A stretch of DNA of 64,000 nucleotides from assembly GCA_964552395.1 (NCBI GenBank), contig CAZKGM010000003.1, forward strand, positions 50,030 to 114,029, read 5' to 3'. A program made the translations under genes and the position numbers. The notes under the pieces are model-generated. The model ran no database searches, had not been told where the DNA came from, and was given only the letters and a program-made list of their open reading frames with translations. The stretch is from an uncultured Thermoanaerobaculia bacterium (GTDB lineage Bacteria > Acidobacteriota > Thermoanaerobaculia > Thermoanaerobaculales > Sulfomarinibacteraceae). This document shows, one piece after another, positions 1 through 64,000 of this stretch. The first letter of the stretch is position 1. Every line of letters starts with the position of its first letter.

Positions 1-879
1 CACGCCGCATGCCAGGAAGGTGAGGTCGTAGATCCTCCCCTCGCGCTCGCCCTGGTCCAGCCGCTCCTTGCGGTCCCAGATCCCGTAGTCGAGGACTCCG
101 TGGCGCGAGCGGAGCAGGCGCTCGAGCGCCGTCTTGGCGTCGTCGTGGACGTCAGCCGAGGCCAGCCGCAGGTTGAGCTCGTCGATCTTGTCGTCGCCGG
201 CCTTCATGTGGCGCTGCTCGTAGGAGGTGATCGGGACCATCATCAGGCGGTTCATCCACTCGTAGGCGTTGTAGGAGGAGTTCTCGCGCCACTTGAAGAC
301 CTTCTCCCGCATCACGCCGACGACCGTGTAGCGCACGTTGCCGACGCTGACCGCCCTTCCCACCGGGTCCGCGGTCCCGAAGAGTTCTCGTGCCCGGGTT
401 GACCCGAGGACGATCACCGCCGCCCGGGTCTCCATGTCGTAGGCGGAGAAGAACCGTCCACGCGCCATATTGAGGTCACGCATCTGCTGAAACTCGGGCT
501 CGATGGCGGTGATGCGCTCGGTCATCTCGGTCGCGCCGGCGCGCACCTGGTGCGGGCCGGAAATCTCCGCCACCACCGAGTCGAAGCCGGGAATCATGCG
601 CCGGATCTCGGCCGCATCGGATAGCTTGAGGCCGGTCTTGGCCCTCTGGCGGGCCGTCAGCTCTGTGTCCGCGGGCGGCTGACTGTACACGCCCATCAGG
701 AGCGTACCGCCGCTGGAACGGAAGTACTCGTCGCGCGCAGCCTCCTGACCCGCGGTCATGCCGAGGGTCGCGACCACGGAGGCGACCCCGAGGATCACCC
801 CCAACGTCTGCAGGACCGTCCTGCCGAAGTGCTCGCGCATCTCGACGAAGCCCTCGCGGACAAGCTCGGCAGGGCTCAT
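1..879 (-). CDS. MacB/FtsX-type ABC transporter permease (3' part runs off the window)
   Basis: Read manually: ATG at 879 overlaps the ATPase stop (ATGA). Translation MSPAELVREGFVEMREHFGRTVLQTLGVILGVASVVATLGM is a typical MacB permease N-terminus. Confidence 0.85.
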   Translation of the reverse strand, partial: MSPAELVREGFVEMREHFGRTVLQTLGVILGVASVVATLGMTAGQEAARDEYFRSSGGTLLMGVYSQPPADTELTARQRAKTGLKLSDAAEIRRMIPGFDSVVAEISGPHQVRAGATEMTERITAIEPEFQQMRDLNMARGRFFSAYDMETRAAVIVLGSTRARELFGTADPVGRAVSVGNVRYTVVGVMREKVFKWRENSSYNAYEWMNRLMMVPITSYEQRHMKAGDDKIDELNLRLASADVHDDAKTALERLLRSRHGVLDYGIWDRKERLDQGEREGRIYDLTFLACGV

Positions 880-1568
880 GCCGCCGCTCGCTGCTCGGAC
901 TGGATCAGCCCGTCGACCAGGGTCACGACACGCTGCGCCCGGGTCGCGACCCCCTGGTCGTGGGTCACGACGATGAGGGTCTGGCCGGAACGGTGAAGCT
1001 CGTCGAAGATGTCCAGGATCTCCAGCCCCGTGACCTGGTCCAGGTTGCCGGTTGGCTCGTCGGCCATCACCACCGCCGGCTCACTGACCAGAGCACGCGC
1101 TATCGCCGCCCGCTGGCGCTGACCGCCCGAGAGCTCATTGGGCCGGTGGCGATGGCGGTCGGAAAGGCCGACCAGCTCGAGGGCCGCGCGGGCGCGGCGA
1201 CGACGTTCGCTGCGCCCGACCCCGGCGTAGAGCAACGGCAGCTCGACGTTGCGCAGCAGGCTGGCCCGCGGCAGGAGGTTGAAGTTCTGGAAGATGAAGC
1301 CGATCGCTCGGCTTCTCAGGTGGGCAAGCCGGCGCCGCGAGAGCTCCGCAACCTCCTCGCCTTCCAGGCGGTAGGAGCCGCTGGTCGGCGTGTCCAGGAG
1401 GCCGAAGATATGCATCAGCGTTGACTTGCCGGAGCCGGACGGTCCCATGATGGCCAGGTACTCGCCCCGCTTGATTGAGAGGTCGATCCCACGCAGCGCC
1501 TCGACCGCCAGATCGCCCTCGCCGTACACCTTGCGGACTCCCTCGAGCTCGATCAGCGCGTCGCTCAC
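876..1568 (-). CDS. ABC transporter ATP-binding protein (MacB/LolD type)
   Basis: Walker A GPSGSGKS, signature LSGGQRQR, Walker B VVMADEP, H-loop VTHD. Start moved to the GTG overlapping the upstream stop. Confidence 0.92.
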   Translation of the reverse strand: MSDALIELEGVRKVYGEGDLAVEALRGIDLSIKRGEYLAIMGPSGSGKSTLMHIFGLLDTPTSGSYRLEGEEVAELSRRRLAHLRSRAIGFIFQNFNLLPRASLLRNVELPLLYAGVGRSERRRRARAALELVGLSDRHRHRPNELSGGQRQRAAIARALVSEPAVVMADEPTGNLDQVTGLEILDIFDELHRSGQTLIVVTHDQGVATRAQRVVTLVDGLIQSEQRAAA

Positions 1569-2809
1569 GACCGTGTCTCCGGCGGCTTCGTCGGGTCGGC
1601 GAGCGCCACCTCGTCGCCCTTGGCCAGACCCTTGAGGATCTCGACGTCGGTGGTGGAGGAGATGCCGCTCTCCACATGCCGCTCCTCGAACCAGCGCCGC
1701 CACTGCTGGCGGGGATCCTCGCGCCAGTCGTCCCCGTTCTTCCCCTTCTCGCCTTCGGACGCCTTCTCGGCCTCGGCCGCCTTCTTGCCGTTGACCGCCT
1801 TCTTGGGCAGCGGCGTCTTCCGCTTCAGGTAGACAACCTCATCGTCGCCGCGCAAGAAAACGGACTCCACCGGCACCGTGAGCACGTCCTTGTGCTCCTC
1901 GCCGCGGATCTCGATGTTGGCCGTCATCCCGGTGCGCAGCTCCTTGCCCAGCCGGTCGAGATCAATCTCGACATCGAACACCTTCACCTGGTTGTCGAGC
2001 CGGGCCGCCGGCGCGATCCTCCGAATCGTGCCCGGGAACACCAGGTGCGGGAAGGCGTCGAGGGTCACGCGCACCGGCTGGCCGTCGTGGATCTTGCCGA
2101 TGTCGACCTCGTTGATGCCCGCCTTGACGAGCATGCTACCGAGATCGGCGACCGTGGCGATCACGGTGCCGGCGTTGAACGAGCCGCTGCCGGTGACCGA
2201 CTCGCCCAGCTCGACCGGACGGTCGATCACGACACCGTCCATCGGCGAGGTGATGTTCACCACCTGCCGCGGGTTCTCTCCGACCGGGATACCGGACGCC
2301 TCGACGACCTGGATCTTGCGGCGCGCCTCGTCATACGTCTGCTGGGCCTGGCGGTAGGCGGTCTCCGCATTGCGGTTGACCTCGACCGAGACCAGACCCT
2401 TCTCGAACAGCTCGCGCTTCGCCTGGTAGTCGGAGCGTGCATTCTCCAGCGCGATGCCGGCGGTCTTGACGGAGCCCTGGACCGACACCAGGTCGCGCGC
2501 CTGGTTGACGTCCGGCTCGATGCAGGCCAGCAGCTGCCCCTTGTGCACGCGGTCACCGGCCTTGATCTTGAGGTCGACGACACGCCCGGAGAGGTTCGAC
2601 TTGACGTCGACCTTCACCTCAGGCTCGACCGTCCCCACCTCTCGCACCACAACCTGGACATTGCCCATTCTCGCCGCCAGCGTCGGCACCTCGGGCCCCT
2701 TCTCCTCGTCCTTGTCCGAGCTGCTGCGCCCCTTGGCCGCAAACGCCACCACCGCTACCAGGACCGGCACCATCGCGAGCCACAACCAGCGTTTCTTCCT
2801 ACGAGTCAT
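1565..2809 (-). CDS. Efflux RND/MacA-type periplasmic adaptor subunit
   Basis: N-terminal TM anchor, VDVKSNLSGRV and ITSPMDGVV lipoyl-like halves, GMTANIEI. ATG at 2809 has a GGAGG RBS. Confidence 0.88.
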   Translation of the reverse strand: MTRRKKRWLWLAMVPVLVAVVAFAAKGRSSSDKDEEKGPEVPTLAARMGNVQVVVREVGTVEPEVKVDVKSNLSGRVVDLKIKAGDRVHKGQLLACIEPDVNQARDLVSVQGSVKTAGIALENARSDYQAKRELFEKGLVSVEVNRNAETAYRQAQQTYDEARRKIQVVEASGIPVGENPRQVVNITSPMDGVVIDRPVELGESVTGSGSFNAGTVIATVADLGSMLVKAGINEVDIGKIHDGQPVRVTLDAFPHLVFPGTIRRIAPAARLDNQVKVFDVEIDLDRLGKELRTGMTANIEIRGEEHKDVLTVPVESVFLRGDDEVVYLKRKTPLPKKAVNGKKAAEAEKASEGEKGKNGDDWREDPRQQWRRWFEERHVESGISSTTDVEILKGLAKGDEVALADPTKPPETRS

Positions 2810-2995
2810 TCCAGCCTCCACACCCGGCGTTGCCGGACCTCCAGTTGTTCTACGCATGAGCGAGTGGGAAGTTCTCAGCTCCGACTCGGCTCCGCGCGCC
2901 TCCACCCGGCGCGTCGGCTCCAGGACCTACACCGCGCTCACCCTGGTCCTACGGATTCCCGATACCCTCTGTCCAGGGGTGGGAGTGAGAACGTC

Positions 2996-3412
2996 CTACC
3001 AGTCAGGAAAGGGGCGCTTGAGCCAGGTCCGGACCACGGCGTCGCGCTGGCCGCTCAAGAGATCGTCGGCCGCGGGGGTGCGCTGGACGTCGCCCTCCAC
3101 CTTCTTGAGCAGGAAGGCGAGCACAAGGACGATCAGCGACGGGAAGATCAGGTAACCCACGTCCGGGGGGTGAAGATCGCCGCGGGCGAGGCCGAAGAAG
3201 AACACCAGGATCGGCAGGCCGAGGAGCCCGATCTGTGCCAGCGCCGCATACATCTGATGCGCAGCCAGCCGCTTGAACCGCTCGAGCTCATGTGTCGACG
3301 CGATCACCTTCACCTCGCGCCGAAACCGTCCCAGCTCGAGACCGCCCCACAGCAGATTGACCAGCGCCAGCCCGAGCAGGCCGAGGATCACGTACAGCAG
3401 CTCCTCACGCAT
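2996..3412 (-). CDS. Hypothetical membrane protein (about 3 TM)
   Basis: 138 aa ORF with hydrophobic segments and a GGAGG-like RBS; same strand as its neighbours. Confidence 0.7.
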   Translation of the reverse strand: MREELLYVILGLLGLALVNLLWGGLELGRFRREVKVIASTHELERFKRLAAHQMYAALAQIGLLGLPILVFFFGLARGDLHPPDVGYLIFPSLIVLVLAFLLKKVEGDVQRTPAADDLLSGQRDAVVRTWLKRPFPDW

Positions 3413-3463
3413 GGGCTCCTCCCTGAGACCCTTGTTCCCTTTCCCGAACCATCTGCTCGCAGT

Positions 3464-6400
3464 CTACTGCGGCGGCACGCCCCGCCCGAGGGTGACGTAG
3501 AACCTGCCGCCAACCGTTGCCGGATCATCCTCGTACCCGAGGGCGTCAAAGTCCATCCGATGTCTCACCTCCGGAAAACGCGCCAGGGCCTCGTCCGGCA
3601 GTGTCGTTCCCCTGGCCGCCCGGTGACACCGCCGGCACTGGACTGCCTCGACGCTGTGGCAGTCGCCACAGCTCAGCGCCCTGTGGTCCGGCACCACCTC
3701 GTGGTGCACCGACGAGTAGCTCACGGTCTGGACGAAGGCATGGCGCCCGGAGTAGGGCAGGCCCATGCGCTCCATGCCGGTGCGGATCGCCGCCTGCCAG
3801 TCGAGGCCGCTCGAGGATCGATCCCAGAGCTCGGCCACGACCAACGTTCGGTTCTCCTCGTCAAACGGCTGGACCGCGGTGTGGCGCTTGAACGGGAAGA
3901 TCCGCGCCCGAGGGTTGCGCCTCTCCCCCACCGGGGCGCTGAGCACGACCGCCTTGGTGGGATCGATCCGATCCCCGGCCAGCGAGAGCGTGTGCGAGCC
4001 GTCGTACCAGAGGTAGACGGGCGTCACGTCCATGCCCCAGACGAGGGTACCGAACCTGGGATCATACGTCTGCATACCGCCGGGACCTCTCTCCACGCTC
4101 CTGTCCTGCCCGGCCGTGGAAAAGTCCTGGGCCAAGAGCGTGGGAGCCGTTCGTGCCAACGAGGGAATGTGGCAGGTCTCGCACGCCACGCTCTTGACGT
4201 GGTCGTCCAGGTGTCGGCTCAGGACCCCGGTCATACCGTGAGGCGAGGCGCCGTGGCACCTCTCACACTCGACCGTTCCTTCCACCGCCGGCACCAGAAG
4301 CGACCTGCCAGAGATCCTGTGGGCGACGGTGGTGTGGCAGTCCTGGCAACGCATGGCGAGAGCCCCCATGTGCACGTCGAGCTCCGCCGGCGGATCGGCC
4401 AGCGCCGGCTCGAGGTCCCCGTGCTTGGCGTTGGGGAAGCCGCCGCTCGAGAAGTGGCAGCCGCCGCAGGTCTGCCTGGACGGGCGCCCCACCGCTCTGG
4501 CGACGACCGCCAAATCTACGGTCGGATCGGGCATCCCGGCCGTGCCGGGGTCCTTCCGGTACAGGCCGGTCGTGTCATGGCACACCAGGCAATCGATGTT
4601 GTCTGCGTCGTTCAGGTCGAAGCCGGCGTCCGCCCAACCATAGCCGATGTGGCAGGCGGCGCACCGGCCCGGCTCCGTGCCGATCCCGAGGAAGTAGTTG
4701 CCGACGACACTGGTGAGGCTGACATCGACCCGGTGCTCGGAGCCAACGAGCGTCGGCGAGCGCCCTTTCCAGCTCCAGTGCGCGGTACCCATGATGTCCT
4801 CCCCGACATCCGCATGACAGGTCAGGCAGGTTTGGGTCACCTGTTGTGGGGCCGGCCGCTCGCCCAGCGCCACCAACGTCGAGTGGTCGGGCGTCCAGGG
4901 GTGGTGGCAAGCTTTGCAGTCGGCTGGGGCGTTGGCCATCCGGGTCTGCTTCTCGTGGCATCCGATGCACTGCCGGTGGTAGGCGCCCTTGAGGCCGATA
5001 CGGGACGGCGCGTCGGCCTCGTTCGGCAGGCCGTGGCAACGGGAGCAGCTCTGCGGCGGGTTGGAGGCCATGTTCTCGTGGCACGAAGCGCACGGCCCGC
5101 CCAGCCGAACGTCGATGGCCGCGTGAAGCGCCTTGATGTCCTCTCCGATGCGATCGTCCGCCGACATCGCGTAGCGGTGATGGCAGACACCGCAATCGCC
5201 ACCAGTGAGCGCGTCGTGGATCCGGTGCGCGAACCCCACGGGCTCGTAGTCGTCGGTCTTCTCATTGAGAATCGGGCTCTCGAGCAGGTAGAAGTTCTTG
5301 TAGGCCAGCGGTCGCTGCGGGTAGGCCGGACCCGGCAAGGCCGCCGCTTCGGCCTGCGTCATCTTGAGGCGATGGATCTCTTGCACGGTCTGCGCCGAGG
5401 CATGGAGCGCCTCCCCGTGGACGAAGCTGTAGAGCGCGACAAAACCGAGCAGGAAGAGAACGCCCACGGAACGGAAGACGAAACCAAGGCGCCGGGAGAT
5501 CGGAACCGGTGGCCCGACCAGCGAGGCGGGCGGCTCGGCGGCCCCCACCCGCTCCACCCACAGGACCGGGAAGAACGTGACGAACAGCCGGTAGAGGAAC
5601 ACGATCGTGCACACAACGAACAGCGTCAGGGCAATCTCGCCGATCGACGGGAAGTAGCGGTGGGTCTCATACGCAGGACGATAGCCCACGAGGAAGACGT
5701 TGATGCGGTTCATCACGACACCGAAGACCACCATCAGCGAGGCCGTGAGCAGCCATCCCGGGGATCTCCGCACGGGCTTCCACAGCAGGATAACGAACGG
5801 CACGATGAGGCCGATGACGACCTCCACCGCAAAGGCAATCGTGGTCCCGGGGTTGCTGACGAAGCTGATGGTTCCCAGCCTACTCAGCAGGTCGGCCGCC
5901 TTGGCCAGGGCATAGATGCCGATAAGGATCGGCACCTTTGTGGCAAGTCTCTCCAGGACGTCCATCTCGGGCTCCAGGCCCAGACTCTTGTGGGCCAGGA
6001 TGGACTCGACAATGAGCATGGGAAACCCAACCATGATGGCGGACAGCAGGAACAGGACCGGCAGGAAGGACGAGTACCAGATCGGGTCCAGCTTGGTCGG
6101 CGCGATCACCATCAGCGTGCCGAGCGAGGACTGGTGCATGCAGGACAGCACCACGCCGGCAACAATGAAGATCGGCAGCACCGCCCGGACAAAGGCCCGA
6201 GCCACCCGCACCGGCTCCTTCAGGCGCTCGAGCCAGGTGACGTCCCGGCTGTGCTCTTCCAGGTAGTCCCTAACGCCGCCCAGAACCGCCGGCGCCATCT
6301 CGATCGTCAACACGAGCAGGTACGCGACCACACAGATGCCCACCTCGAACAGCACCGAGTTACCCTGCCAGAAGAACACCGGCCGCCAGATGTTCCACCA

Positions 6401-6739
6401 GCGGCCAAGGTCGAAGATCAGGGCAACCGCCACGAACAGGTACCCGAGCCAGGCGGTGAGGATGGCCGGACGCAGCAGCCGCTTGAAGGAGTGTTGCCAG
6501 AAGATCTCGATCAGGGCCGCCGCCGTGAACCCGCCCGCCGCCAGCGCGACCCCGCAGGCGACGTCGATCGCGATCCAGATCCCCCACGGGTGCTGGTTGT
6601 CGAGGTTGGTCACGGCACCGAGACCGTTGAAAATCCGTCCGAGGCCGAACGCCAGGCCAACGCCCATGAAGACCATGAGGAGGATCGTCCCCGAGGTCAG
6701 GAACGGGACGCCGGTGCGGGAACGGGGCTCAAGCCTCAT
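3464..6739 (-). CDS. NrfD/HybB-type membrane anchor fused to a 14-CxxCH multiheme cytochrome c (c3-like 5-heme region plus OTR-like region)
   Basis: N-terminal PWGIWIAIDVACGVALAAGGF, FDLGR and HQSSLG (HybB/HmcC family). 14 CxxCH motifs counted. The C-terminal ~470 aa follows the octaheme tetrathionate reductase pattern (HWSW, GYGW, KHGDL, DVHM, PFKRH, DALGY). Confidence 0.88.
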   Translation of the reverse strand: MRLEPRSRTGVPFLTSGTILLMVFMGVGLAFGLGRIFNGLGAVTNLDNQHPWGIWIAIDVACGVALAAGGFTAAALIEIFWQHSFKRLLRPAILTAWLGYLFVAVALIFDLGRWWNIWRPVFFWQGNSVLFEVGICVVAYLLVLTIEMAPAVLGGVRDYLEEHSRDVTWLERLKEPVRVARAFVRAVLPIFIVAGVVLSCMHQSSLGTLMVIAPTKLDPIWYSSFLPVLFLLSAIMVGFPMLIVESILAHKSLGLEPEMDVLERLATKVPILIGIYALAKAADLLSRLGTISFVSNPGTTIAFAVEVVIGLIVPFVILLWKPVRRSPGWLLTASLMVVFGVVMNRINVFLVGYRPAYETHRYFPSIGEIALTLFVVCTIVFLYRLFVTFFPVLWVERVGAAEPPASLVGPPVPISRRLGFVFRSVGVLFLLGFVALYSFVHGEALHASAQTVQEIHRLKMTQAEAAALPGPAYPQRPLAYKNFYLLESPILNEKTDDYEPVGFAHRIHDALTGGDCGVCHHRYAMSADDRIGEDIKALHAAIDVRLGGPCASCHENMASNPPQSCSRCHGLPNEADAPSRIGLKGAYHRQCIGCHEKQTRMANAPADCKACHHPWTPDHSTLVALGERPAPQQVTQTCLTCHADVGEDIMGTAHWSWKGRSPTLVGSEHRVDVSLTSVVGNYFLGIGTEPGRCAACHIGYGWADAGFDLNDADNIDCLVCHDTTGLYRKDPGTAGMPDPTVDLAVVARAVGRPSRQTCGGCHFSSGGFPNAKHGDLEPALADPPAELDVHMGALAMRCQDCHTTVAHRISGRSLLVPAVEGTVECERCHGASPHGMTGVLSRHLDDHVKSVACETCHIPSLARTAPTLLAQDFSTAGQDRSVERGPGGMQTYDPRFGTLVWGMDVTPVYLWYDGSHTLSLAGDRIDPTKAVVLSAPVGERRNPRARIFPFKRHTAVQPFDEENRTLVVAELWDRSSSGLDWQAAIRTGMERMGLPYSGRHAFVQTVSYSSVHHEVVPDHRALSCGDCHSVEAVQCRRCHRAARGTTLPDEALARFPEVRHRMDFDALGYEDDPATVGGRFYVTLGRGVPPQ

Positions 6740-7736
6740 CGGCCTCTCCCTCTCCGGCGCGACCGTCGCTGCGGTCGCCGCCCGCCTCTCGTTCCCCCTC
6801 GGCCTTTCTCTCCTCGCCGATGGCCCGGCGCCAGTTGAACCACATCAGGCCGGCCAACCCCGCGTAGACCGCAACCGGAATAGCCCCGTACTTGAAGATG
6901 CCGTGCTGGATAGCCTCCGTGCGGCTGGGCGGCGGGGCGGTGGGAAGCGACAGCAGGCTGACCTCCTGCGGCGGCCGGCCGGTGAGGTACAACCACGACG
7001 TGCCCCCGACCTCCTCCTCGCCGTAGATGTGCGCCAGGTAGCGGTCCGGGCGCTTCGCGATCCGCTCCTTGGCCAGGAGCAGCAGATCCGCCCGCTTGCC
7101 GAACACCAGCGCCTCCGTGGGGCAGGCCGCCGCGCAGGCGGGGTTCGCGCCGGTTCCGGCCGCAACATCCGTGCACATCTCGCACTTGCGGACCCGCGGC
7201 TTCACCGGATCCCGGTACTCGTACGCGAGAATCTCGAACGGGCACGCCACCATGCAGTAGCGGCAGCCGATGCAGATCGTCGGGTTGTACACGACCGCGC
7301 CGTCCGCGGCCTTGACCATCGCGCCGACGATGCAGGCGGAGACGCACGACGGCCATAGGCAGTGCATGCACTGGAGCTTGGCGTAGGTCTGGCTCTGGTC
7401 ACTCTGGTCACGGGAGGGGGCGCCAGGAAACTGGTTCACGACCGTGAAGGCGTCCGCTGCGGGGCGCCTGAAGGTCCGGAACACGCCGCGGTCGGTGAAC
7501 GGCCGCTCCGGCCGCCGCAGTTTGTTGCGCCGGTTGCAGGCCTCCTCGCACTTGCGGCAGCCAATGCAGAGCGTGGTGTCCACCAACACGCCGACGACGT
7601 CCGGAGAGCTCTTTCGTCGGCTCGCCTTCCCGGTCTGGGCAACTGCAGGGAGAGCCGCAGCGGTCGCCGGGACCGCCCACCCTATCTCCAGCAACGCCCG
7701 TCTGCTCAGCTTCACGACGACCTCCCCGCCGGTCAT
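6729..7736 (-). CDS. HybA/HmcB-like 4x[4Fe-4S] protein with Tat signal
   Basis: SRRALL twin-arginine motif; CIGCRKCEEAC, CMHCLWPSCVSAC, CIGCRYCMVACP and KCEMC; C-terminal TM helix. Confidence 0.9.
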   Translation of the reverse strand: MTGGEVVVKLSRRALLEIGWAVPATAAALPAVAQTGKASRRKSSPDVVGVLVDTTLCIGCRKCEEACNRRNKLRRPERPFTDRGVFRTFRRPAADAFTVVNQFPGAPSRDQSDQSQTYAKLQCMHCLWPSCVSACIVGAMVKAADGAVVYNPTICIGCRYCMVACPFEILAYEYRDPVKPRVRKCEMCTDVAAGTGANPACAAACPTEALVFGKRADLLLLAKERIAKRPDRYLAHIYGEEEVGGTSWLYLTGRPPQEVSLLSLPTAPPPSRTEAIQHGIFKYGAIPVAVYAGLAGLMWFNWRRAIGEERKAEGEREAGGDRSDGRAGEGEADEA

Positions 7737-8030
7737 CCGCTCGTTCTGCGCTGTGGGTCTCTGATTTCATTCTATGGTTGTATGACGACAATAGCCATAG
7801 TCTTGGCACATTCACGGTCTCCCGGCTCATCCTGCCGGTAGCACGTCAACGACCCGGCGGGAAGGCAACGCCGCCGGTGTCAGTGCATCGCGCGGTGGAG
7901 CCACGTGGTGGTGAGCGGTGCGGGCCAACTGAATGATCCGGACCCTCGCTCTCTGCTGCGTGCGCTCCACTCCATCACGGTACTCCATGGGCTTCGTGCG
8001 AGGCACCCCACCAGCTCGGGCTCGCGAGAG

Positions 8031-9029
8031 TCACTCGAGGTTCGGGAAACGCGCGATGAGGTCCGAGACAGCTGCCATCGAACGCTCTTTGGTGAGATCT
8101 GCATCCACCTGGTAGGGAACAATCAGGACCACTTCGGAGGTGGCGGCGTCGATGACATAGAAGAGGAGCATCGCCCCTGACGAGGGCGCGAATACCGCCG
8201 GGTTGGAGATGGATGCGTACGAGGGATTCACGCCCTCGACAACGGCGCCCGCCAACATCGCCAGAACGTTGCCGACCTTCCGCCCCTTGGTCTCCGTTAC
8301 CGCTCGGCACCAGACGTACAGGAGGTACCGGCCGTCCCCGTCCTCGGGTCTCACCGCTTGCCGGACCTCGGCAAAGGCGTCAACCTCGTCGAGGAGCGGT
8401 GGGAGCGAACGGTATGCGAGCAGTCCCGGGCGGAGCTTGCGAAGGACGTCGTGCAGCGGCGCAGCGACCTGACCCCAAGCATCGAGCAGTTGCGGCGAGG
8501 CCGACCACGCGGCCTGTAGCCGTCCACCGGCGCCGGCAAGCCGCTCTGCAAGCTCCGTCCGGAGCAGCCCAGTCAGGCGTTCCGCCTCCAGTGGTGCGGG
8601 CTCGAGGTGACCCACGGCGCCCACACCGGTCTTCATCTGAAGCTCCACGTCCACCGGCATCAGGAGGTAGCGGCCCCTTCTTGCCGCCTCCTGATCGGGA
8701 GGTTCTCTGGGAACTCCAGGGATCGGCTCCAGCTCGAGATTGACCACCTCCGGCGACTGTTCGTCGAGCTTCGTCGTGGCGGGCTCGTAGCCACGCTTCT
8801 GCACCGTGACGTAGTGCGGCGTCTCCCCGAAGAACACAACCTTCGCGGTGCCCGGCGTCTCGCCGTCCGACTCGAGCAGCACCGAATCGTCGAGGCTCGG
8901 CTGCGAGTGCTCGACAATCAGCGCCCCCGCAGGCTCGGACACAACCGTGAACTGGCGACTGGTCCCACAACCCACCAGCGCCACGATCCCAGCCAAAGCC
9001 AACCAACAAACTCGTCTTTGTCGCGTCAC
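8031..9029 (-). CDS. Lipoprotein with PEGA-like N-terminal domain
   Basis: Lipobox LVGC; VSEPAGA...GETP...VQKRGY is a PEGA-like pattern; GGAGG RBS before the GTG. Confidence 0.7.
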   Translation of the reverse strand: MTRQRRVCWLALAGIVALVGCGTSRQFTVVSEPAGALIVEHSQPSLDDSVLLESDGETPGTAKVVFFGETPHYVTVQKRGYEPATTKLDEQSPEVVNLELEPIPGVPREPPDQEAARRGRYLLMPVDVELQMKTGVGAVGHLEPAPLEAERLTGLLRTELAERLAGAGGRLQAAWSASPQLLDAWGQVAAPLHDVLRKLRPGLLAYRSLPPLLDEVDAFAEVRQAVRPEDGDGRYLLYVWCRAVTETKGRKVGNVLAMLAGAVVEGVNPSYASISNPAVFAPSSGAMLLFYVIDAATSEVVLIVPYQVDADLTKERSMAAVSDLIARFPNLE

Positions 9030-9052
9030 GACACACCTCCTCCGCGATACCG

Positions 9053-9077
9053 GCGCTGCAGGCGCAGGCTGCAGCGC
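9053..9077. other. Intergenic hairpin, 9-bp perfect stem
   Basis: GCGCTGCAG-N7-CTGCAGCGC. There is no U-tract, so it is not called a terminator. Confidence 0.5.
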
Positions 9078-9092
9078 TGACCGAGCTCCTGA

Positions 9093-12000
9093 TCAGTTGC
9101 CGCCGATCCTCAGAATCTCGCCGAAGTCTCCGACGGCCCAGCACAGGTTGGAGCGCACGCAGTGCAACCCGAGAAGGCTCAGTCCCGTGGGGCTCGCCAC
9201 CGACGACCAGCTGGCGCCGCCATCCCCGGAGTGCACGATCGTGCCGCGATCTCCAACCGCCCAGCCGTTCGCCGCGGTAGGAAACGCGACATCGTGGAGA
9301 TCGCCGCTGACTCCCACGCCCCTGGCCGTCCAGGTCGTCCCGCCGTCCAGGGTGTGGAAGAACCCGCCTTCGCCGGCAATCCAGCCCTCCGAAGAGCTCG
9401 TGAAGACGACGTGCATCAGGTGCCAGGGGCAGCTGGTGTACCCACAGTCGAGCTCCTGTTGTGCCCAGCTCTTGCCGCCGTCTGCAGTGTGGATGATTGT
9501 GCCGAGCCCTCCGACCGCCCAGCCGTTCTGACTGTCCGCAAAGTGAAGCCCACCCTGAACGATGGCGAAGCCAATGGCCAGGCCGCCCTCGATTCCGGTA
9601 GGCACCCAGGCCCAGTGCGCACCCCCGTCCTCGGTCTTTGCGAGGAAGAGAGATTGTCCTCCGGAGGTGTCATCGTAATGACCCTTATCCAACGCCCAGC
9701 CGTGCTGGCCGTCGAGGAACTGGACGTCGAACAGCTCCGGTGCCAGGCCGTCCGCCAGCTCCTGACCTTGCTCCTCCCAGTGGAGGCCGCCGTCGGAGGT
9801 GTGGAGGATCGCCCCGTGAGATTTCCAGCCGGCCTCGTAGAACGTCTCCGAGCTTCCGGTCGCCCATCCGTGGAGAGCATCCACGAAGCTCACGGCGTCG
9901 AGCCGGAAGTAGCTGAACAGGTTGTCCATCGGCGGCGCCTTCTCGTACTGTTCCGCCCAGCTCGCACCGCCGTCCGAGGTGTGAAGGATGACCTGACCCC
10001 AGAGCTCCGGGGCGAAAGTCCTCCGTCCCACCGCCCAGCCGTTGTATTGATCGATGAAGAAGACGTCCTCGAGTTTGTAGTGAGCGCTGATGTACGCCTG
10101 CTTGAAGAGGTTGTCGCCGTGCGGCCAGCCATACTCCCCCCACGCGTCCTCGGATCGCACAACATAGTCATGATCTCCCACCGCGATGGCGCGGTCGCCG
10201 GTGAGGGCGAGGCCGAACAGGCCCTCGCTGTCGTGGCGCTCTTGAATGACCTTCTCCCAGGTTGTGCCACCGTCTACTGTACGGAACACCGGCGGGCCCC
10301 ATGCCGCGATGTAGTTGGCGCCCATGATGTAGGCTCGGTTGGCATCGATCGCCTCGACATCCCACAGCAGGTCGAAGAAGTGGCCAGGATCCTGCCGCTC
10401 CCAGGTCGATCCTCCGTCCGTGGTGTGGAAAGTCGCGCCGCCGATTTCTCCCGAGCTGGTCACGAATCCCACCGCCCAACCGTGTTCGACGTCGACGAAG
10501 TCAACATCCGTCAACGAGACCGGGAGATCCGGGGCATACTGCTCGGCCCACGTCGCGCCGCCGTCGGTCGTGTGGTAGACAACCATCCGGTGCTCCGGCC
10601 AGGGGTCGTCACCGACATACCGGGCCCCGACCGCCCAACCGGTCTTGGTGTCGATGAACTGCACTCCGTGCAGGATGCTGGCGCCGGCGGGCAGGCTCTG
10701 CTCGTTCCATGTCTGCCCCCCGTCGTCGGTGTGCCAGACGCTCGCCTCCCAGTTGTCCTCATCACCTACGAAGTCCCAGTGCGTCGGTCGAACGGCTGTG
10801 ATCCACCCATGCTCGTCATCGGGAAACGAGACGGCCCGCAGGCCATCTGTCGTGGCGATGGTCTGACGGGTCCAGGAGCCACCACCGTTCGAGGTGTGCA
10901 GGATGAGCCCACCCCCACCCACTGCCCAGCCGTTGTTCTGTCCGACGAAGACCACTGCGTTGAGGCCGGCAGTCTGGCCGACGGCGTGTTCACTCCAGCT
11001 CGCGCCGCCGTCATCGGTCTTGAGAAGCGTCGTCACGTACTGCTTCTCCGCCGGATCCCAGTGTGCCTCACCCACCGCCCAACCCGTAGTCGAGCTCAGC
11101 ATGTCCACGTCGCGCAGGTAGTACGAAACCTCCTCGAACTGCCTGGTCACCGTGAGCGCTCCAGCCGGCTGCAGCTCCGGCATGAAGACCGGATCTCCGG
11201 TCCGATTGTCGATGACCGAGGCGTAGGCGAAGAAGGCCCCCGCCGATGTGTTGGTGGTGAGCACGGCGTAGCCGTCCTCAACGGCGGCCGAGGTCACCGT
11301 ACGGAAGACCCGATCGAGCTGCCGGAACTCCAGCGGCCGCAAGGCCGTACGGCTGGAGGGAACTCTCCCCAGCAGGGCCCCTGAGCCGTCGTACAGATCG
11401 ACGGCAATCTGCAGTGGCGCCGCGGTGGCGTTGACGATGCCGATGTTGGTCCGGAAGCCGGTGCTCGACGCGGTGCTTTCCCGCAGCTGGATCAGGCGCA
11501 CCGCCACGCCGGCCGGGATCGCCGCCGCTGTGGCTCGGCCCGGCACGAGCTGACCATAGGTGCCGTCCGCGGTTTCGTTGTAGGTCCGACTGCTCAGCTG
11601 AAGAGGACAGCCCGACGGGGTCACCCTGAGAGCGGCTGCGCCGGAGAACGCGAACATCGACGCCAACACGTCTTTGTAGCGGACGGCCAGTCCGGGGTCG
11701 AGCTGGAAGCTCCTGGAATCCGGCAACGAGTTGTCCTGGTCCCGAGCGAGCAGCTCGATCGTGTAGGCGCACTGGGCGGGCCCAGGGTTGAGGAGCTCGA
11801 GATCCGTCCGCCAGCTCGTGCCGCCGGCACCAGTGACGTGTGCCGCGGCCGGAATCACCAGGCTGCCACCCGCAGGCGTTCGCAGGGCGGGCAGGAAAAC
11901 CGGATCGCCGGTGCGATTATCGATCACCGAGGCGTAGGCAAGAAAACGCTCCGACCCTCCCGTGAACTGTGCCTCCACCACGGCGTAGCCATCGGAAACC

Positions 12001-12761
12001 TCCTGAGAAGTCACCCTCCGGAAAATCTTGTCGAGCTGCTCGAACTCGTAGGGATCGAGCCAGGTGGTCACGGTCCCCAGCTCGGTGCCGCCCGAGTCAA
12101 ACAGCCGCACCTTCATGAGGAGGGTCCCTTCGCTCAGATTCAGCAGGCCGATATTGGTCCGGAAGCCTTGTGTTTCCGAGGTGCTTTGCGAGAGCTGGAT
12201 CAGATATGCCGGATCTTGACGCGTGAACGCCTCACTCTCGGCAAAGGCCGGCACGAGCTGGCCGTAGGTCCCCTGCGGCTGGTCGTTGAAGGTCCTGCTG
12301 GTCACCAGCGGATCGCCGCCACTCGTGGTCAGCCGGAGGGCTGCCGCCCCGGAGAAGGAGAACAGGCTCTGAAGGACGTCATCATAGCGCGCACTCCTCC
12401 CCGCACCCACGCTGATCGTCGTACTCCTTGGGCTCGAGTTGTCATGATCGCGTTCAAGCAGTGCAACCGTGATGGAGACATCACTGACGCCCGGGTTGTG
12501 GAGTTCAAGGTCGGTGCGCCAGTTCGTGCCGACCGCTCCCGAAAGGTGGGCGCTGGCCGGTATATAGAGCGTGCTCCCTGCTGCCAGGCGCACCGCCGCG
12601 GCGGAAGCCGCTGTTTGCCCTTGGCTCCCATCCGGACGAATACGCTGAGTCGTTGGATCGAACCCGTAGGCCTTCGTTGCAGCGAATGCCTGGACCACCG
12701 CCAGCATCAGCAGCAGCGCCACCTCGACCACACTCAAGCACGATCGGCAAAGATGAGCCAT
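9093..12761 (-). CDS. Large secreted protein: two tandem YASVIDNRTGDP domains plus YCF48/BNR-like beta-propeller repeats
   Basis: Signal peptide (VQAFA). Two ~240 aa repeats run from WRTDLEL to YASVIDNRTGDPVF. Many [T/S]xDGGxxW / GWAVG blades follow. Confidence 0.85.
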   Translation of the reverse strand: MAHLCRSCLSVVEVALLLMLAVVQAFAATKAYGFDPTTQRIRPDGSQGQTAASAAAVRLAAGSTLYIPASAHLSGAVGTNWRTDLELHNPGVSDVSITVALLERDHDNSSPRSTTISVGAGRSARYDDVLQSLFSFSGAAALRLTTSGGDPLVTSRTFNDQPQGTYGQLVPAFAESEAFTRQDPAYLIQLSQSTSETQGFRTNIGLLNLSEGTLLMKVRLFDSGGTELGTVTTWLDPYEFEQLDKIFRRVTSQEVSDGYAVVEAQFTGGSERFLAYASVIDNRTGDPVFLPALRTPAGGSLVIPAAAHVTGAGGTSWRTDLELLNPGPAQCAYTIELLARDQDNSLPDSRSFQLDPGLAVRYKDVLASMFAFSGAAALRVTPSGCPLQLSSRTYNETADGTYGQLVPGRATAAAIPAGVAVRLIQLRESTASSTGFRTNIGIVNATAAPLQIAVDLYDGSGALLGRVPSSRTALRPLEFRQLDRVFRTVTSAAVEDGYAVLTTNTSAGAFFAYASVIDNRTGDPVFMPELQPAGALTVTRQFEEVSYYLRDVDMLSSTTGWAVGEAHWDPAEKQYVTTLLKTDDGGASWSEHAVGQTAGLNAVVFVGQNNGWAVGGGGLILHTSNGGGSWTRQTIATTDGLRAVSFPDDEHGWITAVRPTHWDFVGDEDNWEASVWHTDDGGQTWNEQSLPAGASILHGVQFIDTKTGWAVGARYVGDDPWPEHRMVVYHTTDGGATWAEQYAPDLPVSLTDVDFVDVEHGWAVGFVTSSGEIGGATFHTTDGGSTWERQDPGHFFDLLWDVEAIDANRAYIMGANYIAAWGPPVFRTVDGGTTWEKVIQERHDSEGLFGLALTGDRAIAVGDHDYVVRSEDAWGEYGWPHGDNLFKQAYISAHYKLEDVFFIDQYNGWAVGRRTFAPELWGQVILHTSDGGASWAEQYEKAPPMDNLFSYFRLDAVSFVDALHGWATGSSETFYEAGWKSHGAILHTSDGGLHWEEQGQELADGLAPELFDVQFLDGQHGWALDKGHYDDTSGGQSLFLAKTEDGGAHWAWVPTGIEGGLAIGFAIVQGGLHFADSQNGWAVGGLGTIIHTADGGKSWAQQELDCGYTSCPWHLMHVVFTSSSEGWIAGEGGFFHTLDGGTTWTARGVGVSGDLHDVAFPTAANGWAVGDRGTIVHSGDGGASWSSVASPTGLSLLGLHCVRSNLCWAVGDFGEILRIGGN

Positions 12762-12784
12762 CTCGCACCTCCGGCCACCACCTC

Positions 12785-12800
12785 AGCAAGAGGAGTGCCA
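12785..12800 (-). promoter_or_regulatory. sigma54 (-24/-12) promoter of the large secreted protein
   Basis: Reverse complement TGGCAC-TCCTC-TTGCT matches the consensus, followed by a GGAGG RBS and ATG at 12761. Confidence 0.85.
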
Positions 12801-12888
12801 CATGGCCGGCGGATCACAACTTCCAGTCTTTCAGGATGATCCAACACCGGGTCCCGGAGGAAGCGTCCTTCTGCATAGCCACAGCCAG

Positions 12889-12918
12889 GTCCCGAGATAC
12901 CCTCACGGGTATCGGGAC
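12889..12918. promoter_or_regulatory. Inverted repeat: candidate enhancer site, or terminator of the kinase gene
   Basis: GTCCCGAGATACCC-TCAC-GGGTATCGGGAC, about 90-120 bp upstream of the sigma54 motif and 24 bp past the kinase stop. Confidence 0.45.
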
Positions 12919-12941
12919 GGTCGGCCGCCCCCTATGTCGGA

Positions 12942-15383
12942 TCAGTCTCCGGAACCGTTCAGGCGCGCCATGAGCTCTGCAATACAACCGCAGACCACGC
13001 CTTCCGTGGGACGACCCTCCGGGTTCTTGGCCATCATGCTGAGGATCAGCTGATCGAGCTCGGGACCGATCTCCGGCCGGTAGCGGATCGGCGCCACCGG
13101 CTCGACGTCGAGGATCTGCTTGATCACCTCTACCGGCGTATTGCCGGGGAACGCTTGCCGCCTGGTGAGGAGCTCGTAGCCGATGACGCCGAGGGCGTAC
13201 AGGTCGCTGGCGGGAGAAGACCTCTGCTCGGTGATCAGCTCCGGTGCGAGGTAGCCGATCGTGCCCACCAGCATCCCGGTCTGCGTGAGCCGCGTCAGCG
13301 ACTGCGTGCGGGCGAGCCCGAAGTCGAGGAGCTTGACAAAGCGCACGTCACCATCCCGCTGGACCAGAAACACGTTTTCCGGCTTGAGGTCGCGGTGGAG
13401 GATCCCCTTGTCGTGCAGGCGCGAGACGGTATCGATGAGCTGGCCCAAGATGTACAGCGCATCGGCCACCGGGACCAACCGCGGCTCGGAAATGAGCTCG
13501 GCAAGCGACCGCCCGTCGAGGAGCTCCATCGCCATGAACAGGCGGCCGTCGTGCTCTCCTCTTTCGTGAACCCGGACGACATGTGGGTCATCAAGCTGGT
13601 CGATGACGGCAGCCTCGTGGAGGAACCGTCGGCGCACGGTTTCGTCTGCAGCCAGCTCATCCCGAATCACCTTGAGCGCGAACCGGCGCGAGCCATCTGC
13701 GACATCCTGGGCAAGGTAGACGACCCCCATGCCACCGCTGGCGATGCGGTCTAGGATCCGGTAGTGCCCGATGTGGCTGCTCCGCCTCCAGAAACCGAGA
13801 AGTGAACGGTACCTGTAGCCCAACCAGCCCAAGACCAGGAGCGCCACGCCGAGCCCGGCGAACATGAGGTTGGCGCGCAGCCTGGCGCGGCTCGACAGCA
13901 GGCGCTCGAGCTCGTTCTCTTTGGCCAAGAGATCGATCTCCCGCTGCTTCTTCTCGGCCTGGAACCGAGCCTCGAGCTCTTGCACGCGACGGTTGGAGCG
14001 CTCGTTGAGCTTGGTCTCGCGGGCCGTTGCGGCCTTCTTGTACGCCCTGAGCGCTCCACGGTAGTCACCGAGGCCCACTCGGATTCGAGACAGAATGCCG
14101 CCAGCCTCGCTGAGTCGGTCCGGGTCGGTGATCTCCTCCGCGAGGCGAACGGCGCGCTCGAGGTAGGGCAGCGCCTCTCGACTCCTGCCCATCCCGTCGA
14201 GCGTCTCGCCAATGTTCTGCGAGGCGCGGGCGATTCCGTCCTTAACGGCCAAGCGCTCCCACACGGTCAGCGCCTGCCGGTGAAAGGAGAGCGCGGTGGC
14301 GAGCTGACCCCGGTTCCGGTTGACGACTCCGAGGTTGTCCAGAGCAGCCGCAATGTCCCACTGGCTCGCTTGCTCCCTGGCCAAGGCGAGCGCCGCGCGG
14401 TACTCCGCCTCTGCCTCGGAATACCGTTTCTGGAGCTGGTAGATATTGCCGATGTTGCCGTGGGCACCGCCCACCCCCGAGCCGTTGCCGATTCTCTGGT
14501 AGAGCTCCATCGCGCGCCGAAAGTACTTCAGTGCATGGTCGAGCTGCCCCATATCCTGGAAGATGTTGCCGATGTTGGCCGAAGAGGCAGCAACACCCAG
14601 GTCATTGCCGGCCGCCTCGTCCATCTTGAGTGAGGCCAGCAGCTTCTCGAGCGCCCCATCGTAGTCGCCCATCTGGTACAGAGCGATCCCGATGTTGTTC
14701 AAGGCCTTGGAAACCCCGCGCTGATTCCCGAGCTTGGTCTCAATCTCGAGCTCTTCGGAGTGGATCTCGTACGCCTTGGCAAAGTCGCCGCGGTCGTAAT
14801 GAACGTTGGCGAGATTGCCGAGGGTTCGGGCGACGCCCTTCGAGTTTCCCAGCTCCCGGTCGATGGCGAGGCTGCGCTCGTAGAGCTTGAGGGCTTGGTC
14901 GTAGTCGCCCATCATGCGGTGGCAGACGCCCATCACGTTGAGTGAGCTCGCCATCCCCTTGCGGTTGCCGGTCCCCTCGTACAGGGCCAGCGCCCGGGTC
15001 GCGTGCTCAAGCGAAACTTGATGGTTGCCGCCGACGCTCTCTGAGACCGCCAGGTTGCGTTCCGCCGCAGCCTCACCCAGACGATCTTCGAGCTTGCGTG
15101 CGAGCGCGAGCGCCTCGAGGCCGTAGCGTCGACCGGTCTCTACCGATGCGAAGCTGGTCCGGTACGCAAGCTCGTTGAGGATCCCAAGCCGCTCGGCGCC
15201 CGCAGCCTTCGCCAGGCGACTTTCGAGCTCGGCCACCGACGGTTCATCGGCGGCGACCCCCGGTGCCGCTATGCAGAAGGTCATTACCAGCGCGATCAAG
15301 GCCGCTCGTGAGAGTGCCCGTGTCGATACCACCCGCAAGCGAGATCGACACGCTGATGACGACGTTCTCGCAGTATCCCGCAT
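12942..15383 (-). CDS. Membrane Ser/Thr protein kinase with extracytoplasmic TPR domain
   Basis: Signal-like N-terminus, multiple TPR helices, one TM, then GGMGVVY, ALK, HRDLKPEN, DFG and GTIGYLAPE. Start is uncertain. Confidence 0.9.
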   Translation of the reverse strand: MRDTARTSSSACRSRLRVVSTRALSRAALIALVMTFCIAAPGVAADEPSVAELESRLAKAAGAERLGILNELAYRTSFASVETGRRYGLEALALARKLEDRLGEAAAERNLAVSESVGGNHQVSLEHATRALALYEGTGNRKGMASSLNVMGVCHRMMGDYDQALKLYERSLAIDRELGNSKGVARTLGNLANVHYDRGDFAKAYEIHSEELEIETKLGNQRGVSKALNNIGIALYQMGDYDGALEKLLASLKMDEAAGNDLGVAASSANIGNIFQDMGQLDHALKYFRRAMELYQRIGNGSGVGGAHGNIGNIYQLQKRYSEAEAEYRAALALAREQASQWDIAAALDNLGVVNRNRGQLATALSFHRQALTVWERLAVKDGIARASQNIGETLDGMGRSREALPYLERAVRLAEEITDPDRLSEAGGILSRIRVGLGDYRGALRAYKKAATARETKLNERSNRRVQELEARFQAEKKQREIDLLAKENELERLLSSRARLRANLMFAGLGVALLVLGWLGYRYRSLLGFWRRSSHIGHYRILDRIASGGMGVVYLAQDVADGSRRFALKVIRDELAADETVRRRFLHEAAVIDQLDDPHVVRVHERGEHDGRLFMAMELLDGRSLAELISEPRLVPVADALYILGQLIDTVSRLHDKGILHRDLKPENVFLVQRDGDVRFVKLLDFGLARTQSLTRLTQTGMLVGTIGYLAPELITEQRSSPASDLYALGVIGYELLTRRQAFPGNTPVEVIKQILDVEPVAPIRYRPEIGPELDQLILSMMAKNPEGRPTEGVVCGCIAELMARLNGSGD

Positions 15384-15509
15384 GTTTCGTTTCCGGACCA
15401 GTGAAGTGTACCAGGCCCTCGGTCAGCGATGTGACTTGCACGCGAGATCCTCGGGAGGCGGATGATCTGCGTCACAGCGCCCCACTTCGGATCGTCCTGT
15501 ACGGACCCG

Positions 15510-16931
15510 CTACCACCGCCCCTTTGCCGGGCGCACGCCGTACTTGTGGAGGGCGGCAACGAAGCGCGGGTACTCGCCCGGCTCGATGTTGAGGGCGGCC
15601 GCGAGCTGCTTCAGGCTGCTCCCGTTGCGGGCGTGATGGCGTTCCAGAAACAGGCGCAGCTGGCGCCGGTTGAGCTCACGATCCAGGAAGGCCCGCCACG
15701 CCGTGTCCCAGAAGCTGGCGCCCGACCCGATAGCGGCCTCCAGCTCGGACAGTACGGCCTCCGCATCCACCACTTCCACGGCTCCACGACCGATCACGGT
15801 TTCCAGCTCCCGCCCAATCTCCGAACCCTCGAGCTGGATTCCGGCGCGCTTGAGCACCTGGATCAGCTCGCGGACATTGCCCGGCCAGTCGTGGGCGAGG
15901 GCGACCTCCCAGAACCCGCTGCCCGGACGCTTCCCCCGCAAGAGGTCAAGGTGCTGCTCGACTAGGGCCTTAATGTCCTCGGGTCGTCCGCGCAGGGGAG
16001 GAATCGTGATTGGCAGCACGCCCAGCCGATAGTACAGGTCCGCCCGCAGACCGGCAGCCTCGGGTCCGGCATCGAGCGCGCGGTTGCTGGCTGCGAGGAT
16101 CCGCACATCTGCCGTCTGCTCGCGCGCCTCACCCACCCTCCGGTAGCGACGGCTGTCCACGAGCTCCAGCAGCTTGGCCTGGAACTGGCGCGGGACCTCG
16201 CTGACCTCGTCCAGCAGCAGGCTCCCGCCCTCCGCCTCCGCCACCAGACCATCCCGACCACGATCGGCACCTGTGAACGCCCCCCGGACATGTCCGAACA
16301 TCTCCCTCTCGAATAGGGTTTCCGGGATCGATGGCACGTGCACGGACACGAGACGGCCACGGCGGCCAGAGTGGCGGTGGATCAGCCCTGCAAGGTAGGT
16401 CTTGCCGACGCCGGTTTCGCCGAGCAGCAGCACCGGATCCTCCTCCAGGGCATAGCGCGCGACCAGCTCGCGCACGTGGACCATGGCCTCACTGGTGCCG
16501 GCAATGCCGGCCGGACCGTCACCGGCGCCCGCAATGGTGGCGAGAGTGTCCCCCAGCAGCTCACCGAGGGCACGGATGACTTCTCTATCCGAACGGTCGA
16601 AGGCGTCTTTGGAGCCGCTATCGACGTAAAGAAACAGGTCGCCGCCAATCGGCAGGACAAGCAGGCTCCGAATGAAGAGGGCCTGGGCCGACGCCGGCAG
16701 GGCACGCTCCTCTGCGAGATCGACTACATCCTCTCGCTCGAGGGCGGCGCCGTCCGTCAGGGTGCGACGGATGGCACTGTGCGGAAACCCGGAGCCGGTG
16801 TCGATTGTCTCGCCGCTCACCCTCCTCCCGCAGTGCCAGAGGATCCGGCCGTCCCTGCCGTACACCATCGCGAGCGACACATCCCGCCCCTCGAGCAGAT
16901 GCCACAAGCGGTTCTTGATGGCCTGAATCAT
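15510..16931 (-). CDS. sigma54-dependent transcriptional activator (bEBP) with GAF-like N-terminus
   Basis: Walker A GETGVGKT, GAFTGA, LLLDEV, ADLYYRL, WPGNVREL; C-terminal HTH-like region; no receiver domain. Confidence 0.9.
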   Translation of the reverse strand: MIQAIKNRLWHLLEGRDVSLAMVYGRDGRILWHCGRRVSGETIDTGSGFPHSAIRRTLTDGAALEREDVVDLAEERALPASAQALFIRSLLVLPIGGDLFLYVDSGSKDAFDRSDREVIRALGELLGDTLATIAGAGDGPAGIAGTSEAMVHVRELVARYALEEDPVLLLGETGVGKTYLAGLIHRHSGRRGRLVSVHVPSIPETLFEREMFGHVRGAFTGADRGRDGLVAEAEGGSLLLDEVSEVPRQFQAKLLELVDSRRYRRVGEAREQTADVRILAASNRALDAGPEAAGLRADLYYRLGVLPITIPPLRGRPEDIKALVEQHLDLLRGKRPGSGFWEVALAHDWPGNVRELIQVLKRAGIQLEGSEIGRELETVIGRGAVEVVDAEAVLSELEAAIGSGASFWDTAWRAFLDRELNRRQLRLFLERHHARNGSSLKQLAAALNIEPGEYPRFVAALHKYGVRPAKGRW

Positions 16932-17072
16932 CCAATGGACTCCAGCATCGTCGCTACTTCCGGAGCGTTCACCGGGATTCTACATTACGCGACGCAAACC
17001 GTCCCGCGCCCGGCCCCTTGACGGTCATTCCGAACTCGCGGCGGCCGTTCCCGGGCGTGCCAAGCCGCGCCC

Positions 17073-17144
17073 TTACTCCGAGGGCCGTGCTCCGACGATG
17101 GCGACCGGGTCGCCGGACGGGTTGGCGATCACCGAGGCGTAGGC
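17073..17144 (-). pseudogene. Relic 3' end of a YASVIDNxxGDP-family gene
   Basis: Reads AYASVIANPSGDPVAIVGARPSE-stop. DNA CGATCACCGAGGCGTAGGC also occurs near 11922 in the large secreted gene. Confidence 0.65.
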
Positions 17145-17265
17145 AGCGGAGCGTTGTCCTCTGCATTTCGACTGACACGGCAGCCACCCCTCAATAGCCC
17201 GGCCCCTGCGTACCCCTTGAGTCAGGTTGTCTCCACGCACGCATGATCCCGGTTGGACAACAACT

Positions 17266-17408
17266 GAAGCGCCAAGGCGCGAAGAACGCGAAGATAAGAA
17301 AGGGAATATCTGCTTAGCGAGCTTGGCGTACTTGGCGGCTTGGCGGTTCGCAATCAAGCCTCATCGACACTCGAAACGGGTAAGAACGAACCTGAACGAA
17401 GGAGACAG
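17266..17408. repeat. Dispersed ~145 bp REP-like element, copy 1
   Basis: Imperfect palindrome (CGCCAAG/CGCGAAG...CTTGGCG triplets) plus tail AATCAAGCC.CATCGAC...AACCTGA.CGAAGGAGACAG, shared with 62954-63103. Confidence 0.8.
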
Positions 17409-17422
17409 GCCGGGGCCGGCCT

Positions 17423-19246
17423 TCACCCCAACCAGCGGCGGCACCAGCGGGTGAGCACGGCCACCGCGAAGAGGCGCTCGGCATAGTCGGCGCGGCCGTC
17501 CTGGTGCGCCCGCCACGTGGCCTCGAGGATTCCCTGGTCGAGGCCGAGCTCGCCGGCAGTGGCGCCGAGCACGGCATCGCCGAGCGGCTCGCGCAGCGGG
17601 CCGCGCAGCCAGCCTGCGAGAGGGACCTCGAAGCCGCGCTTGCCCCGCTCCGGCTGCCGGCCCGGCAGACGCCGTGCGAGAGCACGCCGCAGCAGCCGCT
17701 TGTCGCGGGCGAGCCGGGGCGGAAGGCCGAGCACGAGCTTGACGACCCGGTGGTCGAGCAGCGGCACCCGGACCTCGAGCGAGTGGTCCATGCTGGCCCG
17801 GTCGACCTTGGCGAGGACCCGCTCGGGGAGGAACGTGAGAAGGTCGAGCAGGCGCCAGCGGCGCCACAGGGGTTCACCCGCGACACGATCAAGAGTCTCC
17901 TGCGGCCACGGCAGGGGAAGCTCCGTCTCGCCGAGGAGCCTCGCCGCCTCGCGCCCGGGCCACACCCCCTGCAGGCACTGGTAGGCGTGCCACGGCGTCG
18001 GCGCGGCAAGCGCGGCAGAGAGCTTGGCGCCCCACCTTTTGGCCGGCAGCGGCGCCAGCCGCAGCCCGGCGCGCGCCCCGGGAACGCGCCACAGCCGCTC
18101 CAGCCGCGGCATGAACCGGAGCCGCGGGTAACCGGACAGCAGCTCGTCTCCCCCGTCCCCCGACAGGGCCACGGTCCAGCGCCGCCGCGCCGCCCGCGAC
18201 ACCACCCAGGTCGGCGCCAGGGACGGGTCCGCAAGCGGATCCCCGGCGACCTCCTCCCAGCGGCCGAGAACTTGGAGCATCTCGGTCGGCGAGCACCTCT
18301 CCACCAGGTGGCGTAGGCCCAGTGACCCGGCGGTTCGCGCGGCTGCCGGCGCCTCGTCGAAGGAGCCATCGAAGCCCACGGTCAGAGCCTCGAGCCCGGC
18401 CCCGGCGGCCGCCGCTGCGGCCGCCACGGCGGCGGAGTCGACGCCGCCCGACAGGAAGCAGCCGAGGGGTACGTCGCTGACGAGCCGTTCGCGAACCGCC
18501 CTCATCAGGTGCGCGTCCAGCTCCTCCACCGCGCCACTCGCCGACAGCTTCGAACCACCCTCGGCGGACGCCGAGATCGGGTCGTACCAGGGGCGGACCC
18601 GGATGCCGGACGAATCGGCTTCCAGCAGGTGGCCTGGCGGCAGGCGGCGCACGCCGCGGACCAGCGTTGCCTCACCGGCGGAGAAGCCCAACTGTAGCCA
18701 GCTCGCAACCACCGCGCGGTCGAGGTCGCGCGCTACCCCCGGGTGGCAGAGCAGTGCCGGCAGCTCCGAGGCAAAGGCGAGCCCCCCGGCCACCGGCGCC
18801 CAAAACAGCGGCTTGATGCCGAGGCGATCGCGGGCGAGAAGGAGACGCCGGCGCTCCGGATCCCACAGTGCGAGGGCGAACATTCCTTCCAGCTCAGTCA
18901 GCGCGTCGGCACCTCCCGGACCGAGGACGGCCAGCACCACCTCGGTATCACCGCTGCTCGCGAAGATAGCGCCGTCAGCCTCCAGCCGCTGCCGCAGCTG
19001 ACGGAAGTTGTAGACCTCGCCGTTGTAGACCAGGACGCGGCCGGCGGCGTCCGACATCGGCTGATCGGCGCGAGCGGAGGGATCGAGCACACACAGGCGG
19101 CGGTGCCCGAGGACGGCGGCGCCGCACGGATCCCTCCACAGTCCCTCGCCGTCGGGCCCCCGGTGGACGAGCCGGGCGGTCATGCGTCGCACCGGCCCAT
19201 CATCCACCGGGTCCCGCCAGCTCACCCAACCCGAGATCCCACACAT
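17423..19246 (-). CDS. asnB: Asparagine synthase (glutamine-hydrolysing)-family amidotransferase
   Basis: N-terminal MCGISG, HRGPD, GHRRL, YNGEVYN, LSGGVDS, SGDGGDE and DRASM...RVPLLD. Start reset to the Met before the catalytic Cys. Confidence 0.93.
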   Translation of the reverse strand: MCGISGWVSWRDPVDDGPVRRMTARLVHRGPDGEGLWRDPCGAAVLGHRRLCVLDPSARADQPMSDAAGRVLVYNGEVYNFRQLRQRLEADGAIFASSGDTEVVLAVLGPGGADALTELEGMFALALWDPERRRLLLARDRLGIKPLFWAPVAGGLAFASELPALLCHPGVARDLDRAVVASWLQLGFSAGEATLVRGVRRLPPGHLLEADSSGIRVRPWYDPISASAEGGSKLSASGAVEELDAHLMRAVRERLVSDVPLGCFLSGGVDSAAVAAAAAAAGAGLEALTVGFDGSFDEAPAAARTAGSLGLRHLVERCSPTEMLQVLGRWEEVAGDPLADPSLAPTWVVSRAARRRWTVALSGDGGDELLSGYPRLRFMPRLERLWRVPGARAGLRLAPLPAKRWGAKLSAALAAPTPWHAYQCLQGVWPGREAARLLGETELPLPWPQETLDRVAGEPLWRRWRLLDLLTFLPERVLAKVDRASMDHSLEVRVPLLDHRVVKLVLGLPPRLARDKRLLRRALARRLPGRQPERGKRGFEVPLAGWLRGPLREPLGDAVLGATAGELGLDQGILEATWRAHQDGRADYAERLFAVAVLTRWCRRWLG

Positions 19247-19416
19247 GACCTTATGGTACGCGTACCGGGCTCCGGTGCCGGCATCCGCACCGGCACGATC
19301 ATTGAAGAGGGAGGAAACGTGGGGCCTTGGCGTTGCTCCCAGTCTCGAGAGGCCCGTGGTGATCCGAAACACGCTCCCGGCTTGCTCAATCGGCAGCGGC
19401 CTCGTACGATGACGCC

Positions 19417-21177
19417 ATGGCACGCGGGAAGGCATCCGGTCGCGGCGCGCCGCCGCCTGCCGCGGCGGATGACCGGAGCCCCGCCATCACCCTCCTCGGG
19501 ATCGTGCTCCTCCTGACCGAGGTCATCGTCCTGCCTTCCGCGGCAAGCCCGTTCCGGGAGCCCAAGATGGCGGTGGCGGTTGCCGGACTGGCGCTCGTGC
19601 TCGGCGTTCTCGCCGCCGTCGGGCTGTGGCGGCACCAGCTCGAAATCCACACCTCGCCGCTGGTCGCGGCCCTCGCCGCGTATCCGGCCCTCCTGGCTGT
19701 TTCTGCGCTGTGGGCGGCGAGCCCCCGTCGCGCCTTGCTGGCGGCGGGGCTGGCAGGCGCCTGGGTCGCCGTGATTGTTCTACTCGCCGGTTTGGGGAGG
19801 TCGGCGCTCTCGCGCCTGGTCGTGTGGGCGGCCGTGGGGGCGGCAGCCTCGGTCGTAGTAGAACTCCTGCAGGTCGCGAACCGGTCGCCGCTGGTGGCGG
19901 TGGCCACCTCCGATGACCGGCTCGCGCGGACCGGCCTCGCGGGCAACCCGGCCGACCTGGCCGCCGCCTCGTTGCTGCTGATCCCGCTGCTCCTCACGCC
20001 CGGCGAACGCAGGGTGCCGTCGCGCTTCGGGTTGGCGCTGATCGCAGTCCTCGGCATCGGCGTAGCACTGTCGCAAACCCTCACGGGGTATGTTGCGATC
20101 GCAGCCCTCATGGTGGCCTGGCTTGTCCATCGCCGCTCGCGGAAGCTGTGGCTCGGGGCGGTCACGCTGCTGGTTGTCCTGGCTGCGGCCGCGGCCCTGT
20201 CCGGCGTCGGCGAGCGTCTGCGAACGTTGGACACCAACCTTCGGGAAGGGAACTGGTACGCGGTCTTCTCGGCCCGCGCCGACGGCTGGACGGCGGCCGC
20301 GCAGATGATCTCAGACCACCCGCTGACCGGTGTCGGCGGTGCCAACTTCACCCAGGCCTTCTATCCCGCACGGCTGGCGTGGCTCGACACGCACGAGACC
20401 CGGGGCGCCCGCGGCGAGCTCGCCACGCACTTCCCCTGGACCCACTGCGATCCGTTGCAGCTGGTCGCAGAGCTCGGCGTTCCCGGCACGCTGTGGCTGC
20501 TGCTTTTTGCAGTCTCCTTCGTTCGCAGCGCCCGCGATTCCCGCGAGCTGGCAACTCTGGCCGCGGCTGCAGCCGCGCCCTTCCTGCTGTTCCACTACCC
20601 GGCGCACCTGGCGATCGGCCTCATCCCGCTGGCGTTGATACTCGCGCGCCTGGTGGCCGACGGCTCATCGCCCCGTCGTGTCGTCCGTGGTCCGGCCGCG
20701 GCGCGGGGCCTCGCGCTCCTGGTCCTCGCGCTCACCGCTGCCGTCGTCGTCTGGCAGTACCAGGGCTTGGCAACAACCCTGTGGTACGGACGAGCAGAGC
20801 AGGCCATCGAGACCTCGATCAGGCTGCCCGAGCCGCTTCGCGGCCGCACGCTGGCCGGGGCCGAGAAGATCCTCGTTGCCCGCGAAGCCGCCCATCCCGA
20901 GGAGGCGCCGTGGCTGTTGCGGCTCATCGGCCGCACACGTCTCGCTCTCGGACGCGACCCGGCCGCCGAAGACGCGTTCCGTCGCGCTTTCGCCCTCTGG
21001 CCGCACGCCCAGGCCGAGCTTGGGCTCGGCCTGGCCCTCGCCGCCGAAGGCCGCGTCACCGAGGCCCTGCCCCACCTCGAGCGGGTCGCACGCGTCAACC
21101 CGAAGCTCGTCGACCTGATCCCCGATCCCGAGCTGCGGCGCGCCGTCAGCGAGTCGGTCCGGCAAGCGCAGCAGTGA
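19417..21177 (+). CDS. O-antigen ligase/polymerase-like membrane protein with C-terminal TPR
   Basis: About 12 TM segments, GLAGNP, R...W...HPLTGVG, HCDPLQ (Wzy_C-like), TPR-like tail. Confidence 0.8.
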   Translation: MARGKASGRGAPPPAAADDRSPAITLLGIVLLLTEVIVLPSAASPFREPKMAVAVAGLALVLGVLAAVGLWRHQLEIHTSPLVAALAAYPALLAVSALWAASPRRALLAAGLAGAWVAVIVLLAGLGRSALSRLVVWAAVGAAASVVVELLQVANRSPLVAVATSDDRLARTGLAGNPADLAAASLLLIPLLLTPGERRVPSRFGLALIAVLGIGVALSQTLTGYVAIAALMVAWLVHRRSRKLWLGAVTLLVVLAAAAALSGVGERLRTLDTNLREGNWYAVFSARADGWTAAAQMISDHPLTGVGGANFTQAFYPARLAWLDTHETRGARGELATHFPWTHCDPLQLVAELGVPGTLWLLLFAVSFVRSARDSRELATLAAAAAAPFLLFHYPAHLAIGLIPLALILARLVADGSSPRRVVRGPAAARGLALLVLALTAAVVVWQYQGLATTLWYGRAEQAIETSIRLPEPLRGRTLAGAEKILVAREAAHPEEAPWLLRLIGRTRLALGRDPAAEDAFRRAFALWPHAQAELGLGLALAAEGRVTEALPHLERVARVNPKLVDLIPDPELRRAVSESVRQAQQ

Positions 21178-22327
21178 CGGCCGCGCTCACGGCCTCCGCC
21201 ACGCGACGGGGATGGTAGAGCCGGCGCCACACCTCACGCCCAGCGTCGCCGACGGTGCGGGCACGCTCGCCGTCCAGCAGCAGCCCGGCCACCGCATCTG
21301 CAAACTCCTCGCAGCCTTCCGCCGTCACCAGGTCGTGCCCGGCCACCGCCTGCAGCCCAGCGGCGCTCCAGGAACGGGCAACCACCGGTACCCCCGCAGC
21401 CCACGCCTCCAGCACCTTCATTGGCACTCCAGAGCCGCTGGCCATGGGTGCAATGGCGACCCGTGCGCGAGCGAAGAACGGCGCCAGGTCCGGAACGTCG
21501 GCGTGGACCTCAACCCCGGCCAGATCGGCAAGCTTGCGAACGGCGCGCGGCGGGCGCGCCCCCGCGACAACCCATCGTGCCTTGGACACCCGTGCCCGGA
21601 TCAGCGGCCACACGCTCTTTGCGAACCAGATCGCACCGTTCACCGTCGGGCGGTAGCCGAGGTTGCCCGACAGCAGCACCACGGGCGGCTCCGAGACGGC
21701 CCCGTGCCGACGCTCCGGCGCGCTCACCGGCACCACCCTGCCACAGCCGTCCCCCACGCTGATGGCCTCGAGGTCCCGCCGCGAAACTGCGGTCGTCACC
21801 GTCGCCGCACGGGCCAGATCGACCTCGAAGCGGCGGCAGCGAGCGGCCTCCAGCCTGGCGAACGGCCGCAGAGGCGCCGCCAAGTCGCCGGCGCCACGTC
21901 CAAAGTGGAGCCCCATTGCATCGATGGCGTCGAACACGACCGGCGTGCCCGGCGCCACTGCAGCGATCTCTGAGAGCGCCCACCAGCAGCGCACCATCTG
22001 CACCACCACCACATCTGGGGATGCGGAAAGAAGCGCTCTCCGCAATGCTCGGCGAGCGGCCGCGTGGTGGTACAGGCCCTCTTGCACCGGCCGTCCGGCC
22101 ACTACCGCCCTAGCGGCCCCGAAAGCCATCCGCGCCCGCGACAAGGGGTACTCCTGCACCTCGACCCCAGTCGCGTCGAGGGAGGTGGCATCGACGTCGG
22201 AGGGTGGCTCCGGCGTCACGAGGGTGAGCCGATGATCCGCCAGGGCACGCAGCCACTCCATTGTTCGTACCTGGTTGCCGCGCCATGGGGGCAACGGATA
22301 TCGGCTGGTCACGAGGAGGACGTGCAC
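21146..22327 (-). CDS. Glycosyltransferase family 4 (GT-B)
   Basis: LLVTSRYP N-terminus, GNLGYRPT, SGVPMKVLEAWAAGVPVV. Confidence 0.88.
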   Translation of the reverse strand: MHVLLVTSRYPLPPWRGNQVRTMEWLRALADHRLTLVTPEPPSDVDATSLDATGVEVQEYPLSRARMAFGAARAVVAGRPVQEGLYHHAAARRALRRALLSASPDVVVVQMVRCWWALSEIAAVAPGTPVVFDAIDAMGLHFGRGAGDLAAPLRPFARLEAARCRRFEVDLARAATVTTAVSRRDLEAISVGDGCGRVVPVSAPERRHGAVSEPPVVLLSGNLGYRPTVNGAIWFAKSVWPLIRARVSKARWVVAGARPPRAVRKLADLAGVEVHADVPDLAPFFARARVAIAPMASGSGVPMKVLEAWAAGVPVVARSWSAAGLQAVAGHDLVTAEGCEEFADAVAGLLLDGERARTVGDAGREVWRRLYHPRRVAEAVSAAVTAALAGPTR

Positions 22328-22396
22328 GGGCCCAAGGTAGCTCACCGGGCCAAACCCCGCCACTCACCCTGCTGCACTCCATAGCGTGCGAGCGCT

Positions 22397-23524
22397 TCAC
22401 ACGGCGCGCGGCTTGACACGGCGGTAGAAGTCGCCGATTGCGCCGACAACCTGCTCCTGCTCGGCAACGGTGAGCTCGGGAAAGACCGGTAGCGCCAGGA
22501 CCTCGCGGCTCGCACGCTCGGCGACCGGGAAGTCACCCGCGGCATGGCCGAGGCTCGCGAAGCAGGGCTGGAGGTGCAGCGGCAGCGGGTAGTACACGGC
22601 GGCGATGACCCCGCGTTCGGCGAGAAAGGCCCGCAGCTCGTCGCGGTGCGGCGCCCGAATGACGTACTGGTTGAAGGTGTGGCCGCGACCGTCCACTGCC
22701 TCCGGCAGGCCGACGACATGGTCGAGACCGGCCTCGGAGAAAAGCCGGGCGTAGCGCGCAGCGTTGGCGCGGCGACCCTCTATCCAGCCCTCGACCCGCG
22801 GCAGCTTGACGCGCAGCACCGCCGCCTGCAGCGCGTCGAGCCTGAAGTTGCCGCCGACTGTAGCGTGCTCGTAGGTACCGGACTGACCGTGCACCCGCAG
22901 CTGGCGCAGGCGCGCCGCGACTGCGGCCTCGTTGGTGGTGACCAGGCCGCCGTCGCCGAAGCAGCCCAGGTTCTTGGAAGGGAAGAACGAGAACGCTCCC
23001 ATGATCCCCATGCCGCCGACAAGCTGACCGTCGAAAGTGGCTCCCCACGCCTGGGCACAGTCCTCGATGATCGGCACCCCGCCCGCCACCGCGGCCAGCG
23101 CTCCCATGTCCGCCGCCTGGCCGAAAAGGTGCACCGGGATGACGGCACGCGTGGTCGCCGACAGCCGCTCGGCGACCTGTCCCATGTCCAGGCAGTAGTC
23201 GGTCGGGTCGATGTCGACGAACACCGGCCTGGCGCCGAGACGCACGACTACCCCGGCGGTGGCGAAGAACGTGAAGACGGGCAGCACGACCTCGTCGCCG
23301 GGCCCGACGCCGAGCGCCATCAGCGCTACCAGGAGGGCATCGGTGCCCGAGGTCACGCCGACCGCGTGCGCAACACCGAGGATCTCGGCCGCCTCGCGCT
23401 CGAAGCTCTCCACCTCGGCGCCGAGAATGAAGCTCTGCGCATCGCACACCCGGTCGATCGCCTCGCGAATGTCGTCGCGCAGAGGCTGGTACTGCCGCTT
23501 CAGGTCCAATAGGGGAACTGCCAT
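22397..23524 (-). CDS. DegT/DnrJ/EryC1/StrS sugar aminotransferase
   Basis: SGTDAL, PVHLFGQ, IEDCAQAWG, SFFPSKNLG with the PLP lysine, GGNFRLDALQAA. Confidence 0.93.
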   Translation of the reverse strand: MAVPLLDLKRQYQPLRDDIREAIDRVCDAQSFILGAEVESFEREAAEILGVAHAVGVTSGTDALLVALMALGVGPGDEVVLPVFTFFATAGVVVRLGARPVFVDIDPTDYCLDMGQVAERLSATTRAVIPVHLFGQAADMGALAAVAGGVPIIEDCAQAWGATFDGQLVGGMGIMGAFSFFPSKNLGCFGDGGLVTTNEAAVAARLRQLRVHGQSGTYEHATVGGNFRLDALQAAVLRVKLPRVEGWIEGRRANAARYARLFSEAGLDHVVGLPEAVDGRGHTFNQYVIRAPHRDELRAFLAERGVIAAVYYPLPLHLQPCFASLGHAAGDFPVAERASREVLALPVFPELTVAEQEQVVGAIGDFYRRVKPRAV

Positions 23525-23632
23525 GGTCGTCCTCCAGACTCCGGCGCCCGGCCGTCGTCTCTCGCGCCGCGCATTATTCACCAACCGGAAGGCGAGGGCT
23601 ACTCCGGCCCGGATCCACGTCGGGGGCGGCTG

Positions 23633-25096
23633 TCATGATCCCGGCGGCCCTGCGAACCGCCCCCACAGCTCCCAGTACGGCTGCTGCGCCGCCACCGGGG
23701 CCAGGCCGACCTCGCCCACCAGCCTGTCCAGCAGCCGGTCGGAAGGCAGCGCAGGGGAGCGTAGCAGCCACACTGCATGGCCCGCGGCACGGGCGGACGC
23801 GAACCGCTGTGCAAGCTCCGGCACATCGCCCGCAGCACTCAAGGCAAGACTGTCGTCGTACCAGCCCGGATGGGCGGCGGTGTCGGCCGGGAATGTCGCC
23901 CACCGCAGCCGGGTATCCAGCGGGCCGACCGCATGGCGGAGGTCGAGCAGCCACCAGCCGGTCGTGACGACGAGATCGCCCGGGCGGGCAACCCGCTGCA
24001 ACGCCGCCGCCGCCTTCGCCACGGGCCGCGACGGAGCCGACTCCCACTGATGCAGCGTGGCCAGCGACTGCCAGGCGCCCCCCGCCGCCAGGGCGAGTAC
24101 CAGAGCCAGGCCAGTCTTGCCGAGTCGACGGGCGCCGGCCGCAACCACGACCACTGCCGCCGGCAGCAGCAGCACATCGGCCCTGTCCGGAGCGTAGACC
24201 GGCCGCAGCAGGATCGTCGCCGCGACCAGCACGCCGCCCGCAGCGAGCCACAGAAGGAGCGGCGACAGCACCCTCCGCACGGCCGTCATTGCGGCCACGA
24301 GAAGAGCCAGCCAGGCGAGCGTCCCGATGACGGCGACAGGCCCGCCCAATCCCGCGAGGTCGATGAAGGCCGTCCGCTGCGCCAGCGGACCGCTCTGGAT
24401 CACCGGCAGCAGCCAGCGCAGCATCGCCGGCGTATTCTCCCATCCCCGCACCATCCAGGTCAGTGACGCACCAGGCTGGCGGAGCATCACCGGCAGCCAG
24501 GGCAAGAAGGAAACCAGGGCCGCCAGCGCCGCCAGCCACGTCAGGCGCCTGGCCTTGGCATCCATCAACGACGCCACGACAACGACGGCGCCGGTCAGCA
24601 CCAGGCCCAGGGCATGCACCCAGCAGGCTGCAGCCAGCACCGCGGCCAGAACGGCCGCGCGGCGTGGACTCGCGTCGGCTCTCAGGAGACACACCGCCAC
24701 CGCGGACAGTGCGAACAGCAGGGCGTAGGCCCGCGCATCGGCCGCCGCCGCCAGCAGCAACGGGTGCGCTGCGAGAAGGAGCGCCGCGGCTGTACGCTGC
24801 CGCTGCTCCGCCAAGGACAGAACCAGGATCGCGACACCGGCCGCCACAGCCACCACCGACAGCATGCGCAGAGCACGCACCGAGTCGGCACCGAAAAGGT
24901 GGGCGAGCCGGCACAGAAGGTAGTAGCCGGGCGGTCCCGAGTCGAGACGCAGCGCGCCCACGACAGCTGCCAAACTCGAACGGGCCAGCTCGAGGGTGAA
25001 CAGCTCGTCGTGCCACGGCCGGCGCAGCAGCGCTCCCGCCATCCCGAGCCCGCCCGCAATCGTGGCTGCGGCCGCCGCCCACCGTCCTCTTCCCAT
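23633..25096 (-). CDS. GT-C fold (PMT/ArnT-like) integral membrane glycosyltransferase
   Basis: PWHDE first-loop acidic motif, DSGPPGYY, DARAYAL, many TM helices. Start is approximate. Confidence 0.72.
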   Translation of the reverse strand: MGRGRWAAAAATIAGGLGMAGALLRRPWHDELFTLELARSSLAAVVGALRLDSGPPGYYLLCRLAHLFGADSVRALRMLSVVAVAAGVAILVLSLAEQRQRTAAALLLAAHPLLLAAAADARAYALLFALSAVAVCLLRADASPRRAAVLAAVLAAACWVHALGLVLTGAVVVVASLMDAKARRLTWLAALAALVSFLPWLPVMLRQPGASLTWMVRGWENTPAMLRWLLPVIQSGPLAQRTAFIDLAGLGGPVAVIGTLAWLALLVAAMTAVRRVLSPLLLWLAAGGVLVAATILLRPVYAPDRADVLLLPAAVVVVAAGARRLGKTGLALVLALAAGGAWQSLATLHQWESAPSRPVAKAAAALQRVARPGDLVVTTGWWLLDLRHAVGPLDTRLRWATFPADTAAHPGWYDDSLALSAAGDVPELAQRFASARAAGHAVWLLRSPALPSDRLLDRLVGEVGLAPVAAQQPYWELWGRFAGPPGS

Positions 25097-25127
25097 GCCG
25101 CCAGGGTACTCCATCGCCCGCGGAGAA

Positions 25128-25156
25128 TTGGCGGTTCGGAGCGCCTCTGCTACGAT
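25128..25156 (+). promoter_or_regulatory. Putative sigma70 promoter of ugd
   Basis: TTGGCG-17 bp-TACGAT with an extended -10 TG. Confidence 0.5.
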
Positions 25157-25186
25157 GCTCGCCGGCTGTTGAGCGGGAGGTCGTCG

Positions 25187-26524
25187 ATGCACATCTGCGT
25201 GGTAGGAACGGGTTACGTGGGGTTGGTGACGGGCGCGTGCCTGGCGGACCTCGGCATGGACGTCACCTGTGTGGACAAGGACAGCGCCAAGATCGACACG
25301 CTCCAGCGCGGTGAGATCCCGATCTACGAGCCCGGCCTCGACACGCTGGTGTCGAAAAACGCCAAGTCGGGACGGCTTCACTTCACGACCGACCTCGCGA
25401 TCGCCGTGCAGCAGGCGCTGGCGATCTTCATCGCCGTCGGGACGCCACCGAAGAAGGACGGCTCCGCCGACCTGTCCTACGTGGTCGAGGTCGCCGAAGC
25501 GATCGCAGACCACATGAATGGCTACAAGGTGGTGGTGACGAAGTCAACCGTGCCCATCGGCACCGGCCAGCTGATCGAGAAGATCATCCGCGGCCGTACC
25601 AACGGCCGCCACGCATTCTCGGTGGTCTCCAACCCCGAGTTCCTGCGCGAGGGCTCGGCAATTGAAGATTTCATGCGGCCCGACCGCATCGTCATCGGCG
25701 CCCGCGACGCCCAGGCGATCGCGATCATGAAGGACATCTACTCACCGCTCTACCTCATCGAGACACCGTTCGTGATCACCAACGTCGAGAGCTCGGAGCT
25801 GATCAAGTACGCCTCGAACGCCTTCCTTGCCACCAAGATCACCTTCATCAACGAGGTCGCCCTGCTGTGCGAGCGCCTCGGCGCCGATGTCCACGACGTC
25901 GCCAAGGGAATGGGCCTCGACCGCCGCATTGGCCCCAAGTTTCTCCACCCCGGACCCGGGTACGGCGGCTCGTGCTTCCCGAAGGACACCCAGGCGCTGG
26001 CCGAGATCGCTCGTGAGGCGGGCCGGCCGTTCCAGATCGTGGAGACCGTGATTGCGGCCAATGAGAGCATCAAGGCCCGCTCCATCGACAAGGTCCGCGC
26101 CGTCCTCGGCGGCGAGCTTGCGGGCAAGACGGTGGGTTTGCTCGGCCTTTCGTTCAAGCCTGAGACCGACGACATGCGAGAGTCGCCGGCCATCCCGCTG
26201 GCCGAGGCATTGCTGGCCGCGGGCGCAGCCGTGCGCGCCTTCGATCCCGCCGCCATGGAGAACGCTCGCTCGGCGCTGCCCGACGGCATTACGTACTGCG
26301 AGGACTCGTACCAAGCCGCGGAGGGCGCCGACGCCCTCGTCATCGTTACCGAGTGGAACCAGTTCCGCTCTCTCGACCTCGAGCGCCTGCGTGAGCTGGT
26401 CGCCAGCCCGGTCGTCGTGGATCTCCGCAACGTCTACGAGGCCGCCAAGATGCGCGCCGCCGGTTTCCAGTACGACTGCGTCGGTCGTGCCGCAAGGGAT
26501 CTCCCCGCGGGAACGACATCGTGA
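25187..26524 (+). CDS. ugd: UDP-glucose/GDP-mannose 6-dehydrogenase
   Basis: VGTGYVGL, IAVGTP, KSTVP, NPEFLREG, GYGGSCFPKD; GGGAGG RBS before the ATG at 25187. Confidence 0.95.
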   Translation: MHICVVGTGYVGLVTGACLADLGMDVTCVDKDSAKIDTLQRGEIPIYEPGLDTLVSKNAKSGRLHFTTDLAIAVQQALAIFIAVGTPPKKDGSADLSYVVEVAEAIADHMNGYKVVVTKSTVPIGTGQLIEKIIRGRTNGRHAFSVVSNPEFLREGSAIEDFMRPDRIVIGARDAQAIAIMKDIYSPLYLIETPFVITNVESSELIKYASNAFLATKITFINEVALLCERLGADVHDVAKGMGLDRRIGPKFLHPGPGYGGSCFPKDTQALAEIAREAGRPFQIVETVIAANESIKARSIDKVRAVLGGELAGKTVGLLGLSFKPETDDMRESPAIPLAEALLAAGAAVRAFDPAAMENARSALPDGITYCEDSYQAAEGADALVIVTEWNQFRSLDLERLRELVASPVVVDLRNVYEAAKMRAAGFQYDCVGRAARDLPAGTTS

Positions 26525-26919
26525 GCGACGGCGGGCGCGTCCGCCTCGACGTGTGGCTGGACGTCGCCTGCCTCTTCAAGACTCGCTCCCAGGCGCAGCT
26601 TGCCTGCAAGGGCGGCAAGGTCGAGGTCAACGGCGTGCGTGGGAAGCCGCAGCGCCAGATCACGCCAGGCGACGAGATCCGCATCACCCTGCCAGGCGGC
26701 TGGAAGAAGATCGTCGTCGTCCGCGAGCTGGCCTCGACTCACGTTCCCAAGCGCCGGGCGCGTGAGCTGTACCAGGACCTCACCCCACAGCCGACGATGG
26801 AGGAGCTGGAGCTCAGGCGCCTGCAGAAGCTGTCTCTGCCGCCCCGGCGGGCCCGCGGCCTCGGCGCGCCGAAGAAGAAGGAACGCCGGCAGCTCAGACG
26901 CATCAAGGAGAGCTGGTAG
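26521..26919 (+). CDS. hslR: S4-domain RNA-binding protein (Hsp15 family)
   Basis: VRLDVWL...FKTRSQAQ...GKVEVNG...KP, and C-terminal GAPKKKERR. Confidence 0.85.
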   Translation: MSDGGRVRLDVWLDVACLFKTRSQAQLACKGGKVEVNGVRGKPQRQITPGDEIRITLPGGWKKIVVVRELASTHVPKRRARELYQDLTPQPTMEELELRRLQKLSLPPRRARGLGAPKKKERRQLRRIKESW

Positions 26920-27001
26920 GCCCGGTTGTACAATGGGTCGCTGACGACCCCGGGAGGCCCACGCTGATGTTGCGTGACTGCCGGGGTGTGAGGAGGAGGT
27001 C

Positions 27002-28327
27002 ATGAGCTACTCGCCGTCCTGGGATTTACTCGTCTTCGGCGGCACCATCCTGACCATGGAGCCAGGGAGTGAGCCGATTGTGAACGGCGCTCTGGCAATC
27101 GCCGATGGACGCATCGCTGCGGTCGGACCGGCGGAGGAGTTGGTCGAGCAGGCGCCCACCGGGGAGGTCCTCGATGCGGCCGGATGCCTCATCATGCCCG
27201 GCCTCGTCAACACGCACTCGCACCTGGCAATGACGCTGCTCCGCGGGCTCGCCGACGATCTGCCGCTGAAGACCTGGCTCGAGGAGCACATCTGGCCCGC
27301 CGAGCGCCAGCACATGAACCGAGAGGCGGTGCGCGTGGGCACCCGGCTCGCCGCCGCCGAGCAGCTGCTGGCCGGCGTTACGACAACCACCGACATGTAC
27401 TTCTTCGATGACGAGGTCGGCAAGGTGTTGGCCGAGGCCGGGATGCGCGGCGTGGTGGCCGAGTCGCTGCTCGACTTTCAGACCCCGCGTTGCGCGGGAC
27501 CCGACGAGATGTTGGAGCGCCAGCGCGAGCTCCTCGAGGCGTTCCGGGATCATCCGCTCATCACGCCGGCAGTCGCCCCACACTCGCCCTACACGGTCTC
27601 CGCAGCCAATCTCGTCCGCGAGGCGGAGCTCGCCGACGAGCTGGACGCGCCGCTTCACATCCACCTGTCCGAGACGCGGTGGGAGGTGCAGAAGCTGCTC
27701 GACGAGAAGGGCATGTCACCGGTAGCCTACCTCGCCGACCTGGGCGTGCTCTCCGAGAGCACGGTAGCCGCGCACTGCGTTCACGTCTCGCCGGACGACA
27801 TCGATATCCTCAGCGATCTCGAGGTCGCGGTCTCCCACAACCCGGTCAGCAACCTCAAGCTCGCCTCGGGCATCGCTCCGGTACCGGCCATGCTCGCCGC
27901 CGGCGTCAAGCTCGGCCTCGGTACCGACGGCACCGCCTCGAACAACACCCTCGACCTGCTGCGCGACGCCCAGCTCGCGGCGCTTCTCCACAAGGGTGTT
28001 GGCGGCGACCCGACGGCGCTGCCCGCGAAGCAGACGGTCGAGCTGATGACGACTGCCGGCGCCAGGGTCCTCGGCCTCGACAAGCGGATCGGCCTTCTCC
28101 GCGAGGGATACGAGGCGGACATCGTCTGCCTCGAGGTCAAGGCGCCGCACGCGATGCCGCTGTACGATCCCTACTCGCACCTGGCGTACGCCGCCCGCGC
28201 CGCCGACGTCCTCCACGTCCTCGTCCGCGGCAGGACTCTGGTTCGGGATCGAGAGCTCACGACCCTGGACCTCGAGGAGATCCGTGCACAGGTGAAGGAG
28301 GTCACCGGCAAGATCAGGGAGGGGTGA
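27002..28327 (+). CDS. Amidohydrolase, MTA/SAH deaminase (MtaD)-like
   Basis: PGLVNTHSH, HIHLSET, AAHCVH, HNPVSNLKLASG, GTDGTASNN. Confidence 0.88.
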   Translation: MSYSPSWDLLVFGGTILTMEPGSEPIVNGALAIADGRIAAVGPAEELVEQAPTGEVLDAAGCLIMPGLVNTHSHLAMTLLRGLADDLPLKTWLEEHIWPAERQHMNREAVRVGTRLAAAEQLLAGVTTTTDMYFFDDEVGKVLAEAGMRGVVAESLLDFQTPRCAGPDEMLERQRELLEAFRDHPLITPAVAPHSPYTVSAANLVREAELADELDAPLHIHLSETRWEVQKLLDEKGMSPVAYLADLGVLSESTVAAHCVHVSPDDIDILSDLEVAVSHNPVSNLKLASGIAPVPAMLAAGVKLGLGTDGTASNNTLDLLRDAQLAALLHKGVGGDPTALPAKQTVELMTTAGARVLGLDKRIGLLREGYEADIVCLEVKAPHAMPLYDPYSHLAYAARAADVLHVLVRGRTLVRDRELTTLDLEEIRAQVKEVTGKIREG

Positions 28328-28403
28328 CCACCGCTCCGGCGTGCGAGGATCTTGGAACCTTCTGCCTTCCACGTACGTAGGAGCAACCGAAGGAGCTTCT
28401 CCG

Positions 28404-28625
28404 ATGTTGAAGACGTTGCGAGCTGTCAGGTTCCTCTTCATGGGTCCGCTGATCCTGGTCCTCCTGGTCGTCATCAATCTCATGACCTCGCCGGGCCACT
28501 GGTGGGTGCAGTGGGCGGCCCTGGGAATCGGGATCGTCTGGATGATCAGCCTGTTCCGCGTCCTCGGCGCGATCGTCGTGGCCGGGGGGGCCGCGGCCCT
28601 CTACGCCCACTTCCGGAAAAGGTAG
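28404..28625 (+). CDS. Small 2-TM membrane protein
   Basis: INLMTSPGHWWVQWAALGIG is a pattern typical of the 2TM domain; GGAG RBS. Confidence 0.7.
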   Translation: MLKTLRAVRFLFMGPLILVLLVVINLMTSPGHWWVQWAALGIGIVWMISLFRVLGAIVVAGGAAALYAHFRKR

Positions 28626-28668
28626 TCCGTAGCCGGCCAGCCCTCCGGTCGGGTTTCTGGTGGGTCCC

Positions 28669-29526
28669 CTACTTCCACGAGCTCTTGGTGGGCAGCCAGT
28701 GGTCGCCTCGCTTCTCGAGGGTCACCTCGCCATGGCCCTTGGTGCCTTCCGTCACCCCTTCGACCTGGAGGATGGCGGTCTCGCCGTCGCTCGAGCCGCC
28801 GAGGATCTTGACCTCGGTGGGCGTCATGAGCTGCATGAGCTCGAGCTGGTCCTGGGCGTCCTTGCTCTCGAGCTGTGCGGCCATATCCGGCGGCACCAGC
28901 GCCTTGAGTCGGTCGAGGCTGCCAGAGTGGATCGCGGCCACCCACGCCAGGTACGCCTTCCCGGGCTCGCCGCCGTCAGCGGGAAGCGCGCCACCGATCG
29001 GAGCGTCCGGGTTCGACAGCGGGGCGCTGAAGGTGAAATCGTACTGGAAGGTGTCGCCGAAGAACTCCTGGGGCTTGGGCAGGTAGATCCGGCCAGCGAA
29101 CCGGTCGGGACCGGTGCTCTCGAGCTCCAGCTCGGGGTAGACGCCCCCGGAAATATTGCCGCCGGAGTCGGCCGACAGCCTGATGTTCTGGGAGTAGGCC
29201 CGGAGCTCCGGCTTGTCGCCGAACTCGGCGGTCTTGGTGATGCCGATCTCAACGTAAGCCGAGTGCCAGATGGCCTCGTCGAGCTGGCGCTCCTCGATCG
29301 GCTTCTGGACGAAGACCACCTTCCAGGTCGGGTCGTTGTCGTCGTAGAACCCCTTCTTCTCAGCGTAGACATACACATAGGGCAGCTCCACCGTGACCCC
29401 GTTCGCGGTCAGCGTGCCCTTCACCTGGGCCTTCACCTCTCCCGCCCCCGAGACCGCCGGCCACAGCAAACCCGCAAAACAGACCAGCAGACAGGTCAGG
29501 CACAGCCTCTTCCCCTCACGCATCAC
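28669..29526 (-). CDS. Hypothetical secreted protein
   Basis: Signal peptide (AVSGA), GGAGG RBS, codon usage typical of the genes here. Confidence 0.75.
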   Translation of the reverse strand: MMREGKRLCLTCLLVCFAGLLWPAVSGAGEVKAQVKGTLTANGVTVELPYVYVYAEKKGFYDDNDPTWKVVFVQKPIEERQLDEAIWHSAYVEIGITKTAEFGDKPELRAYSQNIRLSADSGGNISGGVYPELELESTGPDRFAGRIYLPKPQEFFGDTFQYDFTFSAPLSNPDAPIGGALPADGGEPGKAYLAWVAAIHSGSLDRLKALVPPDMAAQLESKDAQDQLELMQLMTPTEVKILGGSSDGETAILQVEGVTEGTKGHGEVTLEKRGDHWLPTKSSWK

Positions 29527-29729
29527 ATACCTCCATTCGTTCGCCTCCCCCGTAAGAGGACGGCATCATCGCACAGGCACACCTGCTGCCACGCAGCGAA
29601 CGGCCCAGAGAGACATCAATGTTCCTGTTCCCCAGAATGTAGTCCGTGAATACCGTGTGCGCCAGGCAGGATTCCGCACCACGGAGAGAGTCGAGGCGGG
29701 CGTGATCCGACCCGACCAGGCCGTCAGGG

Positions 29730-31166
29730 TCACCGCCGCCAGAAGCTGGGCATGAAGAGGGCCAGCAAGGTGAAGATCTCCAGACGGCCGAAGAGCATGA
29801 GGAAGGCCAGCACCAGCTTGACGGCCGCGGGGAAGTGGGCAAAGTTGTCGTAGGCGCCGACATCCCCGAGACCGGGCCCCACGTTGCCGATGGCGGTGAG
29901 CGCCGACGACAACGACGTCAGAAGATCGTACCCGCAGGCCGCCACCACCGCCGCCCCGAAGAGGGCCAGGAGCGCATAGGCCGTGAGAAACGCCCAGATC
30001 CCCGACAGCACCGCCTCGTTCACCACCACACCGCCGAACTTTACCGGGCGCACCGCATGGGGATGGATCAGACGCTGCATCATCACCCTGAGAGACCGGA
30101 AGGAGAGCAAGGCCCTGAGGCTCTTGATCCCGCCCCCGGTGGAACCCGACATCCCACCCAGCACCATGAGAATGAGCAGCACGAGCAGGGCCAGTTGGGG
30201 CCACAGCTCGAAGTCCACGCTCACGTATCCCGTGGTGGTCAGGATCGACACGACCCCGAACGAAGCCACCCGGAGGGTTTCGAGAAGAGCCTGGCCCGGC
30301 CGGTGGAGCACCACGGTCACGACCACTGTTGCCAGAGCCGCCACACCCAGGAAGTACCGCAGCTCGGCGTCCCGCCAGACCTCCCGCCAGCGGCCCGTGA
30401 TGATCTTGAAATGGAGCACGAAGTTGATGCCCGCGAGCAGCATGAACAGGGTGATGATCCACTCCACGGCGGGGAGCCCGATCTCCCCGATCGACGTGTT
30501 CCGAGTGGAGAAGCCGCCCGTGGCCAGGGTGGTGAAGGCGTGACAGAGCGCTTCGAAACCCCCGAGCCCGGCCAGCTTGAGCGCCAGCCACTCCAGGGCC
30601 GTCAGCCCCACGTAGATGGCCCACAGGGACCGCGCCGTGGAGGCCAGCCGGGGCTGGACCTTGTCCGCCACCGGCCCAGGCACCTCGGCCTTGAAGAGCT
30701 GCATACCGCCAATGCCCAACAGAGGCAGGATGGCGATGGTGAAGAGGATGATTCCCATACCCCCAAGCCACTGGGTCATGGCCCGCCACAGAAGCAGGGC
30801 CCGGGGCACCATCGTCACGTCGGCTATCACCGTAGAGCCGGTGGTGGTGAACCCGGACACCGACTCGAAGAAGGCATCCTCCAGCCCCAGCACGCCGGCC
30901 GTCACGTAGGGGATCGCTCCCAGGACCGAGACCACGAGCCAGGTCCCCCCCACTACCAGGAAGCCGTCCGCGGGCCGGATCCTCCGATCCTCCGTGGCGA
31001 AGGACCGCACGAGGACAAAGCCCGCCCCCGCAGCGACGCCGATCGCGACCAGGTAGGGAACCGCGGAGTCGCCGATGAAAAGTGCCACGCCCAAGGGCAC
31101 GCAGAGGAACGTCCCCACCAGAAGCATGAGCCAGCCCACAAGCAGGACGTCGAAGCGGACGTTCAT
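29730..31166 (-). CDS. trkH: Trk potassium uptake permease
   Basis: FESVSGFTTTGS, QWLGGMGI, TLATGGFS, TTTGY, GNVGPGLG, GRLEI. Confidence 0.95.
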   Translation of the reverse strand: MNVRFDVLLVGWLMLLVGTFLCVPLGVALFIGDSAVPYLVAIGVAAGAGFVLVRSFATEDRRIRPADGFLVVGGTWLVVSVLGAIPYVTAGVLGLEDAFFESVSGFTTTGSTVIADVTMVPRALLLWRAMTQWLGGMGIILFTIAILPLLGIGGMQLFKAEVPGPVADKVQPRLASTARSLWAIYVGLTALEWLALKLAGLGGFEALCHAFTTLATGGFSTRNTSIGEIGLPAVEWIITLFMLLAGINFVLHFKIITGRWREVWRDAELRYFLGVAALATVVVTVVLHRPGQALLETLRVASFGVVSILTTTGYVSVDFELWPQLALLVLLILMVLGGMSGSTGGGIKSLRALLSFRSLRVMMQRLIHPHAVRPVKFGGVVVNEAVLSGIWAFLTAYALLALFGAAVVAACGYDLLTSLSSALTAIGNVGPGLGDVGAYDNFAHFPAAVKLVLAFLMLFGRLEIFTLLALFMPSFWRR

Positions 31167-31212
31167 GTCACGCCCATGCCTGTCCCGAGCCGCACACCGC
31201 TCGCGCGCACTC

Positions 31213-32562
31213 CTATCCCCCCAGGAACCCGTCCAGGCGGCCCGCGTCGCCCGAGGTGGTGATCAGCAGCACCCGATCACCGGGATAGATCCGGTCGCCA
31301 CCCCCGGGTACTGCAATCCGGTTCTCATGCTGGACCGCTGCCACCAGCACGCCCTTGGGCAGCCCGATCTCGGCCAAACGTCCCGAGGCGAGACGGCTCA
31401 AGGCCGCCGCCTCGATCTCCATCACCTCCACGACGTCGTCCAGCAGGGCCGCCACCGCCCGCACCCTGCCCCGGCGTACGAACTGGAGCGCCAGGCTCAC
31501 CGACAGCAATCGCGGCGAGATGATGGCGTCGATCCCCAGCTCCCCCACCAGGTCCACAAACGCCGGGTTGTCCAGCACCGCGAACGTCTGGCCAGCGCCC
31601 AGCCGGTTCGCCAAGAGCGCGGACACCACGTTCACCTCGTGATCCTCGGTGCAGGCCACGAACCCGTACACGGCAGCAATGCCCTCCTCCTCGAGAAGAT
31701 CCCGGTCGGTGGGGAGACCGTGGATGACCAGCGTTCTGTCGAGCCGCGCCGCCGCCTCCTCGCAGGCTGCTCGCCGCTCGTCCACCAGGGTCACCGGCAC
31801 GCCGCGGCCCTCCAGCGTCTCAGCCAGCTCGACCCCGATCCTCGTGGCGCCGGCGATCATGACGTTGCGGCCCGCCGGTCGGCTCCGCCCCAGGAGGGCC
31901 AGCACGCCGTCCACGTGCTCCGGGTCGAGCGCGAAGTACACCAGGTCGTCGGCGCGGATCTCGTCCTCTCCGTGAGGGACAATCCAGCGTCCCTTGCGCC
32001 GAATCGCCACCACGAGCATCGGGGTCGCGGGGAAGAGGAGCCGGAGATGCGACAGCAGGAGTCCGTCGAAGTCGCTCTTCGCTGGGATGTTGAACCCGGC
32101 CACTAGGAGGCGTCCGTCGAGGAAGGGAACCACGTCCACCGCCCCCGGAACGGGCAGCAGGGACAGGATGCGCTCCACAGCCGCCTGCTCGGGATTGATG
32201 GCCAGCCGCTGGCCCCCGCCCTCCGCGGCCAGGGCTCGGAAGCTCTCCTGGTGGCCCGAGTCCCGGAGCCGGGCCACGACCCGAGGCACATGGAATAGCG
32301 CCGAGCCGACCAGCGCCACCACCATGTTGGCCTCGTCCGAATCGGTTGTGGCGAACAGGAGCTCGCACTCCTCGATCCCTGCCTCGAGAAGGACCGGCAC
32401 CGTGGCACCGTTGCCCGCCAGCGTCTTCACGTCCAGCCGGTCAGACAGGTCAGTCAACAGCAGGCGGTTCCGTTCCACGACCACCACGTCGTGGCCGTCG
32501 GCCGCCAGCTTCCCCGCCAGCGTCGAGCCCACGAGCCCGCCTCCGACCACGATCGCACGCAT
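31213..32562 (-). CDS. trkA: Trk system NAD-binding subunit
   Basis: Two RCK units: VGGGLVG...GNGAT and IAGATRIG...DHEVN. Confidence 0.92.
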   Translation of the reverse strand: MRAIVVGGGLVGSTLAGKLAADGHDVVVVERNRLLLTDLSDRLDVKTLAGNGATVPVLLEAGIEECELLFATTDSDEANMVVALVGSALFHVPRVVARLRDSGHQESFRALAAEGGGQRLAINPEQAAVERILSLLPVPGAVDVVPFLDGRLLVAGFNIPAKSDFDGLLLSHLRLLFPATPMLVVAIRRKGRWIVPHGEDEIRADDLVYFALDPEHVDGVLALLGRSRPAGRNVMIAGATRIGVELAETLEGRGVPVTLVDERRAACEEAAARLDRTLVIHGLPTDRDLLEEEGIAAVYGFVACTEDHEVNVVSALLANRLGAGQTFAVLDNPAFVDLVGELGIDAIISPRLLSVSLALQFVRRGRVRAVAALLDDVVEVMEIEAAALSRLASGRLAEIGLPKGVLVAAVQHENRIAVPGGGDRIYPGDRVLLITTSGDAGRLDGFLGG

Positions 32563-32825
32563 GCTGCCTCCCGGATAAACGCTCACCCCATTCTCCCCGG
32601 CGCCGGCTGAGGCGGCAAGCGCCGAGGTGTCGGCCAGGGGGGCCGGTCATCCTCTCATGAGGATTGCCGCACCCTCCCCAATCAAGCGACGAACCGGCGA
32701 AGGCTGGCGTCTCGCCGGCCGCAGCAGACCACAGGAGGCAGCTCCGCTGCGCTCCAGCGAACCCGAGGCTCGAGCGACATCGAACGGAAGTTGCTCCGGA
32801 TCTTGTCGAACCGGGTGAAAGCAAT

Positions 32826-32892
32826 GCCGGCACCCACGGCAGGTGCCGGCTTCTTGATCAGGCGCTGGGAAGGCCGTCTCGGAGGACGGCCT
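32826..32892 (-). terminator. Two hairpins downstream of dsrC, likely the operon end
   Basis: GCCGGCACC-N7-GGTGCCGGC (followed on the minus strand by ATTGCTTT) and AGGCCGTC-N6-GACGGCCT. Confidence 0.55.
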
Positions 32893-32912
32893 CGGTTGGC
32901 CCGTCGGGTGTG

Positions 32913-33230
32913 TCAGACGCAGCCAGTCGGCTTGGGAAGACCGGCAACCTTGCAGGCGCCCTTCGCCGGGCCGGACGGGAACAGCTCGTAGATCCGCTTC
33001 AGGTTGAAACCCGTTTCCTTGCAGAGCTTGCGGATCATTGGTGCGACCCCGAACTGCAGGTAGTACTCGCGAAGATAGTTGACAACCTTCCAGTGCTCCT
33101 CGGTCAGGTCATCGACCCCCTCGGTCGAGGCCAGGGCATGCGCGACGAGCTCGTTCCAGCCCTCCGGCTCCTGCATGAAGCCGTCCTCGTCGACCTCGAT
33201 GGATACCTCACCCTGTGTGAATGTTGGCAT
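32913..33230 (-). CDS. dsrC: Sulfur carrier DsrC
   Basis: DEDGFM, ELFPSGPAKGACKVAGLPKPTGCV with both C-terminal Cys present. Confidence 0.95.
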   Translation of the reverse strand: MPTFTQGEVSIEVDEDGFMQEPEGWNELVAHALASTEGVDDLTEEHWKVVNYLREYYLQFGVAPMIRKLCKETGFNLKRIYELFPSGPAKGACKVAGLPKPTGCV

Positions 33231-33232
33231 AA

Positions 33233-33820
33233 TCAGACCTCCTTTAAAGTCTCCGGAACCCCGGTTTCGGTGCTAGCCATGTTCGCGTTTCTCTGATTGA
33301 GCTCGCTCTCCGCTCGGTGGAGCTTCTTGAGGAACTCGGGCGACGGGCGGTGGCCCAGCGCCATGGCGGCGCCGAGCTCGGCCCGTGCTTCCTCGACCTG
33401 GTCGAGGGCCAGCAGGCCGACGGCCAGAAAGTAGTGCCCGGCGCCGTTGTCCGGGTCGAGCTCGAGGACCCGGCGATTGGCCCGTACGAGCCCCTCCGCG
33501 TCTCCCATGTAAAGGTACGACTGGCCGAGGTTGTAGTGGGCCAACGGCATGCCGTCCCGCAGCTTCACCGCCTCCAGATTGGCTTCGAGGGCCGCCTTGA
33601 AGTCCCACTTCAGGAGCAGCGCGCCACCGAGGTTGACCCATGCCTCAACGAGACTGGAGTCGAGCTCCACGGCCCTGCGGTACTCGCGCCCGGCGCGGTC
33701 CACGTAGCCGTGCTCGGTGTAGGCGAGACCCAGGTTGAAGTGAGCCGCGGCGGAGTCCGGGCACTCCTGCACCCGTGCCTCGCAGCGCTCAATCCGTTCT
33801 TTCAGCGACTCTATTGTCAT
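33233..33820 (-). CDS. Tetratricopeptide repeat protein in the dsr operon
   Basis: AHFNLG, AWVNLG, AHYNLG TPR motifs; ATGA coupling with the upstream gene. Confidence 0.85.
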   Translation of the reverse strand: MTIESLKERIERCEARVQECPDSAAAHFNLGLAYTEHGYVDRAGREYRRAVELDSSLVEAWVNLGGALLLKWDFKAALEANLEAVKLRDGMPLAHYNLGQSYLYMGDAEGLVRANRRVLELDPDNGAGHYFLAVGLLALDQVEEARAELGAAMALGHRPSPEFLKKLHRAESELNQRNANMASTETGVPETLKEV

Positions 33821-34329
33821 CGTGATCCCCCCCTCATGCACAAGTTCTCGATCGCAGCGAACAGTCTCCGCTCGGCATCATTCGCCGCCTCCAGCTCAAC
33901 TTCGATCTCGGCCAGGTACGGCCGGACCAGTCCCGGATCGGCCTCGGCGATCGCAGCCAGGGCCTGCAGCAGCTCGGGTCTCAGCCCCTCGTCCCACACC
34001 AGTGAGACAAGGGCACCGACGTGAGGGCCGACCAACCCCGGCGCGCGGCGGCCGATCTCGCCGATGGCGGCGAGGCCGGGCGCTCCATTAGTTCCCGACT
34101 CGTCGTTCAGCGCCCACAACAGGCGGCGCAGAATCTCCTTTCCCAGCTCCGCGTTCGCTGCCGCGGCTTCGCCAAGGGCGGCCGCGGCGCGGCTCCGCAC
34201 GGCCGTATCGTTGTCCCACAGGCGCCCGAGAAGCGGCCGCACCGAGCGGCTGTCGGCCTCTACCAGCCGCCGCAGCTCGTCGTCTCGACCCTCGTGCAGG
34301 AGCTCCGACACCATCTTCTTCAGCTCCAT
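33817..34329 (-). CDS. HEAT-repeat protein (DVU0298-like)
   Basis: RAAAALG, LRRLLWALNDESG, AIGEIGR. Start overlaps the dsrN stop region. Confidence 0.7.
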   Translation of the reverse strand: MELKKMVSELLHEGRDDELRRLVEADSRSVRPLLGRLWDNDTAVRSRAAAALGEAAAANAELGKEILRRLLWALNDESGTNGAPGLAAIGEIGRRAPGLVGPHVGALVSLVWDEGLRPELLQALAAIAEADPGLVRPYLAEIEVELEAANDAERRLFAAIENLCMRGGSR

Positions 34330-35720
34330 GCCAAAACCCGCGACCGTTCGTGTCGGAAGACTCGAGCCGCGTTCAGCAGCCCAGCGGACCACTGCGGAAC
34401 GGCCAGGGCGTGGAGATGAGTGTACGACGCCCAGACGCGGCCCTTGGCGATGCCGTCCCGGCCGCCGCCGACACCGGTGCCGCGCTCGAGCCCGGCCGCC
34501 GTCGCTTCGGCATCCGCACCGCCGACGACGTGCGAGTAGTGGAACTCGTGCCCGCAAAGGCGGGTGCCGACCGGAAAGAAGTGGTTCTCGCGGTCGACCC
34601 GGCCGACGACGTAGCCGTGGCCCTGTGGCCGCCGCGTGTGCTCCACGACCAGGTCCAACACTCCGGTCATACGGTGGGTGATGCCGTCGACGATGAGCTC
34701 CCGCGCCAGCAGCATGAGGCCCCCGCACTCGGCGTACACCGGCAGACCGGCGGCGACTGCCGCGGACAGCGATCCCGCGAAGCTGCGGGCGGCCGTCAGC
34801 TCGCGGGCGTACATCTCCGGAAATCCGCCGCCGATGTAGAGGGCATCGACATCCTCGGGCAGCGGCCGGTCGTCGCGCGGAGAAACCAGCACCAGCTCGG
34901 CGCCACCGGACTCCAGGGCCTCCAGGTTTTCCGGGTAGAAGAAGCTGAAGACGTCGTCATGAAGAACCGCCACGCGCGCCGGCAGCCCCGGCGACATCGG
35001 CCGCGCGCGCGGCAGCTCGAAAGGCGGCGCCATGGAAGCCGTCGCCAGCACCGTCTCCAGGTCCACGTGTCCGCGCACGAGCTCGGCGGCCTGCTCGATG
35101 GCGGACTCCCGATCCGGGTGCTCCGCCGCCGTCACCAGCCCCAGGTGGCGACCTGGAAGCGGCTCGGCCTGCCGCAGCCGCGGCACGGCGCCGACGACAG
35201 GCGGTCCGTCGACCGCCGCCAGCGCCTCGCGAATGAGGCTTTCCTGGCGCGCGGTGGCGACGCGGTTGAGGATCACCCCGGCGAGCTCCACCTGCGGGTC
35301 GAGAGCGCGACATCCCAGCACCATGGCCGCCGCGGTTCGCGTCGTCTTGGTCACGTCGACGACCAGCAGCACGGGGGCACGAAGGCGCTTCGCGAGCTCG
35401 CCCGTCGAGTGGGTACCGCGTGCGTCAAGACCGTCGAACAGCCCGCGGTTGCCCTCGACCAGGAGAAGGTCGGCCGGCAGGGAGCGCGCGACCGCCTCTC
35501 CCATCGCCTCGTCGTTCATCATGAAGGTATCGAGGTTGCGGGCCGTGCGGCCGGCCGCGGCCGCCAGCCACGCTGCATCGATGTAGTCCGGGCCCTTCTT
35601 GAACGGCGCCACGCCGACACCCCGCTCGACGAGGGCGCGGGCAATGCCGAGACAGACCAGCGTCTTGCCGCTGTCCCCGGCCAAGCCCGCCACTACGACG
35701 CGAGGGGTGTTGACGCGCAT
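34320..35720 (-). CDS. dsrN: Siroheme a-amide synthase (CbiA/CobB family)
   Basis: GDSGKT, FKKGPDYIDAAW, EGNRGLFDG, FYPENL, YAECGG, GHEFHYS; position inside the dsr operon. Confidence 0.9.
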   Translation of the reverse strand: MRVNTPRVVVAGLAGDSGKTLVCLGIARALVERGVGVAPFKKGPDYIDAAWLAAAAGRTARNLDTFMMNDEAMGEAVARSLPADLLLVEGNRGLFDGLDARGTHSTGELAKRLRAPVLLVVDVTKTTRTAAAMVLGCRALDPQVELAGVILNRVATARQESLIREALAAVDGPPVVGAVPRLRQAEPLPGRHLGLVTAAEHPDRESAIEQAAELVRGHVDLETVLATASMAPPFELPRARPMSPGLPARVAVLHDDVFSFFYPENLEALESGGAELVLVSPRDDRPLPEDVDALYIGGGFPEMYARELTAARSFAGSLSAAVAAGLPVYAECGGLMLLARELIVDGITHRMTGVLDLVVEHTRRPQGHGYVVGRVDRENHFFPVGTRLCGHEFHYSHVVGGADAEATAAGLERGTGVGGGRDGIAKGRVWASYTHLHALAVPQWSAGLLNAARVFRHERSRVLAWS

Positions 35721-35740
35721 CTCGTGCCGCCTGCCGCGCT

Positions 35741-37480
35741 CTACCGTCCCTCGAGAAAGCCGCAGGGACACTCTTCCCAGCACTTCTTGCAGCCGTCGCA
35801 CAGCTCGAGCTTAACCTCAAAGAAGTCGCCCATGCAGGGCTCGGAGACCTTCTTGAAGCAGTTGTTCTGGCAGTACATCCAGCAGTTCTCGCAGTCAAAG
35901 CAGAGGCCGCAGCTGAAGCACCGCGTCACCTCCTCGAGCGCCTGCTCGGCAGTAACCCCGAGGTCGACCTCGTCGAGCGGCCTCGCCAGCCGCTCCGCCG
36001 GACCCAGCTGCTTGCGCTCGGCGCGCGTCTTCGCCTCGTACCAGGCCATCTTGATCTTTTCGGGACCGATCGTGGATCTGGAGTCGTCGTTCGGAAGCGC
36101 AAGCCCCCGAAGCGCGGCGTGGATCGATTCGGCCGCCTTCCGGCCCTGGCCGATGGAGGTCGTGGCGATCCCCAGGTTGAGGTTGTCACCTCCGGTCCAG
36201 ACACCGTCAGTCGAGGTGCGGCCCCAGTCGTCCGCCTGCAGCCAGCCGTCGCCCAGCTCGTCGGAGCCGAGAACGTCGAGTGCCGGCTTCTGGCTGACCG
36301 CGGTGATCACGGTCTCGACCGGCAGCTCGTAGGTGTCGCCCTCGATCGGCACCGGCCGCCGGCGGCCGGACTCATCGGGCTCGCCGAGCTCCATGCGCTG
36401 CACGAGGATGGCTCGCACCGCCCCATCGGCGTCGCGCAGGATCTCCTTCGGTGCAGCGAGGAACTCGATGCCGATCCCCTCTTCCAGAGCCTCGTCGATT
36501 TCGCGCTCGATGGCCGGCATTTCGACACGGGTGCGGCGGTAGAGGATCGTGACGTCGGCGCCCATCCTCTTGGAGATCGCCGCCGAGTCGAAGATCAGGC
36601 GCTTGGAGACGCGCGCCGCGTCGATCGCGGTGTCGCCACCGCCGATCACGACCACTCTGCCGCCGAGCTCGACCTCCTTGCCGGAGTTCACGTGGTTGAG
36701 GAACTCGGTCCCGGTCCAGATCCCGGGGCCGTCCTCGCCCGGCACGCCGAGGTTCTTGCCGCGGTGGGCACCGATGGCGACGTAGATCGCCGCGTAATCG
36801 CGGCGCAGCTCGTCAAAGGCGATGTCCTTGCCCGCGGTGACGCCGCAGCGGATGTCGACGCCGGCGTCGGCGATGCGCTGGATCTCGGCGTCGAGCACCT
36901 CTCTCGGGAGGCGGTAGACGGGGATGCCGTAGCGCAGCATGCCGCCCGCCCGTGGCAGGCTCTCAAAGACGGTCACCGCATAGCCCCGCCGCGCCATTTG
37001 GTAGGCACAGGACAGCCCCGACGGCCCGCCGCCGATGACCGCGATCTTCTCTGTGAACGGCCCGCCGACGTCGAGCGCGGGCAGCTCGAGGCCTCGCTCC
37101 AGACCCCAGTCGCCGATGTGCCTCTCGACCGCATTGATGGCAACCGCGCCATCCTTCTCCTTGCGGTTACATTCGCCTTCGCACGGGTGCGGACAGACGC
37201 GGCCCATGATGGCCGGGAACGGGTTGGTCTCGACCTCCAGCCGCCACGCGCGGTCCGACGCCTCCTCCAACGTCAGGCCGAGCTTCTCCCGGTGCGCGAG
37301 AGTCGTCAGCCAGCCCCGGATATCGTTCCCCGACGGGCAGTGACCGATACACGGCGCCAACTTCTCGATCGCGATCGGACGCAGCGGCGAGATTTGCGAG
37401 CCCGAGCCTCCGCCGCTCGAAGTCAGCCGCGCCATGCGGCTCTTTGATCTTTCTGTGTCCTTCTTCTTCAGAAGACCCAT
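35741..37480 (-). CDS. dsrL: DsrL, NAD(P)H FeS flavoprotein (YRR motif, DsrL-2-like)
   Basis: APCIGHCP and GRVCPHPCE, GGGPSG FAD motif, GGGDTA, ILYRR, C-terminal 2x[4Fe-4S] ferredoxin; dsr context. Confidence 0.9.
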   Translation of the reverse strand: MGLLKKKDTERSKSRMARLTSSGGGSGSQISPLRPIAIEKLAPCIGHCPSGNDIRGWLTTLAHREKLGLTLEEASDRAWRLEVETNPFPAIMGRVCPHPCEGECNRKEKDGAVAINAVERHIGDWGLERGLELPALDVGGPFTEKIAVIGGGPSGLSCAYQMARRGYAVTVFESLPRAGGMLRYGIPVYRLPREVLDAEIQRIADAGVDIRCGVTAGKDIAFDELRRDYAAIYVAIGAHRGKNLGVPGEDGPGIWTGTEFLNHVNSGKEVELGGRVVVIGGGDTAIDAARVSKRLIFDSAAISKRMGADVTILYRRTRVEMPAIEREIDEALEEGIGIEFLAAPKEILRDADGAVRAILVQRMELGEPDESGRRRPVPIEGDTYELPVETVITAVSQKPALDVLGSDELGDGWLQADDWGRTSTDGVWTGGDNLNLGIATTSIGQGRKAAESIHAALRGLALPNDDSRSTIGPEKIKMAWYEAKTRAERKQLGPAERLARPLDEVDLGVTAEQALEEVTRCFSCGLCFDCENCWMYCQNNCFKKVSEPCMGDFFEVKLELCDGCKKCWEECPCGFLEGR

Positions 37481-37519
37481 GGAATCGCCTCCCCGGACCC
37501 CACTCCCGTCCGTCGAACG

Positions 37520-37960
37520 TTACGCGTACGGGTACAAGTTTTTCTTGAACTCCTCGAGCTGGCCGAGGATGTGGTCGTGCTTCTCCTCATCGACGATCAG
37601 GTAGTCGAGCAGCGAGCGCTGTACGAAGAAACGGCACTCCTCCTTCAGCTTCTTGGCCAGCTCGATGGTCTCGCGCTCCACCTGGTCGTGGGCCTCGATA
37701 GCATCCCACACCTCGGCGAGGTCCTCAGGTGTCAGCTGGACCGGCGTTGTCGTCAGCGAGTCGATGATGAACTGCTGCACGCGATGGTGCTGTACCGAGT
37801 CGTTGCGGATGATCTCCATGAACTGCCGGATCAGGAGGTTGTTGGTTCTCTCCATGATCTCGGCCGTGGTCTCGACCGCGTCGCGCTCGAGAGCCTGCCA
37901 CTTGCGCAGCATCGCCACCATTTCCGAAACGCGCTCAGGACCCTTTGCGGATGTCGTCAT
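37520..37960 (-). CDS. Ferritin/rubrerythrin-like four-helix protein
   Basis: Duplicated helix pairs LERDA...NDSVQHH and VERET...DEEKH; AAGGAGG RBS. Confidence 0.7.
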   Translation of the reverse strand: MTTSAKGPERVSEMVAMLRKWQALERDAVETTAEIMERTNNLLIRQFMEIIRNDSVQHHRVQQFIIDSLTTTPVQLTPEDLAEVWDAIEAHDQVERETIELAKKLKEECRFFVQRSLLDYLIVDEEKHDHILGQLEEFKKNLYPYA

Positions 37961-38026
37961 GCTGCCCTCCTTGGCAGAGATCAAATGCGGGGGCCGGGGG
38001 CACCCGGCCCCCGCAGGGTGTCAGCA

Positions 38027-38275
38027 TCAGCCGCCCGAGCCCTCCTCCGGCGGCAGGGTGATGAAGGAACCGCCGAAGTAGCTGTAGATGCAGCGCCCGG
38101 AGTCGATCAGCTGCCGGATCGCGAGCTTGCACAGCTTCTTGTCGACGGCGTCGTCGCCGAACTTTTCGATCATGGCCTTGGTCAGGTCCATGGCCTTCAG
38201 GTTCTTCTTGCCATGTGTGACCTTGACCAGGTCGAACATGGCCTGGGCCACCTCATCGACTATGGGCTGACTCAT
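38027..38275 (-). CDS. dsrD: DsrD
   Basis: 82 aa directly after dsrB; K..KKNLK..DL and LIDSGRCIYSYFGGSF. Confidence 0.88.
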   Translation of the reverse strand: MSQPIVDEVAQAMFDLVKVTHGKKNLKAMDLTKAMIEKFGDDAVDKKLCKLAIRQLIDSGRCIYSYFGGSFITLPPEEGSGG

Positions 38276-38284
38276 GACCGCCTC

Positions 38285-39361
38285 CTAGTGCTTCAGCTGG
38301 GTCGACCGCTTGTAGGTCTCCCCGGCATGCCTGAAGTCATCGATGTGGTACTTGGTGAACGGAATCCCGGTGATGTCGAAGAACCGGGGCCAGCCGATGC
38401 GCTCGATCCACTCACCCATCCGCTCATGCTTCTGAGCGTTCTCGGCATACACGTTGACGAGCTTGACCACGGCGTCCACAACCTCCGGCCACCGGGGCGG
38501 GTTGTTGGGGATGAAGGGGATGGCCAGCTTGGAGAACATGGGCTCGTGGCGGGCGTTGGAGACCTTGCCGCCGACCCAGATGGAGATGCCGTCGGCCTCG
38601 GCGTTGTTGATCTGCATCGCCGGGCAGACGGTGTAGCAGTTGCCGCAGTACATGCACTGCGCCTCTTCGACCTCCACCGACTGCTTGCCGTCGATGGTGG
38701 CCGGACGGATGGCGCCGGTCGGGCACGAGGAAACGAGCGTCGGGATCTCACACATCTTCGGCAGGTTCTCGTGATCGATCTTGGGCGCCTTGCGATGGAT
38801 TCCCAGCACCGAGATGTCGGAGCAGTGGACGGCGCCGCACATGTTGAGGCAGCAGGCGAACGCGATCCGCAGCTTCGCCGGCAGGTTCATGTTGACAAAG
38901 TGCGGGTACAGCTCGTCCATGATCGCCTTGACCACGCCGGAGGCGTCGGTCGCTGAGGAGTGGCAGTGAACCCAGCCCTGGGTGTGGACGATCGATGAGA
39001 TCGCGTTGCCGGTGCCGCCGACCGGGAAGCCGAGCTCATGCAGCTCCTCCTTCAAGGCGGCGATCTTCGACTTGTCGGTGAGCAGGAACTCCACGTTGTG
39101 GCGGCTCGTCCAGCGGAGATGCCCGCCACAGTACTTGTCCGCGAGCCCCGCGAATGCTCGAATTGTAACGGTGCTCAGAAGACGTGGGGTACCCGCCCGC
39201 ACCGTGTAGAGCTTGTCACCCGACTCCGCCACATGAACCATCACACCCGGCTCGAGGATCTCGTGGTAGGCCCACGTGCCGTAGTTCTTCTTGATGATTG
39301 GCGGAAGGAACTGCCTGAAGTCCGGGGGACCGATGTCGGTCTTTCTCTCTGCTACAGCCAT
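38285..39361 (-). CDS. dsrB: Dissimilatory sulfite reductase beta subunit
   Basis: [62 protein letters not shown]. Confidence 0.97.
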
Positions 39362-39377
39362 GGATTCCTCCCTTTCC

Positions 39378-40571
39378 TCACTGATCCTCGTCTTCGAGCT
39401 CGTCCTCGAAGAAGATGTAGGGGTTGGTACGCGGATGGGCGACCATCTCGGGCGTCGGCTCGAGACCGATCTCCTCGAGGAAGTTCCCCAGGCCAACGCG
39501 CTGGATAAACTCGCCGACGCGCTCGCGGTTCTTGCCGTACTCGCCCCAGAAGTCCCAGATCGCCTCGGCGAGCTCCTTGAGGTCCTCGTACGGTGGCTTC
39601 ATCTCGAGGAACGGCACGAACACCGCCGACAGCAGAGCGCCGCCGATGATCGGCGCCTTGGCGCCAATCAGGATCGTCGCGCCCCGCTCCTTGCCGGGCC
39701 TCAGCGCCTTCGGCATCACGTTGATGCAGTGCATGCACTTGACGCACTCGGAGTTGTCGATGTCGAGGCTCTTGCCGTCCCACTGGATGCAGTGCGTCGG
39801 GCAGAGCCTGCAGATCTCGTTCCGGATATCGACGCCGTCCGCCGCGTACTTCTGCACCTGCTCCTGGTCGACCTGGATGTCGTCCTTCCAGGTGCCTATG
39901 ATCGACATGTCCGAGCGGGCCACGGAGGCCACGCAGTCGTTCGGGCAACCGGAGAACTTGAACTTGTACTTGTACGGGAACGCCGGCCGGTGCAGCTCGT
40001 CCTGGTAGCTGTGGGTGATGTCGTTGCAGGCATCCAGAGTGTCGTAGCACGCCCACTCGCAGCGGCCGGGGCCGACGCAGCAGCTCGGCGTCCGCACGTC
40101 GGAGCCCGAGCCGCCGAGGTCGAAGCCGTGCGCGGTGAGGTCGGCAAAGCAGGGCTCCAGCGCCTCGGTCTTCGACCCCAGGAAGATGATGTCGCCGGTG
40201 GAGCCGTGCATGTTGGTCAGACCGGAGCCGTGCCGCTCCCAGATATCGCACAACGTACGAAGCACCTCGGAGGTGTAGAACCAGCCGGCGGGCTGGTTGA
40301 CGCGGTAGGTGTGGAACGCCGCAACCTCCGGAAACTCCTCCGGTAGGTCGGAGTACCGGCCGATGACGCCGCCGCCGTAGCCCATGACGCCAACCAGGCC
40401 GCCGTGCTTCCAGTGGCTGATCTTGTCCTCAAACGACCGCTCGAGCTGGCCGAGCGTGTCGCGGGCCATGGGGTTTGTCTCCGCGCTTTTCTTGATCTCC
40501 TTGACGAAGCTCGGCCACGGCCCTTTGTCGAGCTCGTCAAGCAGCGGGGTTGCTCTATTCTTCTCACTCAT
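39378..40571 (-). CDS. dsrA: Dissimilatory sulfite reductase alpha subunit
   Basis: [71 protein letters not shown]. Confidence 0.98.
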
Positions 40572-40589
40572 GTCGACTCCTTTCCCAGA

Positions 40590-42173
40590 TCAGATCTTTG
40601 ACCAATAGCCTGAGAAGACTACTGTTGACAGGAAGTAGCCCAGAGGCACATTGACGAGCACCCCGGCCGTGAACGCCCAGAACGGCTTGAGGCCGAAGTT
40701 GGCGAGCTCGGCGAACCGCGTCGACAGCCCGATGCAAAGGAAGCAGAGCACGAAAGCCCACGACCGCAGCTTCTTCACCGGCGCGATGACCTTCGGGTTG
40801 AGCTCGCTCTCGAACCAATCGGACTTGTACCTCAGCTGGGTGAGCGCCCAGCGCTGACCCTCGCTGGTCGCAACGCCGCGAAGAACGTTGAACTCCTTCA
40901 GCGACATGTGACCCGCGAACGTGATCACGCCCTTCTCGGCCTGGTACTGGAACTTCCCGGCCAGTGACTCGGGCACAGCGTAGGTGGAGAAGTCGGCGCT
41001 GTACTTCGTCTTCCCGGCCTTCGACGAGAAGGTCCCGTCCACCTTGGCCGTCCCGATGTATCCGGGCGGCGGCGCCGCCGAGACCGCGCTCATGATGACC
41101 GAGGCCGCGAAGAACCCGAGAACGAACTTCGGGAACCTCTCCCAGATCACCCCCGCCCCGACGCTCGAGCGTGTTCCCTCCGTATTGCGCTCCCAGAACA
41201 TCACCGACACTACCGACAGGAGTAGGCACCAGATGCCGATCCAGATGTCGCGGCCGATGACCTTCATCAGCGTGAAGGTGTTGATCGGCGAGTCGCCGAA
41301 CTTGGTGGCGAGCTCGGCGACGACGGCGAACCCGGCCGCGTCCGCGAACTCGGACGTACCGATCCAGGCGCCCGCTTCACCGGGACTGATGGTGTGCGGA
41401 ACCATGGCCTTACAGACGAATGTCAGGGTGAAGATCATCACGATTGCCCAGATCGAGACGACGCCGATGCCGATTGCGATATGGTCCTTGTCGGCACGTA
41501 CTGAACCGCCGACGGCAATCGAGGCTGACACGCCGCAAACTGCCCCGCCGGCGCCGAGAACAGCGCCGAAGCGCGGATCCAGCTTGAACACCTTGGTCGC
41601 AACCAGGAAGATCACCAGCCACGTCGTGACCGCGACGATCGTCGCCTGGACGAAGGCGATCGGACCGGCCGAGAAGATCAGGGTCAGCGGCAGTGTGGCG
41701 CCGAGCAGGACGATACCGGTCTTGATGTAGTACTCGGTGCGCAACGAGGTCTTGAACCACTCGGGCACCTTGATGATGTTGCCGATGATAAGGCCGATGA
41801 TGAGCGCGAGCAGCGGCGCGCCGAGATCGTAGCGCTTCATCACCTCCCAGCCCGCGAGGTAGAAGACCACGAGCGAGCCGAGGAAGAGAATGATGTAGCC
41901 AGGAATGAACTCCGACAGTTTGCGGCCCATGATCTTCATCGAGATCGTGAACACGACCCCGAAGACGAGGAAGACCACCGCGACGCCACCAATGTGCTTG
42001 GAAAAGTCAGCGCCCAGCTGGGAGAGGTTGCCCCACGTCCCAGGAGTGACCGCCCAGCCCTTGATTGTCGCGCCGAAGGCATAGGTGATGAGCGCAAGCC
42101 CCATCAGGCCGAGGCCCAGCCACACCGCCCACCAGTCCTCCGTCTTCCAAAGCTTTTCCAACGCCTTTCCCAT
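40590..42173 (-). CDS. YeiH/PSE-family putative sulfur-oxyanion transporter
   Basis: EDWWAVWLG, EYYIKTGIVLLGA, GGAVCGVSA, WIGTSEFADAAG, KVIGRDIWIG, IGLSTRF. Stop lies 19 bp before the dsrA start. Confidence 0.88.
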   Translation of the reverse strand: MGKALEKLWKTEDWWAVWLGLGLMGLALITYAFGATIKGWAVTPGTWGNLSQLGADFSKHIGGVAVVFLVFGVVFTISMKIMGRKLSEFIPGYIILFLGSLVVFYLAGWEVMKRYDLGAPLLALIIGLIIGNIIKVPEWFKTSLRTEYYIKTGIVLLGATLPLTLIFSAGPIAFVQATIVAVTTWLVIFLVATKVFKLDPRFGAVLGAGGAVCGVSASIAVGGSVRADKDHIAIGIGVVSIWAIVMIFTLTFVCKAMVPHTISPGEAGAWIGTSEFADAAGFAVVAELATKFGDSPINTFTLMKVIGRDIWIGIWCLLLSVVSVMFWERNTEGTRSSVGAGVIWERFPKFVLGFFAASVIMSAVSAAPPPGYIGTAKVDGTFSSKAGKTKYSADFSTYAVPESLAGKFQYQAEKGVITFAGHMSLKEFNVLRGVATSEGQRWALTQLRYKSDWFESELNPKVIAPVKKLRSWAFVLCFLCIGLSTRFAELANFGLKPFWAFTAGVLVNVPLGYFLSTVVFSGYWSKI

Positions 42174-42224
42174 GTCCTCCTCCTTCTCCCCCGCGCGACA
42201 TCCACTCCTCCCCGTCGCGCAGAC

Positions 42225-42240
42225 TGCAACCCATGTGCCA
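42225..42240 (-). promoter_or_regulatory. sigma54 promoter of the yeiH-dsrABD...dsrC operon
   Basis: Reverse complement TGGCAC-ATGGG-TTGCA, a perfect consensus; AT-rich tract at about 42265-42295. Confidence 0.88.
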
Positions 42241-42334
42241 GTCGGGCGTTCCCGCAACCGACATGGAAAAGCTTGAAGATGCAGTTATTTATGGAGCCAA
42301 GCCACGATGCTGGCTGCGCGACGCCAGCTGGCCC

Positions 42335-42350
42335 GTTACCTGAGCGTAAC
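42335..42350. promoter_or_regulatory. Palindrome GTTAC-N6-GTAAC (candidate enhancer site 1)
   Basis: GTTAC-CTGAGC-GTAAC. A one-mismatch copy GTAAC-CGTCGG-GTAAC lies at 42438-42453. Confidence 0.75.
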
Positions 42351-42690
42351 CTGCAGGCTCAATGCGCTGAAGGAAAGACACTTGACCGGACAGAGCCAGC
42401 CCGCACCGCCGTTGCCGAGCGAGGCACAAACCGACCCGTAACCGTCGGGTAACAGCCTCTGCCCCCATGAGTCTGGTTCCACAGCAATCTCGATCTGTGG
42501 GCGGACTGAACCTGATCCCGCGCAAGGCGCACCAATCCCGCCAGCTGGACGCCCCACGCGAACGATGACTGGGTTGGCTGGATTCGCTCGCGATGCGCGC
42601 AGCACATCCATGGGAGCGCTTGCCGAGTAGCCCTCCCTTGGCGCTCGAGCGGTGGCTCGACGCCTCTCAGGGGCTACGCGGTGCGCGGTC

Positions 42691-44304
42691 CTAGTGGAAC
42701 TCCCACTCCAGGAAACCCTCGGGGATGTCGCTCATCGCGTTCACGATCAGCTCCACCAGGCCCCCGTACAGGATGCCGCAGCGGTCCCAGGCATCGTAGT
42801 AGGTCAGGAGGTCCCTCATCTGGCCCTTGCAGTTGGAGCACGGCGCGCACACATACTTGTGCGTCTCCGGCTCGATGCAGTCGGCGAACGCCTCCAAGAT
42901 CTGAATGAACTTGACCCGGCCCGCGACCCGGGTTCGCCAGTCCGGGAAGTTGAGAGACTGGCAGACGGCGAAGCCCGACCCGCCGCCACAGCAGAAGTTG
43001 TCGACGCCGTGGGGCTCCATCTCGCGGAAACGGGGCGCGATCTTGGCGAGAATGTTGCGCTGGGGCTGGATGATGCCCATCGAGCGCGTGATGTTGCACG
43101 GGTCGTGCAGGGTGACCGGGAAGTCGTTCCGCGAGGGGTCGAGGGGCAGCCTGCCGCTCAGGACCAGGTCTTCGAGTGTGACCAGGCAGCTCTCGGTGCG
43201 CACCCGCAGCGGGTCCGGGATGAGGCGGTCGGCGGCCGCCATCGTGGCCTTGTGGGCGTGGCCGCACTCACCCATCATGATCTTCTTCACCCCGAGCTTC
43301 TTGGCCACCTCATAGTGCTTGAGCGCAATCCGCGAGAACTGGATGTCATCGTAGAAGAGGCCGTAGTTGACGGAGTCGTACCCCACGAGCTCCGACGACA
43401 GCGTCCATTTGATGCCTGCCGCCTCGAGGATGATCGCGAACGCCTGCAGGTTCTCCGGCCATGACAGGAACTCGCCCGCGTTGTGCAGCACCAGGTAGTC
43501 GGCGCCCTCGACATCGAAGGGGATCTTGATGTCGAGCTTGGTCTTCTCCGTAATATCTTCTTCGGCGAACTCCATGATGTCCATCAGGCCGGCCGGATTG
43601 AGGCCGGTGGAGGAGCCCACCGCCATCTGCTTGACCGTCCCCAGCTCGTGCAGCTCGGGCATGGCGATTCCCAGCTCCTGGCTGAACAGCTTCCTGATCT
43701 CCCGCGTGAGGAGGCCGTTGTCGATCCCGATCGGGCACTGCTGGGCGCAGCGGCGACACAGGGTGCAGCGGTATGACAGCTCGGCGAGCTTGACCAGCGT
43801 TTCCCAGTCGAGCTCGATGTCGTTGCCGCGCAGCTTCGGAAACAGGTTGCCGCCTGGCTTGATGTAGCGGTCGACGATCTTGCGCAGGATCTCGGCGCGG
43901 AACGTCGGACGATACATTTCCATGTGCCCGGACGCCGTGTAGATCGGGCACGCCTCGGCGCAGGTCTGGCACTTGACGCAGTTCTCCATGGACACGAGAA
44001 GCGGCTGCAGGAAGGTCCAGTTGTTCTCCTTGGTCAAGAGCTTGCGCAAGCCGCTGAGGAACCCGGCCACCAGGCGCTCCTTCTCCTCCTCGCTTTTCGG
44101 CACCGGGATCTGGGCGCCGCACACACCATCCGGACCGACCTCGATCCTCGTGCGCTGGTCCTCGGTGATCTCCTTGATCGGCTCATCCACCCAGTCCTCG
44201 TAAGGAGGAGGCAGCGGCAGCAGGCGGGCAGGGTCGACGTCCTCGTTCTCGGCGAGAAAACGGAGCAGGTCTCCCTGCGATGCGATCCTCGGCCTCTCCA
44301 TCAC
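42691..44304 (-). CDS. DsrK/HmcF-like FeS protein with CCG domain
   Basis: CVKCQTCAEACP, CTLCRRCAQQCP, GECGHA, HDPCN, CCGGGSG, CSNC. Confidence 0.88.
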   Translation of the reverse strand: MMERPRIASQGDLLRFLAENEDVDPARLLPLPPPYEDWVDEPIKEITEDQRTRIEVGPDGVCGAQIPVPKSEEEKERLVAGFLSGLRKLLTKENNWTFLQPLLVSMENCVKCQTCAEACPIYTASGHMEMYRPTFRAEILRKIVDRYIKPGGNLFPKLRGNDIELDWETLVKLAELSYRCTLCRRCAQQCPIGIDNGLLTREIRKLFSQELGIAMPELHELGTVKQMAVGSSTGLNPAGLMDIMEFAEEDITEKTKLDIKIPFDVEGADYLVLHNAGEFLSWPENLQAFAIILEAAGIKWTLSSELVGYDSVNYGLFYDDIQFSRIALKHYEVAKKLGVKKIMMGECGHAHKATMAAADRLIPDPLRVRTESCLVTLEDLVLSGRLPLDPSRNDFPVTLHDPCNITRSMGIIQPQRNILAKIAPRFREMEPHGVDNFCCGGGSGFAVCQSLNFPDWRTRVAGRVKFIQILEAFADCIEPETHKYVCAPCSNCKGQMRDLLTYYDAWDRCGILYGGLVELIVNAMSDIPEGFLEWEFH

Positions 44305-45194
44305 TTTCCCCCCTTCGTGTCGTGCTCTGGCACCTCGGTCACGACCTCGGCCCAGCTGCGGCCGGTCTGGATGTGCGGCGCCGACCAGTCCATCCCGTAC
44401 TGCAGCGCCGCCTCCAGACGAGATGAGAACGGGCCTCCGGCCACGTACGGCCGATCATCCCACCGCACCTTGTGGTAGGTAAAGTACTTGGCGAAGAAGT
44501 GCACCATCCGCGTGTAGGGCATGTAGAGAACGAACAACGCACCCAGCGCCATCTGGAGCCCGAGGAGCGGCGTGACATCGAGTGGCTTCAAGCGCAGCAC
44601 GGAGGCGACCGCTGCGCCCGCGCCCGCCAGCCCATCGGTGACCACCACGGCCGTGCTCGCCGCCCCGAACGCCAACAACAGCAGGAGGTTGAGGCGATCC
44701 AGCGGCGTCGTGTACGGCCTCAGCTTGGGGCTCGACGAGCGCTCGATCAGGAGCACGGTTGCGCCCACGAGCAGCAGGCCGCCGCCGAAGCCGGCCAGCC
44801 ACGGGAGCACGATGCTCAGGATCGCCGGCGACCAGCCCAGCCCCTGTACGACGAGGCCCACCGTGGTGACGACGAGGAGGTAGAGCCCCCAGTGGAACGG
44901 CATCGATCCCCACCACAGGCTGCGGTTGTTCTTCCACACGCCCTTCAGCAGGACGATCTCCTCACCCATGGCGCTCACCTCTCCGACCAGGCTCGTCCGC
45001 CGCTTGTGGGTCCACCAGTCCTTTTCCTCGAGGTAGGAGCCGCCGTGATCCCGGCGCGGCTCGTGTGCCACGGGGTACAGATCCCACCTCAGATGCATCG
45101 GCGTCAGCGCATAGTGAAGCCCCTTCATGACACATCCCGCGATGAACCCGATAACTGCCACCCAGACCCACGCCAGCAAGCCGATCCCCGCCAT
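44301..45194 (-). CDS. DsrM/NarI-like membrane cytochrome b
   Basis: RWDLYPV, FHWG, PYTRMVHFF, about 5-6 TM; translationally coupled to the DsrK-like gene. Confidence 0.82.
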   Translation of the reverse strand: MAGIGLLAWVWVAVIGFIAGCVMKGLHYALTPMHLRWDLYPVAHEPRRDHGGSYLEEKDWWTHKRRTSLVGEVSAMGEEIVLLKGVWKNNRSLWWGSMPFHWGLYLLVVTTVGLVVQGLGWSPAILSIVLPWLAGFGGGLLLVGATVLLIERSSSPKLRPYTTPLDRLNLLLLLAFGAASTAVVVTDGLAGAGAAVASVLRLKPLDVTPLLGLQMALGALFVLYMPYTRMVHFFAKYFTYHKVRWDDRPYVAGGPFSSRLEAALQYGMDWSAPHIQTGRSWAEVVTEVPEHDTKGGK

Positions 45195-45240
45195 GAAACC
45201 TCCCCGGCCCGGCACCCGGCCGGACACCGCCGTTCGACCG

Positions 45241-45256
45241 AGCAAGTATCGTGCCG
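45241..45256 (-). promoter_or_regulatory. sigma54 promoter of the dsrM/K-like pair
   Basis: Reverse complement CGGCAC-GATAC-TTGCT. Confidence 0.82.
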
Positions 45257-45393
45257 TCTCAGCATCGGCACCACTCGGCGGCTGCGGCGAACCAGAGTGC
45301 ACGCAAGTGGCGCGGCACCCAGCCGTTGCCGACCGCTCGTCGCGCCTTCACGATCCAGCGCCTCGCCTGCAGACCGCCGCCGCCGGGCAAGCA

Positions 45394-45409
45394 GTTACGG
45401 AAAGGTAAC
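45394..45409. promoter_or_regulatory. Palindrome GTTAC-N6-GTAAC (candidate enhancer site 2)
   Basis: GTTAC-GGAAAG-GTAAC, 138 bp upstream of the -24 element. Confidence 0.75.
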
Positions 45410-45436
45410 GTGCCCCGGGCCCGGACCTTCATGCGC

Positions 45437-45478
45437 GATCCCAGCGAGACCGGCGAGACTTCTGTCAGCGCTGGGATC
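45437..45478. terminator. Hairpin downstream of the TVP38 gene
   Basis: GATCCCAGCG...CGCTGGGATC inverted repeat; no clear U-tract. Confidence 0.35.
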
Positions 45479-45595
45479 TGAGCGTCGAGCTGCCGCAGGC
45501 ATACTTGACGGTATGTTGAGGACAGCGAGGCGTGAAGGGCACCGCGATGGCTGGCGTATCGCCGGCCGCGGTAGATCGCGAGTGAATGATCTGGG

Positions 45596-46348
45596 CTATG
45601 AGCCCTGTATCAGGTCGTCCTTGGCATAGCGTTTCTTCACCCAGCTCGGGATGAGCGACAGCAGGACGAAGAAGATGGCTGCTATCGCCAGGTAGACAAT
45701 GGTCTTCTTCACAGCTTCCGGCTGCCCTCCGGAGAGGATCACCTCACGCGCCGAGCCGGCGGCGAAGTTGAAGGCGATGGTCGCCGGGATCATGCAGGGA
45801 AAGGTCACGAGAATGTAGGTCCGCAGCGGGATATCGGTCAGGCCGTAGACGTAGTTCTGGACATTGAACGGAAAGAGCGGCACCAGGCGGGTGATCATCA
45901 GCATCCGCCACCCCTGCTTGCGGACGCCGTCGTCGATCTTCTTGAGGGCCCGGTTCTTTTCGACCCACCCGGCGACCATGTCGCGGGCCGCGTAGCGGCC
46001 GATGAGGAAGGCCAGCACGGCCCCCAGGTTGGCGCCCACCGTGGTCCACACCGACCCCCACACCGCACCGAAGATGAGGCCGCTAACGATGGACATCGGC
46101 AGACCCGGCAGCAGCAGAACGCAGGCGATGATCCAGATCGCGATCAGCGCCGCCGGCGCCCACGGTCCCATACCGTGGAAGAACGCATCGAGCCTCAAGA
46201 CGCGGTCCTTGAGCGTCCCTCCCTTGAGCATGTCGAAGACGCCGAAGTGGTTGGCAATGAGGATCAGCGCCGCGATCGCGGCCAGCACCACTACCAGCTT
46301 GATCCAGGGCCTGCCGCCGCCGGCCTTGTCCTCGCGTTCTCCGCTCAT
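45596..46348 (-). CDS. TVP38/TMEM64 (DedA superfamily) membrane protein
   Basis: LPGLPMSIVSGLIFG, FLIGRY, RLVPLFPFNVQNYVYGLT. Confidence 0.9.
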   Translation of the reverse strand: MSGEREDKAGGGRPWIKLVVVLAAIAALILIANHFGVFDMLKGGTLKDRVLRLDAFFHGMGPWAPAALIAIWIIACVLLLPGLPMSIVSGLIFGAVWGSVWTTVGANLGAVLAFLIGRYAARDMVAGWVEKNRALKKIDDGVRKQGWRMLMITRLVPLFPFNVQNYVYGLTDIPLRTYILVTFPCMIPATIAFNFAAGSAREVILSGGQPEAVKKTIVYLAIAAIFFVLLSLIPSWVKKRYAKDDLIQGS

Positions 46349-46491
46349 GGTCTGTACTCCTTCCCAATGGTAGGCCCTCAAGCTGCGCCCGAAGGCCCAC
46401 CCGGATCACCCGCGGACGTTAGCCGGACACCGAGGAACGAAGCGGGCCGGGAATGACCCCGGCCCGCCTTCCCTCGAAATCGCGAGCCGGT

Positions 46492-47463
46492 CTACTTGCA
46501 GTCGTCGCACACGATGTTGTTCGGATAAGCCTTGTTGTAGTAGCTCCACTCGATCCACGAGCCATCGTAGTTGTGAAGATGGGAGATATCCCATCCCATG
46601 AGGTAGAGCGAGAAGATCTCGGTCGTCGTGCGGACGCCCGACTGGCAGTAGAAAATCTGGTGCTTGTTCTTGTCCATGCCGATTGCATCGATGAGCTTCT
46701 GGGTGGCGGCGGCGTCCTTCCAGGCGGTCGCCTCCCCACCCTCGGCCACCGGCTGCTTGAACGCCGGCCAGTTCTGATGCTTGGCCCACGGAATGCGGCC
46801 CTTGGCGTAGGCGCCCTTCTTGAGCTGCTCGCCGCTCCACTCCTTGCCGCCGCGCGTATCCCACAGCTGGTACTCCGGCGAGGTCTTGACCCGCCAGATC
46901 TCCGACAGCCCGACGGTCCACCCGGGCAGCTCATCGGCTGCGACAAAGGTCCCCTCCTTGGCCGGCCTGGCCGGCAGGTGATCGACATCGTAGCCGGCCG
47001 CCTTCCACGCCTGGAAGCCGCCGTCGAGGACCCGGCAGTCCGTCTTGCCGTACAGGTAGAACATCCACCATACCCGTGTCGAGTCGTACTTGTGATCGTA
47101 GATGACGACCTTCGAGTCGTTGTCGATCCCGAGCTCGCGTGCGAACGCCTGGAAGGCGTCGCGGTCGAGGGCCATCCCCTCGTACGGGAACTCCACGCCT
47201 TCCTTGGGCTCGTAGTCGCCCCGCCAGATGTGCAGTGCACCCGGGACATGGCCAAGGCCGTAGTCGGTGAGCTTGGCAACCGCCAGGACCACCAGCTTGG
47301 GGTCCTTGGCATCCATCATCGACTTCAGCTCCTGGGCCGTGATCAAGGCTTGACCGCGCTCGAAACCCTTGTAGTTGTCTCCCGCGAGGAGCGGCGCCGC
47401 GGCACCTATGACGAGGGCCAGGATCACGACGATCGGCCACCTGCAGAATCGTTGCTGGGACAT
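46492..47463 (-). CDS. Exported tandem-domain rhodanese/sulfurtransferase
   Basis: Sec signal peptide, GHVPGA, VLDGG, DTRG..E, GRIPWA, active-site FYCQSGVRT, YDGSWIEW. Confidence 0.92.
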   Translation of the reverse strand: MSQQRFCRWPIVVILALVIGAAAPLLAGDNYKGFERGQALITAQELKSMMDAKDPKLVVLAVAKLTDYGLGHVPGALHIWRGDYEPKEGVEFPYEGMALDRDAFQAFARELGIDNDSKVVIYDHKYDSTRVWWMFYLYGKTDCRVLDGGFQAWKAAGYDVDHLPARPAKEGTFVAADELPGWTVGLSEIWRVKTSPEYQLWDTRGGKEWSGEQLKKGAYAKGRIPWAKHQNWPAFKQPVAEGGEATAWKDAAATQKLIDAIGMDKNKHQIFYCQSGVRTTTEIFSLYLMGWDISHLHNYDGSWIEWSYYNKAYPNNIVCDDCK

Positions 47464-47517
47464 GTCTCTCCTCCTTTGCATTCACGTTCAGACAGCCACT
47501 ACGGCCGGAACATCTAG

Positions 47518-47533
47518 TGCAAGCTGCGTTCCA
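47518..47533 (-). promoter_or_regulatory. sigma54 promoter of rhodanese-TVP38
   Basis: Reverse complement TGGAAC-GCAGC-TTGCA; AT-rich tract at about 47540-47572. Confidence 0.8.
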
Positions 47534-47587
47534 CCACCGATATTGTGCTAACCTATTGTTGATGAAGTAATTGAGCGGTGACAGGAG

Positions 47588-49045
47588 CTATTCCGAGGCC
47601 GTGCCCGCAGGTGCCGTGTGGGGCCGGTAACCGTCTTCGTTACCCTGCTGTAACAGCCGCCTCGCCTCGGGTGGAGTGTAGTGGAGGGGGAGCTCGACGG
47701 CAAAGGTGCTGCCCGCCCCCTCCTCACTGCTGACGGCCACACCACCGCCGTGCGCCTCGAAGACCTCTCGCACAATCGCGAGACCGAGCCCCGTCCCCTC
47801 CGGCGCGTGACGCTTTGCGTTCGGCGCGCGAACGAACTCGAGCAGGACTTGATCGCGGAACGCCGCCGGAATTCCGATGCCGCGATCGAGCACCTGAACC
47901 GTCACGGCGGTGTCGTTGACGCGCAGGCGAACCGTCACGGCGCCTCCCCGATACGAGTACTTGATTGCGTTTTGGACCAGGTTCTCGAAGGCATGGACCA
48001 GATCGGGGGGAATCCCCCAGTCGAGGATGGCCACACCGTCGAAGTCCGGGACCAGCTCGATATTCCGCTCCGCGGCCAGCGGCTCCAAGGCATCCATGAT
48101 GTCGGCCAACAGCTGGTTGACGTTGATAGCCCGGCTCCACGGGGCCCGACCCCGGCCCTCCCGAATCTTGGCCAGCTCGAGCAGGTCGTTGACGATCGCC
48201 AGCAGGCCGTCGACCCGCTCGATCGCACCGGCGAGCAGGCGGCGCCCGCGTTCGGAGGCAGGGTCGACGTAGCCCTTCGCCAGCACAGACAGCGTCGTCT
48301 GGACGGTTCCCAACGGCGACCGGAGCTGGTGGGCCGAGATCCGCATGTAGTGCGACTTGCGTTGCTCGAGCTCGGCGATCTCATCGAGCAGGCACTGCAG
48401 CTCGGTCGTGCGCTCCTGCAGCTTGCCGGTGGTCCTGTAGAGCTCGATGTTGCGCTTCTTGAAGCGGCTGGTCACCGAGTCCGTGAGGTAGACGATGCCG
48501 AAGAGGGCGACCGTGAGAGCCACGAGGTTGAGGTCACAGGCACGGCCGCACATGCCGCGAGTAGGATCGACGGGATGGACGGCGAGTAGCCCCTTGCCCT
48601 CCGCCATGTACAGCCCGAGAAGACCGACAGACGTTGCTGCGGCCAGGACATACATGATTCGGGTCGCGATCATGATGGTCCCGATCGCCATGTGAAATGC
48701 GAACACCGGGAGCAACGGGCTCTGCAAGCCTCCGCTGAAGTGAACGGTCACGACCAGCGACAGGAGGTCCATGACCATCTGCCGGATGGCGCAGCTGCGG
48801 AGGTTCCCGTAAGGTTGGCCGTGCTCCTCCGCAATGCGAAACACATTGAAGAAGATCAAGTTGTAGGCGGCCACGAAGAGGGCCACCAGGAACAGGCTCG
48901 GCCATACCGACTGCATGCCGATGCGCGGGCCCACAAGCGACGCCGCCACCAGCCCCGCGACCGCCAGCCAGCGGAGCTTGATGAACCACTGCAGACGTTC
49001 CCGTAGCTCCGGGGCGAAGATGAAGGCGAACCGGGACTCGGCCAA
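47588..49045 (-). CDS. Membrane sensor histidine kinase
   Basis: About 6 N-terminal TM; H-box SAHQLRSPL; NLVQNAIKY, DRGIG, GTGLGL, GAGSTF. Confidence 0.92.
   Translation of the reverse strand: MAESRFAFIFAPELRERLQWFIKLRWLAVAGLVAASLVGPRIGMQSVWPSLFLVALFVAAYNLIFFNVFRIAEEHGQPYGNLRSCAIRQMVMDLLSLVVTVHFSGGLQSPLLPVFAFHMAIGTIMIATRIMYVLAAATSVGLLGLYMAEGKGLLAVHPVDPTRGMCGRACDLNLVALTVALFGIVYLTDSVTSRFKKRNIELYRTTGKLQERTTELQCLLDEIAELEQRKSHYMRISAHQLRSPLGTVQTTLSVLAKGYVDPASERGRRLLAGAIERVDGLLAIVNDLLELAKIREGRGRAPWSRAINVNQLLADIMDALEPLAAERNIELVPDFDGVAILDWGIPPDLVHAFENLVQNAIKYSYRGGAVTVRLRVNDTAVTVQVLDRGIGIPAAFRDQVLLEFVRAPNAKRHAPEGTGLGLAIVREVFEAHGGGVAVSSEEGAGSTFAVELPLHYTPPEARRLLQQGNEDGYRPHTAPAGTASE
47639..47654. promoter_or_regulatory. 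Palindrome GTTAC-N6-GTAAC (candidate enhancer site 3, inside the 3' end of the kinase gene)
   Basis: GTTAC-CCTGCT-GTAAC, 106 bp upstream of the -24 element. Confidence 0.72.
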
Positions 49046-49048
49046 GCA

Positions 49049-49432
49049 CTACTCCCCGATCAGCTCCGCAACGTGGGCCAGGAGCTCCTCGGGGGAGACG
49101 GGCTTCTCAAGGTAGCGGTCGCACGGCACCCACGACTCGTCGACCTCCATCCTCACGTTGTAGACCTGGTCCACACCGGTGAGCATGATGATCGGGATGG
49201 CGGCGGTCGCCGGATCCGTGCGCAACGTGCGCGCCACGTCGAAGCCTTCCGAGAGGTGGTCCATCATCACGTCGAGAACGATCAGATCCGGCGCTGCCTC
49301 GTGGACCCGAGCCAACCCCTCCGTTCCGTTGCCCGCTGTCGAGATGCGGTAGCGGGTTTCCAGTACCGCTGACACCGCGTCCACGAAAACCTCGTCGTCG
49401 TCGATCAGGAGGACTGTCTTCCTCTCGTCCAT
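49049..49432 (-). CDS. Stand-alone response regulator receiver
   Basis: LLIDDD, LDVMM, IIMLT, YLEKP; no output domain. Confidence 0.9.
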   Translation of the reverse strand: MDERKTVLLIDDDEVFVDAVSAVLETRYRISTAGNGTEGLARVHEAAPDLIVLDVMMDHLSEGFDVARTLRTDPATAAIPIIMLTGVDQVYNVRMEVDESWVPCDRYLEKPVSPEELLAHVAELIGE

Positions 49433-49440
49433 GGGACCTC

Positions 49441-51351
49441 CTAGTGTCCGACCAGCGCCCCTGTTGGACATGCGGTGAGGCATGAGCCACAGTGGATGCA
49501 CAGCTCCTGGTTCACGGAGTGCACATGCTTGATCGTACCCGAGATGGCATCCGATGGACAGGCCTTGGCGCACAGTCCGCAGCCGTTGCACAGCTCCTCA
49601 CTGATCGAGTATGTCAGCAACGCCTTGCACTGGCCCGCGGGACAACGACGATCGACTACGTGGGCCTCGTACTCCTCGCGGAAGTGGCGCAACGTCGACA
49701 GGACGGGGTTCGGCCCGGTTTGTCCGAGGCCGCAGAGCGCGGTTCCCTTGATGTGAGCGGCCATCGACTCCAGGAGATCGAGATCCTCGAGCCGTCCCCG
49801 GCCGGCGGTGATCTCCTCCAGAGTATTCAGCATCACCCTGGTGCCGATGCGACAGGGAGGACACTTACCGCATGACTCGTCGACCACGAACTCGAGGAAG
49901 AAGCGCGCCAGCTCCACCATGCAGGTGGAGGAATCCATGACGATGAGGCCCCCCGAGCCCATGATGGCACCCAGCTCCTGCAGCGACTCGTAGTCGATCG
50001 GGGTATCGGCGGCCGACGCCGGTATGCAGCCCCCGGATGGACCGCCCGACTGCGCCGCCTTGAACGGTAGCCCCGAGCGCATCCCGCCGCCGATCTCCTC
50101 CACCACCTCAGCCAGCGAGACACCCATCGGCACCTCGACCAGCCCGGTGTTGCGAACCGCCCCCGCAAGGGCGAACACCTTGGTTCCCTTGCTTCGCTGG
50201 GTGCCGATGCCGGCGTACCAGTCGGCGCCTCGGAGCAGAATCGGAGGCACGTTGGCCCATGTCTCGACGTTGTTGAGCAAGGTCGGCCGGTTCCACAGCC
50301 CACACTGAGCGGGGAACGGCGGCCGCGGTCGCGGTGTACCACGCTGTCCTTCGATCGACCGCATGAGGGCCGTTTCCTCGCCGCACACGAAGGCTCCGGC
50401 CCCGATCCGAATCTCGACCTCGAAGGTGTGCCCGGAGCCCAGGATATCGGGCCCCAGCAGGCCGCAGCGCCACGCGTTCTCGATCGCGCCCTCGAGTCGT
50501 TCGATCGCGAGAGGGTACTCGGCCCTGACATAGATGTAGCCCTGACGCGAGCCGATGACACGGCCCGCTATCGTCATCGCCTCGATGACGGAGAGCGGGT
50601 CTCCCTCGAGGATGCTGCGGTCCATGAACGCGCCGGGATCGCCCTCGTCGGCGTTGCAGACCACGTACTTGACGTCGCCGGCCGCCTCACGAACGAACTG
50701 CCACTTGAGGCCGGCAGGAAAACCGGCGCCGCCGCGGCCGCGCAGGCCGCTTCGCTTGAGAGCGTCGAGCACCTCGGTCGCTTCGAGGTCGAACAGGACC
50801 TTCTCGAGAGCCCTGTAGCCATCGGCTGCCACGTACTCCTCGAGGCTCGCGGGATCGATCACGCCGCAGTTGCGCAGCGCGATCTTCTGCTGCCGCGCGA
50901 AGAACGGTACCTCTCTGCTGTGCAAGAGCTTGCCCTCGGGCGTCTCCCAGGCAAGCTCGAGATCGGCCACAGGGGTGTTGCCGGCCAGATGCTCGGAGAC
51001 GACGCGCTGCACCTTTTCTGGATCGAGCATCGGGTAATACACACCGTCCGGCACCACAAGGGCCAGGGGGCCGGCGTCGCACAGCCCCATGCAACCCACC
51101 TCGACCACTCTCACGGCATCCTGGAGCCCTGCGCCGGCAACCTCGTCGCGCAGGGCCTGCGCGACAGAGTCGGCATGGCAAGAAACACAAGCTCCACCAG
51201 CGCACACCAGCACCTCGCGCCGGACCGGAGTCTCTCCACGACGGCTCTCGAGCCGCGTCGCGAGCTGCGTCGACAGGGCGCTGCGAATGGCCGCCAGGTC
51301 CGTCCTCGTGAGCGGGTTGGGGATCGCCGAGTCAGGCAGGTTCGTCGCCAC
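49441..51351 (-). CDS. HydB/NuoF-like NAD(H)/FMN subunit with N-terminal [2Fe-2S] and C-terminal 2x[4Fe-4S]
   Basis: CAGGAC...CMGLC, LRGRGGAGFP, CNADEGDPGAFMDR, CGEETAL, SCGKCPPCRIG, CNGCGLCAKACP. Confidence 0.92.
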   Translation of the reverse strand: MATNLPDSAIPNPLTRTDLAAIRSALSTQLATRLESRRGETPVRREVLVCAGGACVSCHADSVAQALRDEVAGAGLQDAVRVVEVGCMGLCDAGPLALVVPDGVYYPMLDPEKVQRVVSEHLAGNTPVADLELAWETPEGKLLHSREVPFFARQQKIALRNCGVIDPASLEEYVAADGYRALEKVLFDLEATEVLDALKRSGLRGRGGAGFPAGLKWQFVREAAGDVKYVVCNADEGDPGAFMDRSILEGDPLSVIEAMTIAGRVIGSRQGYIYVRAEYPLAIERLEGAIENAWRCGLLGPDILGSGHTFEVEIRIGAGAFVCGEETALMRSIEGQRGTPRPRPPFPAQCGLWNRPTLLNNVETWANVPPILLRGADWYAGIGTQRSKGTKVFALAGAVRNTGLVEVPMGVSLAEVVEEIGGGMRSGLPFKAAQSGGPSGGCIPASAADTPIDYESLQELGAIMGSGGLIVMDSSTCMVELARFFLEFVVDESCGKCPPCRIGTRVMLNTLEEITAGRGRLEDLDLLESMAAHIKGTALCGLGQTGPNPVLSTLRHFREEYEAHVVDRRCPAGQCKALLTYSISEELCNGCGLCAKACPSDAISGTIKHVHSVNQELCIHCGSCLTACPTGALVGH

Positions 51352-51949
51352 TGGCCTCCTCCTCCGCTGACGCGGCGCTCTCTCGCCGCGCCCGTGCCCG
51401 CAACTTCCGAACCAGCTTCCGCACCTCGGTGGCAGTCAGGTGACCGTGCACCTCATCGTTCACCATCATGGCCGGAGCGAGGCCGCAGGCACCGATGCAG
51501 CGCACCTGCTCGAGACTGAAGAGTCGGTCCTCAGTGACATCACCAATCCCGATCGCGAGCAGGCTCTCGATCGCCTCCAGCACGCGCTGTCCCTGCCGAA
51601 CGAAGCAAGCGGTTCCCATACACACCTTGAGCTGATACCGACCGCGGGGGTTGGTGGTAAAGAAGTGGTAGAAGCTGACCACGCCGTAGACCTCGATCGG
51701 CGACAGAGCGAGCTGCTGGGCGACGTACTCCTGGACCGGAAACGGAAGGTAGCCGATCTCCTCCTGCACCCTGTGCAACAGCGGAATCAGCCGCTCCCGT
51801 CCGCCGGGGTGCGCGGCAACCCACTGGTCGATCAGGTCCCACACCTCCGGACGGATCTCGTCGGCCGGAAGCGGTTCCTGGGTCCCGAAGAAGCCCGGCA
51901 ACTCGCCCGTTGTGCGCTGCCGCTCTTCCACCCCCGTACGCTCGCTCAT
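51332..51949 (-). CDS. HydC/NuoE-like [2Fe-2S] subunit
   Basis: VVSFYHFF, VCMGTAC, RCIGACGLAP. Confidence 0.92.
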   Translation of the reverse strand: MSERTGVEERQRTTGELPGFFGTQEPLPADEIRPEVWDLIDQWVAAHPGGRERLIPLLHRVQEEIGYLPFPVQEYVAQQLALSPIEVYGVVSFYHFFTTNPRGRYQLKVCMGTACFVRQGQRVLEAIESLLAIGIGDVTEDRLFSLEQVRCIGACGLAPAMMVNDEVHGHLTATEVRKLVRKLRARARRESAASAEEEASGDEPA

Positions 51950-54474
51950 TTCGACCTCCGGACCTCAACTGCCGTCGGCTCGGCCCCGTTCTCCATCAGC
52001 CGCGCAGCCGCATCCTCGCTGCCGTACCACTGCGCCACCGGCCTCCCCGGCCTCACCCGGCGGTCAAGCCGGGCGCGAAGCAGAATCTCCCTGCCGCCCG
52101 CCCTGACGCACACGCGCTCGCCGTTGCGGACACCGACGGCCTCGGCGTCGGACGGGGCGAGGTGGAGGGCGACAGTCGGCGCCAGCTCCTGGAGAGTCGC
52201 GCTGAAGCTGGTCACCAGCCCGCTGTGGAACAGACGGGGCGAGGCGTCGAGCAGCATCCCGCTCGGCTTCCTGCTTCCTATCGGCGGCGGCGCGGCGGCA
52301 AGACTCACCGTGGGCCGCTGAGCCGCTCCGGCCAGGGCTGCTGCGATCTCCTCGTCGAGGAGCAGCTTCGACGGCAGCTCCACGCCCAGCCGCCGCGCAA
52401 CCTCCACGATCAAGCGGCCATCCTGGGGAAGGCCCGCCGGAGCCTGCACGACTCCGGCAAGGCGCCGCCGCTGTCCGTCGGCGGCGACCACGGACCCTTC
52501 CCGCTCGCCCAGGATCGCTACCGGCAGCACGACGTCGGCAAGGCGGGCGGACTCGGTGAGGAACGTGTCCTGCACCACCACGAACTCCGCGCTCCGCACC
52601 ATGGCACGCCCGGCCAGGCGTCTGGGCCAGGAGCCCACCGGGTCCTCGCCAACGAGGTAGAGCAGCCCTACCTCCCCCGTCGCCGCGTGCTCGCTAGCTT
52701 CAGCAAGGGACCATCCCGGGGCTGCAGGCACCGGTACGCCCCATGCCGCCTCGAGCCCAGCTGTCGCCTCGCAGTCGCCAACACGCTTGCCGCCCGGCAG
52801 CAGTCGAGGATGGAGACCAACGTCGAGCACGCCCTGCACGTTTGCCTTTTCGCCCAGGACCATCACCTTCGGTTCGGCTCCATCCCCGCCGCCGAGAAGC
52901 GACATCAGCTCGACTGCGGCACGTGTCACCTCGGCCTCGTCGCCCGGGATGCCGAGCCCGGTCAGCACCACGGCGACTGGTGCGGTCGCCGCAAGCAGGC
53001 GCTCGGCAAGCTCCTCGAGCCGTTCCGGCGCCACCCCGGTGATCTCCGAGGCCGTCACCGGTGTGTAGGCACCGAGGCTGGTGAGCCAGTCCGAGAGCCC
53101 GGCGGCCCCTTGGTCCCTGGCTATCCCGGAGCGCTCCGCCACCCGTGCGGCCACCGCCCGTACCAGGACCTCCTCTGTTCCGAGAGCCGGCGAAAGGTGC
53201 ATGGCGGCGTGTCGCTCCAGTCCGCCCGAGAGACCATGCACGAGGATGAAGTCCCGTCCCCGTTGCCGGGCCCCCTGTACGAGCTCGGTCTTCACGAGCG
53301 GGTGGGTCCGGGTGGGGTCCGCCCGCAGCACGAGGACCAGGTCCGCGGCCCACAGGTCCTCGAACGTGGCCGTCGACCGCGCCGCGCCTGTGCGCTGGCC
53401 CATCCCGTCGACCAGTGCCTCGACACCGCCCACAGGTCCGACTCCGACATGCGGTGAGCCGAGGCCGCCGCGCACCAGCCGCTGCAGGAGATAGGCGTCC
53501 TCGCAGGTGAGGCGGGAGCTTCCGACCGCGACCACAGCCTTCTTCGACCGGCGAGTCTCGGCGGCAATACGCTCGACCTCGGCCAGCGCTTCGGCCCAGC
53601 TGGCGTCGACCAGGCGCCCGCCGCGCCGCACCAGCGGCACCGACAGCCGCTGCGGGCTGGTGAGAACGTCCCAGCCGAGCCAACCCTTGGCGCAAAGCTT
53701 GCCGCGGTTGGGCGCCGTGTCCGGGTCCGCCGTGACCCGCTGCAGGGCCCCGCCGTGCGTCTCAACCGTCACCTGACAGCCGCAGCTGCACAGGGAGCAG
53801 GTCGTCACAGCCCTTTGCCGGAGCCACGCCGGTACGTCCGAGTGGTAGGGCCTGGCGGAGAGCGCTCCCACCGGACAGGAGTTGACACACTGGCCGCAGA
53901 ACTCGCAGTCCAGCGGTCGCTCGAGAAACGTGGTGACCCGTGCATCGAGGCCGCGGTTGACAATGCCGATCTCCGCCACCCCCTGTACCTCGTCGCACAG
54001 GCGAACGCAACGGCCGCACAGGATGCACTTCTCTGCGTCGCGGACGATGACCGGCGAACGGTCGTCGAGCGGCACCTGCCGGCGCTCGAACGGCAACAGG
54101 GCATCGGCAACTCCGTGGTCGAAGACCAAGTCCTGGAGACGGCAGTCGCCACTCTTTTCGCACACCGGACACTCCATCCGATGATCGAGCACGATCAGCT
54201 GCAGCTGCCGCCGTCTTGCCTCGATCACCTGCGGCGTGTCGGTCTCGACAATCATGCCCCGCTGCACCGGGGTCGAGCACGCCGGCACCAGGCCGCCGCG
54301 CCCGTCCCGCCGCTCTACCAGACACAGACGACAGCCTCCGTAGGGGGTCAGGCGATCGTCGTGGCACAGCGTGGGTACGGAGATCCCGAGCCCCCGCAGG
54401 ACCTCGAGGACCGAGGCGCCGGAGCTGGCCTCGAGCTGCTCACCGTTGACCGTGATCGGCACGCTCGCCGTCAT
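51946..54474 (-). CDS. NuoG/FdhA-like FeS relay subunit with molybdopterin-fold C-terminus lacking a catalytic ligand
   Basis: CH...CRLC...C [2Fe-2S], HRMECPVC...C, 2x CxxCxxCxxxC, CSLCSCGC...LCAKG. No C/U-H motif in the Mo-ligand region. Confidence 0.85.
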   Translation of the reverse strand: MTASVPITVNGEQLEASSGASVLEVLRGLGISVPTLCHDDRLTPYGGCRLCLVERRDGRGGLVPACSTPVQRGMIVETDTPQVIEARRRQLQLIVLDHRMECPVCEKSGDCRLQDLVFDHGVADALLPFERRQVPLDDRSPVIVRDAEKCILCGRCVRLCDEVQGVAEIGIVNRGLDARVTTFLERPLDCEFCGQCVNSCPVGALSARPYHSDVPAWLRQRAVTTCSLCSCGCQVTVETHGGALQRVTADPDTAPNRGKLCAKGWLGWDVLTSPQRLSVPLVRRGGRLVDASWAEALAEVERIAAETRRSKKAVVAVGSSRLTCEDAYLLQRLVRGGLGSPHVGVGPVGGVEALVDGMGQRTGAARSTATFEDLWAADLVLVLRADPTRTHPLVKTELVQGARQRGRDFILVHGLSGGLERHAAMHLSPALGTEEVLVRAVAARVAERSGIARDQGAAGLSDWLTSLGAYTPVTASEITGVAPERLEELAERLLAATAPVAVVLTGLGIPGDEAEVTRAAVELMSLLGGGDGAEPKVMVLGEKANVQGVLDVGLHPRLLPGGKRVGDCEATAGLEAAWGVPVPAAPGWSLAEASEHAATGEVGLLYLVGEDPVGSWPRRLAGRAMVRSAEFVVVQDTFLTESARLADVVLPVAILGEREGSVVAADGQRRRLAGVVQAPAGLPQDGRLIVEVARRLGVELPSKLLLDEEIAAALAGAAQRPTVSLAAAPPPIGSRKPSGMLLDASPRLFHSGLVTSFSATLQELAPTVALHLAPSDAEAVGVRNGERVCVRAGGREILLRARLDRRVRPGRPVAQWYGSEDAAARLMENGAEPTAVEVRRSK

Positions 54475-54485
54475 CTTCAAACCCC

Positions 54486-56612
54486 TCACTCGACCCCCAG
54501 CGGTCGCAGTCTCTTGAACGCCCACTTCGTCCGCAACCGGTTCCCGTAGCGGGCGATGCTCCCCGGCGGTTTGGCGGACGCCTTCGACCTCCAGTCCTTC
54601 TCGAACAGGAAGTCCAGAATGTGGATCGCCGGCTTGCCGGTGCCGGCGATCGCCATCCGACAGCCGGCGCAGTAGGTCACCTGAGGCAGCGCGGACTCCG
54701 CCGCCCGCCGCCGGCTCACGGCCTGCGAGAGCTCCGGATCCACCGGGTAGATCATGCCTCCGAAGCCGCAGCAGCGGGCCAGCTCACCGTTGTACTCGAT
54801 GTCGTCGACCCCGCCGCCGCCCGCCTCGATCAGAGTACGGACCGCTTGGTGAAGATCCGGCTCGTGGCGCGCCTTGCACGAGTCGTGGACCGAGACGACT
54901 TCTCCCTCCCGTCTCCGCGGCGGCTCCCACCTCCCGGCCAGCAGCTCCCACACCGTCGTCACCGCGAGCTCGGGAAAGCTCTCCTTCAAGGTATGGGCGC
55001 AGTCGGGGCAGGCGGCGACCAGCTCTTCCGCACCGACCTTCTCGGCCGCCTCCAGGATCCCTCGCCGCGTCTGTTCAAACTCCTCCTCCATCCCGAGCAG
55101 CTCCACCGGCGCGCCGCAGCAGTACATGAGAACGCCCGTTCCGGGGTAGCTCCGCCGCAGCTCGTCATACATGGTGATCGTGTGGCGCGGCGCGACCGCC
55201 GGCAGGGCGCAGCCGGTGAAGAACAGCCGCTTCGCCCGTCTCCTGCCCGGCTCGGCCATTGCCAGCGTGAACATCGAGCCGACTCCGGCCTTCCAGTAGC
55301 TCACGATCCCCTTGTGCACGGGCAGCGGGCCGACACCCTCCTCGACCGCTCGGCGCCGCGCCTCAATCAGTAGCCGCCCGGTGTCGAGGTCCTCCGGGCA
55401 CACTGCGGCGCACAGGGAACAGACGTTACAGGAGTACGCCATCTTCACCGTCTCGGGCACCTCGAGACCGGCCATGATGCGTCGTGCGATGTCCTTCGGC
55501 GAGCTGCAGTACTTGGCGAGGAATTCGCAGTCCTTGACGCACAGACCACACTCGCAATCAAGGCACCGGGCGGCTTCCTCGAGGGCCTCCTCCTCAGTCA
55601 GCGGCGGGTTGGCAGGGACCAGCATCATCGGGGTCCGCTCGCGCCTCTTGCGCTCCTCCTCGGTGACCTCCAACGTCCACAGCAGGCGATCCGGTAGCAG
55701 CTGCTCGCGATCGGCCCTGAGGTCTCGGCCGCTCAGAAAGCGGTCCACAGACTCCGCCGCCCGGCGCCCCAGCGCCAGCGAGTAGATCACCGTCGCGGGC
55801 CCGCTGACGGCGTCGCCGCCGGCGAAAACACCCGCCATTGGGGTCTCACAGGTCAGGGGGTCCACAGCCAGGAGCCCACGCGGGGTGGTGCCTTCGGCGC
55901 CCCGGCGCATCATCACGCACGCCCCGGCAAAACCCACCAGCAGCAGCACCGCGGCATAGTCACGGCGCAGCTCATCGAGGGTGATGTCGCGCCCGACCTC
56001 GACCCCGGTGCGCACCTCGATGCCGAGCGCGGCGACGACCGACAGGTCGCGCTCCACGACGCTTCTCGGCAGGCGCCAGGCCGGGATCTTGGCAACCAGG
56101 CAGCCGCCGATCTCCTGCTCTCGCTCGAAGACCGTGACCCCGAACCCCTTCCTGCGCAGGTCATACGCTGCCAGCAGGCCCGCCGGGCCGGCGCCCACGA
56201 CCGCCACCCGCTGCCCACGGTCCGGCTCGCAGTCGATCACGTGCTGCGGCTCCCCCGTCTCCCACTCGGCCAGGAACCTCTTGATATCGCGGACACGGAC
56301 CGCTTCGTCCTCGTCAATCCGCTTGCAGTGCAGCTCGCACGGATGGGCGCAGACATACCCCAGAACCCCGGGAAACGGCAGGCGCTCCCGCACCAGCTGC
56401 AGGGCCTCGCGGAACCGACCCTCACGGGTCAGCTGGACGTAGCCCCGAGCATCCACGTGCAGCGGGCAACGTCCGACGCAGTTGGCGGGCCCCTCGCCGC
56501 GACACCGCTCGAGCAGATCGCTCGCCAGCCACTCCAGGCTCCCGACATCGTGCCTGGTACCACCGACAACCCCGAGGGCCGATCCTTCCAGACGGTCCGC
56601 TGGTTCTGCCAT
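54486..56612 (-). CDS. GltD-like FAD/FeS oxidoreductase fused to 2x[4Fe-4S] and two CCG domains
   Basis: CVGRCP and GYVCAHPCE, VGAGPAG, FAGGD, CLDCECGLCVKDC, CNVCSLCAAVCP, FTGC/CCG/CPDC and HDSC/CCGFGG/YCAGC. Confidence 0.88.
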   Translation of the reverse strand: MAEPADRLEGSALGVVGGTRHDVGSLEWLASDLLERCRGEGPANCVGRCPLHVDARGYVQLTREGRFREALQLVRERLPFPGVLGYVCAHPCELHCKRIDEDEAVRVRDIKRFLAEWETGEPQHVIDCEPDRGQRVAVVGAGPAGLLAAYDLRRKGFGVTVFEREQEIGGCLVAKIPAWRLPRSVVERDLSVVAALGIEVRTGVEVGRDITLDELRRDYAAVLLLVGFAGACVMMRRGAEGTTPRGLLAVDPLTCETPMAGVFAGGDAVSGPATVIYSLALGRRAAESVDRFLSGRDLRADREQLLPDRLLWTLEVTEEERKRRERTPMMLVPANPPLTEEEALEEAARCLDCECGLCVKDCEFLAKYCSSPKDIARRIMAGLEVPETVKMAYSCNVCSLCAAVCPEDLDTGRLLIEARRRAVEEGVGPLPVHKGIVSYWKAGVGSMFTLAMAEPGRRRAKRLFFTGCALPAVAPRHTITMYDELRRSYPGTGVLMYCCGAPVELLGMEEEFEQTRRGILEAAEKVGAEELVAACPDCAHTLKESFPELAVTTVWELLAGRWEPPRRREGEVVSVHDSCKARHEPDLHQAVRTLIEAGGGGVDDIEYNGELARCCGFGGMIYPVDPELSQAVSRRRAAESALPQVTYCAGCRMAIAGTGKPAIHILDFLFEKDWRSKASAKPPGSIARYGNRLRTKWAFKRLRPLGVE

Positions 56613-56709
56613 ACGCTACCTCCGCCTTGCCGCCGGCCGGAGATCGCTCGCCCACGACCCTCGGCGGGCCTCACGCGCCTCTCCGAACCGTTCCGATCCT
56701 CGCCGACCG

Positions 56710-56967
56710 TCACCGATTCGTAACATCATCGGCCACCCGTTCGAAACGTGCGGGTCGGAGCTCGAACTCTCTGCAGGCCACCTCCGGATCCTGAAAGGTG
56801 TTCCGCACCGCGCAGATGCCCGCGCGCCCGCGCGTCGAGCCATAGGACGACGACAGCACGAGGATGCCGGGGAAGCTCCTCTCGAGAGCCGCCGGATCGT
56901 CCTGGAAGTACCTGCACTCAGCACAGGTTCGGCTCTCCTCGACAGCTGAAGGGTGATCTCTGATCAT
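56710..56967 (-). CDS. Small 4-Cys protein (C-X2-C-X33-C-X12-C-X2-F)
   Basis: 85 aa ORF directly after a sigma54 motif, on the same strand as the cluster. Confidence 0.65.
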   Translation of the reverse strand: MIRDHPSAVEESRTCAECRYFQDDPAALERSFPGILVLSSSYGSTRGRAGICAVRNTFQDPEVACREFELRPARFERVADDVTNR

Positions 56968-56990
56968 GCTGCACCACCACCGCCGGGTCA

Positions 56991-57006
56991 TGCAATTGGT
57001 ATGCCC
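56991..57006 (-). promoter_or_regulatory. sigma54 promoter of the flavo-FeS/CCG unit
   Basis: Reverse complement GGGCAT-ACCAA-TTGCA keeps the GG-N10-GC spacing. Confidence 0.7.
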
Positions 57007-57160
57007 GACGACGGGCGACCGCTCTTCCGCGGACGCATCGCGTCACGCAGGGCCGTCAAGGGCCTCGAGCGCCTGCCGACACGACGGCACGATCACCGGC
57101 ATCTCCGGCGCAGCAGCCGCGGGCTCGTGGAAAGTGCCGGTTAGAGGCTCGGCCGGACCT

Positions 57161-58294
57161 CTACGGCTCCTGGCCGGTGGCGAGGCGGCCGATCAGCGGC
57201 ACAAACCAGGCCTCCGTCGGCATCTGGATTTCCCAGCCGTTGACGAAGTACGTCGGCGTGGCGTTGATCCCCAGGTCCTGAGCCAGGGTCAGCTGGCTGT
57301 TGACGGCGGACAGAGATGGTGTGGCGAGATAGCACTTCGAGAAGGCCACTCCGTCAAGGTCATGGGCGGACACGAACCCTTCGGCCGTCGATTCCACCAG
57401 CGAGATCATCATCTGTCCCTGGAGCGAGTAGAACTGCTCCTTGAGCGGGAGCAGAAGGTCGGGGTTCTGGCTCGCGACGCACCAGGCCGCGCTGGCGGCC
57501 CGGAACGACCACGGGTGGATCGTCGTCAAAGGGAAGTTCACCATGCCGTGCCTGACCTTGGCGCCGTACTTCTCCAGCGTCTGGCGGATGATCGGCCACT
57601 TCGCCTTGCACGCTGGGCACTCGAAGTCCGAAAACTCGACGATGTCCACCTGAGCCTTCGGCGACGGGTGGTCCCACATGACGAGACGGCTGCCCTCGAG
57701 CTCCTGCTTGCGGTGGGCTACCGGATCCTGATCGTAGGGAAGGCTGCTGCCGAGCATCAGTAGCTTGCCGTCTGCGGTCATGGCCACGGGCTTTGCGAAC
57801 TGTCCATACCCGGACTGCGCCTCCAGCGTAAACGGAATGAGGGCGCCTGAAGGAACTCCGCCAGCGTCCCAGCTGACCTGAGTACTCATGCGCAGGGAGC
57901 GTCGCATCGCCTCCGGGAGGAAGGTTTCCAGGAACTTCTTCAGTGCCTCCGGTCCGAGCCCGGCCCCCTGCGGCGGAAGGTCGCCGAGGGCGCCGGTCCA
58001 TGCCGTTCCGGCGACCTCGTCGATCAACCAGGAGCTGACTCCCGACAGGTAGCGATCTCCACAGTCGCGTTTGACCTCCACGACCCGATAACTACCCGAC
58101 GGCGTCTGGTGCCGCTCGTCCTTGACGATGGTGAAGGTGGAGTCCGGGTACCACGGCAGGGCTCGCTCGACCCAGTGCAGGAACTTGTAGTCCTGCTTCG
58201 GCACCTGAGCAGGAGCGGTTTCCGCCGCTGCAGCAGCTCCCACCGCGCCCAGCACGAACATGACGGCCACCACCCAAATGCGTCTCGCTCTCAT
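57161..58294 (-). CDS. Exported DsbA/thioredoxin-domain protein
   Basis: Signal peptide, VEFSDFECPACK, NFPL...HPWS..AA, GINATPTYFVNG. Confidence 0.88.
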   Translation of the reverse strand: MRARRIWVVAVMFVLGAVGAAAAAETAPAQVPKQDYKFLHWVERALPWYPDSTFTIVKDERHQTPSGSYRVVEVKRDCGDRYLSGVSSWLIDEVAGTAWTGALGDLPPQGAGLGPEALKKFLETFLPEAMRRSLRMSTQVSWDAGGVPSGALIPFTLEAQSGYGQFAKPVAMTADGKLLMLGSSLPYDQDPVAHRKQELEGSRLVMWDHPSPKAQVDIVEFSDFECPACKAKWPIIRQTLEKYGAKVRHGMVNFPLTTIHPWSFRAASAAWCVASQNPDLLLPLKEQFYSLQGQMMISLVESTAEGFVSAHDLDGVAFSKCYLATPSLSAVNSQLTLAQDLGINATPTYFVNGWEIQMPTEAWFVPLIGRLATGQEP

Positions 58295-58310
58295 ATCGTC
58301 CCCTCCGCGC

Positions 58311-59321
58311 TCAGTCTAGCAGCACCACGAGCTTGCCGATGCTCGCCCGCCCCTGGAGCGCGGCGTGAGCGTCGGGCAGTTGCTGGAACCGGAAACGTTC
58401 GCCGATCACGACCCGCAGGTGTCCGGTCCGGCGCGCCTCGAGAAGACGCTCGTGGCGCTCGCGCAGCTGTCCGGCAAGAGTCGGCACCAGCGACAGGTTG
58501 AAACCTGCCAGGGTCCGCGTTCCCGAGACCAGCGACATCGGGTGGATGACCCCCATCGCCAGCCACTCCCTCGCCGCCCCCAGCCAGCGGATCCGCCGCC
58601 GGCCGGCGGCCGCCGAGAAGCCGTACAGAACATAGCGGCCGTCGCCGGCGAGAAGCCGCCAGGCGTGACGGAAGACCCTGCCGCCGACCGAATCGAGAAC
58701 CAGGTCGAGCCCGCCCCACTCATCGGCGACCTCGGCCCACCCGTCGTAGCCGACTGCTGCCTCGGCGCCGAGCTCGAGCGCGAGGCCGCGCTTGCGGTCG
58801 GTGGAGGCCACCGCCAGCACCCGCGCGCCCCGCGCCCGGGCCAGCTGCAGGACCATCGTCCCGACGCCGCCGGCGGCGGCGGTGACGAGCACACGCTCGC
58901 CCGCCCGCACCCGCCCCACGACGGTGAGCGCCCAGTCGGCCGTCAGCCCGGTCACCGCCAGGCCCGCCGCCTCGTCCCACTCCATGTCCTCAGGCATCGG
59001 CGCAACGTGGGTCGCCGGCACCGCGACCAGCTCGGCGTGGCCGCCGAAGATGGGTACCGCGAGCACACGCTCGCCCACTCGAAAGCCGCCGACGGCGCCG
59101 CCGAGCGCCGCCACCTCGCCGGCGACCTCCATGCCGGGCACGAACGGCGGCCGCGGTGTGTTCGGGTAGACGCCGAGGCGGGCCATGCAGTCCGCGAAGT
59201 TGAGGCCGATGGCGCGAACCCGCACGAGGACCTCGCCGGCGCCCGGAACCGGGTCATCGACCTCGGCAAGCTTGAGTGCATCCGGCGGACCGAGTCGGCG
59301 GACGACCCAGGCGCGCATCAA
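58311..59321 (-). CDS. MDR-family NAD(P)H quinone oxidoreductase (VAT-1/Qor-like)
   Basis: GLNFAD, PGMEVAG, TAAAGGVG, LDSVGG, IGKLVV. Confidence 0.9.
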   Translation of the reverse strand: MMRAWVVRRLGPPDALKLAEVDDPVPGAGEVLVRVRAIGLNFADCMARLGVYPNTPRPPFVPGMEVAGEVAALGGAVGGFRVGERVLAVPIFGGHAELVAVPATHVAPMPEDMEWDEAAGLAVTGLTADWALTVVGRVRAGERVLVTAAAGGVGTMVLQLARARGARVLAVASTDRKRGLALELGAEAAVGYDGWAEVADEWGGLDLVLDSVGGRVFRHAWRLLAGDGRYVLYGFSAAAGRRRIRWLGAAREWLAMGVIHPMSLVSGTRTLAGFNLSLVPTLAGQLRERHERLLEARRTGHLRVVIGERFRFQQLPDAHAALQGRASIGKLVVLLD

Positions 59322-59377
59322 TCAGAAACGGTCACGGACCGACCGCGACCCGGGAGCGCCCGCCTCATAGCCACCGC

Positions 59378-60403
59378 CTACGCCTCGCCTTCCTCCTGCA
59401 CGGCGGTACGGATCAGCCCCAGCGCTTCTCGCAGCTTGAGCTCGATCTCGCCGCTCACCTCCTCGTTTTCGGCGAGAAAGACGCGAGCCGCCTCGCGACC
59501 CTGGCCGAGGCGGGTCTCGCCGTACGAGTACCAGGAGCCGGACTTCTGGACCAGGCGGTGCTCCACCCCGAGGTCCAGCAGCTCGCCGGTGCGGGAGATG
59601 CCCTCGCCGTACATGATGTCGAACTCGGCGAAGCGGAACGGCGCTGCGACCTTGTTCTTCACCACCTTGGCCTTGGTGCGGTTGCCGATCACCTCCTCGC
59701 CCTGCTTGATCGAGGCGATTCGCCGGATGTCGACCCGTACCGACGCGTAGAACTTGAGCGCGCGGCCGCCGCTGGTGGTCTCCGGGTTGCCGAACATCAC
59801 GCCGATCTTCATCCGCACCTGGTTGATGAACACCAGGCAGGTCTTGGACTTGGACACGATGCCCGCGAGCTTGCGCAACGCCTGCGACATCAGCCGCGCC
59901 TGCAGACCCATTTGCGCATCGCCCATGTCGCCCTCGAGCTCGGCCCGCGGCACCAGCGCCGCCACCGAGTCGACCACGATAACGTCCACCGAGCCCGAGC
60001 GGATCAACGTCTCGGCAATCTCCAGGCCCTGCTCACCGTAGTCCGGCTGCGACACCAGCAGGTCGTCGAGGTTGACGCCGAGCTTCTCGGCGTACTCGGG
60101 GTCGAGGGCGTGCTCGGCATCGATGAACGCGGCGAGCCCACCGGTGGCCTGTGCGTTGGCGATGATGTGGAGCGCCAGCGTCGTCTTACCCGACGACTCG
60201 GGCCCGAAGATCTCCACGACGCGGCCGCGCGGCACGCCGCCGACGCCGAGCGCGGCGTCGAGCGCGATCGAGCCGGACGGGATGACGTTGACGCGGATTG
60301 CGGGCTGCTCGCCGAGACGCATGATCGAGCCCTTGCCGAACTGGCGCTCGATCTGTCCGATCGCTGTCTCCAATGCCTTCATCTTCTCAGGGTTCGAACT
60401 CAT
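59378..60403 (-). CDS. recA: Recombinase A
   Basis: [50 protein letters not shown]. Confidence 0.99.
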
Positions 60404-60448
60404 GAGATCACTCCTCCTGCGAGACCCGCAGCATGGTGGGACCAACCC

Positions 60449-60477
60449 ATCGTAGGGCTCGCCGCACGGGTCGTCAA
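60449..60477 (-). promoter_or_regulatory. sigma70 promoter of recA
   Basis: Reverse complement TTGACG-17 bp-TACGAT. Confidence 0.7.
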
Positions 60478-60503
60478 GGGCGAACGGTACCGACCTCCTG
60501 CGG

Positions 60504-62726
60504 TCACTTTCCGTCCGGTACCGGCCGGAAGTGGACGCTCAGGAGGAAGACACCGAGATCACGGGTGTCGGTGCCGGCGCCCTCGCGCGCCGGGTTGAAG
60601 GTGTCGGTGTCGATCCGGATGGGCACGCCGTCCGGCAAGGCGTCACCGGAACGGATCCTGACGAGCACGGACCGCGCCCCGTTACCCACGTACAACGGCC
60701 CGGCTACCGGACGGCCGCCGATGGAGATCGTGACCCGCGCCGGCCGCGGGCGCGGCGCCGCCAGCGTGATGTCAAGCGTACCGACGCAGGCCGGCACGCG
60801 CAGGATGGCGTGCGGCTGCAGCCAGCAGCCGCGGCCGATGTCCGGAATGGTCTCCGGTCCGTACGCTTCGTCGAGCGCAATCGCCAACCGGTCCCGTTCG
60901 TGGGCGTCGGCCACCGGCCCGCCCCAGGCGACGTTGGGACCCACCGTGTTGACATGGAACACCTCGATCGCCAGGGGACGTTCGTCTCCGCCGCCCGGCG
61001 GGTAGACCGCCGATCGCCGGAAGGTGAGCCGGTTGGAACCGTCCGCCCGGAAGAGACGGGGCTCGAGCCACAGCAGCGAGCGGGGCTCCCGGCCGCCGAT
61101 CTTGCGCGCAGCAGTGCCGTTGACATCGAGGATCAAGGGGGCATCACCCGAAGCAGGCCGCAGGTCCACGGCAACCCGCGTGGACGCCGGCAGCGGCGGC
61201 AGCTCGAGCTCCGAGCCCGCGGTCCCCCACATGAACCGCACCCCGGAACGGGTCTCCTCCGGCGTCCACCAGCCGCGCACCGGCAGCGGCGGATTCTCGA
61301 TCACAGCCGCATCCAGGAACCGCCCCTGGGTCAACGGGATCAGGGCAGGGCTCACGCCCCCCCACTCGGTCTGCTGCCCCGCTATCGAGCCCAAGTACCA
61401 GTCCGGGTGGTTGGTTGCCACCAGGTACGGTCCCGTCACGCCGGCCCACGGCTCGGGCGCCGACGGCGACAGCACTAACGCCGGCTTGTCGGGCTGGGCG
61501 CCGCCGCCGGCCAGGAACCACCGGTAGCTCGCGAACGGGTACAGGCCGGCCTCCAAGACCACCGTCTCTCCGTTCTTGTCGGCCTGTCGGAACGCCGCTT
61601 TGACGGCAGCCCACCCCGGCAGCTCGGTAGCGTGCTGCTCGGCCAGCAGCGGGTACGATCCGACGCCGGCGGCCAGCGCCAGGGCCAACAGGCCGCCGAC
61701 GGCTACCGCCGGCACCGTCGCCGCGGCTGCTCCTCCAGCCACCAGCGGCGCCAGCGCCAACTGCACCGGCACCGCATAGCGCGGGTAGGTCCGGTTCTGG
61801 AGGAAAAACAGCTCCCCGACCGTGACGCCCAGCACCAGCAGCCACAGCACCACCCCTGCACGGCTGACCCGGCGTGCCCAGACGACCAGCCCGAGCCCGG
61901 CCAGGAGCGCCAGCGAGAGCGCCCAGAACGCTCCTCCGACGCCGGTGATCAGGCCCAGGCCGGCCACGGCCTCCGGGTTGTCGGCCAGGTTCGAGAAGTG
62001 TCGCTCGGCGTGCGCCGCGAACGCGGCGGTGAACGACGCCCAGCCGCCCTGCGCCGCCACCATCGCCGCCACCGCGACGACGATCAGCAGTGCCGCCAGG
62101 ACGACACCTGGCAGCAGCCGCCGCCGCGGCCGCACCGTCCAGGCGCCGCCCAGCCACAGCAGCCCGAGCCCCGGCAGCAGAATCGGCCTCACCAGGAACG
62201 CGGCGCACACCAGGAGCGTGAACCAGGTCGTCCGGCGGCCGGCCAGCCCAGCCGCCAGCAGCGCCGCCGCGGCCAGCGCGAACGTCGTCGCCGGCGTTGA
62301 CGAGAAGCCGCGCACCGCGTGCAGCCACGGGCCGGGCAGCACCATCACGAGCAACGCGGCCGCCGCCGCCACCACCGGCGGCGCCACCCGCCGGCCCAGG
62401 GAGGCCAACGGCCACAGCGCCAGGATCGACAGCGCCGCCGACCCCCACTGCAGCGCCTTCAGCGGCTGTCCCGCCAACGGCAGCAACAGGTGGCCGATCG
62501 CCAGCCAGCCCGGGAAGCCTGGCGGGTGCGGGTAGTGGGCGGCCAGGTTGAAGTGGAAGATCCCGCGCGCGAACAGGGTCTCGTCCCACTCCCACGGCCC
62601 GTTGGCGAGCAACCCAAACCGCGACCAGGCAAGGAACCCGACCGCCACCGCCGTCAGCACCCAGTCCAACCACCGCCGCTCGAGGCGGAACAGGAGCAGT
62701 TCGGTTGTCCACTTGGTCGCACGCAT
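60504..62726 (-). CDS. GT-C-like polytopic membrane protein with a C-terminal soluble domain
   Basis: WEWDE...HPPGFPG first loop, about 12 TM, and a C-terminal beta-rich domain (GWW..E...W, RDLG). Confidence 0.65.
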
Positions 62727-62953
62727 CTCCCTCTCCCCGACGATGTCACCCCGGAACAGGGTACCGCAGTGGATTCAAGAGACCCGCAGAGGATTTTCCG
62801 GAGCTCCGGCCAACAAACCTCCTCCCCTTCTTGGTCATCCTGAGCACCACTACGCCGCATCGCGGCGGTGGCAAAGGCACGAACTGCGGTCATGCGTCTC
62901 CGCTTGGCTCAGGTGGTCTCCGTGCACACGTACCCCCTGTGGAGCAGTGAGTA

Positions 62954-63103
62954 CACCGCGAAGACGCAAAGAGCGCAAAGATAAGAAGAGAAGAATACCT
63001 TCTTAGCGGGCTTGGCGTACTTGGCGCCTTTGCGGTTTTCAATCAAGCCCCATCGACGTCCAAGGCGATACTTGAAGACAACAAACCTGACCGAAGGAGA
63101 CAG
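62954..63103. repeat. Dispersed ~145 bp REP-like element, copy 2
   Basis: Aligns with 17266-17408, including CTTAGCG.GCTTGGCGTACTTGGCG and the AACCTGA.CGAAGGAGACAG tail. Confidence 0.8.
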
Positions 63104-63729
63104 TCGGGACCGAGGTCGTGCCAACTGCTGAGAAGGCCAACAGTTCCAGGCGATGCAGAGTGTCAGTTCTTTGGGAGCGCAAGCGAGTAAGGATGACAAT
63201 TGGGCCACGTATCAGCGGTTGCTGGGACCTACTCGGTGACCCTACCTGGAGACTGTCCTTTGAGGCTCCGGCGGCCGCGCGGTCCAAAGCGACCGCCCGT
63301 CTCGCGTCTCCGGCGGTCACGAGGCAGTGAGTGGGGATGATCGACTCGGCGGCGACCGCCGGAGCCTGCTCGAGCCGCCTCTTCCAATCGGGTGACCAAT
63401 GCTCTGATCGCCAAGGGCCGTGGGAGCCCGGCATTCTCTGTGGATCCGGCGCCCGGACGTCTGCTCTGCAGACGCCCGTCGTCACCTACCTCGGAGCGGG
63501 CGAGGATCTCCGTCGGTTCAGCGCTCTCACGGCCCGCTCCGGGCAGTCAACGAGGCGCCTCCGTCGTGGCTGTAGCCACACGGGCGAACGCCCTTCCCGC
63601 GGGTTGCCAAGCTCGAGGTTTCCCGCCGGCGCGCCGACACAGAGAACGCACTCCAGGAAACCTCGAAGCATGGCACGCCCCGCCCAACGCACCATGCTCT
63701 GGAGCGCGCGACGCCCCCGGTCTGCCGGT

Positions 63730-63916
63730 GGGGGGGGGGTCTATCTTCTATCCCCTTTCTTCTATCTTCCCGGGTGGGTGGGGGTCCCCGTACTCCTTAC
63801 CCTTCACTCCTCACCTTCTTGGGTGGGGGGCGTTTTCCGTTTCCCGTTTGCCATCTTTTCGGGCGGACGGGGGCCTCCGTCACTCCGTCACTCCGTCACT
63901 TCCTCACTCCGTCACT
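63730..63916. repeat. G-run-punctuated short tandem repeat tract
   Basis: G10, then TCTATCT-like heptamers (63740-63767), GGGTGGGTGGGG, TTTCCCG-like heptamers, and CCGTCACT x5 with one variant unit (63877-63916). Confidence 0.8.
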
Positions 63917-64000
63917 GGCCCGGAGCGTCTCGAGGAGTAGAGCCTGACCCGGCCCGTGGCGTCGTCGGTCACGGAGAGCACCCCTACGGGGACGGCTCCT

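Follow-up and report, generated by a model that had tools for sequence, protein, structure and literature searches.

The FlxABCD-HdrABC complex of Desulfovibrio is a proposed NADH:DsrC/ferredoxin oxidoreductase, and Sud of Wolinella is a periplasmic rhodanese-like carrier of sulfur and chalcogens. The reductive dsrAB-D-L(type 2)-N-C operon of Acidobacteriota is already known, as are dsrM2K2 paralogs upstream of dsrAB, and such clusters have been described from Acidobacteriota, Kapabacteria and further sulfite/sulfate reducers that were recognised only recently (Hausmann 2018, PMC6018796; Thiel 2019, PMC6338057; Flieder 2021, PMC8528874; Diao 2023, PMC10591310). DsrD and DsrL-2 together are a published indicator of reductive operation (PMC10591310; PMC8794893). 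The yeiH gene is needed for sulfite resistance in Salmonella (PMC12880088), and yeiH of H. denitrificans is induced 526-fold by thiosulfate (PMC11582611).

Here we analyse a 64-kb stretch (the window) of an uncultured Acidobacteriota genome with a Thermoanaerobaculia-related Dsr lineage. Positions 32913-57006 form an unbroken minus-strand run of 23 genes, which we read as four co-directional transcription units of one regulon under sigma-54/enhancer control, built from two conserved building blocks; we give this explanation as a whole an even chance of being right. Three features are new: yeiH is joined to dsrA in the dsr operon; the rhodanese, DedA, YeiH and the NADH enzyme together make up a conserved module that stands on its own; and a 708-aa DsrL paralog, which no longer has its NAD(P)H domain but has acquired an HdrD-like CCG domain, lies beside a bifurcating-type NuoEFG set. 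The cluster yields testable candidates for the passage of sulfite across the membrane and for the electron route to the Dsr enzymes.

Overall organization of the locus

The original prediction of a 24-kb single-strand sulfur supercluster is borne out, as Pfam and NCBIfam place every gene class it named on the minus strand, at the coordinates given below. Co-orientation alone is weak evidence, because all genes from 28669 to 62726 lie on that strand. The prediction had not listed the DedA/VTT protein, the histidine kinase, the receiver-only regulator, the ferritin-like orf154, the HEAT and TPR proteins or the 4-Cys orf85. Its statement that the window lacks sat, aprAB, qmo, dsrEFH, dsrT and dsrJOP is confirmed by Pfam/NCBIfam scans of the coding-like ORFs, apart from a few short ones such as 8031-9029, and by tblastn with a relative's DsrT, DsrM and DsrJ as queries; absence of sat, apr and qmo from 64 kb says nothing about the rest of the genome. 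The earlier interpretation as a whole is supported in part, and a 64-kb window is too small a basis for concluding that the pathway is “thiosulfate/sulfite-fed”.

The ORF at 42336-42611 and most of that at 33817-34728 are spurious. The window also encodes an octaheme cytochrome of the tetrathionate-reductase family (NCBIfam), and an Otr module lies at 3464-7736.

A reductive-type dsr operon that begins with yeiH

The first building block is a reductive-type operon, dsrA-B-D(like)-ferritin-like-L2-N-HEAT-TPR-C, with a paralogous menaquinol-linked DsrM2K2. It is listed here with the preceding yeiH:

44301..45197, minus strand: DsrM2, NarI-type membrane cytochrome b paralog (NarI fold)
42691..44304, minus strand: DsrK2, CCG/FeS catalytic subunit paralog (324 bits, under the DsrK cutoff of 400)
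40590..42173, minus strand: long-form YeiH transporter (PSE family, PF03601), 18 nt upstream of dsrA
39378..40571, minus strand: DsrA (591 bits against TIGR02064)
38285..39361, minus strand: DsrB (514 bits against TIGR02066)
38027..38275, minus strand: DsrD-like winged-helix protein (position and structure model)
37520..37960, minus strand: ferritin-like protein, orf154 (invariant E...DSxxH...E...ExxH)
35741..37480, minus strand: DsrL, type 2 (559 bits against PRK12771, cutoff 516; YRR motif)
34320..35723, minus strand: DsrN, a,c-diamide synthase homolog (Pfam/NCBIfam)
33817..34326, minus strand: small HEAT-like protein (weak match)
33233..33820, minus strand: TPR protein (Pfam/NCBIfam)
32913..33230, minus strand: DsrC, both C-terminal redox cysteines present

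DsrA scores 589 bits against A. fulgidus DsrA and 514 bits against D. vulgaris DsrA, and is up to 93% identical to DsrA of Acidobacteriota MAGs. Synteny with other dsr-positive relatives, a comparison that the original prediction had proposed, shows that the dsr core keeps its order in virtually every one of the 80 DsrA-anchored loci, which span different phyla. The name DsrD stands in so far as the gene is a positional ortholog (70 of 80 relatives) whose product models as a winged helix, but the protein falls below significance against both Pfam DsrD and 1UCR. The ferritin-like gene, always located just before dsrL, is the “hyp” between dsrN and dsrL of PMC6338057. We typed DsrL by the YRR motif (PMC8528874), and its assignment as DsrL-2C is by gene context, not by a DsrL tree.

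YeiH matches PF03601 with 133 bits and TIGR00698 with 71.7 bits, below the cutoff of 232.6. Its gene belongs to the sigma-54 unit of dsrA, separated from it by 18 nt, an arrangement that recurs in 13 loci (7 genome and 6 metagenome); YeiH relatives stand beside dsrA in 6 of 80 metagenome loci. An orf85/orf93-like gene directly follows yeiH in 30/80 metagenome loci and precedes it in L007 and L081. The proposal that YeiH moves sulfite holds insofar as the family is tied experimentally to sulfite, but the phenotypes fit tolerance or export, not import.

With canonical DsrM of L003 as query, no match to the window DsrM2 was found, and DsrK2 is 30% identical to canonical DsrK of L003. Of the 80 relatives' loci, 16 have a copy of DsrM2 (36-81% identical) next to dsrAB, and the position of dsrM2K2 upstream of dsrAB was noted earlier (PMC6018796; PMC6338057).

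A self-standing rhodanese/DedA/NADH-CCG module

The second building block is a self-standing module of exported rhodanese, DedA, long-form YeiH with orf85, histidine kinase with receiver, and a cytoplasmic four-subunit enzyme. Apart from YeiH, its members in the window are:

56710..56967, minus strand: orf85, small conserved 4-Cys protein (CxxC...GSTRG...C...C), with family relatives beside yeiH
54486..56612, minus strand: 708-aa DsrL-like flavo-FeS protein with HdrD-like ferredoxin/2xCCG part (NCBIfam NF045663, 541.7 bits, cutoff 530)
51946..54474, minus strand: NuoG/FdsA-like FeS subunit, molybdopterin fold without the catalytic Cys/Sec-His
51332..51949, minus strand: NuoE/HoxE-like [2Fe-2S] subunit (profile match)
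49441..51351, minus strand: NuoF-like FMN/NADH subunit of bifurcating (HydB/StnB/NfnB) type (full-length match to 7t2r_B)
49049..49432, minus strand: receiver-only response regulator (profile match)
47588..49045, minus strand: histidine kinase, PilS-like 6TM sensor (profile match)
46492..47481, minus strand: two-domain rhodanese with active-site loop FYCQSGVRTT and N-terminal signal peptide
45596..46381, minus strand: DedA/VTT-family membrane protein (Pfam/NCBIfam)

The module adjoins dsr genes in 6 of 11 independent sampled contexts, convergently in one, and has no dsr gene within 10 kb in the other 5. Three of these dsr-free contexts (L085, L092, L093) lie beside DUF2064 and GT2 (plus CMD and rSAM-DUF3641) genes of the arsenosugar (ArsS) type. 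Given that the module occurs without dsr, its substrate need not be a Dsr intermediate. Within the module, DedA follows the rhodanese in L001, L002, L003, L012, L083, L084, L091, L174 and L175, and the receiver follows NuoF in L001, L003, L081, L084, L091 and L174.

The predicted export of the rhodanese agrees with its signal peptide, which is also conserved in 8 homologs. Its best named relatives in NCBIfam, ExtH (selenite/tellurite) and SseA, both score under their cutoffs (79 bits against 200 for ExtH), and cleavage of thiosulfate by this protein is purely our conjecture.

In the four-subunit enzyme (49441-56612), NuoE and a bifurcating-type NuoF are accompanied by a NuoG/Fdh-like scaffold that is catalytically dead and by the DsrL-paralog CCG protein. 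The latter, of 708 aa, is 40% identical to the window DsrL over residues 42-237 and 35% over 422-579; DsrL residues 238-421 are missing, and with them the NAD(P)H domain. It carries the CCG motifs MYCCG and RCCGFGG, and the name of its family, NF045663 (“near Sec”), records a selenoprotein neighbourhood. In the NuoG-like subunit, GPVGGVEA is aligned to CARVCHSP of FdsA, i.e. the formate dehydrogenase active site is absent. The NuoF-like subunit has an extra N-terminal 2Fe-2S domain and a C-terminal 2x[4Fe-4S] domain, and matches 7t2r_B (785 bits), 7q4v_B, 9n5u_B and 8oh5_B over its full length. That the soluble CCG protein is a DsrL paralog strengthens the Dsr connection, and recycling of DsrC by the complex, itself pure inference on our part, is plausible.

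Common control elements

Four sigma-54 -24/-12 boxes head the four transcription units, each with a GTTAC-N6-GTAAC palindrome, and both elements are position-conserved in relatives:

56991..57006, minus strand: sigma-54-type -24/-12 box GGGCATACCAATTGCA, 2 mismatches, 24 nt upstream of the orf85 start
56709..56724, no strand: palindrome GTCAC-N6-GTAAC, 1 mismatch, between orf85 and the CCG gene
47639..47654, no strand: palindrome GTTACCCTGCTGTAAC, ~106 nt upstream of the rhodanese sigma-54 box
47518..47533, minus strand: sigma-54 box TGGAACGCAGCTTGCA, 37 nt before the rhodanese ATG
45394..45409, no strand: palindrome GTTACGGAAAGGTAAC, upstream of dsrM2
45241..45256, minus strand: sigma-54 box CGGCACGATACTTGCT, 44 nt before the dsrM2 start
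42438-42453, no strand: palindrome GTAACCGTCGGGTAAC, 1 mismatch, second of a pair spanning 42335..42453
42335-42350, no strand: palindrome GTTACCTGAGCGTAAC, exact, upstream of the yeiH sigma-54 box
42225..42240, minus strand: sigma-54 box TGGCACATGGGTTGCA, perfect, 52 nt before the yeiH ATG

The shared promoter motifs of the original prediction are therefore real: boxes and palindromes are enriched in the window, sited at unit heads and kept in relatives. TGGCAC-N5-TTGCW (at most 1 mismatch) occurs 4 times against 1.38 expected, and GTTAC-N6-GTAAC 5 times against 0.19 expected, a count reached in 0 of 100 shuffles. The spacing of ~110 nt between box and palindrome before yeiH/dsrA, dsrM2 and the rhodanese is conserved; an exact palindrome stands ~110 nt upstream of the yeiH/dsrA box in 11 relatives' loci (L001, L003, L004, L005, L008, L009, L011-L014, L038), and the rhodanese-upstream palindrome recurs in L001, L003, L012, L083, L090 and L092. 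For the CCG operon, one-mismatch GGGCAC..TTGCA boxes lie upstream in L083 (directly before an orf93-like gene) and L084, and L084 has an exact palindrome at the orf85-CCG gene position. Relatives also carry the palindrome between dsrC and dsrT-MKJ, and a gene for a PAS-containing sigma-54 activator lies directly upstream of dsrA in L004, L008 and L011. Common boxes, one palindromic upstream element and conserved synteny thus tie the accessory units to dsrAB beyond adjacency.

Discussion

We infer a mechanism in which a sigma-54 activator, putatively binding GTTAC-N6-GTAAC, would switch on all units together. Sulfite would cross the membrane via YeiH, possibly also via DedA; DsrAB, activated by DsrD, would reduce it with NAD(P)H via DsrL, giving DsrC trisulfide. 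Either of two routes may reduce this trisulfide: DsrM2K2 at the membrane, which would use menaquinol, or the cytoplasmic DsrL-like/CCG complex, which would use NADH. The latter route would be analogous to FlxABCD-HdrABC and might couple to ferredoxin. The role of the periplasmic rhodanese would be to mobilise sulfane sulfur or thiosulfate, the latter possibly made from tetrathionate by the Otr module.

The host might instead be an ordinary complete sulfate reducer, with sat/aprAB/qmo and possibly dsrTMKJOP elsewhere in the genome, YeiH as a safety valve for sulfite export, and the module as redox/thiol housekeeping that shares the regulator, an explanation that we regard as a serious minority possibility. 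In related Ca. Sulfomarinibacter the pathway is complete and its genes are dispersed (PMC8528874), YeiH phenotypes are those of sulfite tolerance/efflux (PMC12880088; PMC11582611), and extension of the flanks, by ~10 kb on one side and to the contig end on the other, showed nothing informative. Six close relatives (L002, L003, L005, L006, L010, L012) keep dsrT-M-K-J directly after dsrC; within this group it is missing there only from the window and from L001, the nearest relative, and this loss of dsrTMKJOP at the ancestral position argues against an ordinary sulfate reducer. The exported rhodanese and the octaheme tetrathionate-reductase homolog likewise argue for use of intermediate sulfur species, and a CCG protein that is a DsrL paralog is hard to call housekeeping.

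It is unlikely that the module serves another chalcogen or metalloid (selenite, tellurite, thioarsenate, selenium trafficking) with no tie to Dsr, its adjacency reflecting shared anoxic regulation. The selenoprotein neighbourhood in the name of NF045663, ExtH of a selenite/tellurite reduction operon as the best named rhodanese match, and the arsenosugar-type neighbours in three contexts are in keeping with such a role, and a DedA protein is implicated in selenite uptake. However, where the module stands beside dsr (6/11 contexts) it does so in two different orientations, the same palindrome and sigma-54 architecture precedes dsrA and, in relatives, dsrT, yeiH is joined into the dsr operon, and the CCG subunit is paralogous to DsrL.

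Least credible is a disproportionating or oxidative direction, in which the rhodanese feeds in sulfane sulfur, DsrAB oxidises DsrC-bound sulfur, DsrL passes electrons to NAD(P)+ and YeiH exports sulfite: it fits the export direction of the YeiH family and its strong induction during thiosulfate oxidation by H. denitrificans (PMC11582611), DsrL-2 is found in organisms of either direction (PMC10591310) and reversal has been discussed for Acidobacteria (PMC6018796), but the window DsrAB most resembles reductive enzymes. The scanned window ORFs include a DsrD-like gene but no dsrEFH, sox, sqr or soe. DsrL encoded beside reductive DsrAB and DsrD, termed DsrL-2C, is proposed to mark the reductive direction (PMC10591310), and we assign the window DsrL to this type by context. 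In addition, dsrAB of a related acidobacterium was transcribed when conditions were anoxic and sulfate-reducing (PMC10564751).

The locus shares with known dsrAB-dsrD-dsrL(type 2)-dsrN-dsrC clusters the same genes and order, the “hyp” before dsrL, dsrM2/dsrK2, a two-Cys DsrC and a YRR DsrL. It differs in that the operon starts with yeiH, lacks canonical dsrTMKJOP after dsrC, and runs on without a break into the rhodanese/DedA/NADH-CCG module, with which it has control elements in common; the literature searched makes no mention of any of these three, and held no paper with YeiH and dsrAB together. YeiH is, like YeiH/SuyZ, a PF03601 member of the Putative Sulfate Exporter family (TC 2.A.98), for which genetic and expression data show a link with sulfite (PMC12880088; PMC11582611), but it is long (527 aa), with an N-terminal extension and a ~100-aa insert, lies in a dissimilatory sulfite reductase operon, and is paired with a 4-Cys small protein, not a LysR regulator. 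The rhodanese resembles periplasmic carriers such as Geobacter ExtH in export, catalytic Cys loop and location beside respiratory chalcogen genes, but is a weak sequence match and has two domains.

The four-subunit enzyme resembles FlxABCD-HdrABC in wiring a soluble NADH-oxidising NuoEF-like module to a CCG heterodisulfide-reductase site in a dsr organism, with oxidised-DsrC reduction as the proposed role; it differs in subunit composition, having a DsrL/GltD-type flavoprotein fused to an HdrD-like domain, a NuoG/Fdh-like scaffold and no HdrA. Its NuoF-like subunit aligns end to end with the B subunits of Bfu-family bifurcating enzymes (NiFe-/FeFe-HydABC, StnABC/NfnABC; 7t2r, 7q4v, 8oh5, 9n5u, 9bov), and its NuoG-like and GltD-like parts match the large Stn/Nfn subunit. 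Unlike in those enzymes, the GltD-like module is a separate protein without the NADP(H) domain, and because it bears a CCG disulfide-reductase domain in its place, the third substrate is probably neither NADP+ nor H2.

Organization of the cluster

GC3-guided ORF calling, combined with Pfam and NCBIfam searches, resolved an unbroken minus-strand gene array at 32913–57006. The gene inventory of the original prediction proved correct, and the array has further members: DedA, a kinase, a receiver, ferritin-like, HEAT and TPR proteins, and orf85.

Genes of the cluster in the direction of transcription
56967–56710, minus strand: orf85, a small four-cysteine protein (first gene)
56612–54486, minus strand: 708-aa flavo-FeS/CCG protein
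54474–51946, minus strand: NuoG/Fdh-like protein
51949–51332, minus strand: NuoE-like protein
51351–49441, minus strand: NuoF-like protein
49432–49049, minus strand: receiver-only response regulator
49045–47588, minus strand: histidine kinase
47481–46492, minus strand: two-domain rhodanese
46381–45596, minus strand: DedA/VTT protein
45197–44301, minus strand: DsrM-like protein
44304–42691, minus strand: DsrK-like protein
42173–40590, minus strand: YeiH
Downstream of yeiH, in order: DsrA, DsrB, an 82-aa DsrD-like protein, a 146-aa ferritin-like protein, DsrL, DsrN, a HEAT-like protein, a TPR protein and DsrC
33230–32913, minus strand: DsrC (last gene)

Co-orientation alone is uninformative, because all genes from 28669 to 62726 share one strand. 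The final ten genes of the cluster are tightly packed (gaps of −7 to 66 nt), with 18 nt between the yeiH stop and dsrA; wider gaps occur only upstream of the rhodanese gene (106 nt), dedA (110 nt), dsrM (~400 nt) and yeiH (~517 nt). Two candidate genes were rejected: orf91 (42336–42611), which is of low complexity, lacks homologs and falls inside a regulatory gap; and the long form of orf303, in which only the C-terminal 169 aa (HEAT-like) are conserved. Rfam gave no match anywhere in the window. Beyond the window, efflux and housekeeping genes lie on one side, and the other side is the contig end.

A shared σ54 promoter code

The shared promoter motifs of the original prediction are σ54 −24/−12 boxes (GG-N10-GC type, consensus TGGCAC-N5-TTGCW), which head yeiH, dsrM2, the rhodanese gene and orf85.

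σ54 boxes of the cluster
42240–42225, minus strand: TGGCACATGGGTTGCA, a perfect match, 52 nt ahead of yeiH
45256–45241, minus strand: one mismatch, ahead of dsrM2
47533–47518, minus strand: one mismatch, ahead of the rhodanese gene
57006–56991, minus strand: two mismatches, ahead of orf85

Allowing one mismatch at most, four boxes were observed in the window versus 1.38 expected, a count equalled by one of 100 shuffles. The palindrome GTTAC-N6-GTAAC lies ~95–140 nt upstream of the yeiH, dsrM2 and rhodanese boxes; the palindrome of the orf85 unit lies downstream of its box instead, between orf85 and the gene of the 708-aa protein. The window holds three exact palindromes and two with one mismatch, every copy within the cluster, where 0.19 would be expected and none of 100 shuffles reaches five.

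Both elements keep their positions in the compared loci of relatives (L-numbers). A perfect or one-mismatch box precedes yeiH, or dsrA where there is no yeiH, in L001–L005, L007–L015 and L038; a box likewise precedes yeiH in L094–L098, and others precede the rhodanese gene, dsrM2 and orf85 in relatives. Exact palindromes number 23 in 1.58 Mb of relatives' loci, versus ~0.5 by our own base-composition estimate, and those that were checked lie ~110 nt upstream of a σ54 box; in L002, L003, L005 and L012, a further copy stands between dsrC and the canonical dsrK block. In L004, L008 and L011, genes for a PAS-containing σ54 activator, a kinase and a receiver sit directly upstream of the dsrA promoter.

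The boxes, their spacing, the conserved upstream palindrome and the candidate activator genes of relatives together point to σ54 promoters; rpoN is not in the window. Because boxes and palindromes are shared by the four transcription units and conserved in relatives, the units very probably form one regulon. The original prediction was to be given up if the accessory units were not co-expressed with dsrAB; the shared elements answer this point as far as sequence allows, and the regulatory and syntenic tie of these units to dsrAB is well supported. Scans of the window for σ70 promoters and terminators gave nothing above chance, and our literature search found no paper linking σ54 to dsrAB.

The window also encodes a σ54 activator (15510–16931, minus strand) with a ~140-aa N-terminal sensor domain and without a receiver domain; with just 36% identity to the activator encoded beside dsrA in L004, it is not assigned as the cluster regulator. 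The L004 activator (L004 8281–9714; also in L008 and L011) has a cysteine-rich stretch, RRCCEVFQASICSTLCP, within its PAS region and may thereby sense redox state or bind an FeS cluster to control dsr genes in Thermoanaerobaculales. A further perfect box, TGGCACTCCTCTTGCT (12785–12800, minus strand), lies 24 nt upstream of the gene for a secreted BNR/Ycf48-repeat protein (1222 aa, 9093–12761); no palindrome is found there, so this box probably serves a different activator.

A probably reductive dsr core of known kind

A DsrA-anchored scan, with one genome per species, yielded 80 loci. Window DsrA is most similar to DsrA of Acidobacteriota MAGs (93, 85 and 82% identity); Thermoanaerobaculales and Ca. 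Sulfomarinibacteraceae come next. These matches bear out the Acidobacteriota origin assumed in the original prediction. The synteny comparison proposed alongside that prediction bears the core out: essentially all 80 loci, drawn from many phyla, share the order dsrA-B-D-(ferritin-like)-L-N-(HEAT)-(TPR)-C. The dsr core is of an already known kind.

DsrA (TIGR02064, 590.7 bits; cutoff 392.9) and DsrB (TIGR02066, 514.2 bits; cutoff 341.5) both pass their equivalog thresholds. DsrA strongly matches solved reductive DsrA structures, and its nearest relatives are Acidobacteriota/Thermoanaerobaculales MAGs, a lineage described in the literature as reductive-type (PMC8528874). DsrC (PF04358, 132 bits) retains the two conserved C-terminal cysteines, its C-terminus reading ...CKVAGLPKPTGCV. 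DsrL (PRK12771, 559 bits; cutoff 516), a GltD-like FeS flavoprotein, carries "ILYRRTRVE" and, in its C-terminal ferredoxin domain, CxxCxxCxxC motifs; it thus belongs to type 2, which is recognised by a YRR motif within the NAD(P)H domain (PMC8528874). DsrD, DsrL-2 and reductive DsrAB together are a published marker of the reductive pathway (PMC10591310; PMC8794893).

The DsrD named in the original prediction stands on position, size and fold, and not on sequence homology. None of 17 members of the family matched Pfam DsrD (PF08679) at E ≤ 10; the PDB profile search did not recover 1UCR (D. vulgaris DsvD); and direct hhalign comparison with 1UCR was non-significant (E = 0.38), yet in the expected helix-wing register. 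The position directly after dsrB is kept in 70 of the 80 loci, and the AF2 model (pLDDT 80) has an H-H-H-β-hairpin topology, for which winged helices, Z-alpha among them, rank as the best-matching folds. The gene after dsrB is therefore DsrD by position, size and modelled fold only.

The ferritin/rubrerythrin-like four-helix protein (orf154, 37520–37960) has invariant E25, D54-S55-x-x-H58, E95 and E125-x-x-H128, and its gene directly precedes dsrL in every case, also where the order has changed (dsrD-dsrN-orf-dsrL in Ignavibacteria and Kapabacteria). As its single-sequence model is poor (pLDDT 48), the ferritin-like call draws on the E/DSxxH/E/ExxH residues, which are invariant, and on weak matches to designed diiron bundles. 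The protein could be a diiron partner of DsrL.

A DsrM2K2 paralog pair, and the locus after dsrC

The window DsrK scores 324.6 bits, below the DsrK equivalog cutoff of 400, and shares just 30% identity with the canonical DsrK of L003; DsrT, DsrM and DsrJ have no match in the window. The pair at 42691–45197 is therefore DsrM2K2 only; a canonical DsrMK(JOP) was rejected on the sub-cutoff DsrK and the lack of DsrT, J, O and P in the window. dsrM2/dsrK2 paralogs upstream of dsrAB have been noted before (PMC6018796; PMC6338057).

In L002, L003, L005, L006, L010 and L012, all close relatives, a canonical-type DsrK match (27–30% identity) lies ~2 kb after dsrC, and in L003 the stretch after dsrC reads as dsrT-M-K-J. 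This block is not present at the locus after dsrC in the window or in L001, the closest relative at 93% identity; its place is taken by trkAH and by an amidohydrolase gene, respectively. In the window, trkA-trkH (K+ uptake; 29730–32586) stands between dsrC and an amidohydrolase gene, and in L001 the amidohydrolase gene follows dsrC by ~0.5 kb with a single short ORF in between. The arrangement suggests a recent insertion or rearrangement in the window where other relatives have dsrTMKJOP.

The accessory module occurs with and without dsr

NCBIfam NF045663 relatives of the 708-aa protein number in the thousands; we compared 11 non-identical contexts (window, L081, L083, L084, L085, L090–L093, L174 and L175). 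In all 11, the CCG gene is followed by a NuoG-like gene, a NuoF-like gene is present and an exported rhodanese is encoded nearby; a NuoE-like gene is found in ten, DedA/VTT and the receiver and kinase are usually present, and YeiH often is. The module adjoins dsr genes in six contexts, of which four continue into DsrM2K2 or a CCG gene of the DsrK type, like the window; in L175, it is convergent with dsrC-N-L. The adjacency is too frequent, and comes in too many arrangements, for chance. The supercluster thus joins two conserved blocks.

The module is still not exclusive to dsr: five of the 11 contexts have no dsr gene within 10 kb, and three of these adjoin DUF2064/GT2 genes of the arsenosugar (ArsS) type, to which L092 adds CMD and rSAM-DUF3641. 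These contexts keep alive the alternative that the module handles a chalcogen or metalloid. A ~1050-aa radical-SAM/methyltransferase/DUF5714 fusion is also encoded beside the module (L081 3836–7036; L085 16325–19423; L093 17323–20490); it recurs in contexts without dsr, and ArsS-like DUF2064/GT2/CMD/rSAM-DUF3641 genes stand alongside in L085, L092 and L093.

YeiH, orf85 and the direction of the pathway

Window YeiH belongs to the YeiH/PSE transporter family (PF03601, 133.3 bits vs. gathering threshold 24.5) and scores below the NCBIfam subfamily cutoff (71.7 vs. 232.6). It is a long form, with a ~100-aa N-terminal extension carrying extra transmembrane segments and a ~100-aa soluble insert at approximately residues 400–500 of the 555-aa ORF. 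The insert is retained in the 539–555-aa orthologs of L081 and L174, whereas E. coli YeiH, at 349 aa, lacks it.

Among 80 metagenome loci with long-form relatives, yeiH is followed by dsrA in six, and dsrMK-, dsrL- or orf154-like genes are nearby in five more; more distant relatives (L106, L120) have uninformative neighbours (sulfatase, protease, ABC transporters). An orf85-like gene directly follows yeiH in 30 of the 80. The orf85/orf93 family (CxxC...LSSxYGSTRG...C...C; window 56710–56967; L099–L173) keeps this pairing across very different GC backgrounds and appears to be a dedicated partner of the long-form transporter subfamily.

That YeiH moves sulfite, as originally predicted, fits the family: Salmonella requires yeiH to resist sulfite (PMC12880088), and in H. 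denitrificans thiosulfate induces yeiH, a candidate sulfite exporter, 526-fold (PMC11582611). The predicted direction fared less well, as this evidence favours export over import. A sulfite role for window YeiH is plausible, and import by a secondary carrier in a sulfite respirer is possible. The alternative of a disproportionating or oxidative pathway in which YeiH exports sulfite is less likely: a DsrD-like gene is present, the relatives are reductive-type, and no oxidative markers turned up among the window ORFs scanned.

sat, aprAB and qmoABC were not found in the 64-kb window, as originally stated; ~10 kb beyond one end has none either. A 64-kb stretch without these genes does not decide the claim of exclusive thiosulfate/sulfite feeding; gene absence from a single contig is no basis for a "sulfite-only" lifestyle.

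Exported rhodanese and possible thiosulfate sources

The predicted export of the rhodanese holds for all homologs compared, each of which has a signal peptide; they share the mature N-terminus (D/E)(N/K)YKGFERG and the loop FYCQSGVRTT. With its domains and the conserved CQSGVR loop present, thiosulfate cleavage is a candidate function; the best named relatives, ExtH and SseA, each score under their cutoffs. A DsbA/Thioredoxin_4 protein (377 aa, 57161–58294) is encoded just upstream of the cluster, and recA, Zn-ADH and DsbA-like genes also precede the CCG operon in L084 and L091. The DsbA-like protein may serve the rhodanese as a thiol partner in the periplasm, or the arrangement may be simply conserved synteny.

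Elsewhere in the window (3464–7736, minus strand), the gene of a 335-aa periplasmic FeS protein resembling HmcB precedes that of a 1091-aa fusion protein. The fusion combines an HmcC/NrfD membrane subunit with c3-type multiheme domains and ends in an octaheme cytochrome of the tetrathionate-reductase family (TIGR04315, 433 bits vs. cutoff 375). The pair looks like a single-operon quinol:tetrathionate reductase, a periplasm-facing module functionally similar to DsrJOP and yet not DsrJOP. By analogy, it could yield periplasmic thiosulfate, as has been proposed for the Otr of Ca. Sulfomarinibacter (PMC8528874).

A DsrL paralog with a proposed NuoEFG-type input

The 708-aa protein passes the cutoff of NF045663 (pyridine nucleotide-disulfide oxidoreductase/dicluster-binding protein; 541.7 bits, cutoff 530), and its best match outside that family is the DsrL-type PRK12771. 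It is 40% identical to window DsrL over DsrL residues 42–237 and 35% over 422–579, and ~30 residues replace the entire NAD(P)H-binding domain (DsrL 238–421). After a 2x[4Fe-4S] ferredoxin domain, its C-terminal extension carries MYCCGAP and RCCGFGG, the CCG motifs of the HdrD/HdrB type; the Pfam matches are PF13534 and PF02754. By sequence, the 708-aa protein and the DsrL of the window are paralogs.

The NuoF-like protein (residues 44–633) aligns to residues 5–594 of 7t2r_B with 785 bits; it matches the B subunits of solved electron-bifurcating hydrogenases and Stn/Nfn transhydrogenases end to end, including the extra N-terminal 2Fe-2S and C-terminal 2x[4Fe-4S] domains. By domains and alignment, it fits a Bfu-type (HydB/StnB/NfnB) subunit and is a candidate for bifurcating activity. 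The 859-aa NuoG-like protein resembles FdsA, but "CARVCHSP" of FdsA is "GPVGGVEA" in the window protein (alignment to 6tg9_A and 9wxb_B); a formate dehydrogenase is ruled out by the lack of the active-site Cys/Sec-His, and the subunit is, by its sequence, a cofactor-less or non-catalytic scaffold.

In the simplest reading, NADH would enter this soluble complex at NuoF; FeS chains would carry the electrons to the FAD of the DsrL-like protein and from there to the HdrD-like site, where a disulfide, persulfide or trisulfide would be reduced. On the Flx-Hdr analogy, the substrate could be oxidised DsrC, and the reaction may be coupled to ferredoxin. That the soluble complex recycles DsrC, one of two routes in the original prediction, is a good and testable hypothesis, and the DsrL paralogy adds to its appeal.

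Discussion

Acidobacteriota MAGs are abundant in marine and wetland sediments, and the σ54 box plus GTTAC-N6-GTAAC code could be used to delimit their whole dsr regulon. Our analysis touches two questions of dissimilatory sulfur metabolism: how sulfite and other intermediates enter or exit the cytoplasm, and which electron donors serve DsrAB and DsrC in uncultured dsr lineages. For each, the cluster offers a clonable candidate: for transport, a YeiH transporter fused to dsrA; for electrons, a DsrL paralog with a NuoEFG-type input replacing the NAD(P)H domain and a heterodisulfide-reductase output.

Our literature search found neither the yeiH-dsrA fusion, nor the DsrL-paralog/CCG-NuoEFG enzyme and its module, nor the σ54/palindrome regulon. 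The most far-reaching reading, which we consider unlikely as a whole, is that YeiH would be the first dedicated transporter of dissimilatory sulfite, and that the DsrL-like/CCG protein and bifurcating-type NuoEFG would form a soluble NADH-driven, possibly ferredoxin-coupled enzyme. This single complex would do the jobs of both DsrL (feeding DsrAB) and DsrK (reducing the DsrC trisulfide) and, where dsrTMKJOP has been lost after dsrC, would open a new way to deliver electrons and couple energy in sulfite respiration.

Follow-up and report, generated by a model that had tools for sequence, protein, structure and literature searches.

The window analysed here, a 64-kb stretch of DNA, harbors a 25-kb dsr supercluster that encodes sulfite reductase, a YeiH-family transporter, DsrM- and DsrK-like proteins, a rhodanese-DedA pair and an operon of flavo-FeS, molybdopterin and Nuo-like proteins (Table 1). 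An earlier note had divided the cluster into units behind four GG/GC motifs. The gene labels behind the four motifs were upheld by Pfam and NCBIfam, and all four motifs are present at the coordinates that had been given, on the minus strand, so that the four predicted cluster promoters are co-directional. Small proteins p85 and p154 and the small ORF have zero matches in Pfam, NCBIfam or PDB, and Rfam and tRNA scans of the window returned nothing.

Table 1. Genes and predicted regulatory features in the window (positions count from its first nucleotide).
Feature	Position	Strand	Description
P1	42225-42240	-	predicted sigma-54 promoter; TGGCACATGGGTTGCA; 0 mismatches to TGGCAC-N5-TTGCW; would serve yeiH-dsrA-dsrB-p85
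P2	45241-45256	-	predicted; CGGCACGATACTTGCT; 1 mismatch; would serve dsrM-dsrK (M2K2-like)
P3	47518-47533	-	predicted; TGGAACGCAGCTTGCA; 1 mismatch; would serve rhodanese-DedA
P4	56991-57006	-	predicted; GGGCATACCAATTGCA; 2 mismatches; would serve small-ORF/flavo-FeS/FdhA-like/NuoE/NuoF/response regulator/histidine kinase operon
P5	12785-12800	-	predicted; perfect match to sigma-54 consensus; absent from the earlier note
UAS1a	42335-42350		exact dyad, 110 nt upstream of P1 (start to start)
UAS1b	42438-42453		second copy, one mismatch, 213 nt upstream of P1
UAS2	45394-45409		exact dyad, 153 nt upstream of P2
UAS3	47639-47654		exact dyad, 121 nt upstream of P3; within 3' end of histidine kinase gene
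P4-associated dyad	56709-56724		GTTAC-N6-GTGAC, one mismatch; 282 nt downstream of P4
AT-rich patch	42261-42290	-	lies in the UAS1a-P1 spacer; candidate site of bending or of IHF-type binding
YeiH-family (PF03601) transporter	40590-42173	-	527 aa
dsrA	39378-40571	-	NIR_SIR + NIR_SIR_ferr domains
dsrB	38285-39361	-	NIR_SIR + NIR_SIR_ferr domains
p85	38027-38275	-	small protein at DsrD position, DsrD identity putative; conserved in relatives
Hairpin	37986-38015	-	13-bp GC stem, then TTTGATCT; -37 kcal/mol, z = -4.4
p154-dsrL-dsrN-TPR protein-dsrC block	32916-37960	-	dsrL 35741-37480; dsrN 34320-35801; dsrC 32916-33230
dsrM-like	44301-45194	-	
dsrK-like	42691-44304	-	
Tandem rhodanese	46492-47463	-	
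DedA/VTT membrane protein	45596-46381	-	
Histidine kinase	47588-49045	-	PilS-like, 6TM; last gene of P4 operon
Response regulator	49049-49432	-	receiver-only; near end of P4 operon
NuoF-like	49441-51351	-	P4 operon
NuoE-like	51332-51949	-	P4 operon
FdhA/NuoG-like molybdopterin protein	51946-54474	-	P4 operon
Flavo-FeS protein (NF045663)	54486-56612	-	P4 operon
Small 4-Cys ORF	56710-56967	-	P4 operon
Enhancer-binding protein (bEBP)	15510-16931		intact GAFTGA loop; sole bEBP in window, 25 kb from cluster, adjoins P5

The motifs had been placed 24-55 bp before the start codons, which is correct: counted from the final base of each motif, the start codons of P1-P4 (ATG at 42173, 45194, 47463 and 56967) follow after 52, 47, 55 and 24 nt, with Shine-Dalgarno-like runs in between. 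At each of the four, GG and GC are spaced by exactly 10 nt in the TGGCAC-N5-TTGCW frame. The gap between yeiH and dsrA is 18 nt and leaves no space for a separate dsrAB promoter. The hairpin behind p85 is likely a terminator or attenuator that closes the core unit of P1; p154, dsrL, dsrN, the TPR protein gene and dsrC, which follow, have no sigma-54 motif of their own. Terminators are absent after the histidine kinase gene and after the DedA gene, making read-through likely, and the P4/P3 and P3/P2 'units' may be overlapping transcripts. The order NuoF, response regulator, histidine kinase, rhodanese is kept in five relatives (L001, L002, L004, L008 and L087), and its first three genes are found in this order in L081, a locus that stops inside the kinase gene.

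The strength of the motif statistics depends on how the motif is defined. The loose form that underlay the original proposal, GG-N8-TTGCW, is at chance level in the 64-kb window (15 matches where 12.4 are expected, and at least as many in 33 of 100 shuffles), as is the full consensus when two mismatches are allowed (22 against 23.1 expected). Enrichment appears only with the full consensus at no more than one mismatch, which matches 4 times in the window where 1.38 are expected and is equalled by 1 of 100 shuffles, and at zero mismatches, with 2 matches against 0.08 expected and none of 100 shuffles equalling this count. One further match, at 32820-32834, was rejected as a promoter since it belongs to the dsrC terminator hairpin. 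By window statistics alone the predicted P4 would not stand; it is rescued by its conservation in L081, L082/83, L087 and L092.

Conservation at orthologous positions is, at the level of sequence, the decisive evidence that the predicted sigma-54 motifs are real. The comparison with related genomes that the earlier note proposed was run, and P1-P4 each recur in relatives: the motifs are kept at orthologous positions in Acidobacteriota/Vicinamibacterales MAG loci in which the flanks have diverged. A motif with at most one mismatch precedes yeiH in 13/13 acidobacterial yeiH-dsrAB loci, whose YeiH proteins are 66-93% identical, and in 0/8 loci with yeiH only (62-68% identity). P2 has counterparts in L001, L002, L003, L004 and L022, where dsrM or a DsrK-like unit follows it, and a copy in L010 whose -12 element is degenerate; P3 is kept in L001, L002, L004, L008, L022 and L087. 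The P4 motif reads GGGCAC-N5-(A/C)TTGCA in L081, L082/83 and L087; in L092 it reads CGGCAT-N5-ATTGCA. Its gap of 23-24 nt to the ATG and a GGTGGTG Shine-Dalgarno-like run are shared by the window, L081 and L092; the gap implies a leader of only ~13 nt. Among the loci L001-L030, 31 of the 33 motifs at no more than one mismatch lie on the coding strand.

A second element accompanies three of the four promoters. The 16-bp palindrome GTTAC-N6-GTAAC, a candidate upstream activator sequence (UAS), occurs in 3 exact copies in 64 kb, where 0.02 are expected and 0/100 shuffles reach 3, and the exact copies sit only upstream of P1, P2 and P3, at 110-153 nt. The spacing of UAS1a is repeated to within 109-111 nt in ten relatives (L001-L006, L008, L010, L014 and L022), and UAS1b has a counterpart at identical spacing in L001. 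When the window and the comparison loci are taken together (742 kb), 36 of the 48 dyads have a sigma-54 motif 75-220 nt downstream of them, most often at 110 nt. The corresponding zone upstream of such motifs makes up 1.8% of the 742 kb, and the binomial value of 8e-53 is overstated because orthologous loci are not statistically independent. The dyad and a sigma-54 motif also precede dsrT-dsrM-dsrK, after dsrC, in L002, L003, L004, L006, L010, L014 and L022. TyrR and GcsR boxes were rejected as matches to the dyad, their half-sites being oriented oppositely.

The sequence between dyad and promoter contains an AT-rich patch. Averaged over 32 orthologous promoters, the AT content is 47-55% at -50 to -21 from the motif vs ~30% in the flanks; the strict IHF consensus WATCAR-N4-TTR was found in only 1 of the 32 spacers. 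The candidate dyad, the predicted promoter and the AT-rich spacer together are the classical architecture of bEBP control.

P4 departs from this geometry. Alignment with relatives revealed no conserved dyad or other UAS upstream of P4. The one-mismatch dyad associated with it is placed at the stop of the small ORF, before the flavo-FeS start, and is found at the equivalent position in L081, L082, L084, L087 and L092, at offsets that run from +93 in L082, through +282 in the window, to +283. This downstream position is unusual and atypical of the set. A search for another sigma-54 promoter following this dyad found no such site; the candidate TGGCAGAACCAGCGGA is without a -12 element. In L086, two one-mismatch dyads lie between divergent sigma-54 promoters, one facing aprBA and the other a porin-small-ORF-flavo-FeS unit that is the counterpart of the P4 operon.

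Sigma-54 promoters are strictly activator-dependent. It had been proposed that dsrAB is inducible through a bEBP switch, which the promoter type and the short yeiH-dsrA gap favour, but the cognate bEBP was not found. The lifestyle read from such a switch, that of a facultative sulfur respirer, is a tentative ecological suggestion. The window's own bEBP, whose GAFTGA loop is intact, and the perfect P5 are indirect evidence suggesting that the genome uses sigma-54; rpoN is absent from the 64-kb window. The window bEBP was rejected as the dsr activator, as it adjoins P5 and P5 is without the GTTAC dyad. A tblastn search with its AAA+ domain against the window and loci L001-L092 gave matches only in non-acidobacterial loci (L015, L024, L026, L040, L046, L061 and L064), and none of the acidobacterial loci has a bEBP within ±10 kb of yeiH. 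The cognate bEBP would be unlinked to the cluster, and the activator is hypothetical.

Taken as a whole, a model in which four sigma-54 promoters combine with an NtrC-family activator, acting on the dyad at P1-P3 and on a downstream dyad at P4, is considered probable. The four co-directional -24/-12 promoters would transcribe the 25-kb supercluster. An NtrC-family enhancer-binding protein would occupy the dyad at P1 (yeiH-dsrAB), P2 (dsrMK) and P3 (rhodanese-DedA), starting ~110-150 nt upstream of the -24 element, with the AT-rich patch aiding DNA bending, and its ATPase would remodel the closed E-sigma54 complex, such that transcription would be off unless the activator is on. Since P1-P3 carry the same upstream palindrome, one activator protein, still a candidate, probably turns on the whole sulfur-respiration pathway. 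P4 would drive an electron-input operon whose last two products, a receiver-only response regulator and a membrane-bound histidine kinase, may serve as signal input or as positive feedback. At P4 the activator would presumably loop from its downstream site or modulate elongation. The earlier view of co-regulated units behind sigma-54 promoters is supported, P1-P3 sharing the conserved dyad; caveats are the downstream one-mismatch dyad of P4 and the lack of insulation between units.

It is very improbable that the GC-rich DNA yields the motifs by chance alone and that ordinary sigma-70-type promoters drive the cluster. The chance-level counts of the loose motif and of the consensus at two mismatches would fit such an explanation, as would the two mismatches of P4, but it does not account for four motifs kept despite diverged flanks, for GG, TT and GC being invariant across 37 orthologous promoter motifs paired with the dyad, or for the coupling of motif and dyad at fixed spacing. 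A search for a sigma-70-like site between 32 and 48 kb found none, which is a weak test in DNA of 65% GC. A different question is whether the sigma-54 promoters are real and the dyad binds another regulator that senses redox or sulfur state, for example a dimeric repressor or co-activator, with bEBPs binding elsewhere or acting from solution. The location of the P4 dyad, in the interval that separates the promoter from the first large gene, is easier to reconcile with a roadblock or repressor than with an enhancer, and the failure of tblastn to find a cognate bEBP in acidobacterial loci points the same way. Against this, the geometry at P1-P3 and at the dsrT promoters is the canonical one of a bEBP: the dyad is found 78-170 nt upstream, the distances peak sharply at 110 nt, and the intervening DNA contains an AT-rich patch. 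The site of a repressor should instead overlap -24/-12. Another type of regulator at the dyad is on balance quite unlikely.

It is also unlikely, if somewhat easier to envisage, that different bEBPs control the four promoters, with P4 separate from the dsr promoters and the cluster not one regulon. P4 is without an upstream dyad, its -24 half is GGGCA(T/C) and not TGGCAC, and its dyad differs in position and in having a GTGAC half-site. Yet P4 is associated with this very 16-bp element, which is conserved there in six loci; GTGAC half-sites are present at P1, P2 and P3 in some relatives as well; and in L086 the dyads are situated between the aprBA promoter and that of the P4-type unit. These observations argue against separate control of P4.

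Because the same pair of elements precedes dsrTMK(JOP) in relatives, and a similar arrangement precedes aprBA in one locus, the dyad-promoter element would define a sulfite/sulfate-respiration regulon that is specific to a lineage of Vicinamibacteria-like Acidobacteriota. A more tentative extension, possible though somewhat less than an even prospect, is that a single unlinked enhancer-binding protein recognising GTTAC-N6-GTAAC is the master switch of the entire dissimilatory sulfite/sulfate reduction of this acidobacterial clade, targeting yeiH-dsrAB, dsrMK, dsrTMKJOP, aprBA, rhodanese/DedA and the NADH/formate-linked flavo-FeS module. The electron-input operon, with its downstream enhancer, would then co-transcribe a kinase and receiver that feed the switch, a positive feedback that could be the basis for a toggle between oxygen and sulfur respiration. 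The prediction is that the dsr, apr and electron-input genes stay silent unless induced, and are induced together. There has been essentially no prior knowledge of how uncultured, flexible carriers of dsrAB time sulfur respiration, the topic on which this signature bears. The signature would functionally tie the YeiH-family transporter, the rhodanese/DedA pair and the flavo-FeS/FdhA/NuoEF module to DsrAB, provides a sequence tag for regulon members and the regulator in complete MAGs, and allows simple heterologous reporter and gel-shift work without culturing the hosts.

In the literature searched, control of acidobacterial dsr by sigma-54 had not been described, and the regulon appears to be undescribed so far. 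Papers on acidobacterial dsr clusters (PMC6018796, PMC8528874, PMC10564751, PMC10591310) share with this locus the phylum and dsrAB, dsrC, dsrL, dsrN, dsrM2K2 and a gene at the dsrD position; they do not mention sigma factors or promoters and leave transcriptional control aside, and the regulatory layer is new to them. The sigma-54 regulome of the sulfate reducer Desulfovibrio vulgaris Hildenborough includes many bEBPs and mapped sigma-54 promoters; neither dsr nor sulfite reductase nor rhodanese is mentioned, and core dsr genes are outside the described regulome (PMC4641369).

Classical NtrC/NifA-type promoters include glnAp2 and nifH, the latter with the UAS TGT-N10-ACA plus IHF. The predicted acidobacterial promoters resemble these in the 10-nt spacing of GG and GC, the TGGCAC-N5-TTGCW consensus, a candidate dyad UAS placed ~100-150 bp before the promoter, a spacer that is AT-rich and presumably bendable, and a predicted strict dependence on an activator. 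They differ in the UAS itself, in having dissimilatory sulfite/sulfate reduction genes as targets, in an activator that is an unlinked candidate and in the downstream site of P4.

FisR is a sigma-54 activator that responds to sulfide/persulfide and controls sqr-pdo-tauE operons in Cupriavidus and Acinetobacter (PMC7315123, with Li et al. 2017 cited therein). There, as proposed here, sigma-54 and a bEBP control genes of sulfur metabolism, a putative exporter of the sulfite/sulfate family among them. The FisR gene lies divergently beside a single target operon with a role in sulfide detoxification or oxidation, whereas the system proposed here is a multi-operon respiratory dsr/apr regulon with no adjacent bEBP.

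CbrB sites in Pseudomonas reportedly have a longer spacer between half-sites than the N6 dyad. Their half-site arrangement and spacing are unlike those of the dyad. CbrAB is described as exclusive to pseudomonads, where it controls carbon catabolite regulation, and CbrB recognises TGTTAC / GTAACA half-sites in subsites F1/R1/R2 (PMC6296734). The GTTAC and GTAAC half-sites are in the same inverted orientation in both, and CbrB is an NtrC-family bEBP that acts upstream of sigma-54 promoters, a resemblance that is no more than a lead.

Gene identities were assigned with Pfam and NCBIfam, and they agree with the labels in the earlier note; transcription proceeds toward lower coordinates. The four sigma-54 (-24/-12) motifs claimed there for the sulfur cluster, P1 to P4, sit where they had been placed and face genes on the minus strand, the orientation of nearly all genes at 29-63 kb. 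The measured distances to the start codons (see table) reproduce the 24-55 bp reported. Each of these start codons is preceded by a Shine-Dalgarno-like run, and the 85-aa product given by gene callers for the first P4 gene on near-identical JGI contigs matches the start at 56967. As originally defined (GG-N10-GC ending in TTGCW), the motif is not enriched in the window (15 sites vs 12.4 expected), nor is the full consensus, TGGCAC-N5-TTGCW, at ≤2 mismatches (22 vs 23.1). Four sites have ≤1 mismatch vs 1.38 expected, a count reached in 1 of 100 shuffles, and 2 have 0 mismatches vs 0.08. The two perfect sites are P1 and a fifth motif, P5, that was absent from the earlier finding. Taken by themselves, these window counts make P1-P3, but not P4, suggestive. 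A GG-N8-TTGCT match at 32820-32834 was rejected as a promoter; it belongs to the hairpin of the dsrC terminator.

Promoter motifs, palindromes, hairpins and gene order of the units in the window
Feature	Coordinates	Strand	Description
P1	42225-42240	-	TGGCACATGGGTTGCA; 0 mismatches to consensus; start codon 42173, distance 52 nt
P2	45241-45256	-	CGGCACGATACTTGCT; 1 mismatch; start codon 45194, distance 47 nt
P3	47518-47533	-	TGGAACGCAGCTTGCA; 1 mismatch; start codon 47463, distance 55 nt
P4	56991-57006	-	GGGCATACCAATTGCA; 2 mismatches; start codon 56967, distance 24 nt
P5	12785-12800	-	TGGCACTCCTCTTGCT; perfect; 24 nt before 1222-aa BNR/Sortilin-repeat protein (9093-12761)
Palindrome at P1	42335-42350		starts 110 nt upstream of -24 motif
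Palindrome at P2	45394-45409		starts 153 nt upstream of -24 motif
Palindrome at P3	47639-47654		starts 121 nt upstream of -24 motif
One-mismatch palindrome at P1	42438-42453		213 nt upstream of P1
One-mismatch palindrome near P4	56709-56724
Hairpin directly 3' of DsrD-position gene	37986-38015	-	13 bp, almost all GC, then TTTGATCT; -37 kcal/mol, z = -4.4
Terminator hairpin 3' of dsrC	32826-32850		11 bp
Long structured hairpin directly 3' of dsrK stop codon	42617-42686	-	141-nt segment, z = -3.2
P1 unit, first part			527-aa YeiH-family transporter, DsrA, DsrB, 82-aa protein in DsrD position
P1 unit, beyond hairpin			p154 (gene before dsrL), DsrL, DsrN, TPR protein, DsrC (32916-33230, -)
P2 unit			DsrM-like, DsrK-like
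P3 unit			tandem rhodanese, DedA/VTT protein
P4 unit			small 4-Cys ORF, flavo-FeS, FdhA/NuoG-like molybdopterin protein, NuoE-like, NuoF-like, response regulator, histidine kinase

Conservation in related genomes, a check proposed in the earlier note, was assessed in 80 loci from GTDB genomes found with a YeiH query, the closest being Acidobacteriota/Vicinamibacterales MAGs, and in 12 metagenome loci covering P4 found with a flavo-FeS query. The locus L001 is 93% identical (YeiH query), with good synteny over the whole supercluster. In loci L001-L030, 31 of the 33 motifs with ≤1 mismatch lie on the coding strand, and such motifs stand directly upstream of yeiH, dsrM (or the DsrK-like unit), rhodanese, or a fifth unit after dsrC. 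P1 is kept in all 13 acidobacterial loci with yeiH followed by dsrAB (L001-L010, L014, L022 and the window); at ≤1 mismatch it occurs in none of the eight loci that encode a close YeiH (62-68% identity) without dsrAB (L011-L013, L015-L019). The counterpart of P4 is GGGCAC-N5-(A/C)TTGCA in L081, L082/83 and L087, and CGGCAT-N5-ATTGCA in L092. Since anchored alignments retain the P1-P4 motifs amid flanks diverged to near-randomness, and GG, TT and GC are invariant across 37 promoter motifs paired with the palindrome described below, all four sites show a clear phylogenetic footprint. In L005 (~4300-4543), L007 (~6850-7059) and L009 (~6400-6609), dsrMK is directly preceded by a gene whose product ends in YYDNLEEKVEVKLHGAATGDAAKK, a candidate C-terminus of sulfate adenylyltransferase (Sat); a hairpin follows this gene, and no sigma-54 motif precedes dsrM there.

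P1, P2 and P3 are each preceded by a 16-bp palindrome, GTTAC-N6-GTAAC, of which the window contains exactly 3 copies vs 0.02 expected; no shuffle reaches 3. The palindrome recurs at corresponding places in related loci. Allowing ≤1 mismatch across 742 kb (window and loci), 36 of 48 palindromes precede a sigma-54 motif on the coding strand by 75-220 nt, a zone comprising 1.8% of the 742 kb (binomial about 8e-53, an overstatement given shared ancestry). The spacing has a mode of 110 nt, and at P1 is 109-111 nt in ten loci. Averaged over 32 promoters, AT content rises from about 30% in the flanks to 47-55% at -50 to -21 from the motif; these spacers essentially lack the strict IHF consensus. A dyad upstream activating sequence (UAS), an AT-rich spacer and a -24/-12 promoter together constitute the textbook architecture of transcription activated by a sigma-54 enhancer-binding protein (bEBP).

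In relatives the regulon likely takes in further genes. A further dyad-promoter pair lies 3' of dsrC, ahead of dsrT-dsrM-dsrK, in L002, L003, L004, L006, L010, L014 and L022; this unit is absent after dsrC in the window and L001. In L086 (1077-5606), divergent perfect sigma-54 promoters at 3585 (-) and 4159 (+) have a pair of GTTAC-type dyads (at 3750 and 3767) between them; one promoter faces aprB-aprA, and the other a Porin_O_P gene ahead of the small ORF and flavo-FeS genes. In L020 (12153-12348), from an unclassified MAG, the dyads, again two, are found not upstream of yeiH but between it and dsrA, together with a sigma-54-like motif, TGGCCTGATCCTTGCT. Neither the other phyla sampled nor the acidobacterial loci that are more distant (L027, L029, L030) have the dyad. 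Because dyads also occur at dsrTMK, aprBA and the yeiH-dsrA gap, the GTTAC dyad is predicted to mark a sulfite/sulfate-respiration regulon of this lineage. Downstream of dsrC, the window and L001 have trkA/trkH in place of dsrT-dsrM-dsrK; the window DsrC is 87% identical to that of L002.

P4 is atypical. No conserved block was found upstream of it in aligned related loci. In the window, L081, L082, L084, L087 and L092 alike, its dyad, which usually has a GTGAC half-site, occupies the stretch from P4 to the flavo-FeS start codon; it precedes that ATG by 30-100 nt, and its distance from the -24 motif is +93 to +283 nt. In none of these does a sigma-54 motif follow the dyad. The P4 dyad could act as an enhancer from downstream, or as a control point of the roadblock type. 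The flavo-FeS protein is NF045663 with Fer4_20, FAD and CCG domains. The 85-aa product of the first P4 gene (56710-56967, -) has four cysteines, arranged CxxC...C...C, and matched no family. Homologues directly 3' of yeiH in deltaproteobacterial loci (L011 11620-11805, L015 11614-11805, L026 11604-11828, L034 11449-11613) hint that it is functionally linked to the YeiH-type transporter.

The earlier note had treated P1-P4 as heading co-regulated units. The palindrome common to P1-P3 favors co-regulation; the units are not insulated, and the P4 palindrome lies downstream. No convincing terminator was found in the window 3' of the histidine kinase (54-nt gap) or 3' of DedA. Hairpins follow dsrK and the DsrD-position gene (p85), the latter likely an attenuator or terminator between yeiH-dsrAB-p85 and p154-dsrL-dsrN-TPR-dsrC. 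Nested transcripts, reinforced by promoters inside them, thus describe the units better than insulated operons do. The 450-nt gap ahead of P1 houses both upstream palindrome copies besides the hairpin after dsrK. The yeiH-dsrA spacing is only 18 nt; expression of dsrAB would therefore require P1 or else transcripts that read through from sigma-54 promoters farther upstream. The proposal that a bEBP switch controls dsrAB is supported and extended, as judged from conserved motifs, dyad geometry and this short gap.

When the loci were searched by tblastn with an AAA+ sigma-54 domain, no acidobacterial one showed a bEBP in the ±10 kb around yeiH. The sole bEBP in the window (15510-16931, -), 25 kb from the cluster, combines a sensory domain at its N-terminus with a GAFTGA-loop AAA+ domain and a Fis-like C-terminus, and is upstream of a TPR-Ser/Thr kinase (12942-15383, -) and P5. 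The region upstream of P5 contains a GATACCC-N4-GGGTATC hairpin and no GTTAC dyad. Since P5 lies beside this bEBP and lacks the dyad, the protein probably serves P5. The presence in the window of a bEBP with a GAFTGA loop gives good, if indirect, support for sigma-54 use by the genome. The histidine kinase (PilS-like, 6TM) and receiver-only response regulator at the end of the P4 operon are conserved in position; because the regulator has neither an AAA+ nor a DNA-binding domain, it could at most feed an unlinked bEBP.

Papers on acidobacterial dsr clusters (PMC6018796, PMC8528874, PMC10564751, PMC10591310) do not mention sigma factors or promoters, the D. vulgaris sigma-54 regulome paper (PMC4641369) does not mention dsr, and a 2025 cross-phylum survey of sigma-54 regulons (PMC12316311) mentions neither Acidobacteria nor dsr. 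The dsr regulon appears to be a new one of a well-known kind, control by sigma-54 and an enhancer-binding protein. Functionally, the predicted control comes closest to that by FisR, which activates sqr-pdo-tauE with sigma-54 in response to sulfide/persulfide (PMC7315123). The half-sites of CbrB, TGTTAC/GTAACA (PMC6296734), resemble those of the dyad, but their arrangement differs; the TyrR and GcsR boxes were rejected as matches, their half-sites having the opposite orientation.

At 3464-7736 (-), some 26 kb away from the dsr cluster, an NrfD-type membrane subunit is fused to multihaem cytochrome c domains in a 1091-aa protein. This protein adjoins a Fer4_11 (DsrO-like) one, the two resembling a DsrOP/J-like quinone module; neither a sigma-54 motif nor a dyad was seen in the vicinity. 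The acidobacterial YeiH-family protein (40590-42173, -) contains an insertion of about 90 residues (~365-455) relative to homologues from other phyla, as indicated by tblastn alignments that split at q365/q455.

Follow-up and report, generated by a model that had tools for sequence, protein, structure and literature searches.

In the 64-kb window (the whole stretch of DNA that was analyzed), from a marine Acidobacteriota genome, three perfect copies of the palindrome GTTAC-N6-GTAAC were found, each upstream of a sigma-54 promoter. The promoters precede yeiH and the dsrAB genes, dsrMK, and a rhodanese-dedA pair. Because the arrangement is conserved in relatives, it is very likely, judged from sequence, that a single activator switching on the dsr pathway docks at the palindrome. 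The copies are probably enhancers of a single sigma-54 activator, most likely an OrpR-like protein encoded elsewhere in this genome. A sigma-54 enhancer regulon of dsr genes has no earlier description. A literature search found no published link between sigma-54 or an enhancer-binding protein and dsr genes, and neither sigma factors nor promoters are a topic of the study describing these marine Acidobacteriota. The on/off control of dsr is poorly understood. Acidobacteriota bearing dsr genes, including marine lineages, are abundant and uncultured. A cultivated acidobacterial relative is reported to combine sulfate reduction with oxygen respiration. With a defined enhancer, three promoters and a candidate redox sensor the trigger of sulfite respiration becomes directly testable, and the motif together with its sigma-54 element provides a practical search key for dsr promoters.

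Occurrence of the Palindrome

The palindrome is 16 bases long, 10 of them specified. The perfect copies lie at 42335-42350, 45394-45409, and 47639-47654, with edge-to-edge gaps of 95, 138, and 106 bp, respectively, to the downstream GG-N10-GC sigma-54 element. These positions and distances had been given in the initial annotation and were re-found. Because only 23 GTTAC/GTAAC half-sites are present in 64 kb, 0.002 correctly spaced pairs are expected by chance, compared to the 3 observed; a rough earlier estimate had been well under 0.1 perfect sites per 64 kb. No perfect copy occurred in 100 dinucleotide-preserving shuffles of the window.

Two copies with one mismatch, at 42438 and 56709, were also recovered as first reported. 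The copy at 56709..56724 on the minus strand runs across the stop codon of a small Cys-rich reading frame that precedes an hdrA-like gene. No sigma-54 element (up to two mismatches) was found downstream of this copy. With no promoter behind it, its membership of the regulon is unsupported. The sigma-54 promoter at 12786 has no copy nearby even when two mismatches are allowed, in agreement with the earlier reading that the motif was not seen there.

Promoters and Operons

Sigma-54 elements were defined by GG-N10-GC (consensus TGGCAC-N5-TTGC). Promoters P1, P2, and P3, all on the minus strand, have -24/-12 elements with 0 or 1 mismatch, placed 48-56 nt before start codons having Shine-Dalgarno sequences. 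Neither a sigma-70 consensus promoter nor an Rfam family was predicted in their upstream regions.

P1 (TGGCACATGGGTTGC, 42226..42240) is 53 nt upstream of the yeiH start codon. It is preceded at 95 bp by upstream activator site 1a (42335..42350), a perfect palindrome. Site 1b (42438..42453) lies 103 bp upstream of 1a and has one mismatch, reading GTTAC-N6-GTTAC on the gene strand; both sites are on the minus strand. Downstream of P1 the minus-strand stretch 32913..42173 was assigned from Pfam, NCBIfam, and start codons. It encodes a yeiH-like transporter (40590-42173), dsrA (39378-40571), dsrB (38285-39363), an 82-aa protein in the DsrD position (38027-38275), orf154 (37520-37984), a dsrL-like gene (35741-37480), dsrN (34320-35801), a TPR protein (33233-33841), and dsrC (32913-33230). 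The whole stretch may be co-transcribed as one operon. Its gene order is common to the related loci L001, L005, L006, L204, and L205.

P2 (CGGCACGATACTTGC, 45242..45256) is 48 nt upstream of the dsrM start codon, and site 2 (45394..45409, minus strand), a perfect palindrome, is 138 bp upstream of P2. The minus-strand genes downstream are dsrM (44301-45194; Pfam Nitrate_red_gam) and dsrK (42691-44304; Pfam Fer4_8 and CCG). Orthologues of dsrMK (42691..45194) were present in 80 loci.

P3 (TGGAACGCAGCTTGC, 47519..47533) is 56 nt upstream of the start codon of a two-domain rhodanese (46492-47463), which is followed by a DedA/VTT membrane protein (45596-46381), both on the minus strand and assigned by Pfam and NCBIfam. 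The pair is also found in L001, L004, L005, L006, and L086. Site 3 (47627..47654, minus strand), 106 bp upstream of P3, consists of the perfect palindrome at 47639-47654 and a third half-site at 47627-47631, 7 bp nearer the promoter. As the initial annotation had noted, this copy is inside a kinase coding sequence: it falls in the non-conserved C-terminal tail of the histidine kinase, at residues ~462-485. The enhancers probably also include site 1b and the additional half-site at P3.

Conservation in Related Genomes

The half-sites and the -24/-12 elements are kept in nine related Acidobacteriota genomes and ~35 metagenome contigs. The 6-bp spacer and the flanking intergenic DNA diverge among these relatives (alignments A1-A3). 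Phylogenetic footprinting had been proposed in the initial annotation and the motif passed it in the nine genomes and many metagenome contigs. The palindrome and sigma-54 element stand upstream of dsrMK, (yeiH-)dsrAB, and rhodanese-dedA in the relatives, and in some also before dsrT and a second HdrD/DsrM-like complex. All 22 copies (one mismatch or fewer) in the nine relatives have a GG-N10-GC element 81-206 bp further on, measured from the motif center to the GG. Conversely, 22 of 26 good sigma-54 elements in 226 kb are preceded by a motif copy, compared to a random rate of 1.5%. Perfect copies numbered 13 in 162 kb of close relatives (0.014 expected) and 2 in 71 more distant dsrK loci (0.3 expected).

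The individual sites were also traceable. The gap from motif to -24 element at the dsrA-type promoter is 93-95 nt in 32 metagenome loci, and the same gap is found for site 1a in L001, L002, L005, and L006. Site 1b has a counterpart at an identical 103-bp offset in L001, and the GG and TTGC positions of P1 are invariant (alignment A3). Site 2 has a counterpart with at most one mismatch before dsrM in L001-L006, L008, and L015, and the GG-N10-GC of P2 is kept in 10 of 10 sequences (alignment A1). The three-part layout of site 3 is kept in L001, L006, and L086 and partly in L005, and TGG.A.G....TTGCA is invariant at P3 (alignment A2). The stretch holding site 3 is intergenic rather than coding in L004, L005, and L006.

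The probability that the three copies are chance occurrences or a non-regulatory repeat was judged to be negligible. Such a reading could draw on the shortness of a motif with 10 specified bases and on no other support. It is refuted by the conservation of the motif across genomes with free spacers, its strict tie to sigma-54 elements, and the excess of perfect copies in close relatives as well as in the window. The copies share no flanking similarity, which argues against a mobile repeat. The initial annotation had taken the palindrome for the binding site of one activator controlling Dsr respiration, a view largely supported by the conservation and the sigma-54 association.

A metagenome scan with the motif and sigma-54 element recovered dsr promoters from dozens of uncultured relatives. 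As a separate observation, scanning a metagenome with the window motif also picked up many promoters that precede genes for AioB-like Rieske proteins with a TAT signal.

Candidate Activator in Sister Lineages

In 14 metagenome loci and in L204 and L205, the motif at the (yeiH-)dsrAB promoter comes shortly after the end of a gene for a PAS-AAA+-HTH_8 protein. The distance from gene end to motif is 17-375 bp in the 14 metagenome loci. Placement of a sigma-54 activator gene beside its target promoter is the usual arrangement. The candidate is a single-component protein with PAS, Sigma54_activat, and HTH_8 domains (Pfam on L191, L170, L129, P0089, and P0120). All 12 sequences compared have C52, C53, C61, C65, and GAFTDA, with either D or E at position 54.

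These features resemble those of OrpR (DVU2106), a sigma-54 activator from Desulfovibrio vulgaris Hildenborough. The PAS domain of OrpR has a [4Fe-4S] cluster with which it senses redox potential, and it has conserved cysteines C52, C61, and C65 with an acidic residue at 54 (PMC8359166). DVU2106 is also listed as a GAFTDA variant (PMC4641369). By published residue numbers the candidate shares the PAS-AAA+-HTH_8 order, C52/C61/C65, D/E54, and the unusual GAFTDA, and its gene adjoins the target promoter as that of OrpR does. The binding site of OrpR is GGGCGYRTTTTGCGCCC, and the two orp operons make up its whole regulon (PMC8359166), whereas the candidate adjoins GTTAC-N6-GTAAC and dsr genes. 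It would therefore be at most a sister subfamily of OrpR and not OrpR itself. OrpR-like genes also adjoin dsrMK in Thermodesulfobacteriota, Gemmatimonadota, and Ignavibacteria. Their helix-turn-helix sequences differ, and so do the GTTNC-type palindromes that come after these genes, GTTTC/GAAAC and GTTGC/GCAAC.

No OrpR-like gene was found in the 64-kb window, in ~3 kb beyond each window end (in other metagenome assemblies with the same edge genes), or in the 21-kb loci of the nine closest genomes. Because the gene is absent from the loci searched, the presence of the activator in the window genome and the nine closest genomes is assumed. No Sigma54 domain of an rpoN product was predicted among the proteins of the window. 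The initial annotation had placed the activator outside the cluster. This fits the window genome, because there is no suitable gene in the window or within ~3 kb on either side, but sister lineages encode the likely activator inside the cluster.

The sole sigma-54 activator in the window is encoded at 15510-16931 and had been named in the initial annotation as a candidate enhancer-binding protein. The protein is a genuine activator: it has a Sigma54_activat domain and a GAFTGA motif, and its C terminus may form a helix-turn-helix. That it acts at the palindrome is highly improbable. The gene is 26 kb away; its neighbors are a Ser/Thr kinase and, at 12786, a perfect sigma-54 promoter of its own that lacks the motif. 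In 200 motif-bearing or dsr loci nothing corresponds to the N- and C-terminal parts of the protein, only the generic AAA+ core was matched (31-43%), and its C-terminal helix is unlike those of the dsr-linked activators. The earlier nomination therefore found no support.

A factor other than an enhancer-binding protein, such as a CRP/FNR-like or other dimeric regulator or a repressor, could instead occupy the palindrome and modulate the promoters while the sigma-54 activator works from solution or from another site. CRP-type sites also have a 5-N6-5 layout, and some sigma-54 activators lack DNA-binding domains. This arrangement was considered improbable, since the palindrome is the sole conserved element upstream of the -24/-12 boxes, at a classical enhancer distance and with the near-fixed gap at dsrA-type promoters. 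The activator gene beside the palindrome in relatives has an intact HTH_8 domain, and AioR binds a site of identical geometry.

Proposed Mechanism of Activation

In the proposed mechanism a dimer of the activator would bind each GTTAC-N6-GTAAC, whose half-site centers are 11 bp apart, one helical turn. Bound activator would then assemble into an active ring. DNA looping would bring it into contact with sigma-54 RNA polymerase at the -24/-12 element ~100-150 bp downstream, and ATP would be spent to open the promoter. The co-induced genes would be yeiH-dsrAB-(dsrD-like)-dsrL-dsrN-dsrC, dsrMK, and rhodanese-dedA, the core of dissimilatory sulfite metabolism. The N-terminal PAS cysteine cluster of the activator probably carries a redox-sensitive [4Fe-4S] center; an AAA+ domain with GAFTDA and a C-terminal HTH_8 domain would make up its further parts. 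By analogy with OrpR the pathway may be switched on only at low redox potential.

Two-Component Genes

A PilS-like histidine kinase with six transmembrane helices (6-TM; 47588-49045; Pfam, translation, and synteny) and a stand-alone receiver protein (49049-49432; Pfam and synteny) are encoded on the minus strand of the window. Together (47588..49432) they form the end of an hdrA-like/nuoGEF-like operon. Neither has an AAA+ or DNA-binding domain. It is possible that they are the signal input to the regulon.

A further explanation accepts the enhancers as real and takes the activator to be an NtrC-type response regulator (receiver, AAA+, and HTH), encoded elsewhere and phosphorylated by the adjacent 6-TM kinase. 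NtrC-family regulators are the usual partners of PilS-like kinases. A kinase and a receiver are always found with the cluster. L001, L004-L006, and the window have the 6-TM kinase; in L002, L003, L008, L015, L204, and L205 the kinase is of the PAS type and is joined by a HEAT protein. AioR, of identical box geometry, is itself a receiver-type response regulator. In L008 a kinase and a receiver-AAA+-HTH_8 regulator are encoded 2.4 kb upstream of the dsrM site, but that regulator precedes hypDE and its recognition helix differs. The receivers beside the kinases are stand-alone proteins of ~127 aa without AAA+ or HTH domains. Among ~45 dsr-type loci a response regulator adjoins the motif in none, compared to 16 with a PAS-type activator. 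A response regulator in this role was thus considered unlikely. Signals from the two-component genes, constant companions of the cluster, could still go to an activator other than the OrpR-like protein.

The single-component, OrpR-like activator remains the preferred reading, and it may extend more widely. OrpR-related Fe-S PAS sigma-54 activators may be a dedicated dsr switch in Acidobacteriota, Thermodesulfobacteriota, Gemmatimonadota, and Ignavibacteria, with the helix-turn-helix and a GTTNC-N6-GNAAC-type box (GTTAC, GTTTC, or GTTGC) co-varying by phylum. The HEAT protein/receiver/PAS kinase module would then be a second input, and the window a case where the activator gene moved away and the sites stayed. 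This extension is tentative and was given slightly less than an even chance.

Comparison With Known Systems

The site geometry is matched by the AioR box, GT[TC][AC][CG]-N6-[GCT][GTA]AAC, found upstream of the aioBA sigma-54 promoter; the footprinted site is GTTCGGATTTCCGAAC (PMC5335332). Like the window motif it is a 16-bp palindrome of 5-N6-5 layout with GTTNC/GNAAC half-sites ahead of a sigma-54 promoter, and the GTTAC and GTAAC of the window agree with the published motif at positions 1-5 and 12-16. The geometry is therefore already known from AioR boxes. Of the candidate new regulon proposed in the initial annotation, the regulon itself is without earlier description but the motif geometry is not new. 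AioR is an NtrC-family activator binding its box with an HTH_8-type domain, and the dsr-linked candidate also has HTH_8. AioR differs in being a response regulator that is phosphorylated, has AioS and AioX as partners, and controls arsenite oxidation. No aioXSR or aioBA genes were found in the window, where the genes downstream of the sites are dsr, rhodanese, and yeiH. The published AioR spacer preference R-R-A is not kept at the window motif, where the spacer is free.

CbrB of Pseudomonas, also of the NtrC family, has sub-sites TGTTAC and GTAACA upstream of sigma-54 promoters (PMC6296734). These contain the GTTAC/GTAAC core of the window but are set out as F1, R1, and R2 with longer intervals between them. 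Window-type motifs do not keep the flanking T and A and more often have C and G there. CbrB acts in carbon metabolism as a response regulator, unlike the dsr-linked candidate. FisR is a sigma-54 activator that responds to sulfide or polysulfide and turns on genes for sulfide oxidation in Cupriavidus and Acinetobacter (PMC7315123). Its likeness to the proposed system is functional only, as a single sigma-54 activator near its sulfur-metabolism targets, and it governs sulfide detoxification (pdo/sqr-type genes) rather than dsr.

Motif Copies and Promoters

Perfect copies of the palindrome GTTAC-N6-GTAAC were found at 42335 (site 1a), 45394 (site 2) and 47639 (site 3), and copies with one mismatch at 42438 (site 1b) and 56709. 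On re-scanning, all five lay exactly where the initial annotation had placed them. No perfect copy appeared in 100 dinucleotide-preserving shuffles of the window. The window has a G+C content of 67% and contains only 23 GTTAC/GTAAC half-sites, which puts the chance expectation at about 0.002 correctly spaced pairs, compared with the earlier rough estimate of well under 0.1 perfect sites. The perfect copies lie 95, 138 and 106 bp upstream of sigma-54-type elements, the same distances as first reported. These predicted promoters are P1 (42240-42226, TGGCACATGGGTTGC), P2 (45256-45242, CGGCACGATACTTGC) and P3 (47533-47519, TGGAACGCAGCTTGC), all on the minus strand.

The relevant genes around the sites, defined by Pfam, NCBIfam and start codons, are also all on the minus strand. 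P1 precedes a gene for a YeiH-family transporter, followed by dsrA, dsrB, a gene for an 82-aa protein in the DsrD position, and then genes for a 154-aa protein of no known family, a dsrL-like product, dsrN, a TPR protein and dsrC. P2 lies ahead of dsrM and dsrK. P3 precedes genes for a two-domain rhodanese and a DedA-family membrane protein. The operon upstream of P3 encodes HdrA/GltD-like and NuoG-, NuoE- and NuoF-like proteins and ends in a stand-alone receiver and a PilS-like histidine kinase with six transmembrane segments. Site 3 had been described as hidden in the kinase coding sequence and is indeed within the last 24 codons of that gene. The C-terminal tail carrying it is not conserved, and the corresponding stretch is intergenic in three relatives.

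Other roles for the DNA around the sites were considered. The palindrome was ruled out as a terminator: its stem is 5 bp, its 6-nt loop is free, and it lacks a T run. A scan of 41800-49600 for sigma-70 promoters and terminators gave nothing beyond chance in the regulatory regions of the three predicted promoters, and no sigma-70 consensus promoter was seen there. No RNA family was matched by Rfam in 40000-58000, and a riboswitch or small-RNA reading was dropped. The IHF consensus WATCAANNNNTTR had no match at up to one mismatch between the sites and the promoters. AT-rich patches, in which 13 or more of 20 bases are A or T, sit between enhancer and promoter at P1 (42255-42290) and P3 (47538-47580), with none at P2.

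The one-mismatch copy at 56709 was not accepted as a fourth member of the regulon. It has no sigma-54 element downstream, so it is left out until a promoter is found. It overlaps the stop codon of a small Cys-rich (CxxC) reading frame (56710-56991, minus strand) upstream of the hdrA-like gene. This frame was called as an 85-aa gene in three other loci (L201-L203) and matched no family in Pfam. The genes at 49049-56612 (minus strand), for an HdrA/GltD-like flavoprotein with a CCG domain and NuoG/FdhA-like, NuoE-like and NuoF-like proteins, form a single tightly packed operon with overlapping stop and start codons and the receiver and kinase genes last. It may serve the dsr system as an NAD(P)H-linked module for electron input.

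Conservation in Relatives

A DsrK scan with one genome per species returned 80 loci. The nearest were from Acidobacteriota MAGs, several of them labelled Thermoanaerobaculia or Vicinamibacteria. The motif was confined to the nine closest loci (L001-L008 and L015), where 13 perfect copies were observed and 0.014 expected. The other 71 loci held two perfect copies, with 0.3 expected, and both were therefore taken as chance rather than as regulon sites. Neither the copy at L021 5057, in AT-rich surroundings, nor that at L060 8029, within a dsrN-matching stretch, had a sigma-54 element nearby at up to one mismatch.

In the nine relatives, every one of the 22 copies at no more than one mismatch has a GG-N10-GC element (accepted at up to two mismatches to the consensus) 81-206 bp downstream on the gene strand. 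Of the 26 good sigma-54 elements present in 226 kb, 22 come after a motif copy; for a random position, the chance that such an element follows is 1.5%. Phylogenetic footprinting, the check proposed in the initial annotation, gave a classical footprint. Alignments upstream of dsrM, rhodanese and yeiH/dsrA retain half-sites and -24/-12 boxes across relatives while the 6-bp spacer and all remaining DNA drift. L001, from JAJDNH01, also retains site 1b at its offset of 103 bp upstream of site 1a. Near site 3, a third half-site lying 7 bp closer to the promoter is kept in L001, L006 and L086 and partly in L005. Relatives also carry the unit of motif and promoter ahead of a dsrT-like gene, whose product has an RsbRD_N domain, and ahead of a second HdrD/DsrM/DsrO/NrfD-cytochrome complex.

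Metagenome Scan

Metagenomes were scanned for GTTAC-N6-GTAAC followed after 75-105 nt by TGGCAC-N5-TTGC, and at least 120 loci matched. Gap lengths among the matches listed were non-uniform, with one peak at 93-95 nt (32 loci) and others at 97 nt and at 84 nt. About 35 of the loci listed were dsrA, yeiH-dsrA, dsrT or HdrD2 promoters of similar dsr clusters. Many others listed were promoters of TAT-signal Rieske proteins resembling arsenite oxidase small subunits, and these led to the known AioR box. The Rieske-type loci (L085, L094, L121, L131, L200 and others among L081-L200) have a perfect sigma-54 element, and the spacer GTTTTC recurs in several of them. Their motif copies are probably AioR-type boxes.

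Two further features were observed. Lineages with dsrA directly after the promoter have a long 5' leader encoding the first ~20 YeiH residues (…LQKLWKIEDYWAVW…), as in L191 (~2930-3170) and L150 (columns 290-500 of A3, the yeiH/dsrA upstream alignment). It appears to be left over from a yeiH gene that was lost. A low-G+C lineage (38-49%; L093, L112, L140, L157, L162, L174, L178 and L196) has a conserved GTTACACAAGCGTAAC followed after 97-98 nt by TGGCACACTAATTGC. In L196, the locus examined, the gene after this unit encodes a stand-alone receiver containing a Cys-rich insert.

Candidate Activator

At 14 metagenome loci listed, a sigma-54 activator gene on the same strand ends 17-375 bp before the motif at the (yeiH-)dsrAB promoter. 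The activator gene is likewise upstream of the motif in L204 and L205, two long contigs fetched by protein identity. The protein has 453-468 aa and PAS, Sigma54_activat, AAA-lid and HTH_8 domains, and reached the cut-off of no NCBIfam family. It has more than 100 close homologues (74-99% identity), including one named as from Thermoanaerobaculales. Twelve diverse candidates share invariant C52, C53, C61 and C65, D or E at position 54, a GAFTDA loop and the helix LGIHPSTL(F/Y)RK. OrpR of Desulfovibrio vulgaris is reported to have conserved C52, C61 and C65 and an acidic residue at 54, with which it binds a redox-sensitive [4Fe-4S] cluster in its PAS domain, and to be active at low redox potential only (PMC8359166). 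The GAFTDA loop is also listed for OrpR (PMC4641369). By architecture and sensor residues, matched on published residue numbers, the candidate is thus OrpR-like. It is not OrpR itself, since OrpR binds GGGCGYRTTTTGCGCCC and controls only orp operons whereas the candidate adjoins GTTAC-N6-GTAAC and dsr genes.

OrpR-like genes, whose products carry both the PAS cysteines and GAFTDA, were also found beside dsrMK in Thermodesulfobacteriota (L009, L010, L013, L016 and L017), Ignavibacteria (L021, L022 and L028) and Gemmatimonadota (L058 and L079). The helix-turn-helix sequences differ among these groups. Just downstream of the gene are GAAAC/GTTTC repeats, GTTGC/GCAAC and GTTTC-N6-GAAAC, respectively. 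Helix and adjoining site change together, as would be expected if the adjoining site were the protein's own.

In Thermodesulfobacteriota several TGAAAC-N5-GTTTCA or TGTTTCA repeats are present (L009 7354-7575 and the same region of L010, L013, L016 and L017). They are followed by a sigma-54 element, TGGCATC….TTGC, in L009, L013, L016 and L017; none was found at up to one mismatch in the L010 region. A second AAA+-like gene and then dsrMK come next, and in L009 and L010 the genes after dsrMK encode a HEAT protein, then a receiver and a PAS kinase. At least two phyla have dsrMK(JOP) linked to a module of HEAT-repeat protein, stand-alone receiver and PAS histidine kinase (L002, L003, L008, L015, L086, L099, L204, L205, L009 and L010).

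Regulator in This Genome

The activator was initially thought to be encoded outside the cluster, and this fits. No OrpR-like gene was found in the window by tblastn with OrpR-like proteins, the best match being the AAA+ core of the activator at 15510-16931 (31-37%). Contigs sharing the window's edge genes extend it by about 3 kb at each end and held no activator. OrpR-like genes were also absent within 10 kb of dsrK in the nine closest genomes. In these lineages the regulator would therefore be encoded elsewhere. Judging from the sister lineages, it would be OrpR-like. The kinase and stand-alone receiver always accompany the cluster. They may add a second input to the regulon and cannot activate sigma-54 themselves.

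Gene 15510-16931, named earlier as a candidate activator, is unlikely to be the regulator. It has no orthologue near any motif locus and adjoins a Ser/Thr kinase and its own promoter. This perfect sigma-54 promoter (12786-12800, minus strand; previously given as 12785) lacks the motif, as noted before. The genes of the region are on the minus strand (15510-16931, 12942-15383, 9093-12761, 6729-7736 and 3464-6739). Directly upstream of the promoter are genes for a TPR Ser/Thr kinase and the sigma-54 activator, which has an unassigned N-terminal domain. After the promoter come genes for a 1222-aa BNR/Sortilin-repeat protein and a 332-aa protein of no known family, then a DsrO-like Fe-S protein and a 1091-aa NrfD-multihaem cytochrome fusion. 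This is probably a separate sigma-54 unit. All factual statements of the initial annotation were correct.

Comparison With Known Systems

The motif is real, far above chance and conserved. The three sites are best read as the predicted enhancer of a dsr regulon, and very probably function as sigma-54 enhancers. With moderate confidence, they are dsr enhancers served by an OrpR-like redox-sensing activator. A literature search for the exact motif string found no paper, and use of such an enhancer for dsr genes was not found described. Neither dsr in a paper on the Desulfovibrio sigma-54 regulome nor sigma factors or promoters in a paper on these marine Acidobacteriota were mentioned.

The published AioR motif, GT[TC][AC][CG]-N6-[GCT][GTA]AAC, likewise lies upstream of a sigma-54 promoter and has GTTNC half-sites in the same 5-N6-5 layout; its footprint is GTTCGGATTTCCGAAC (PMC5335332). 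A CbrB sub-site shares the GTTAC core (PMC6296734). With both already known, the DNA element is an ordinary kind of enhancer. The 5-N6-5 GTTNC geometry and the GTTAC core are not new; what may be new here is the predicted use of the enhancer for dsr genes.
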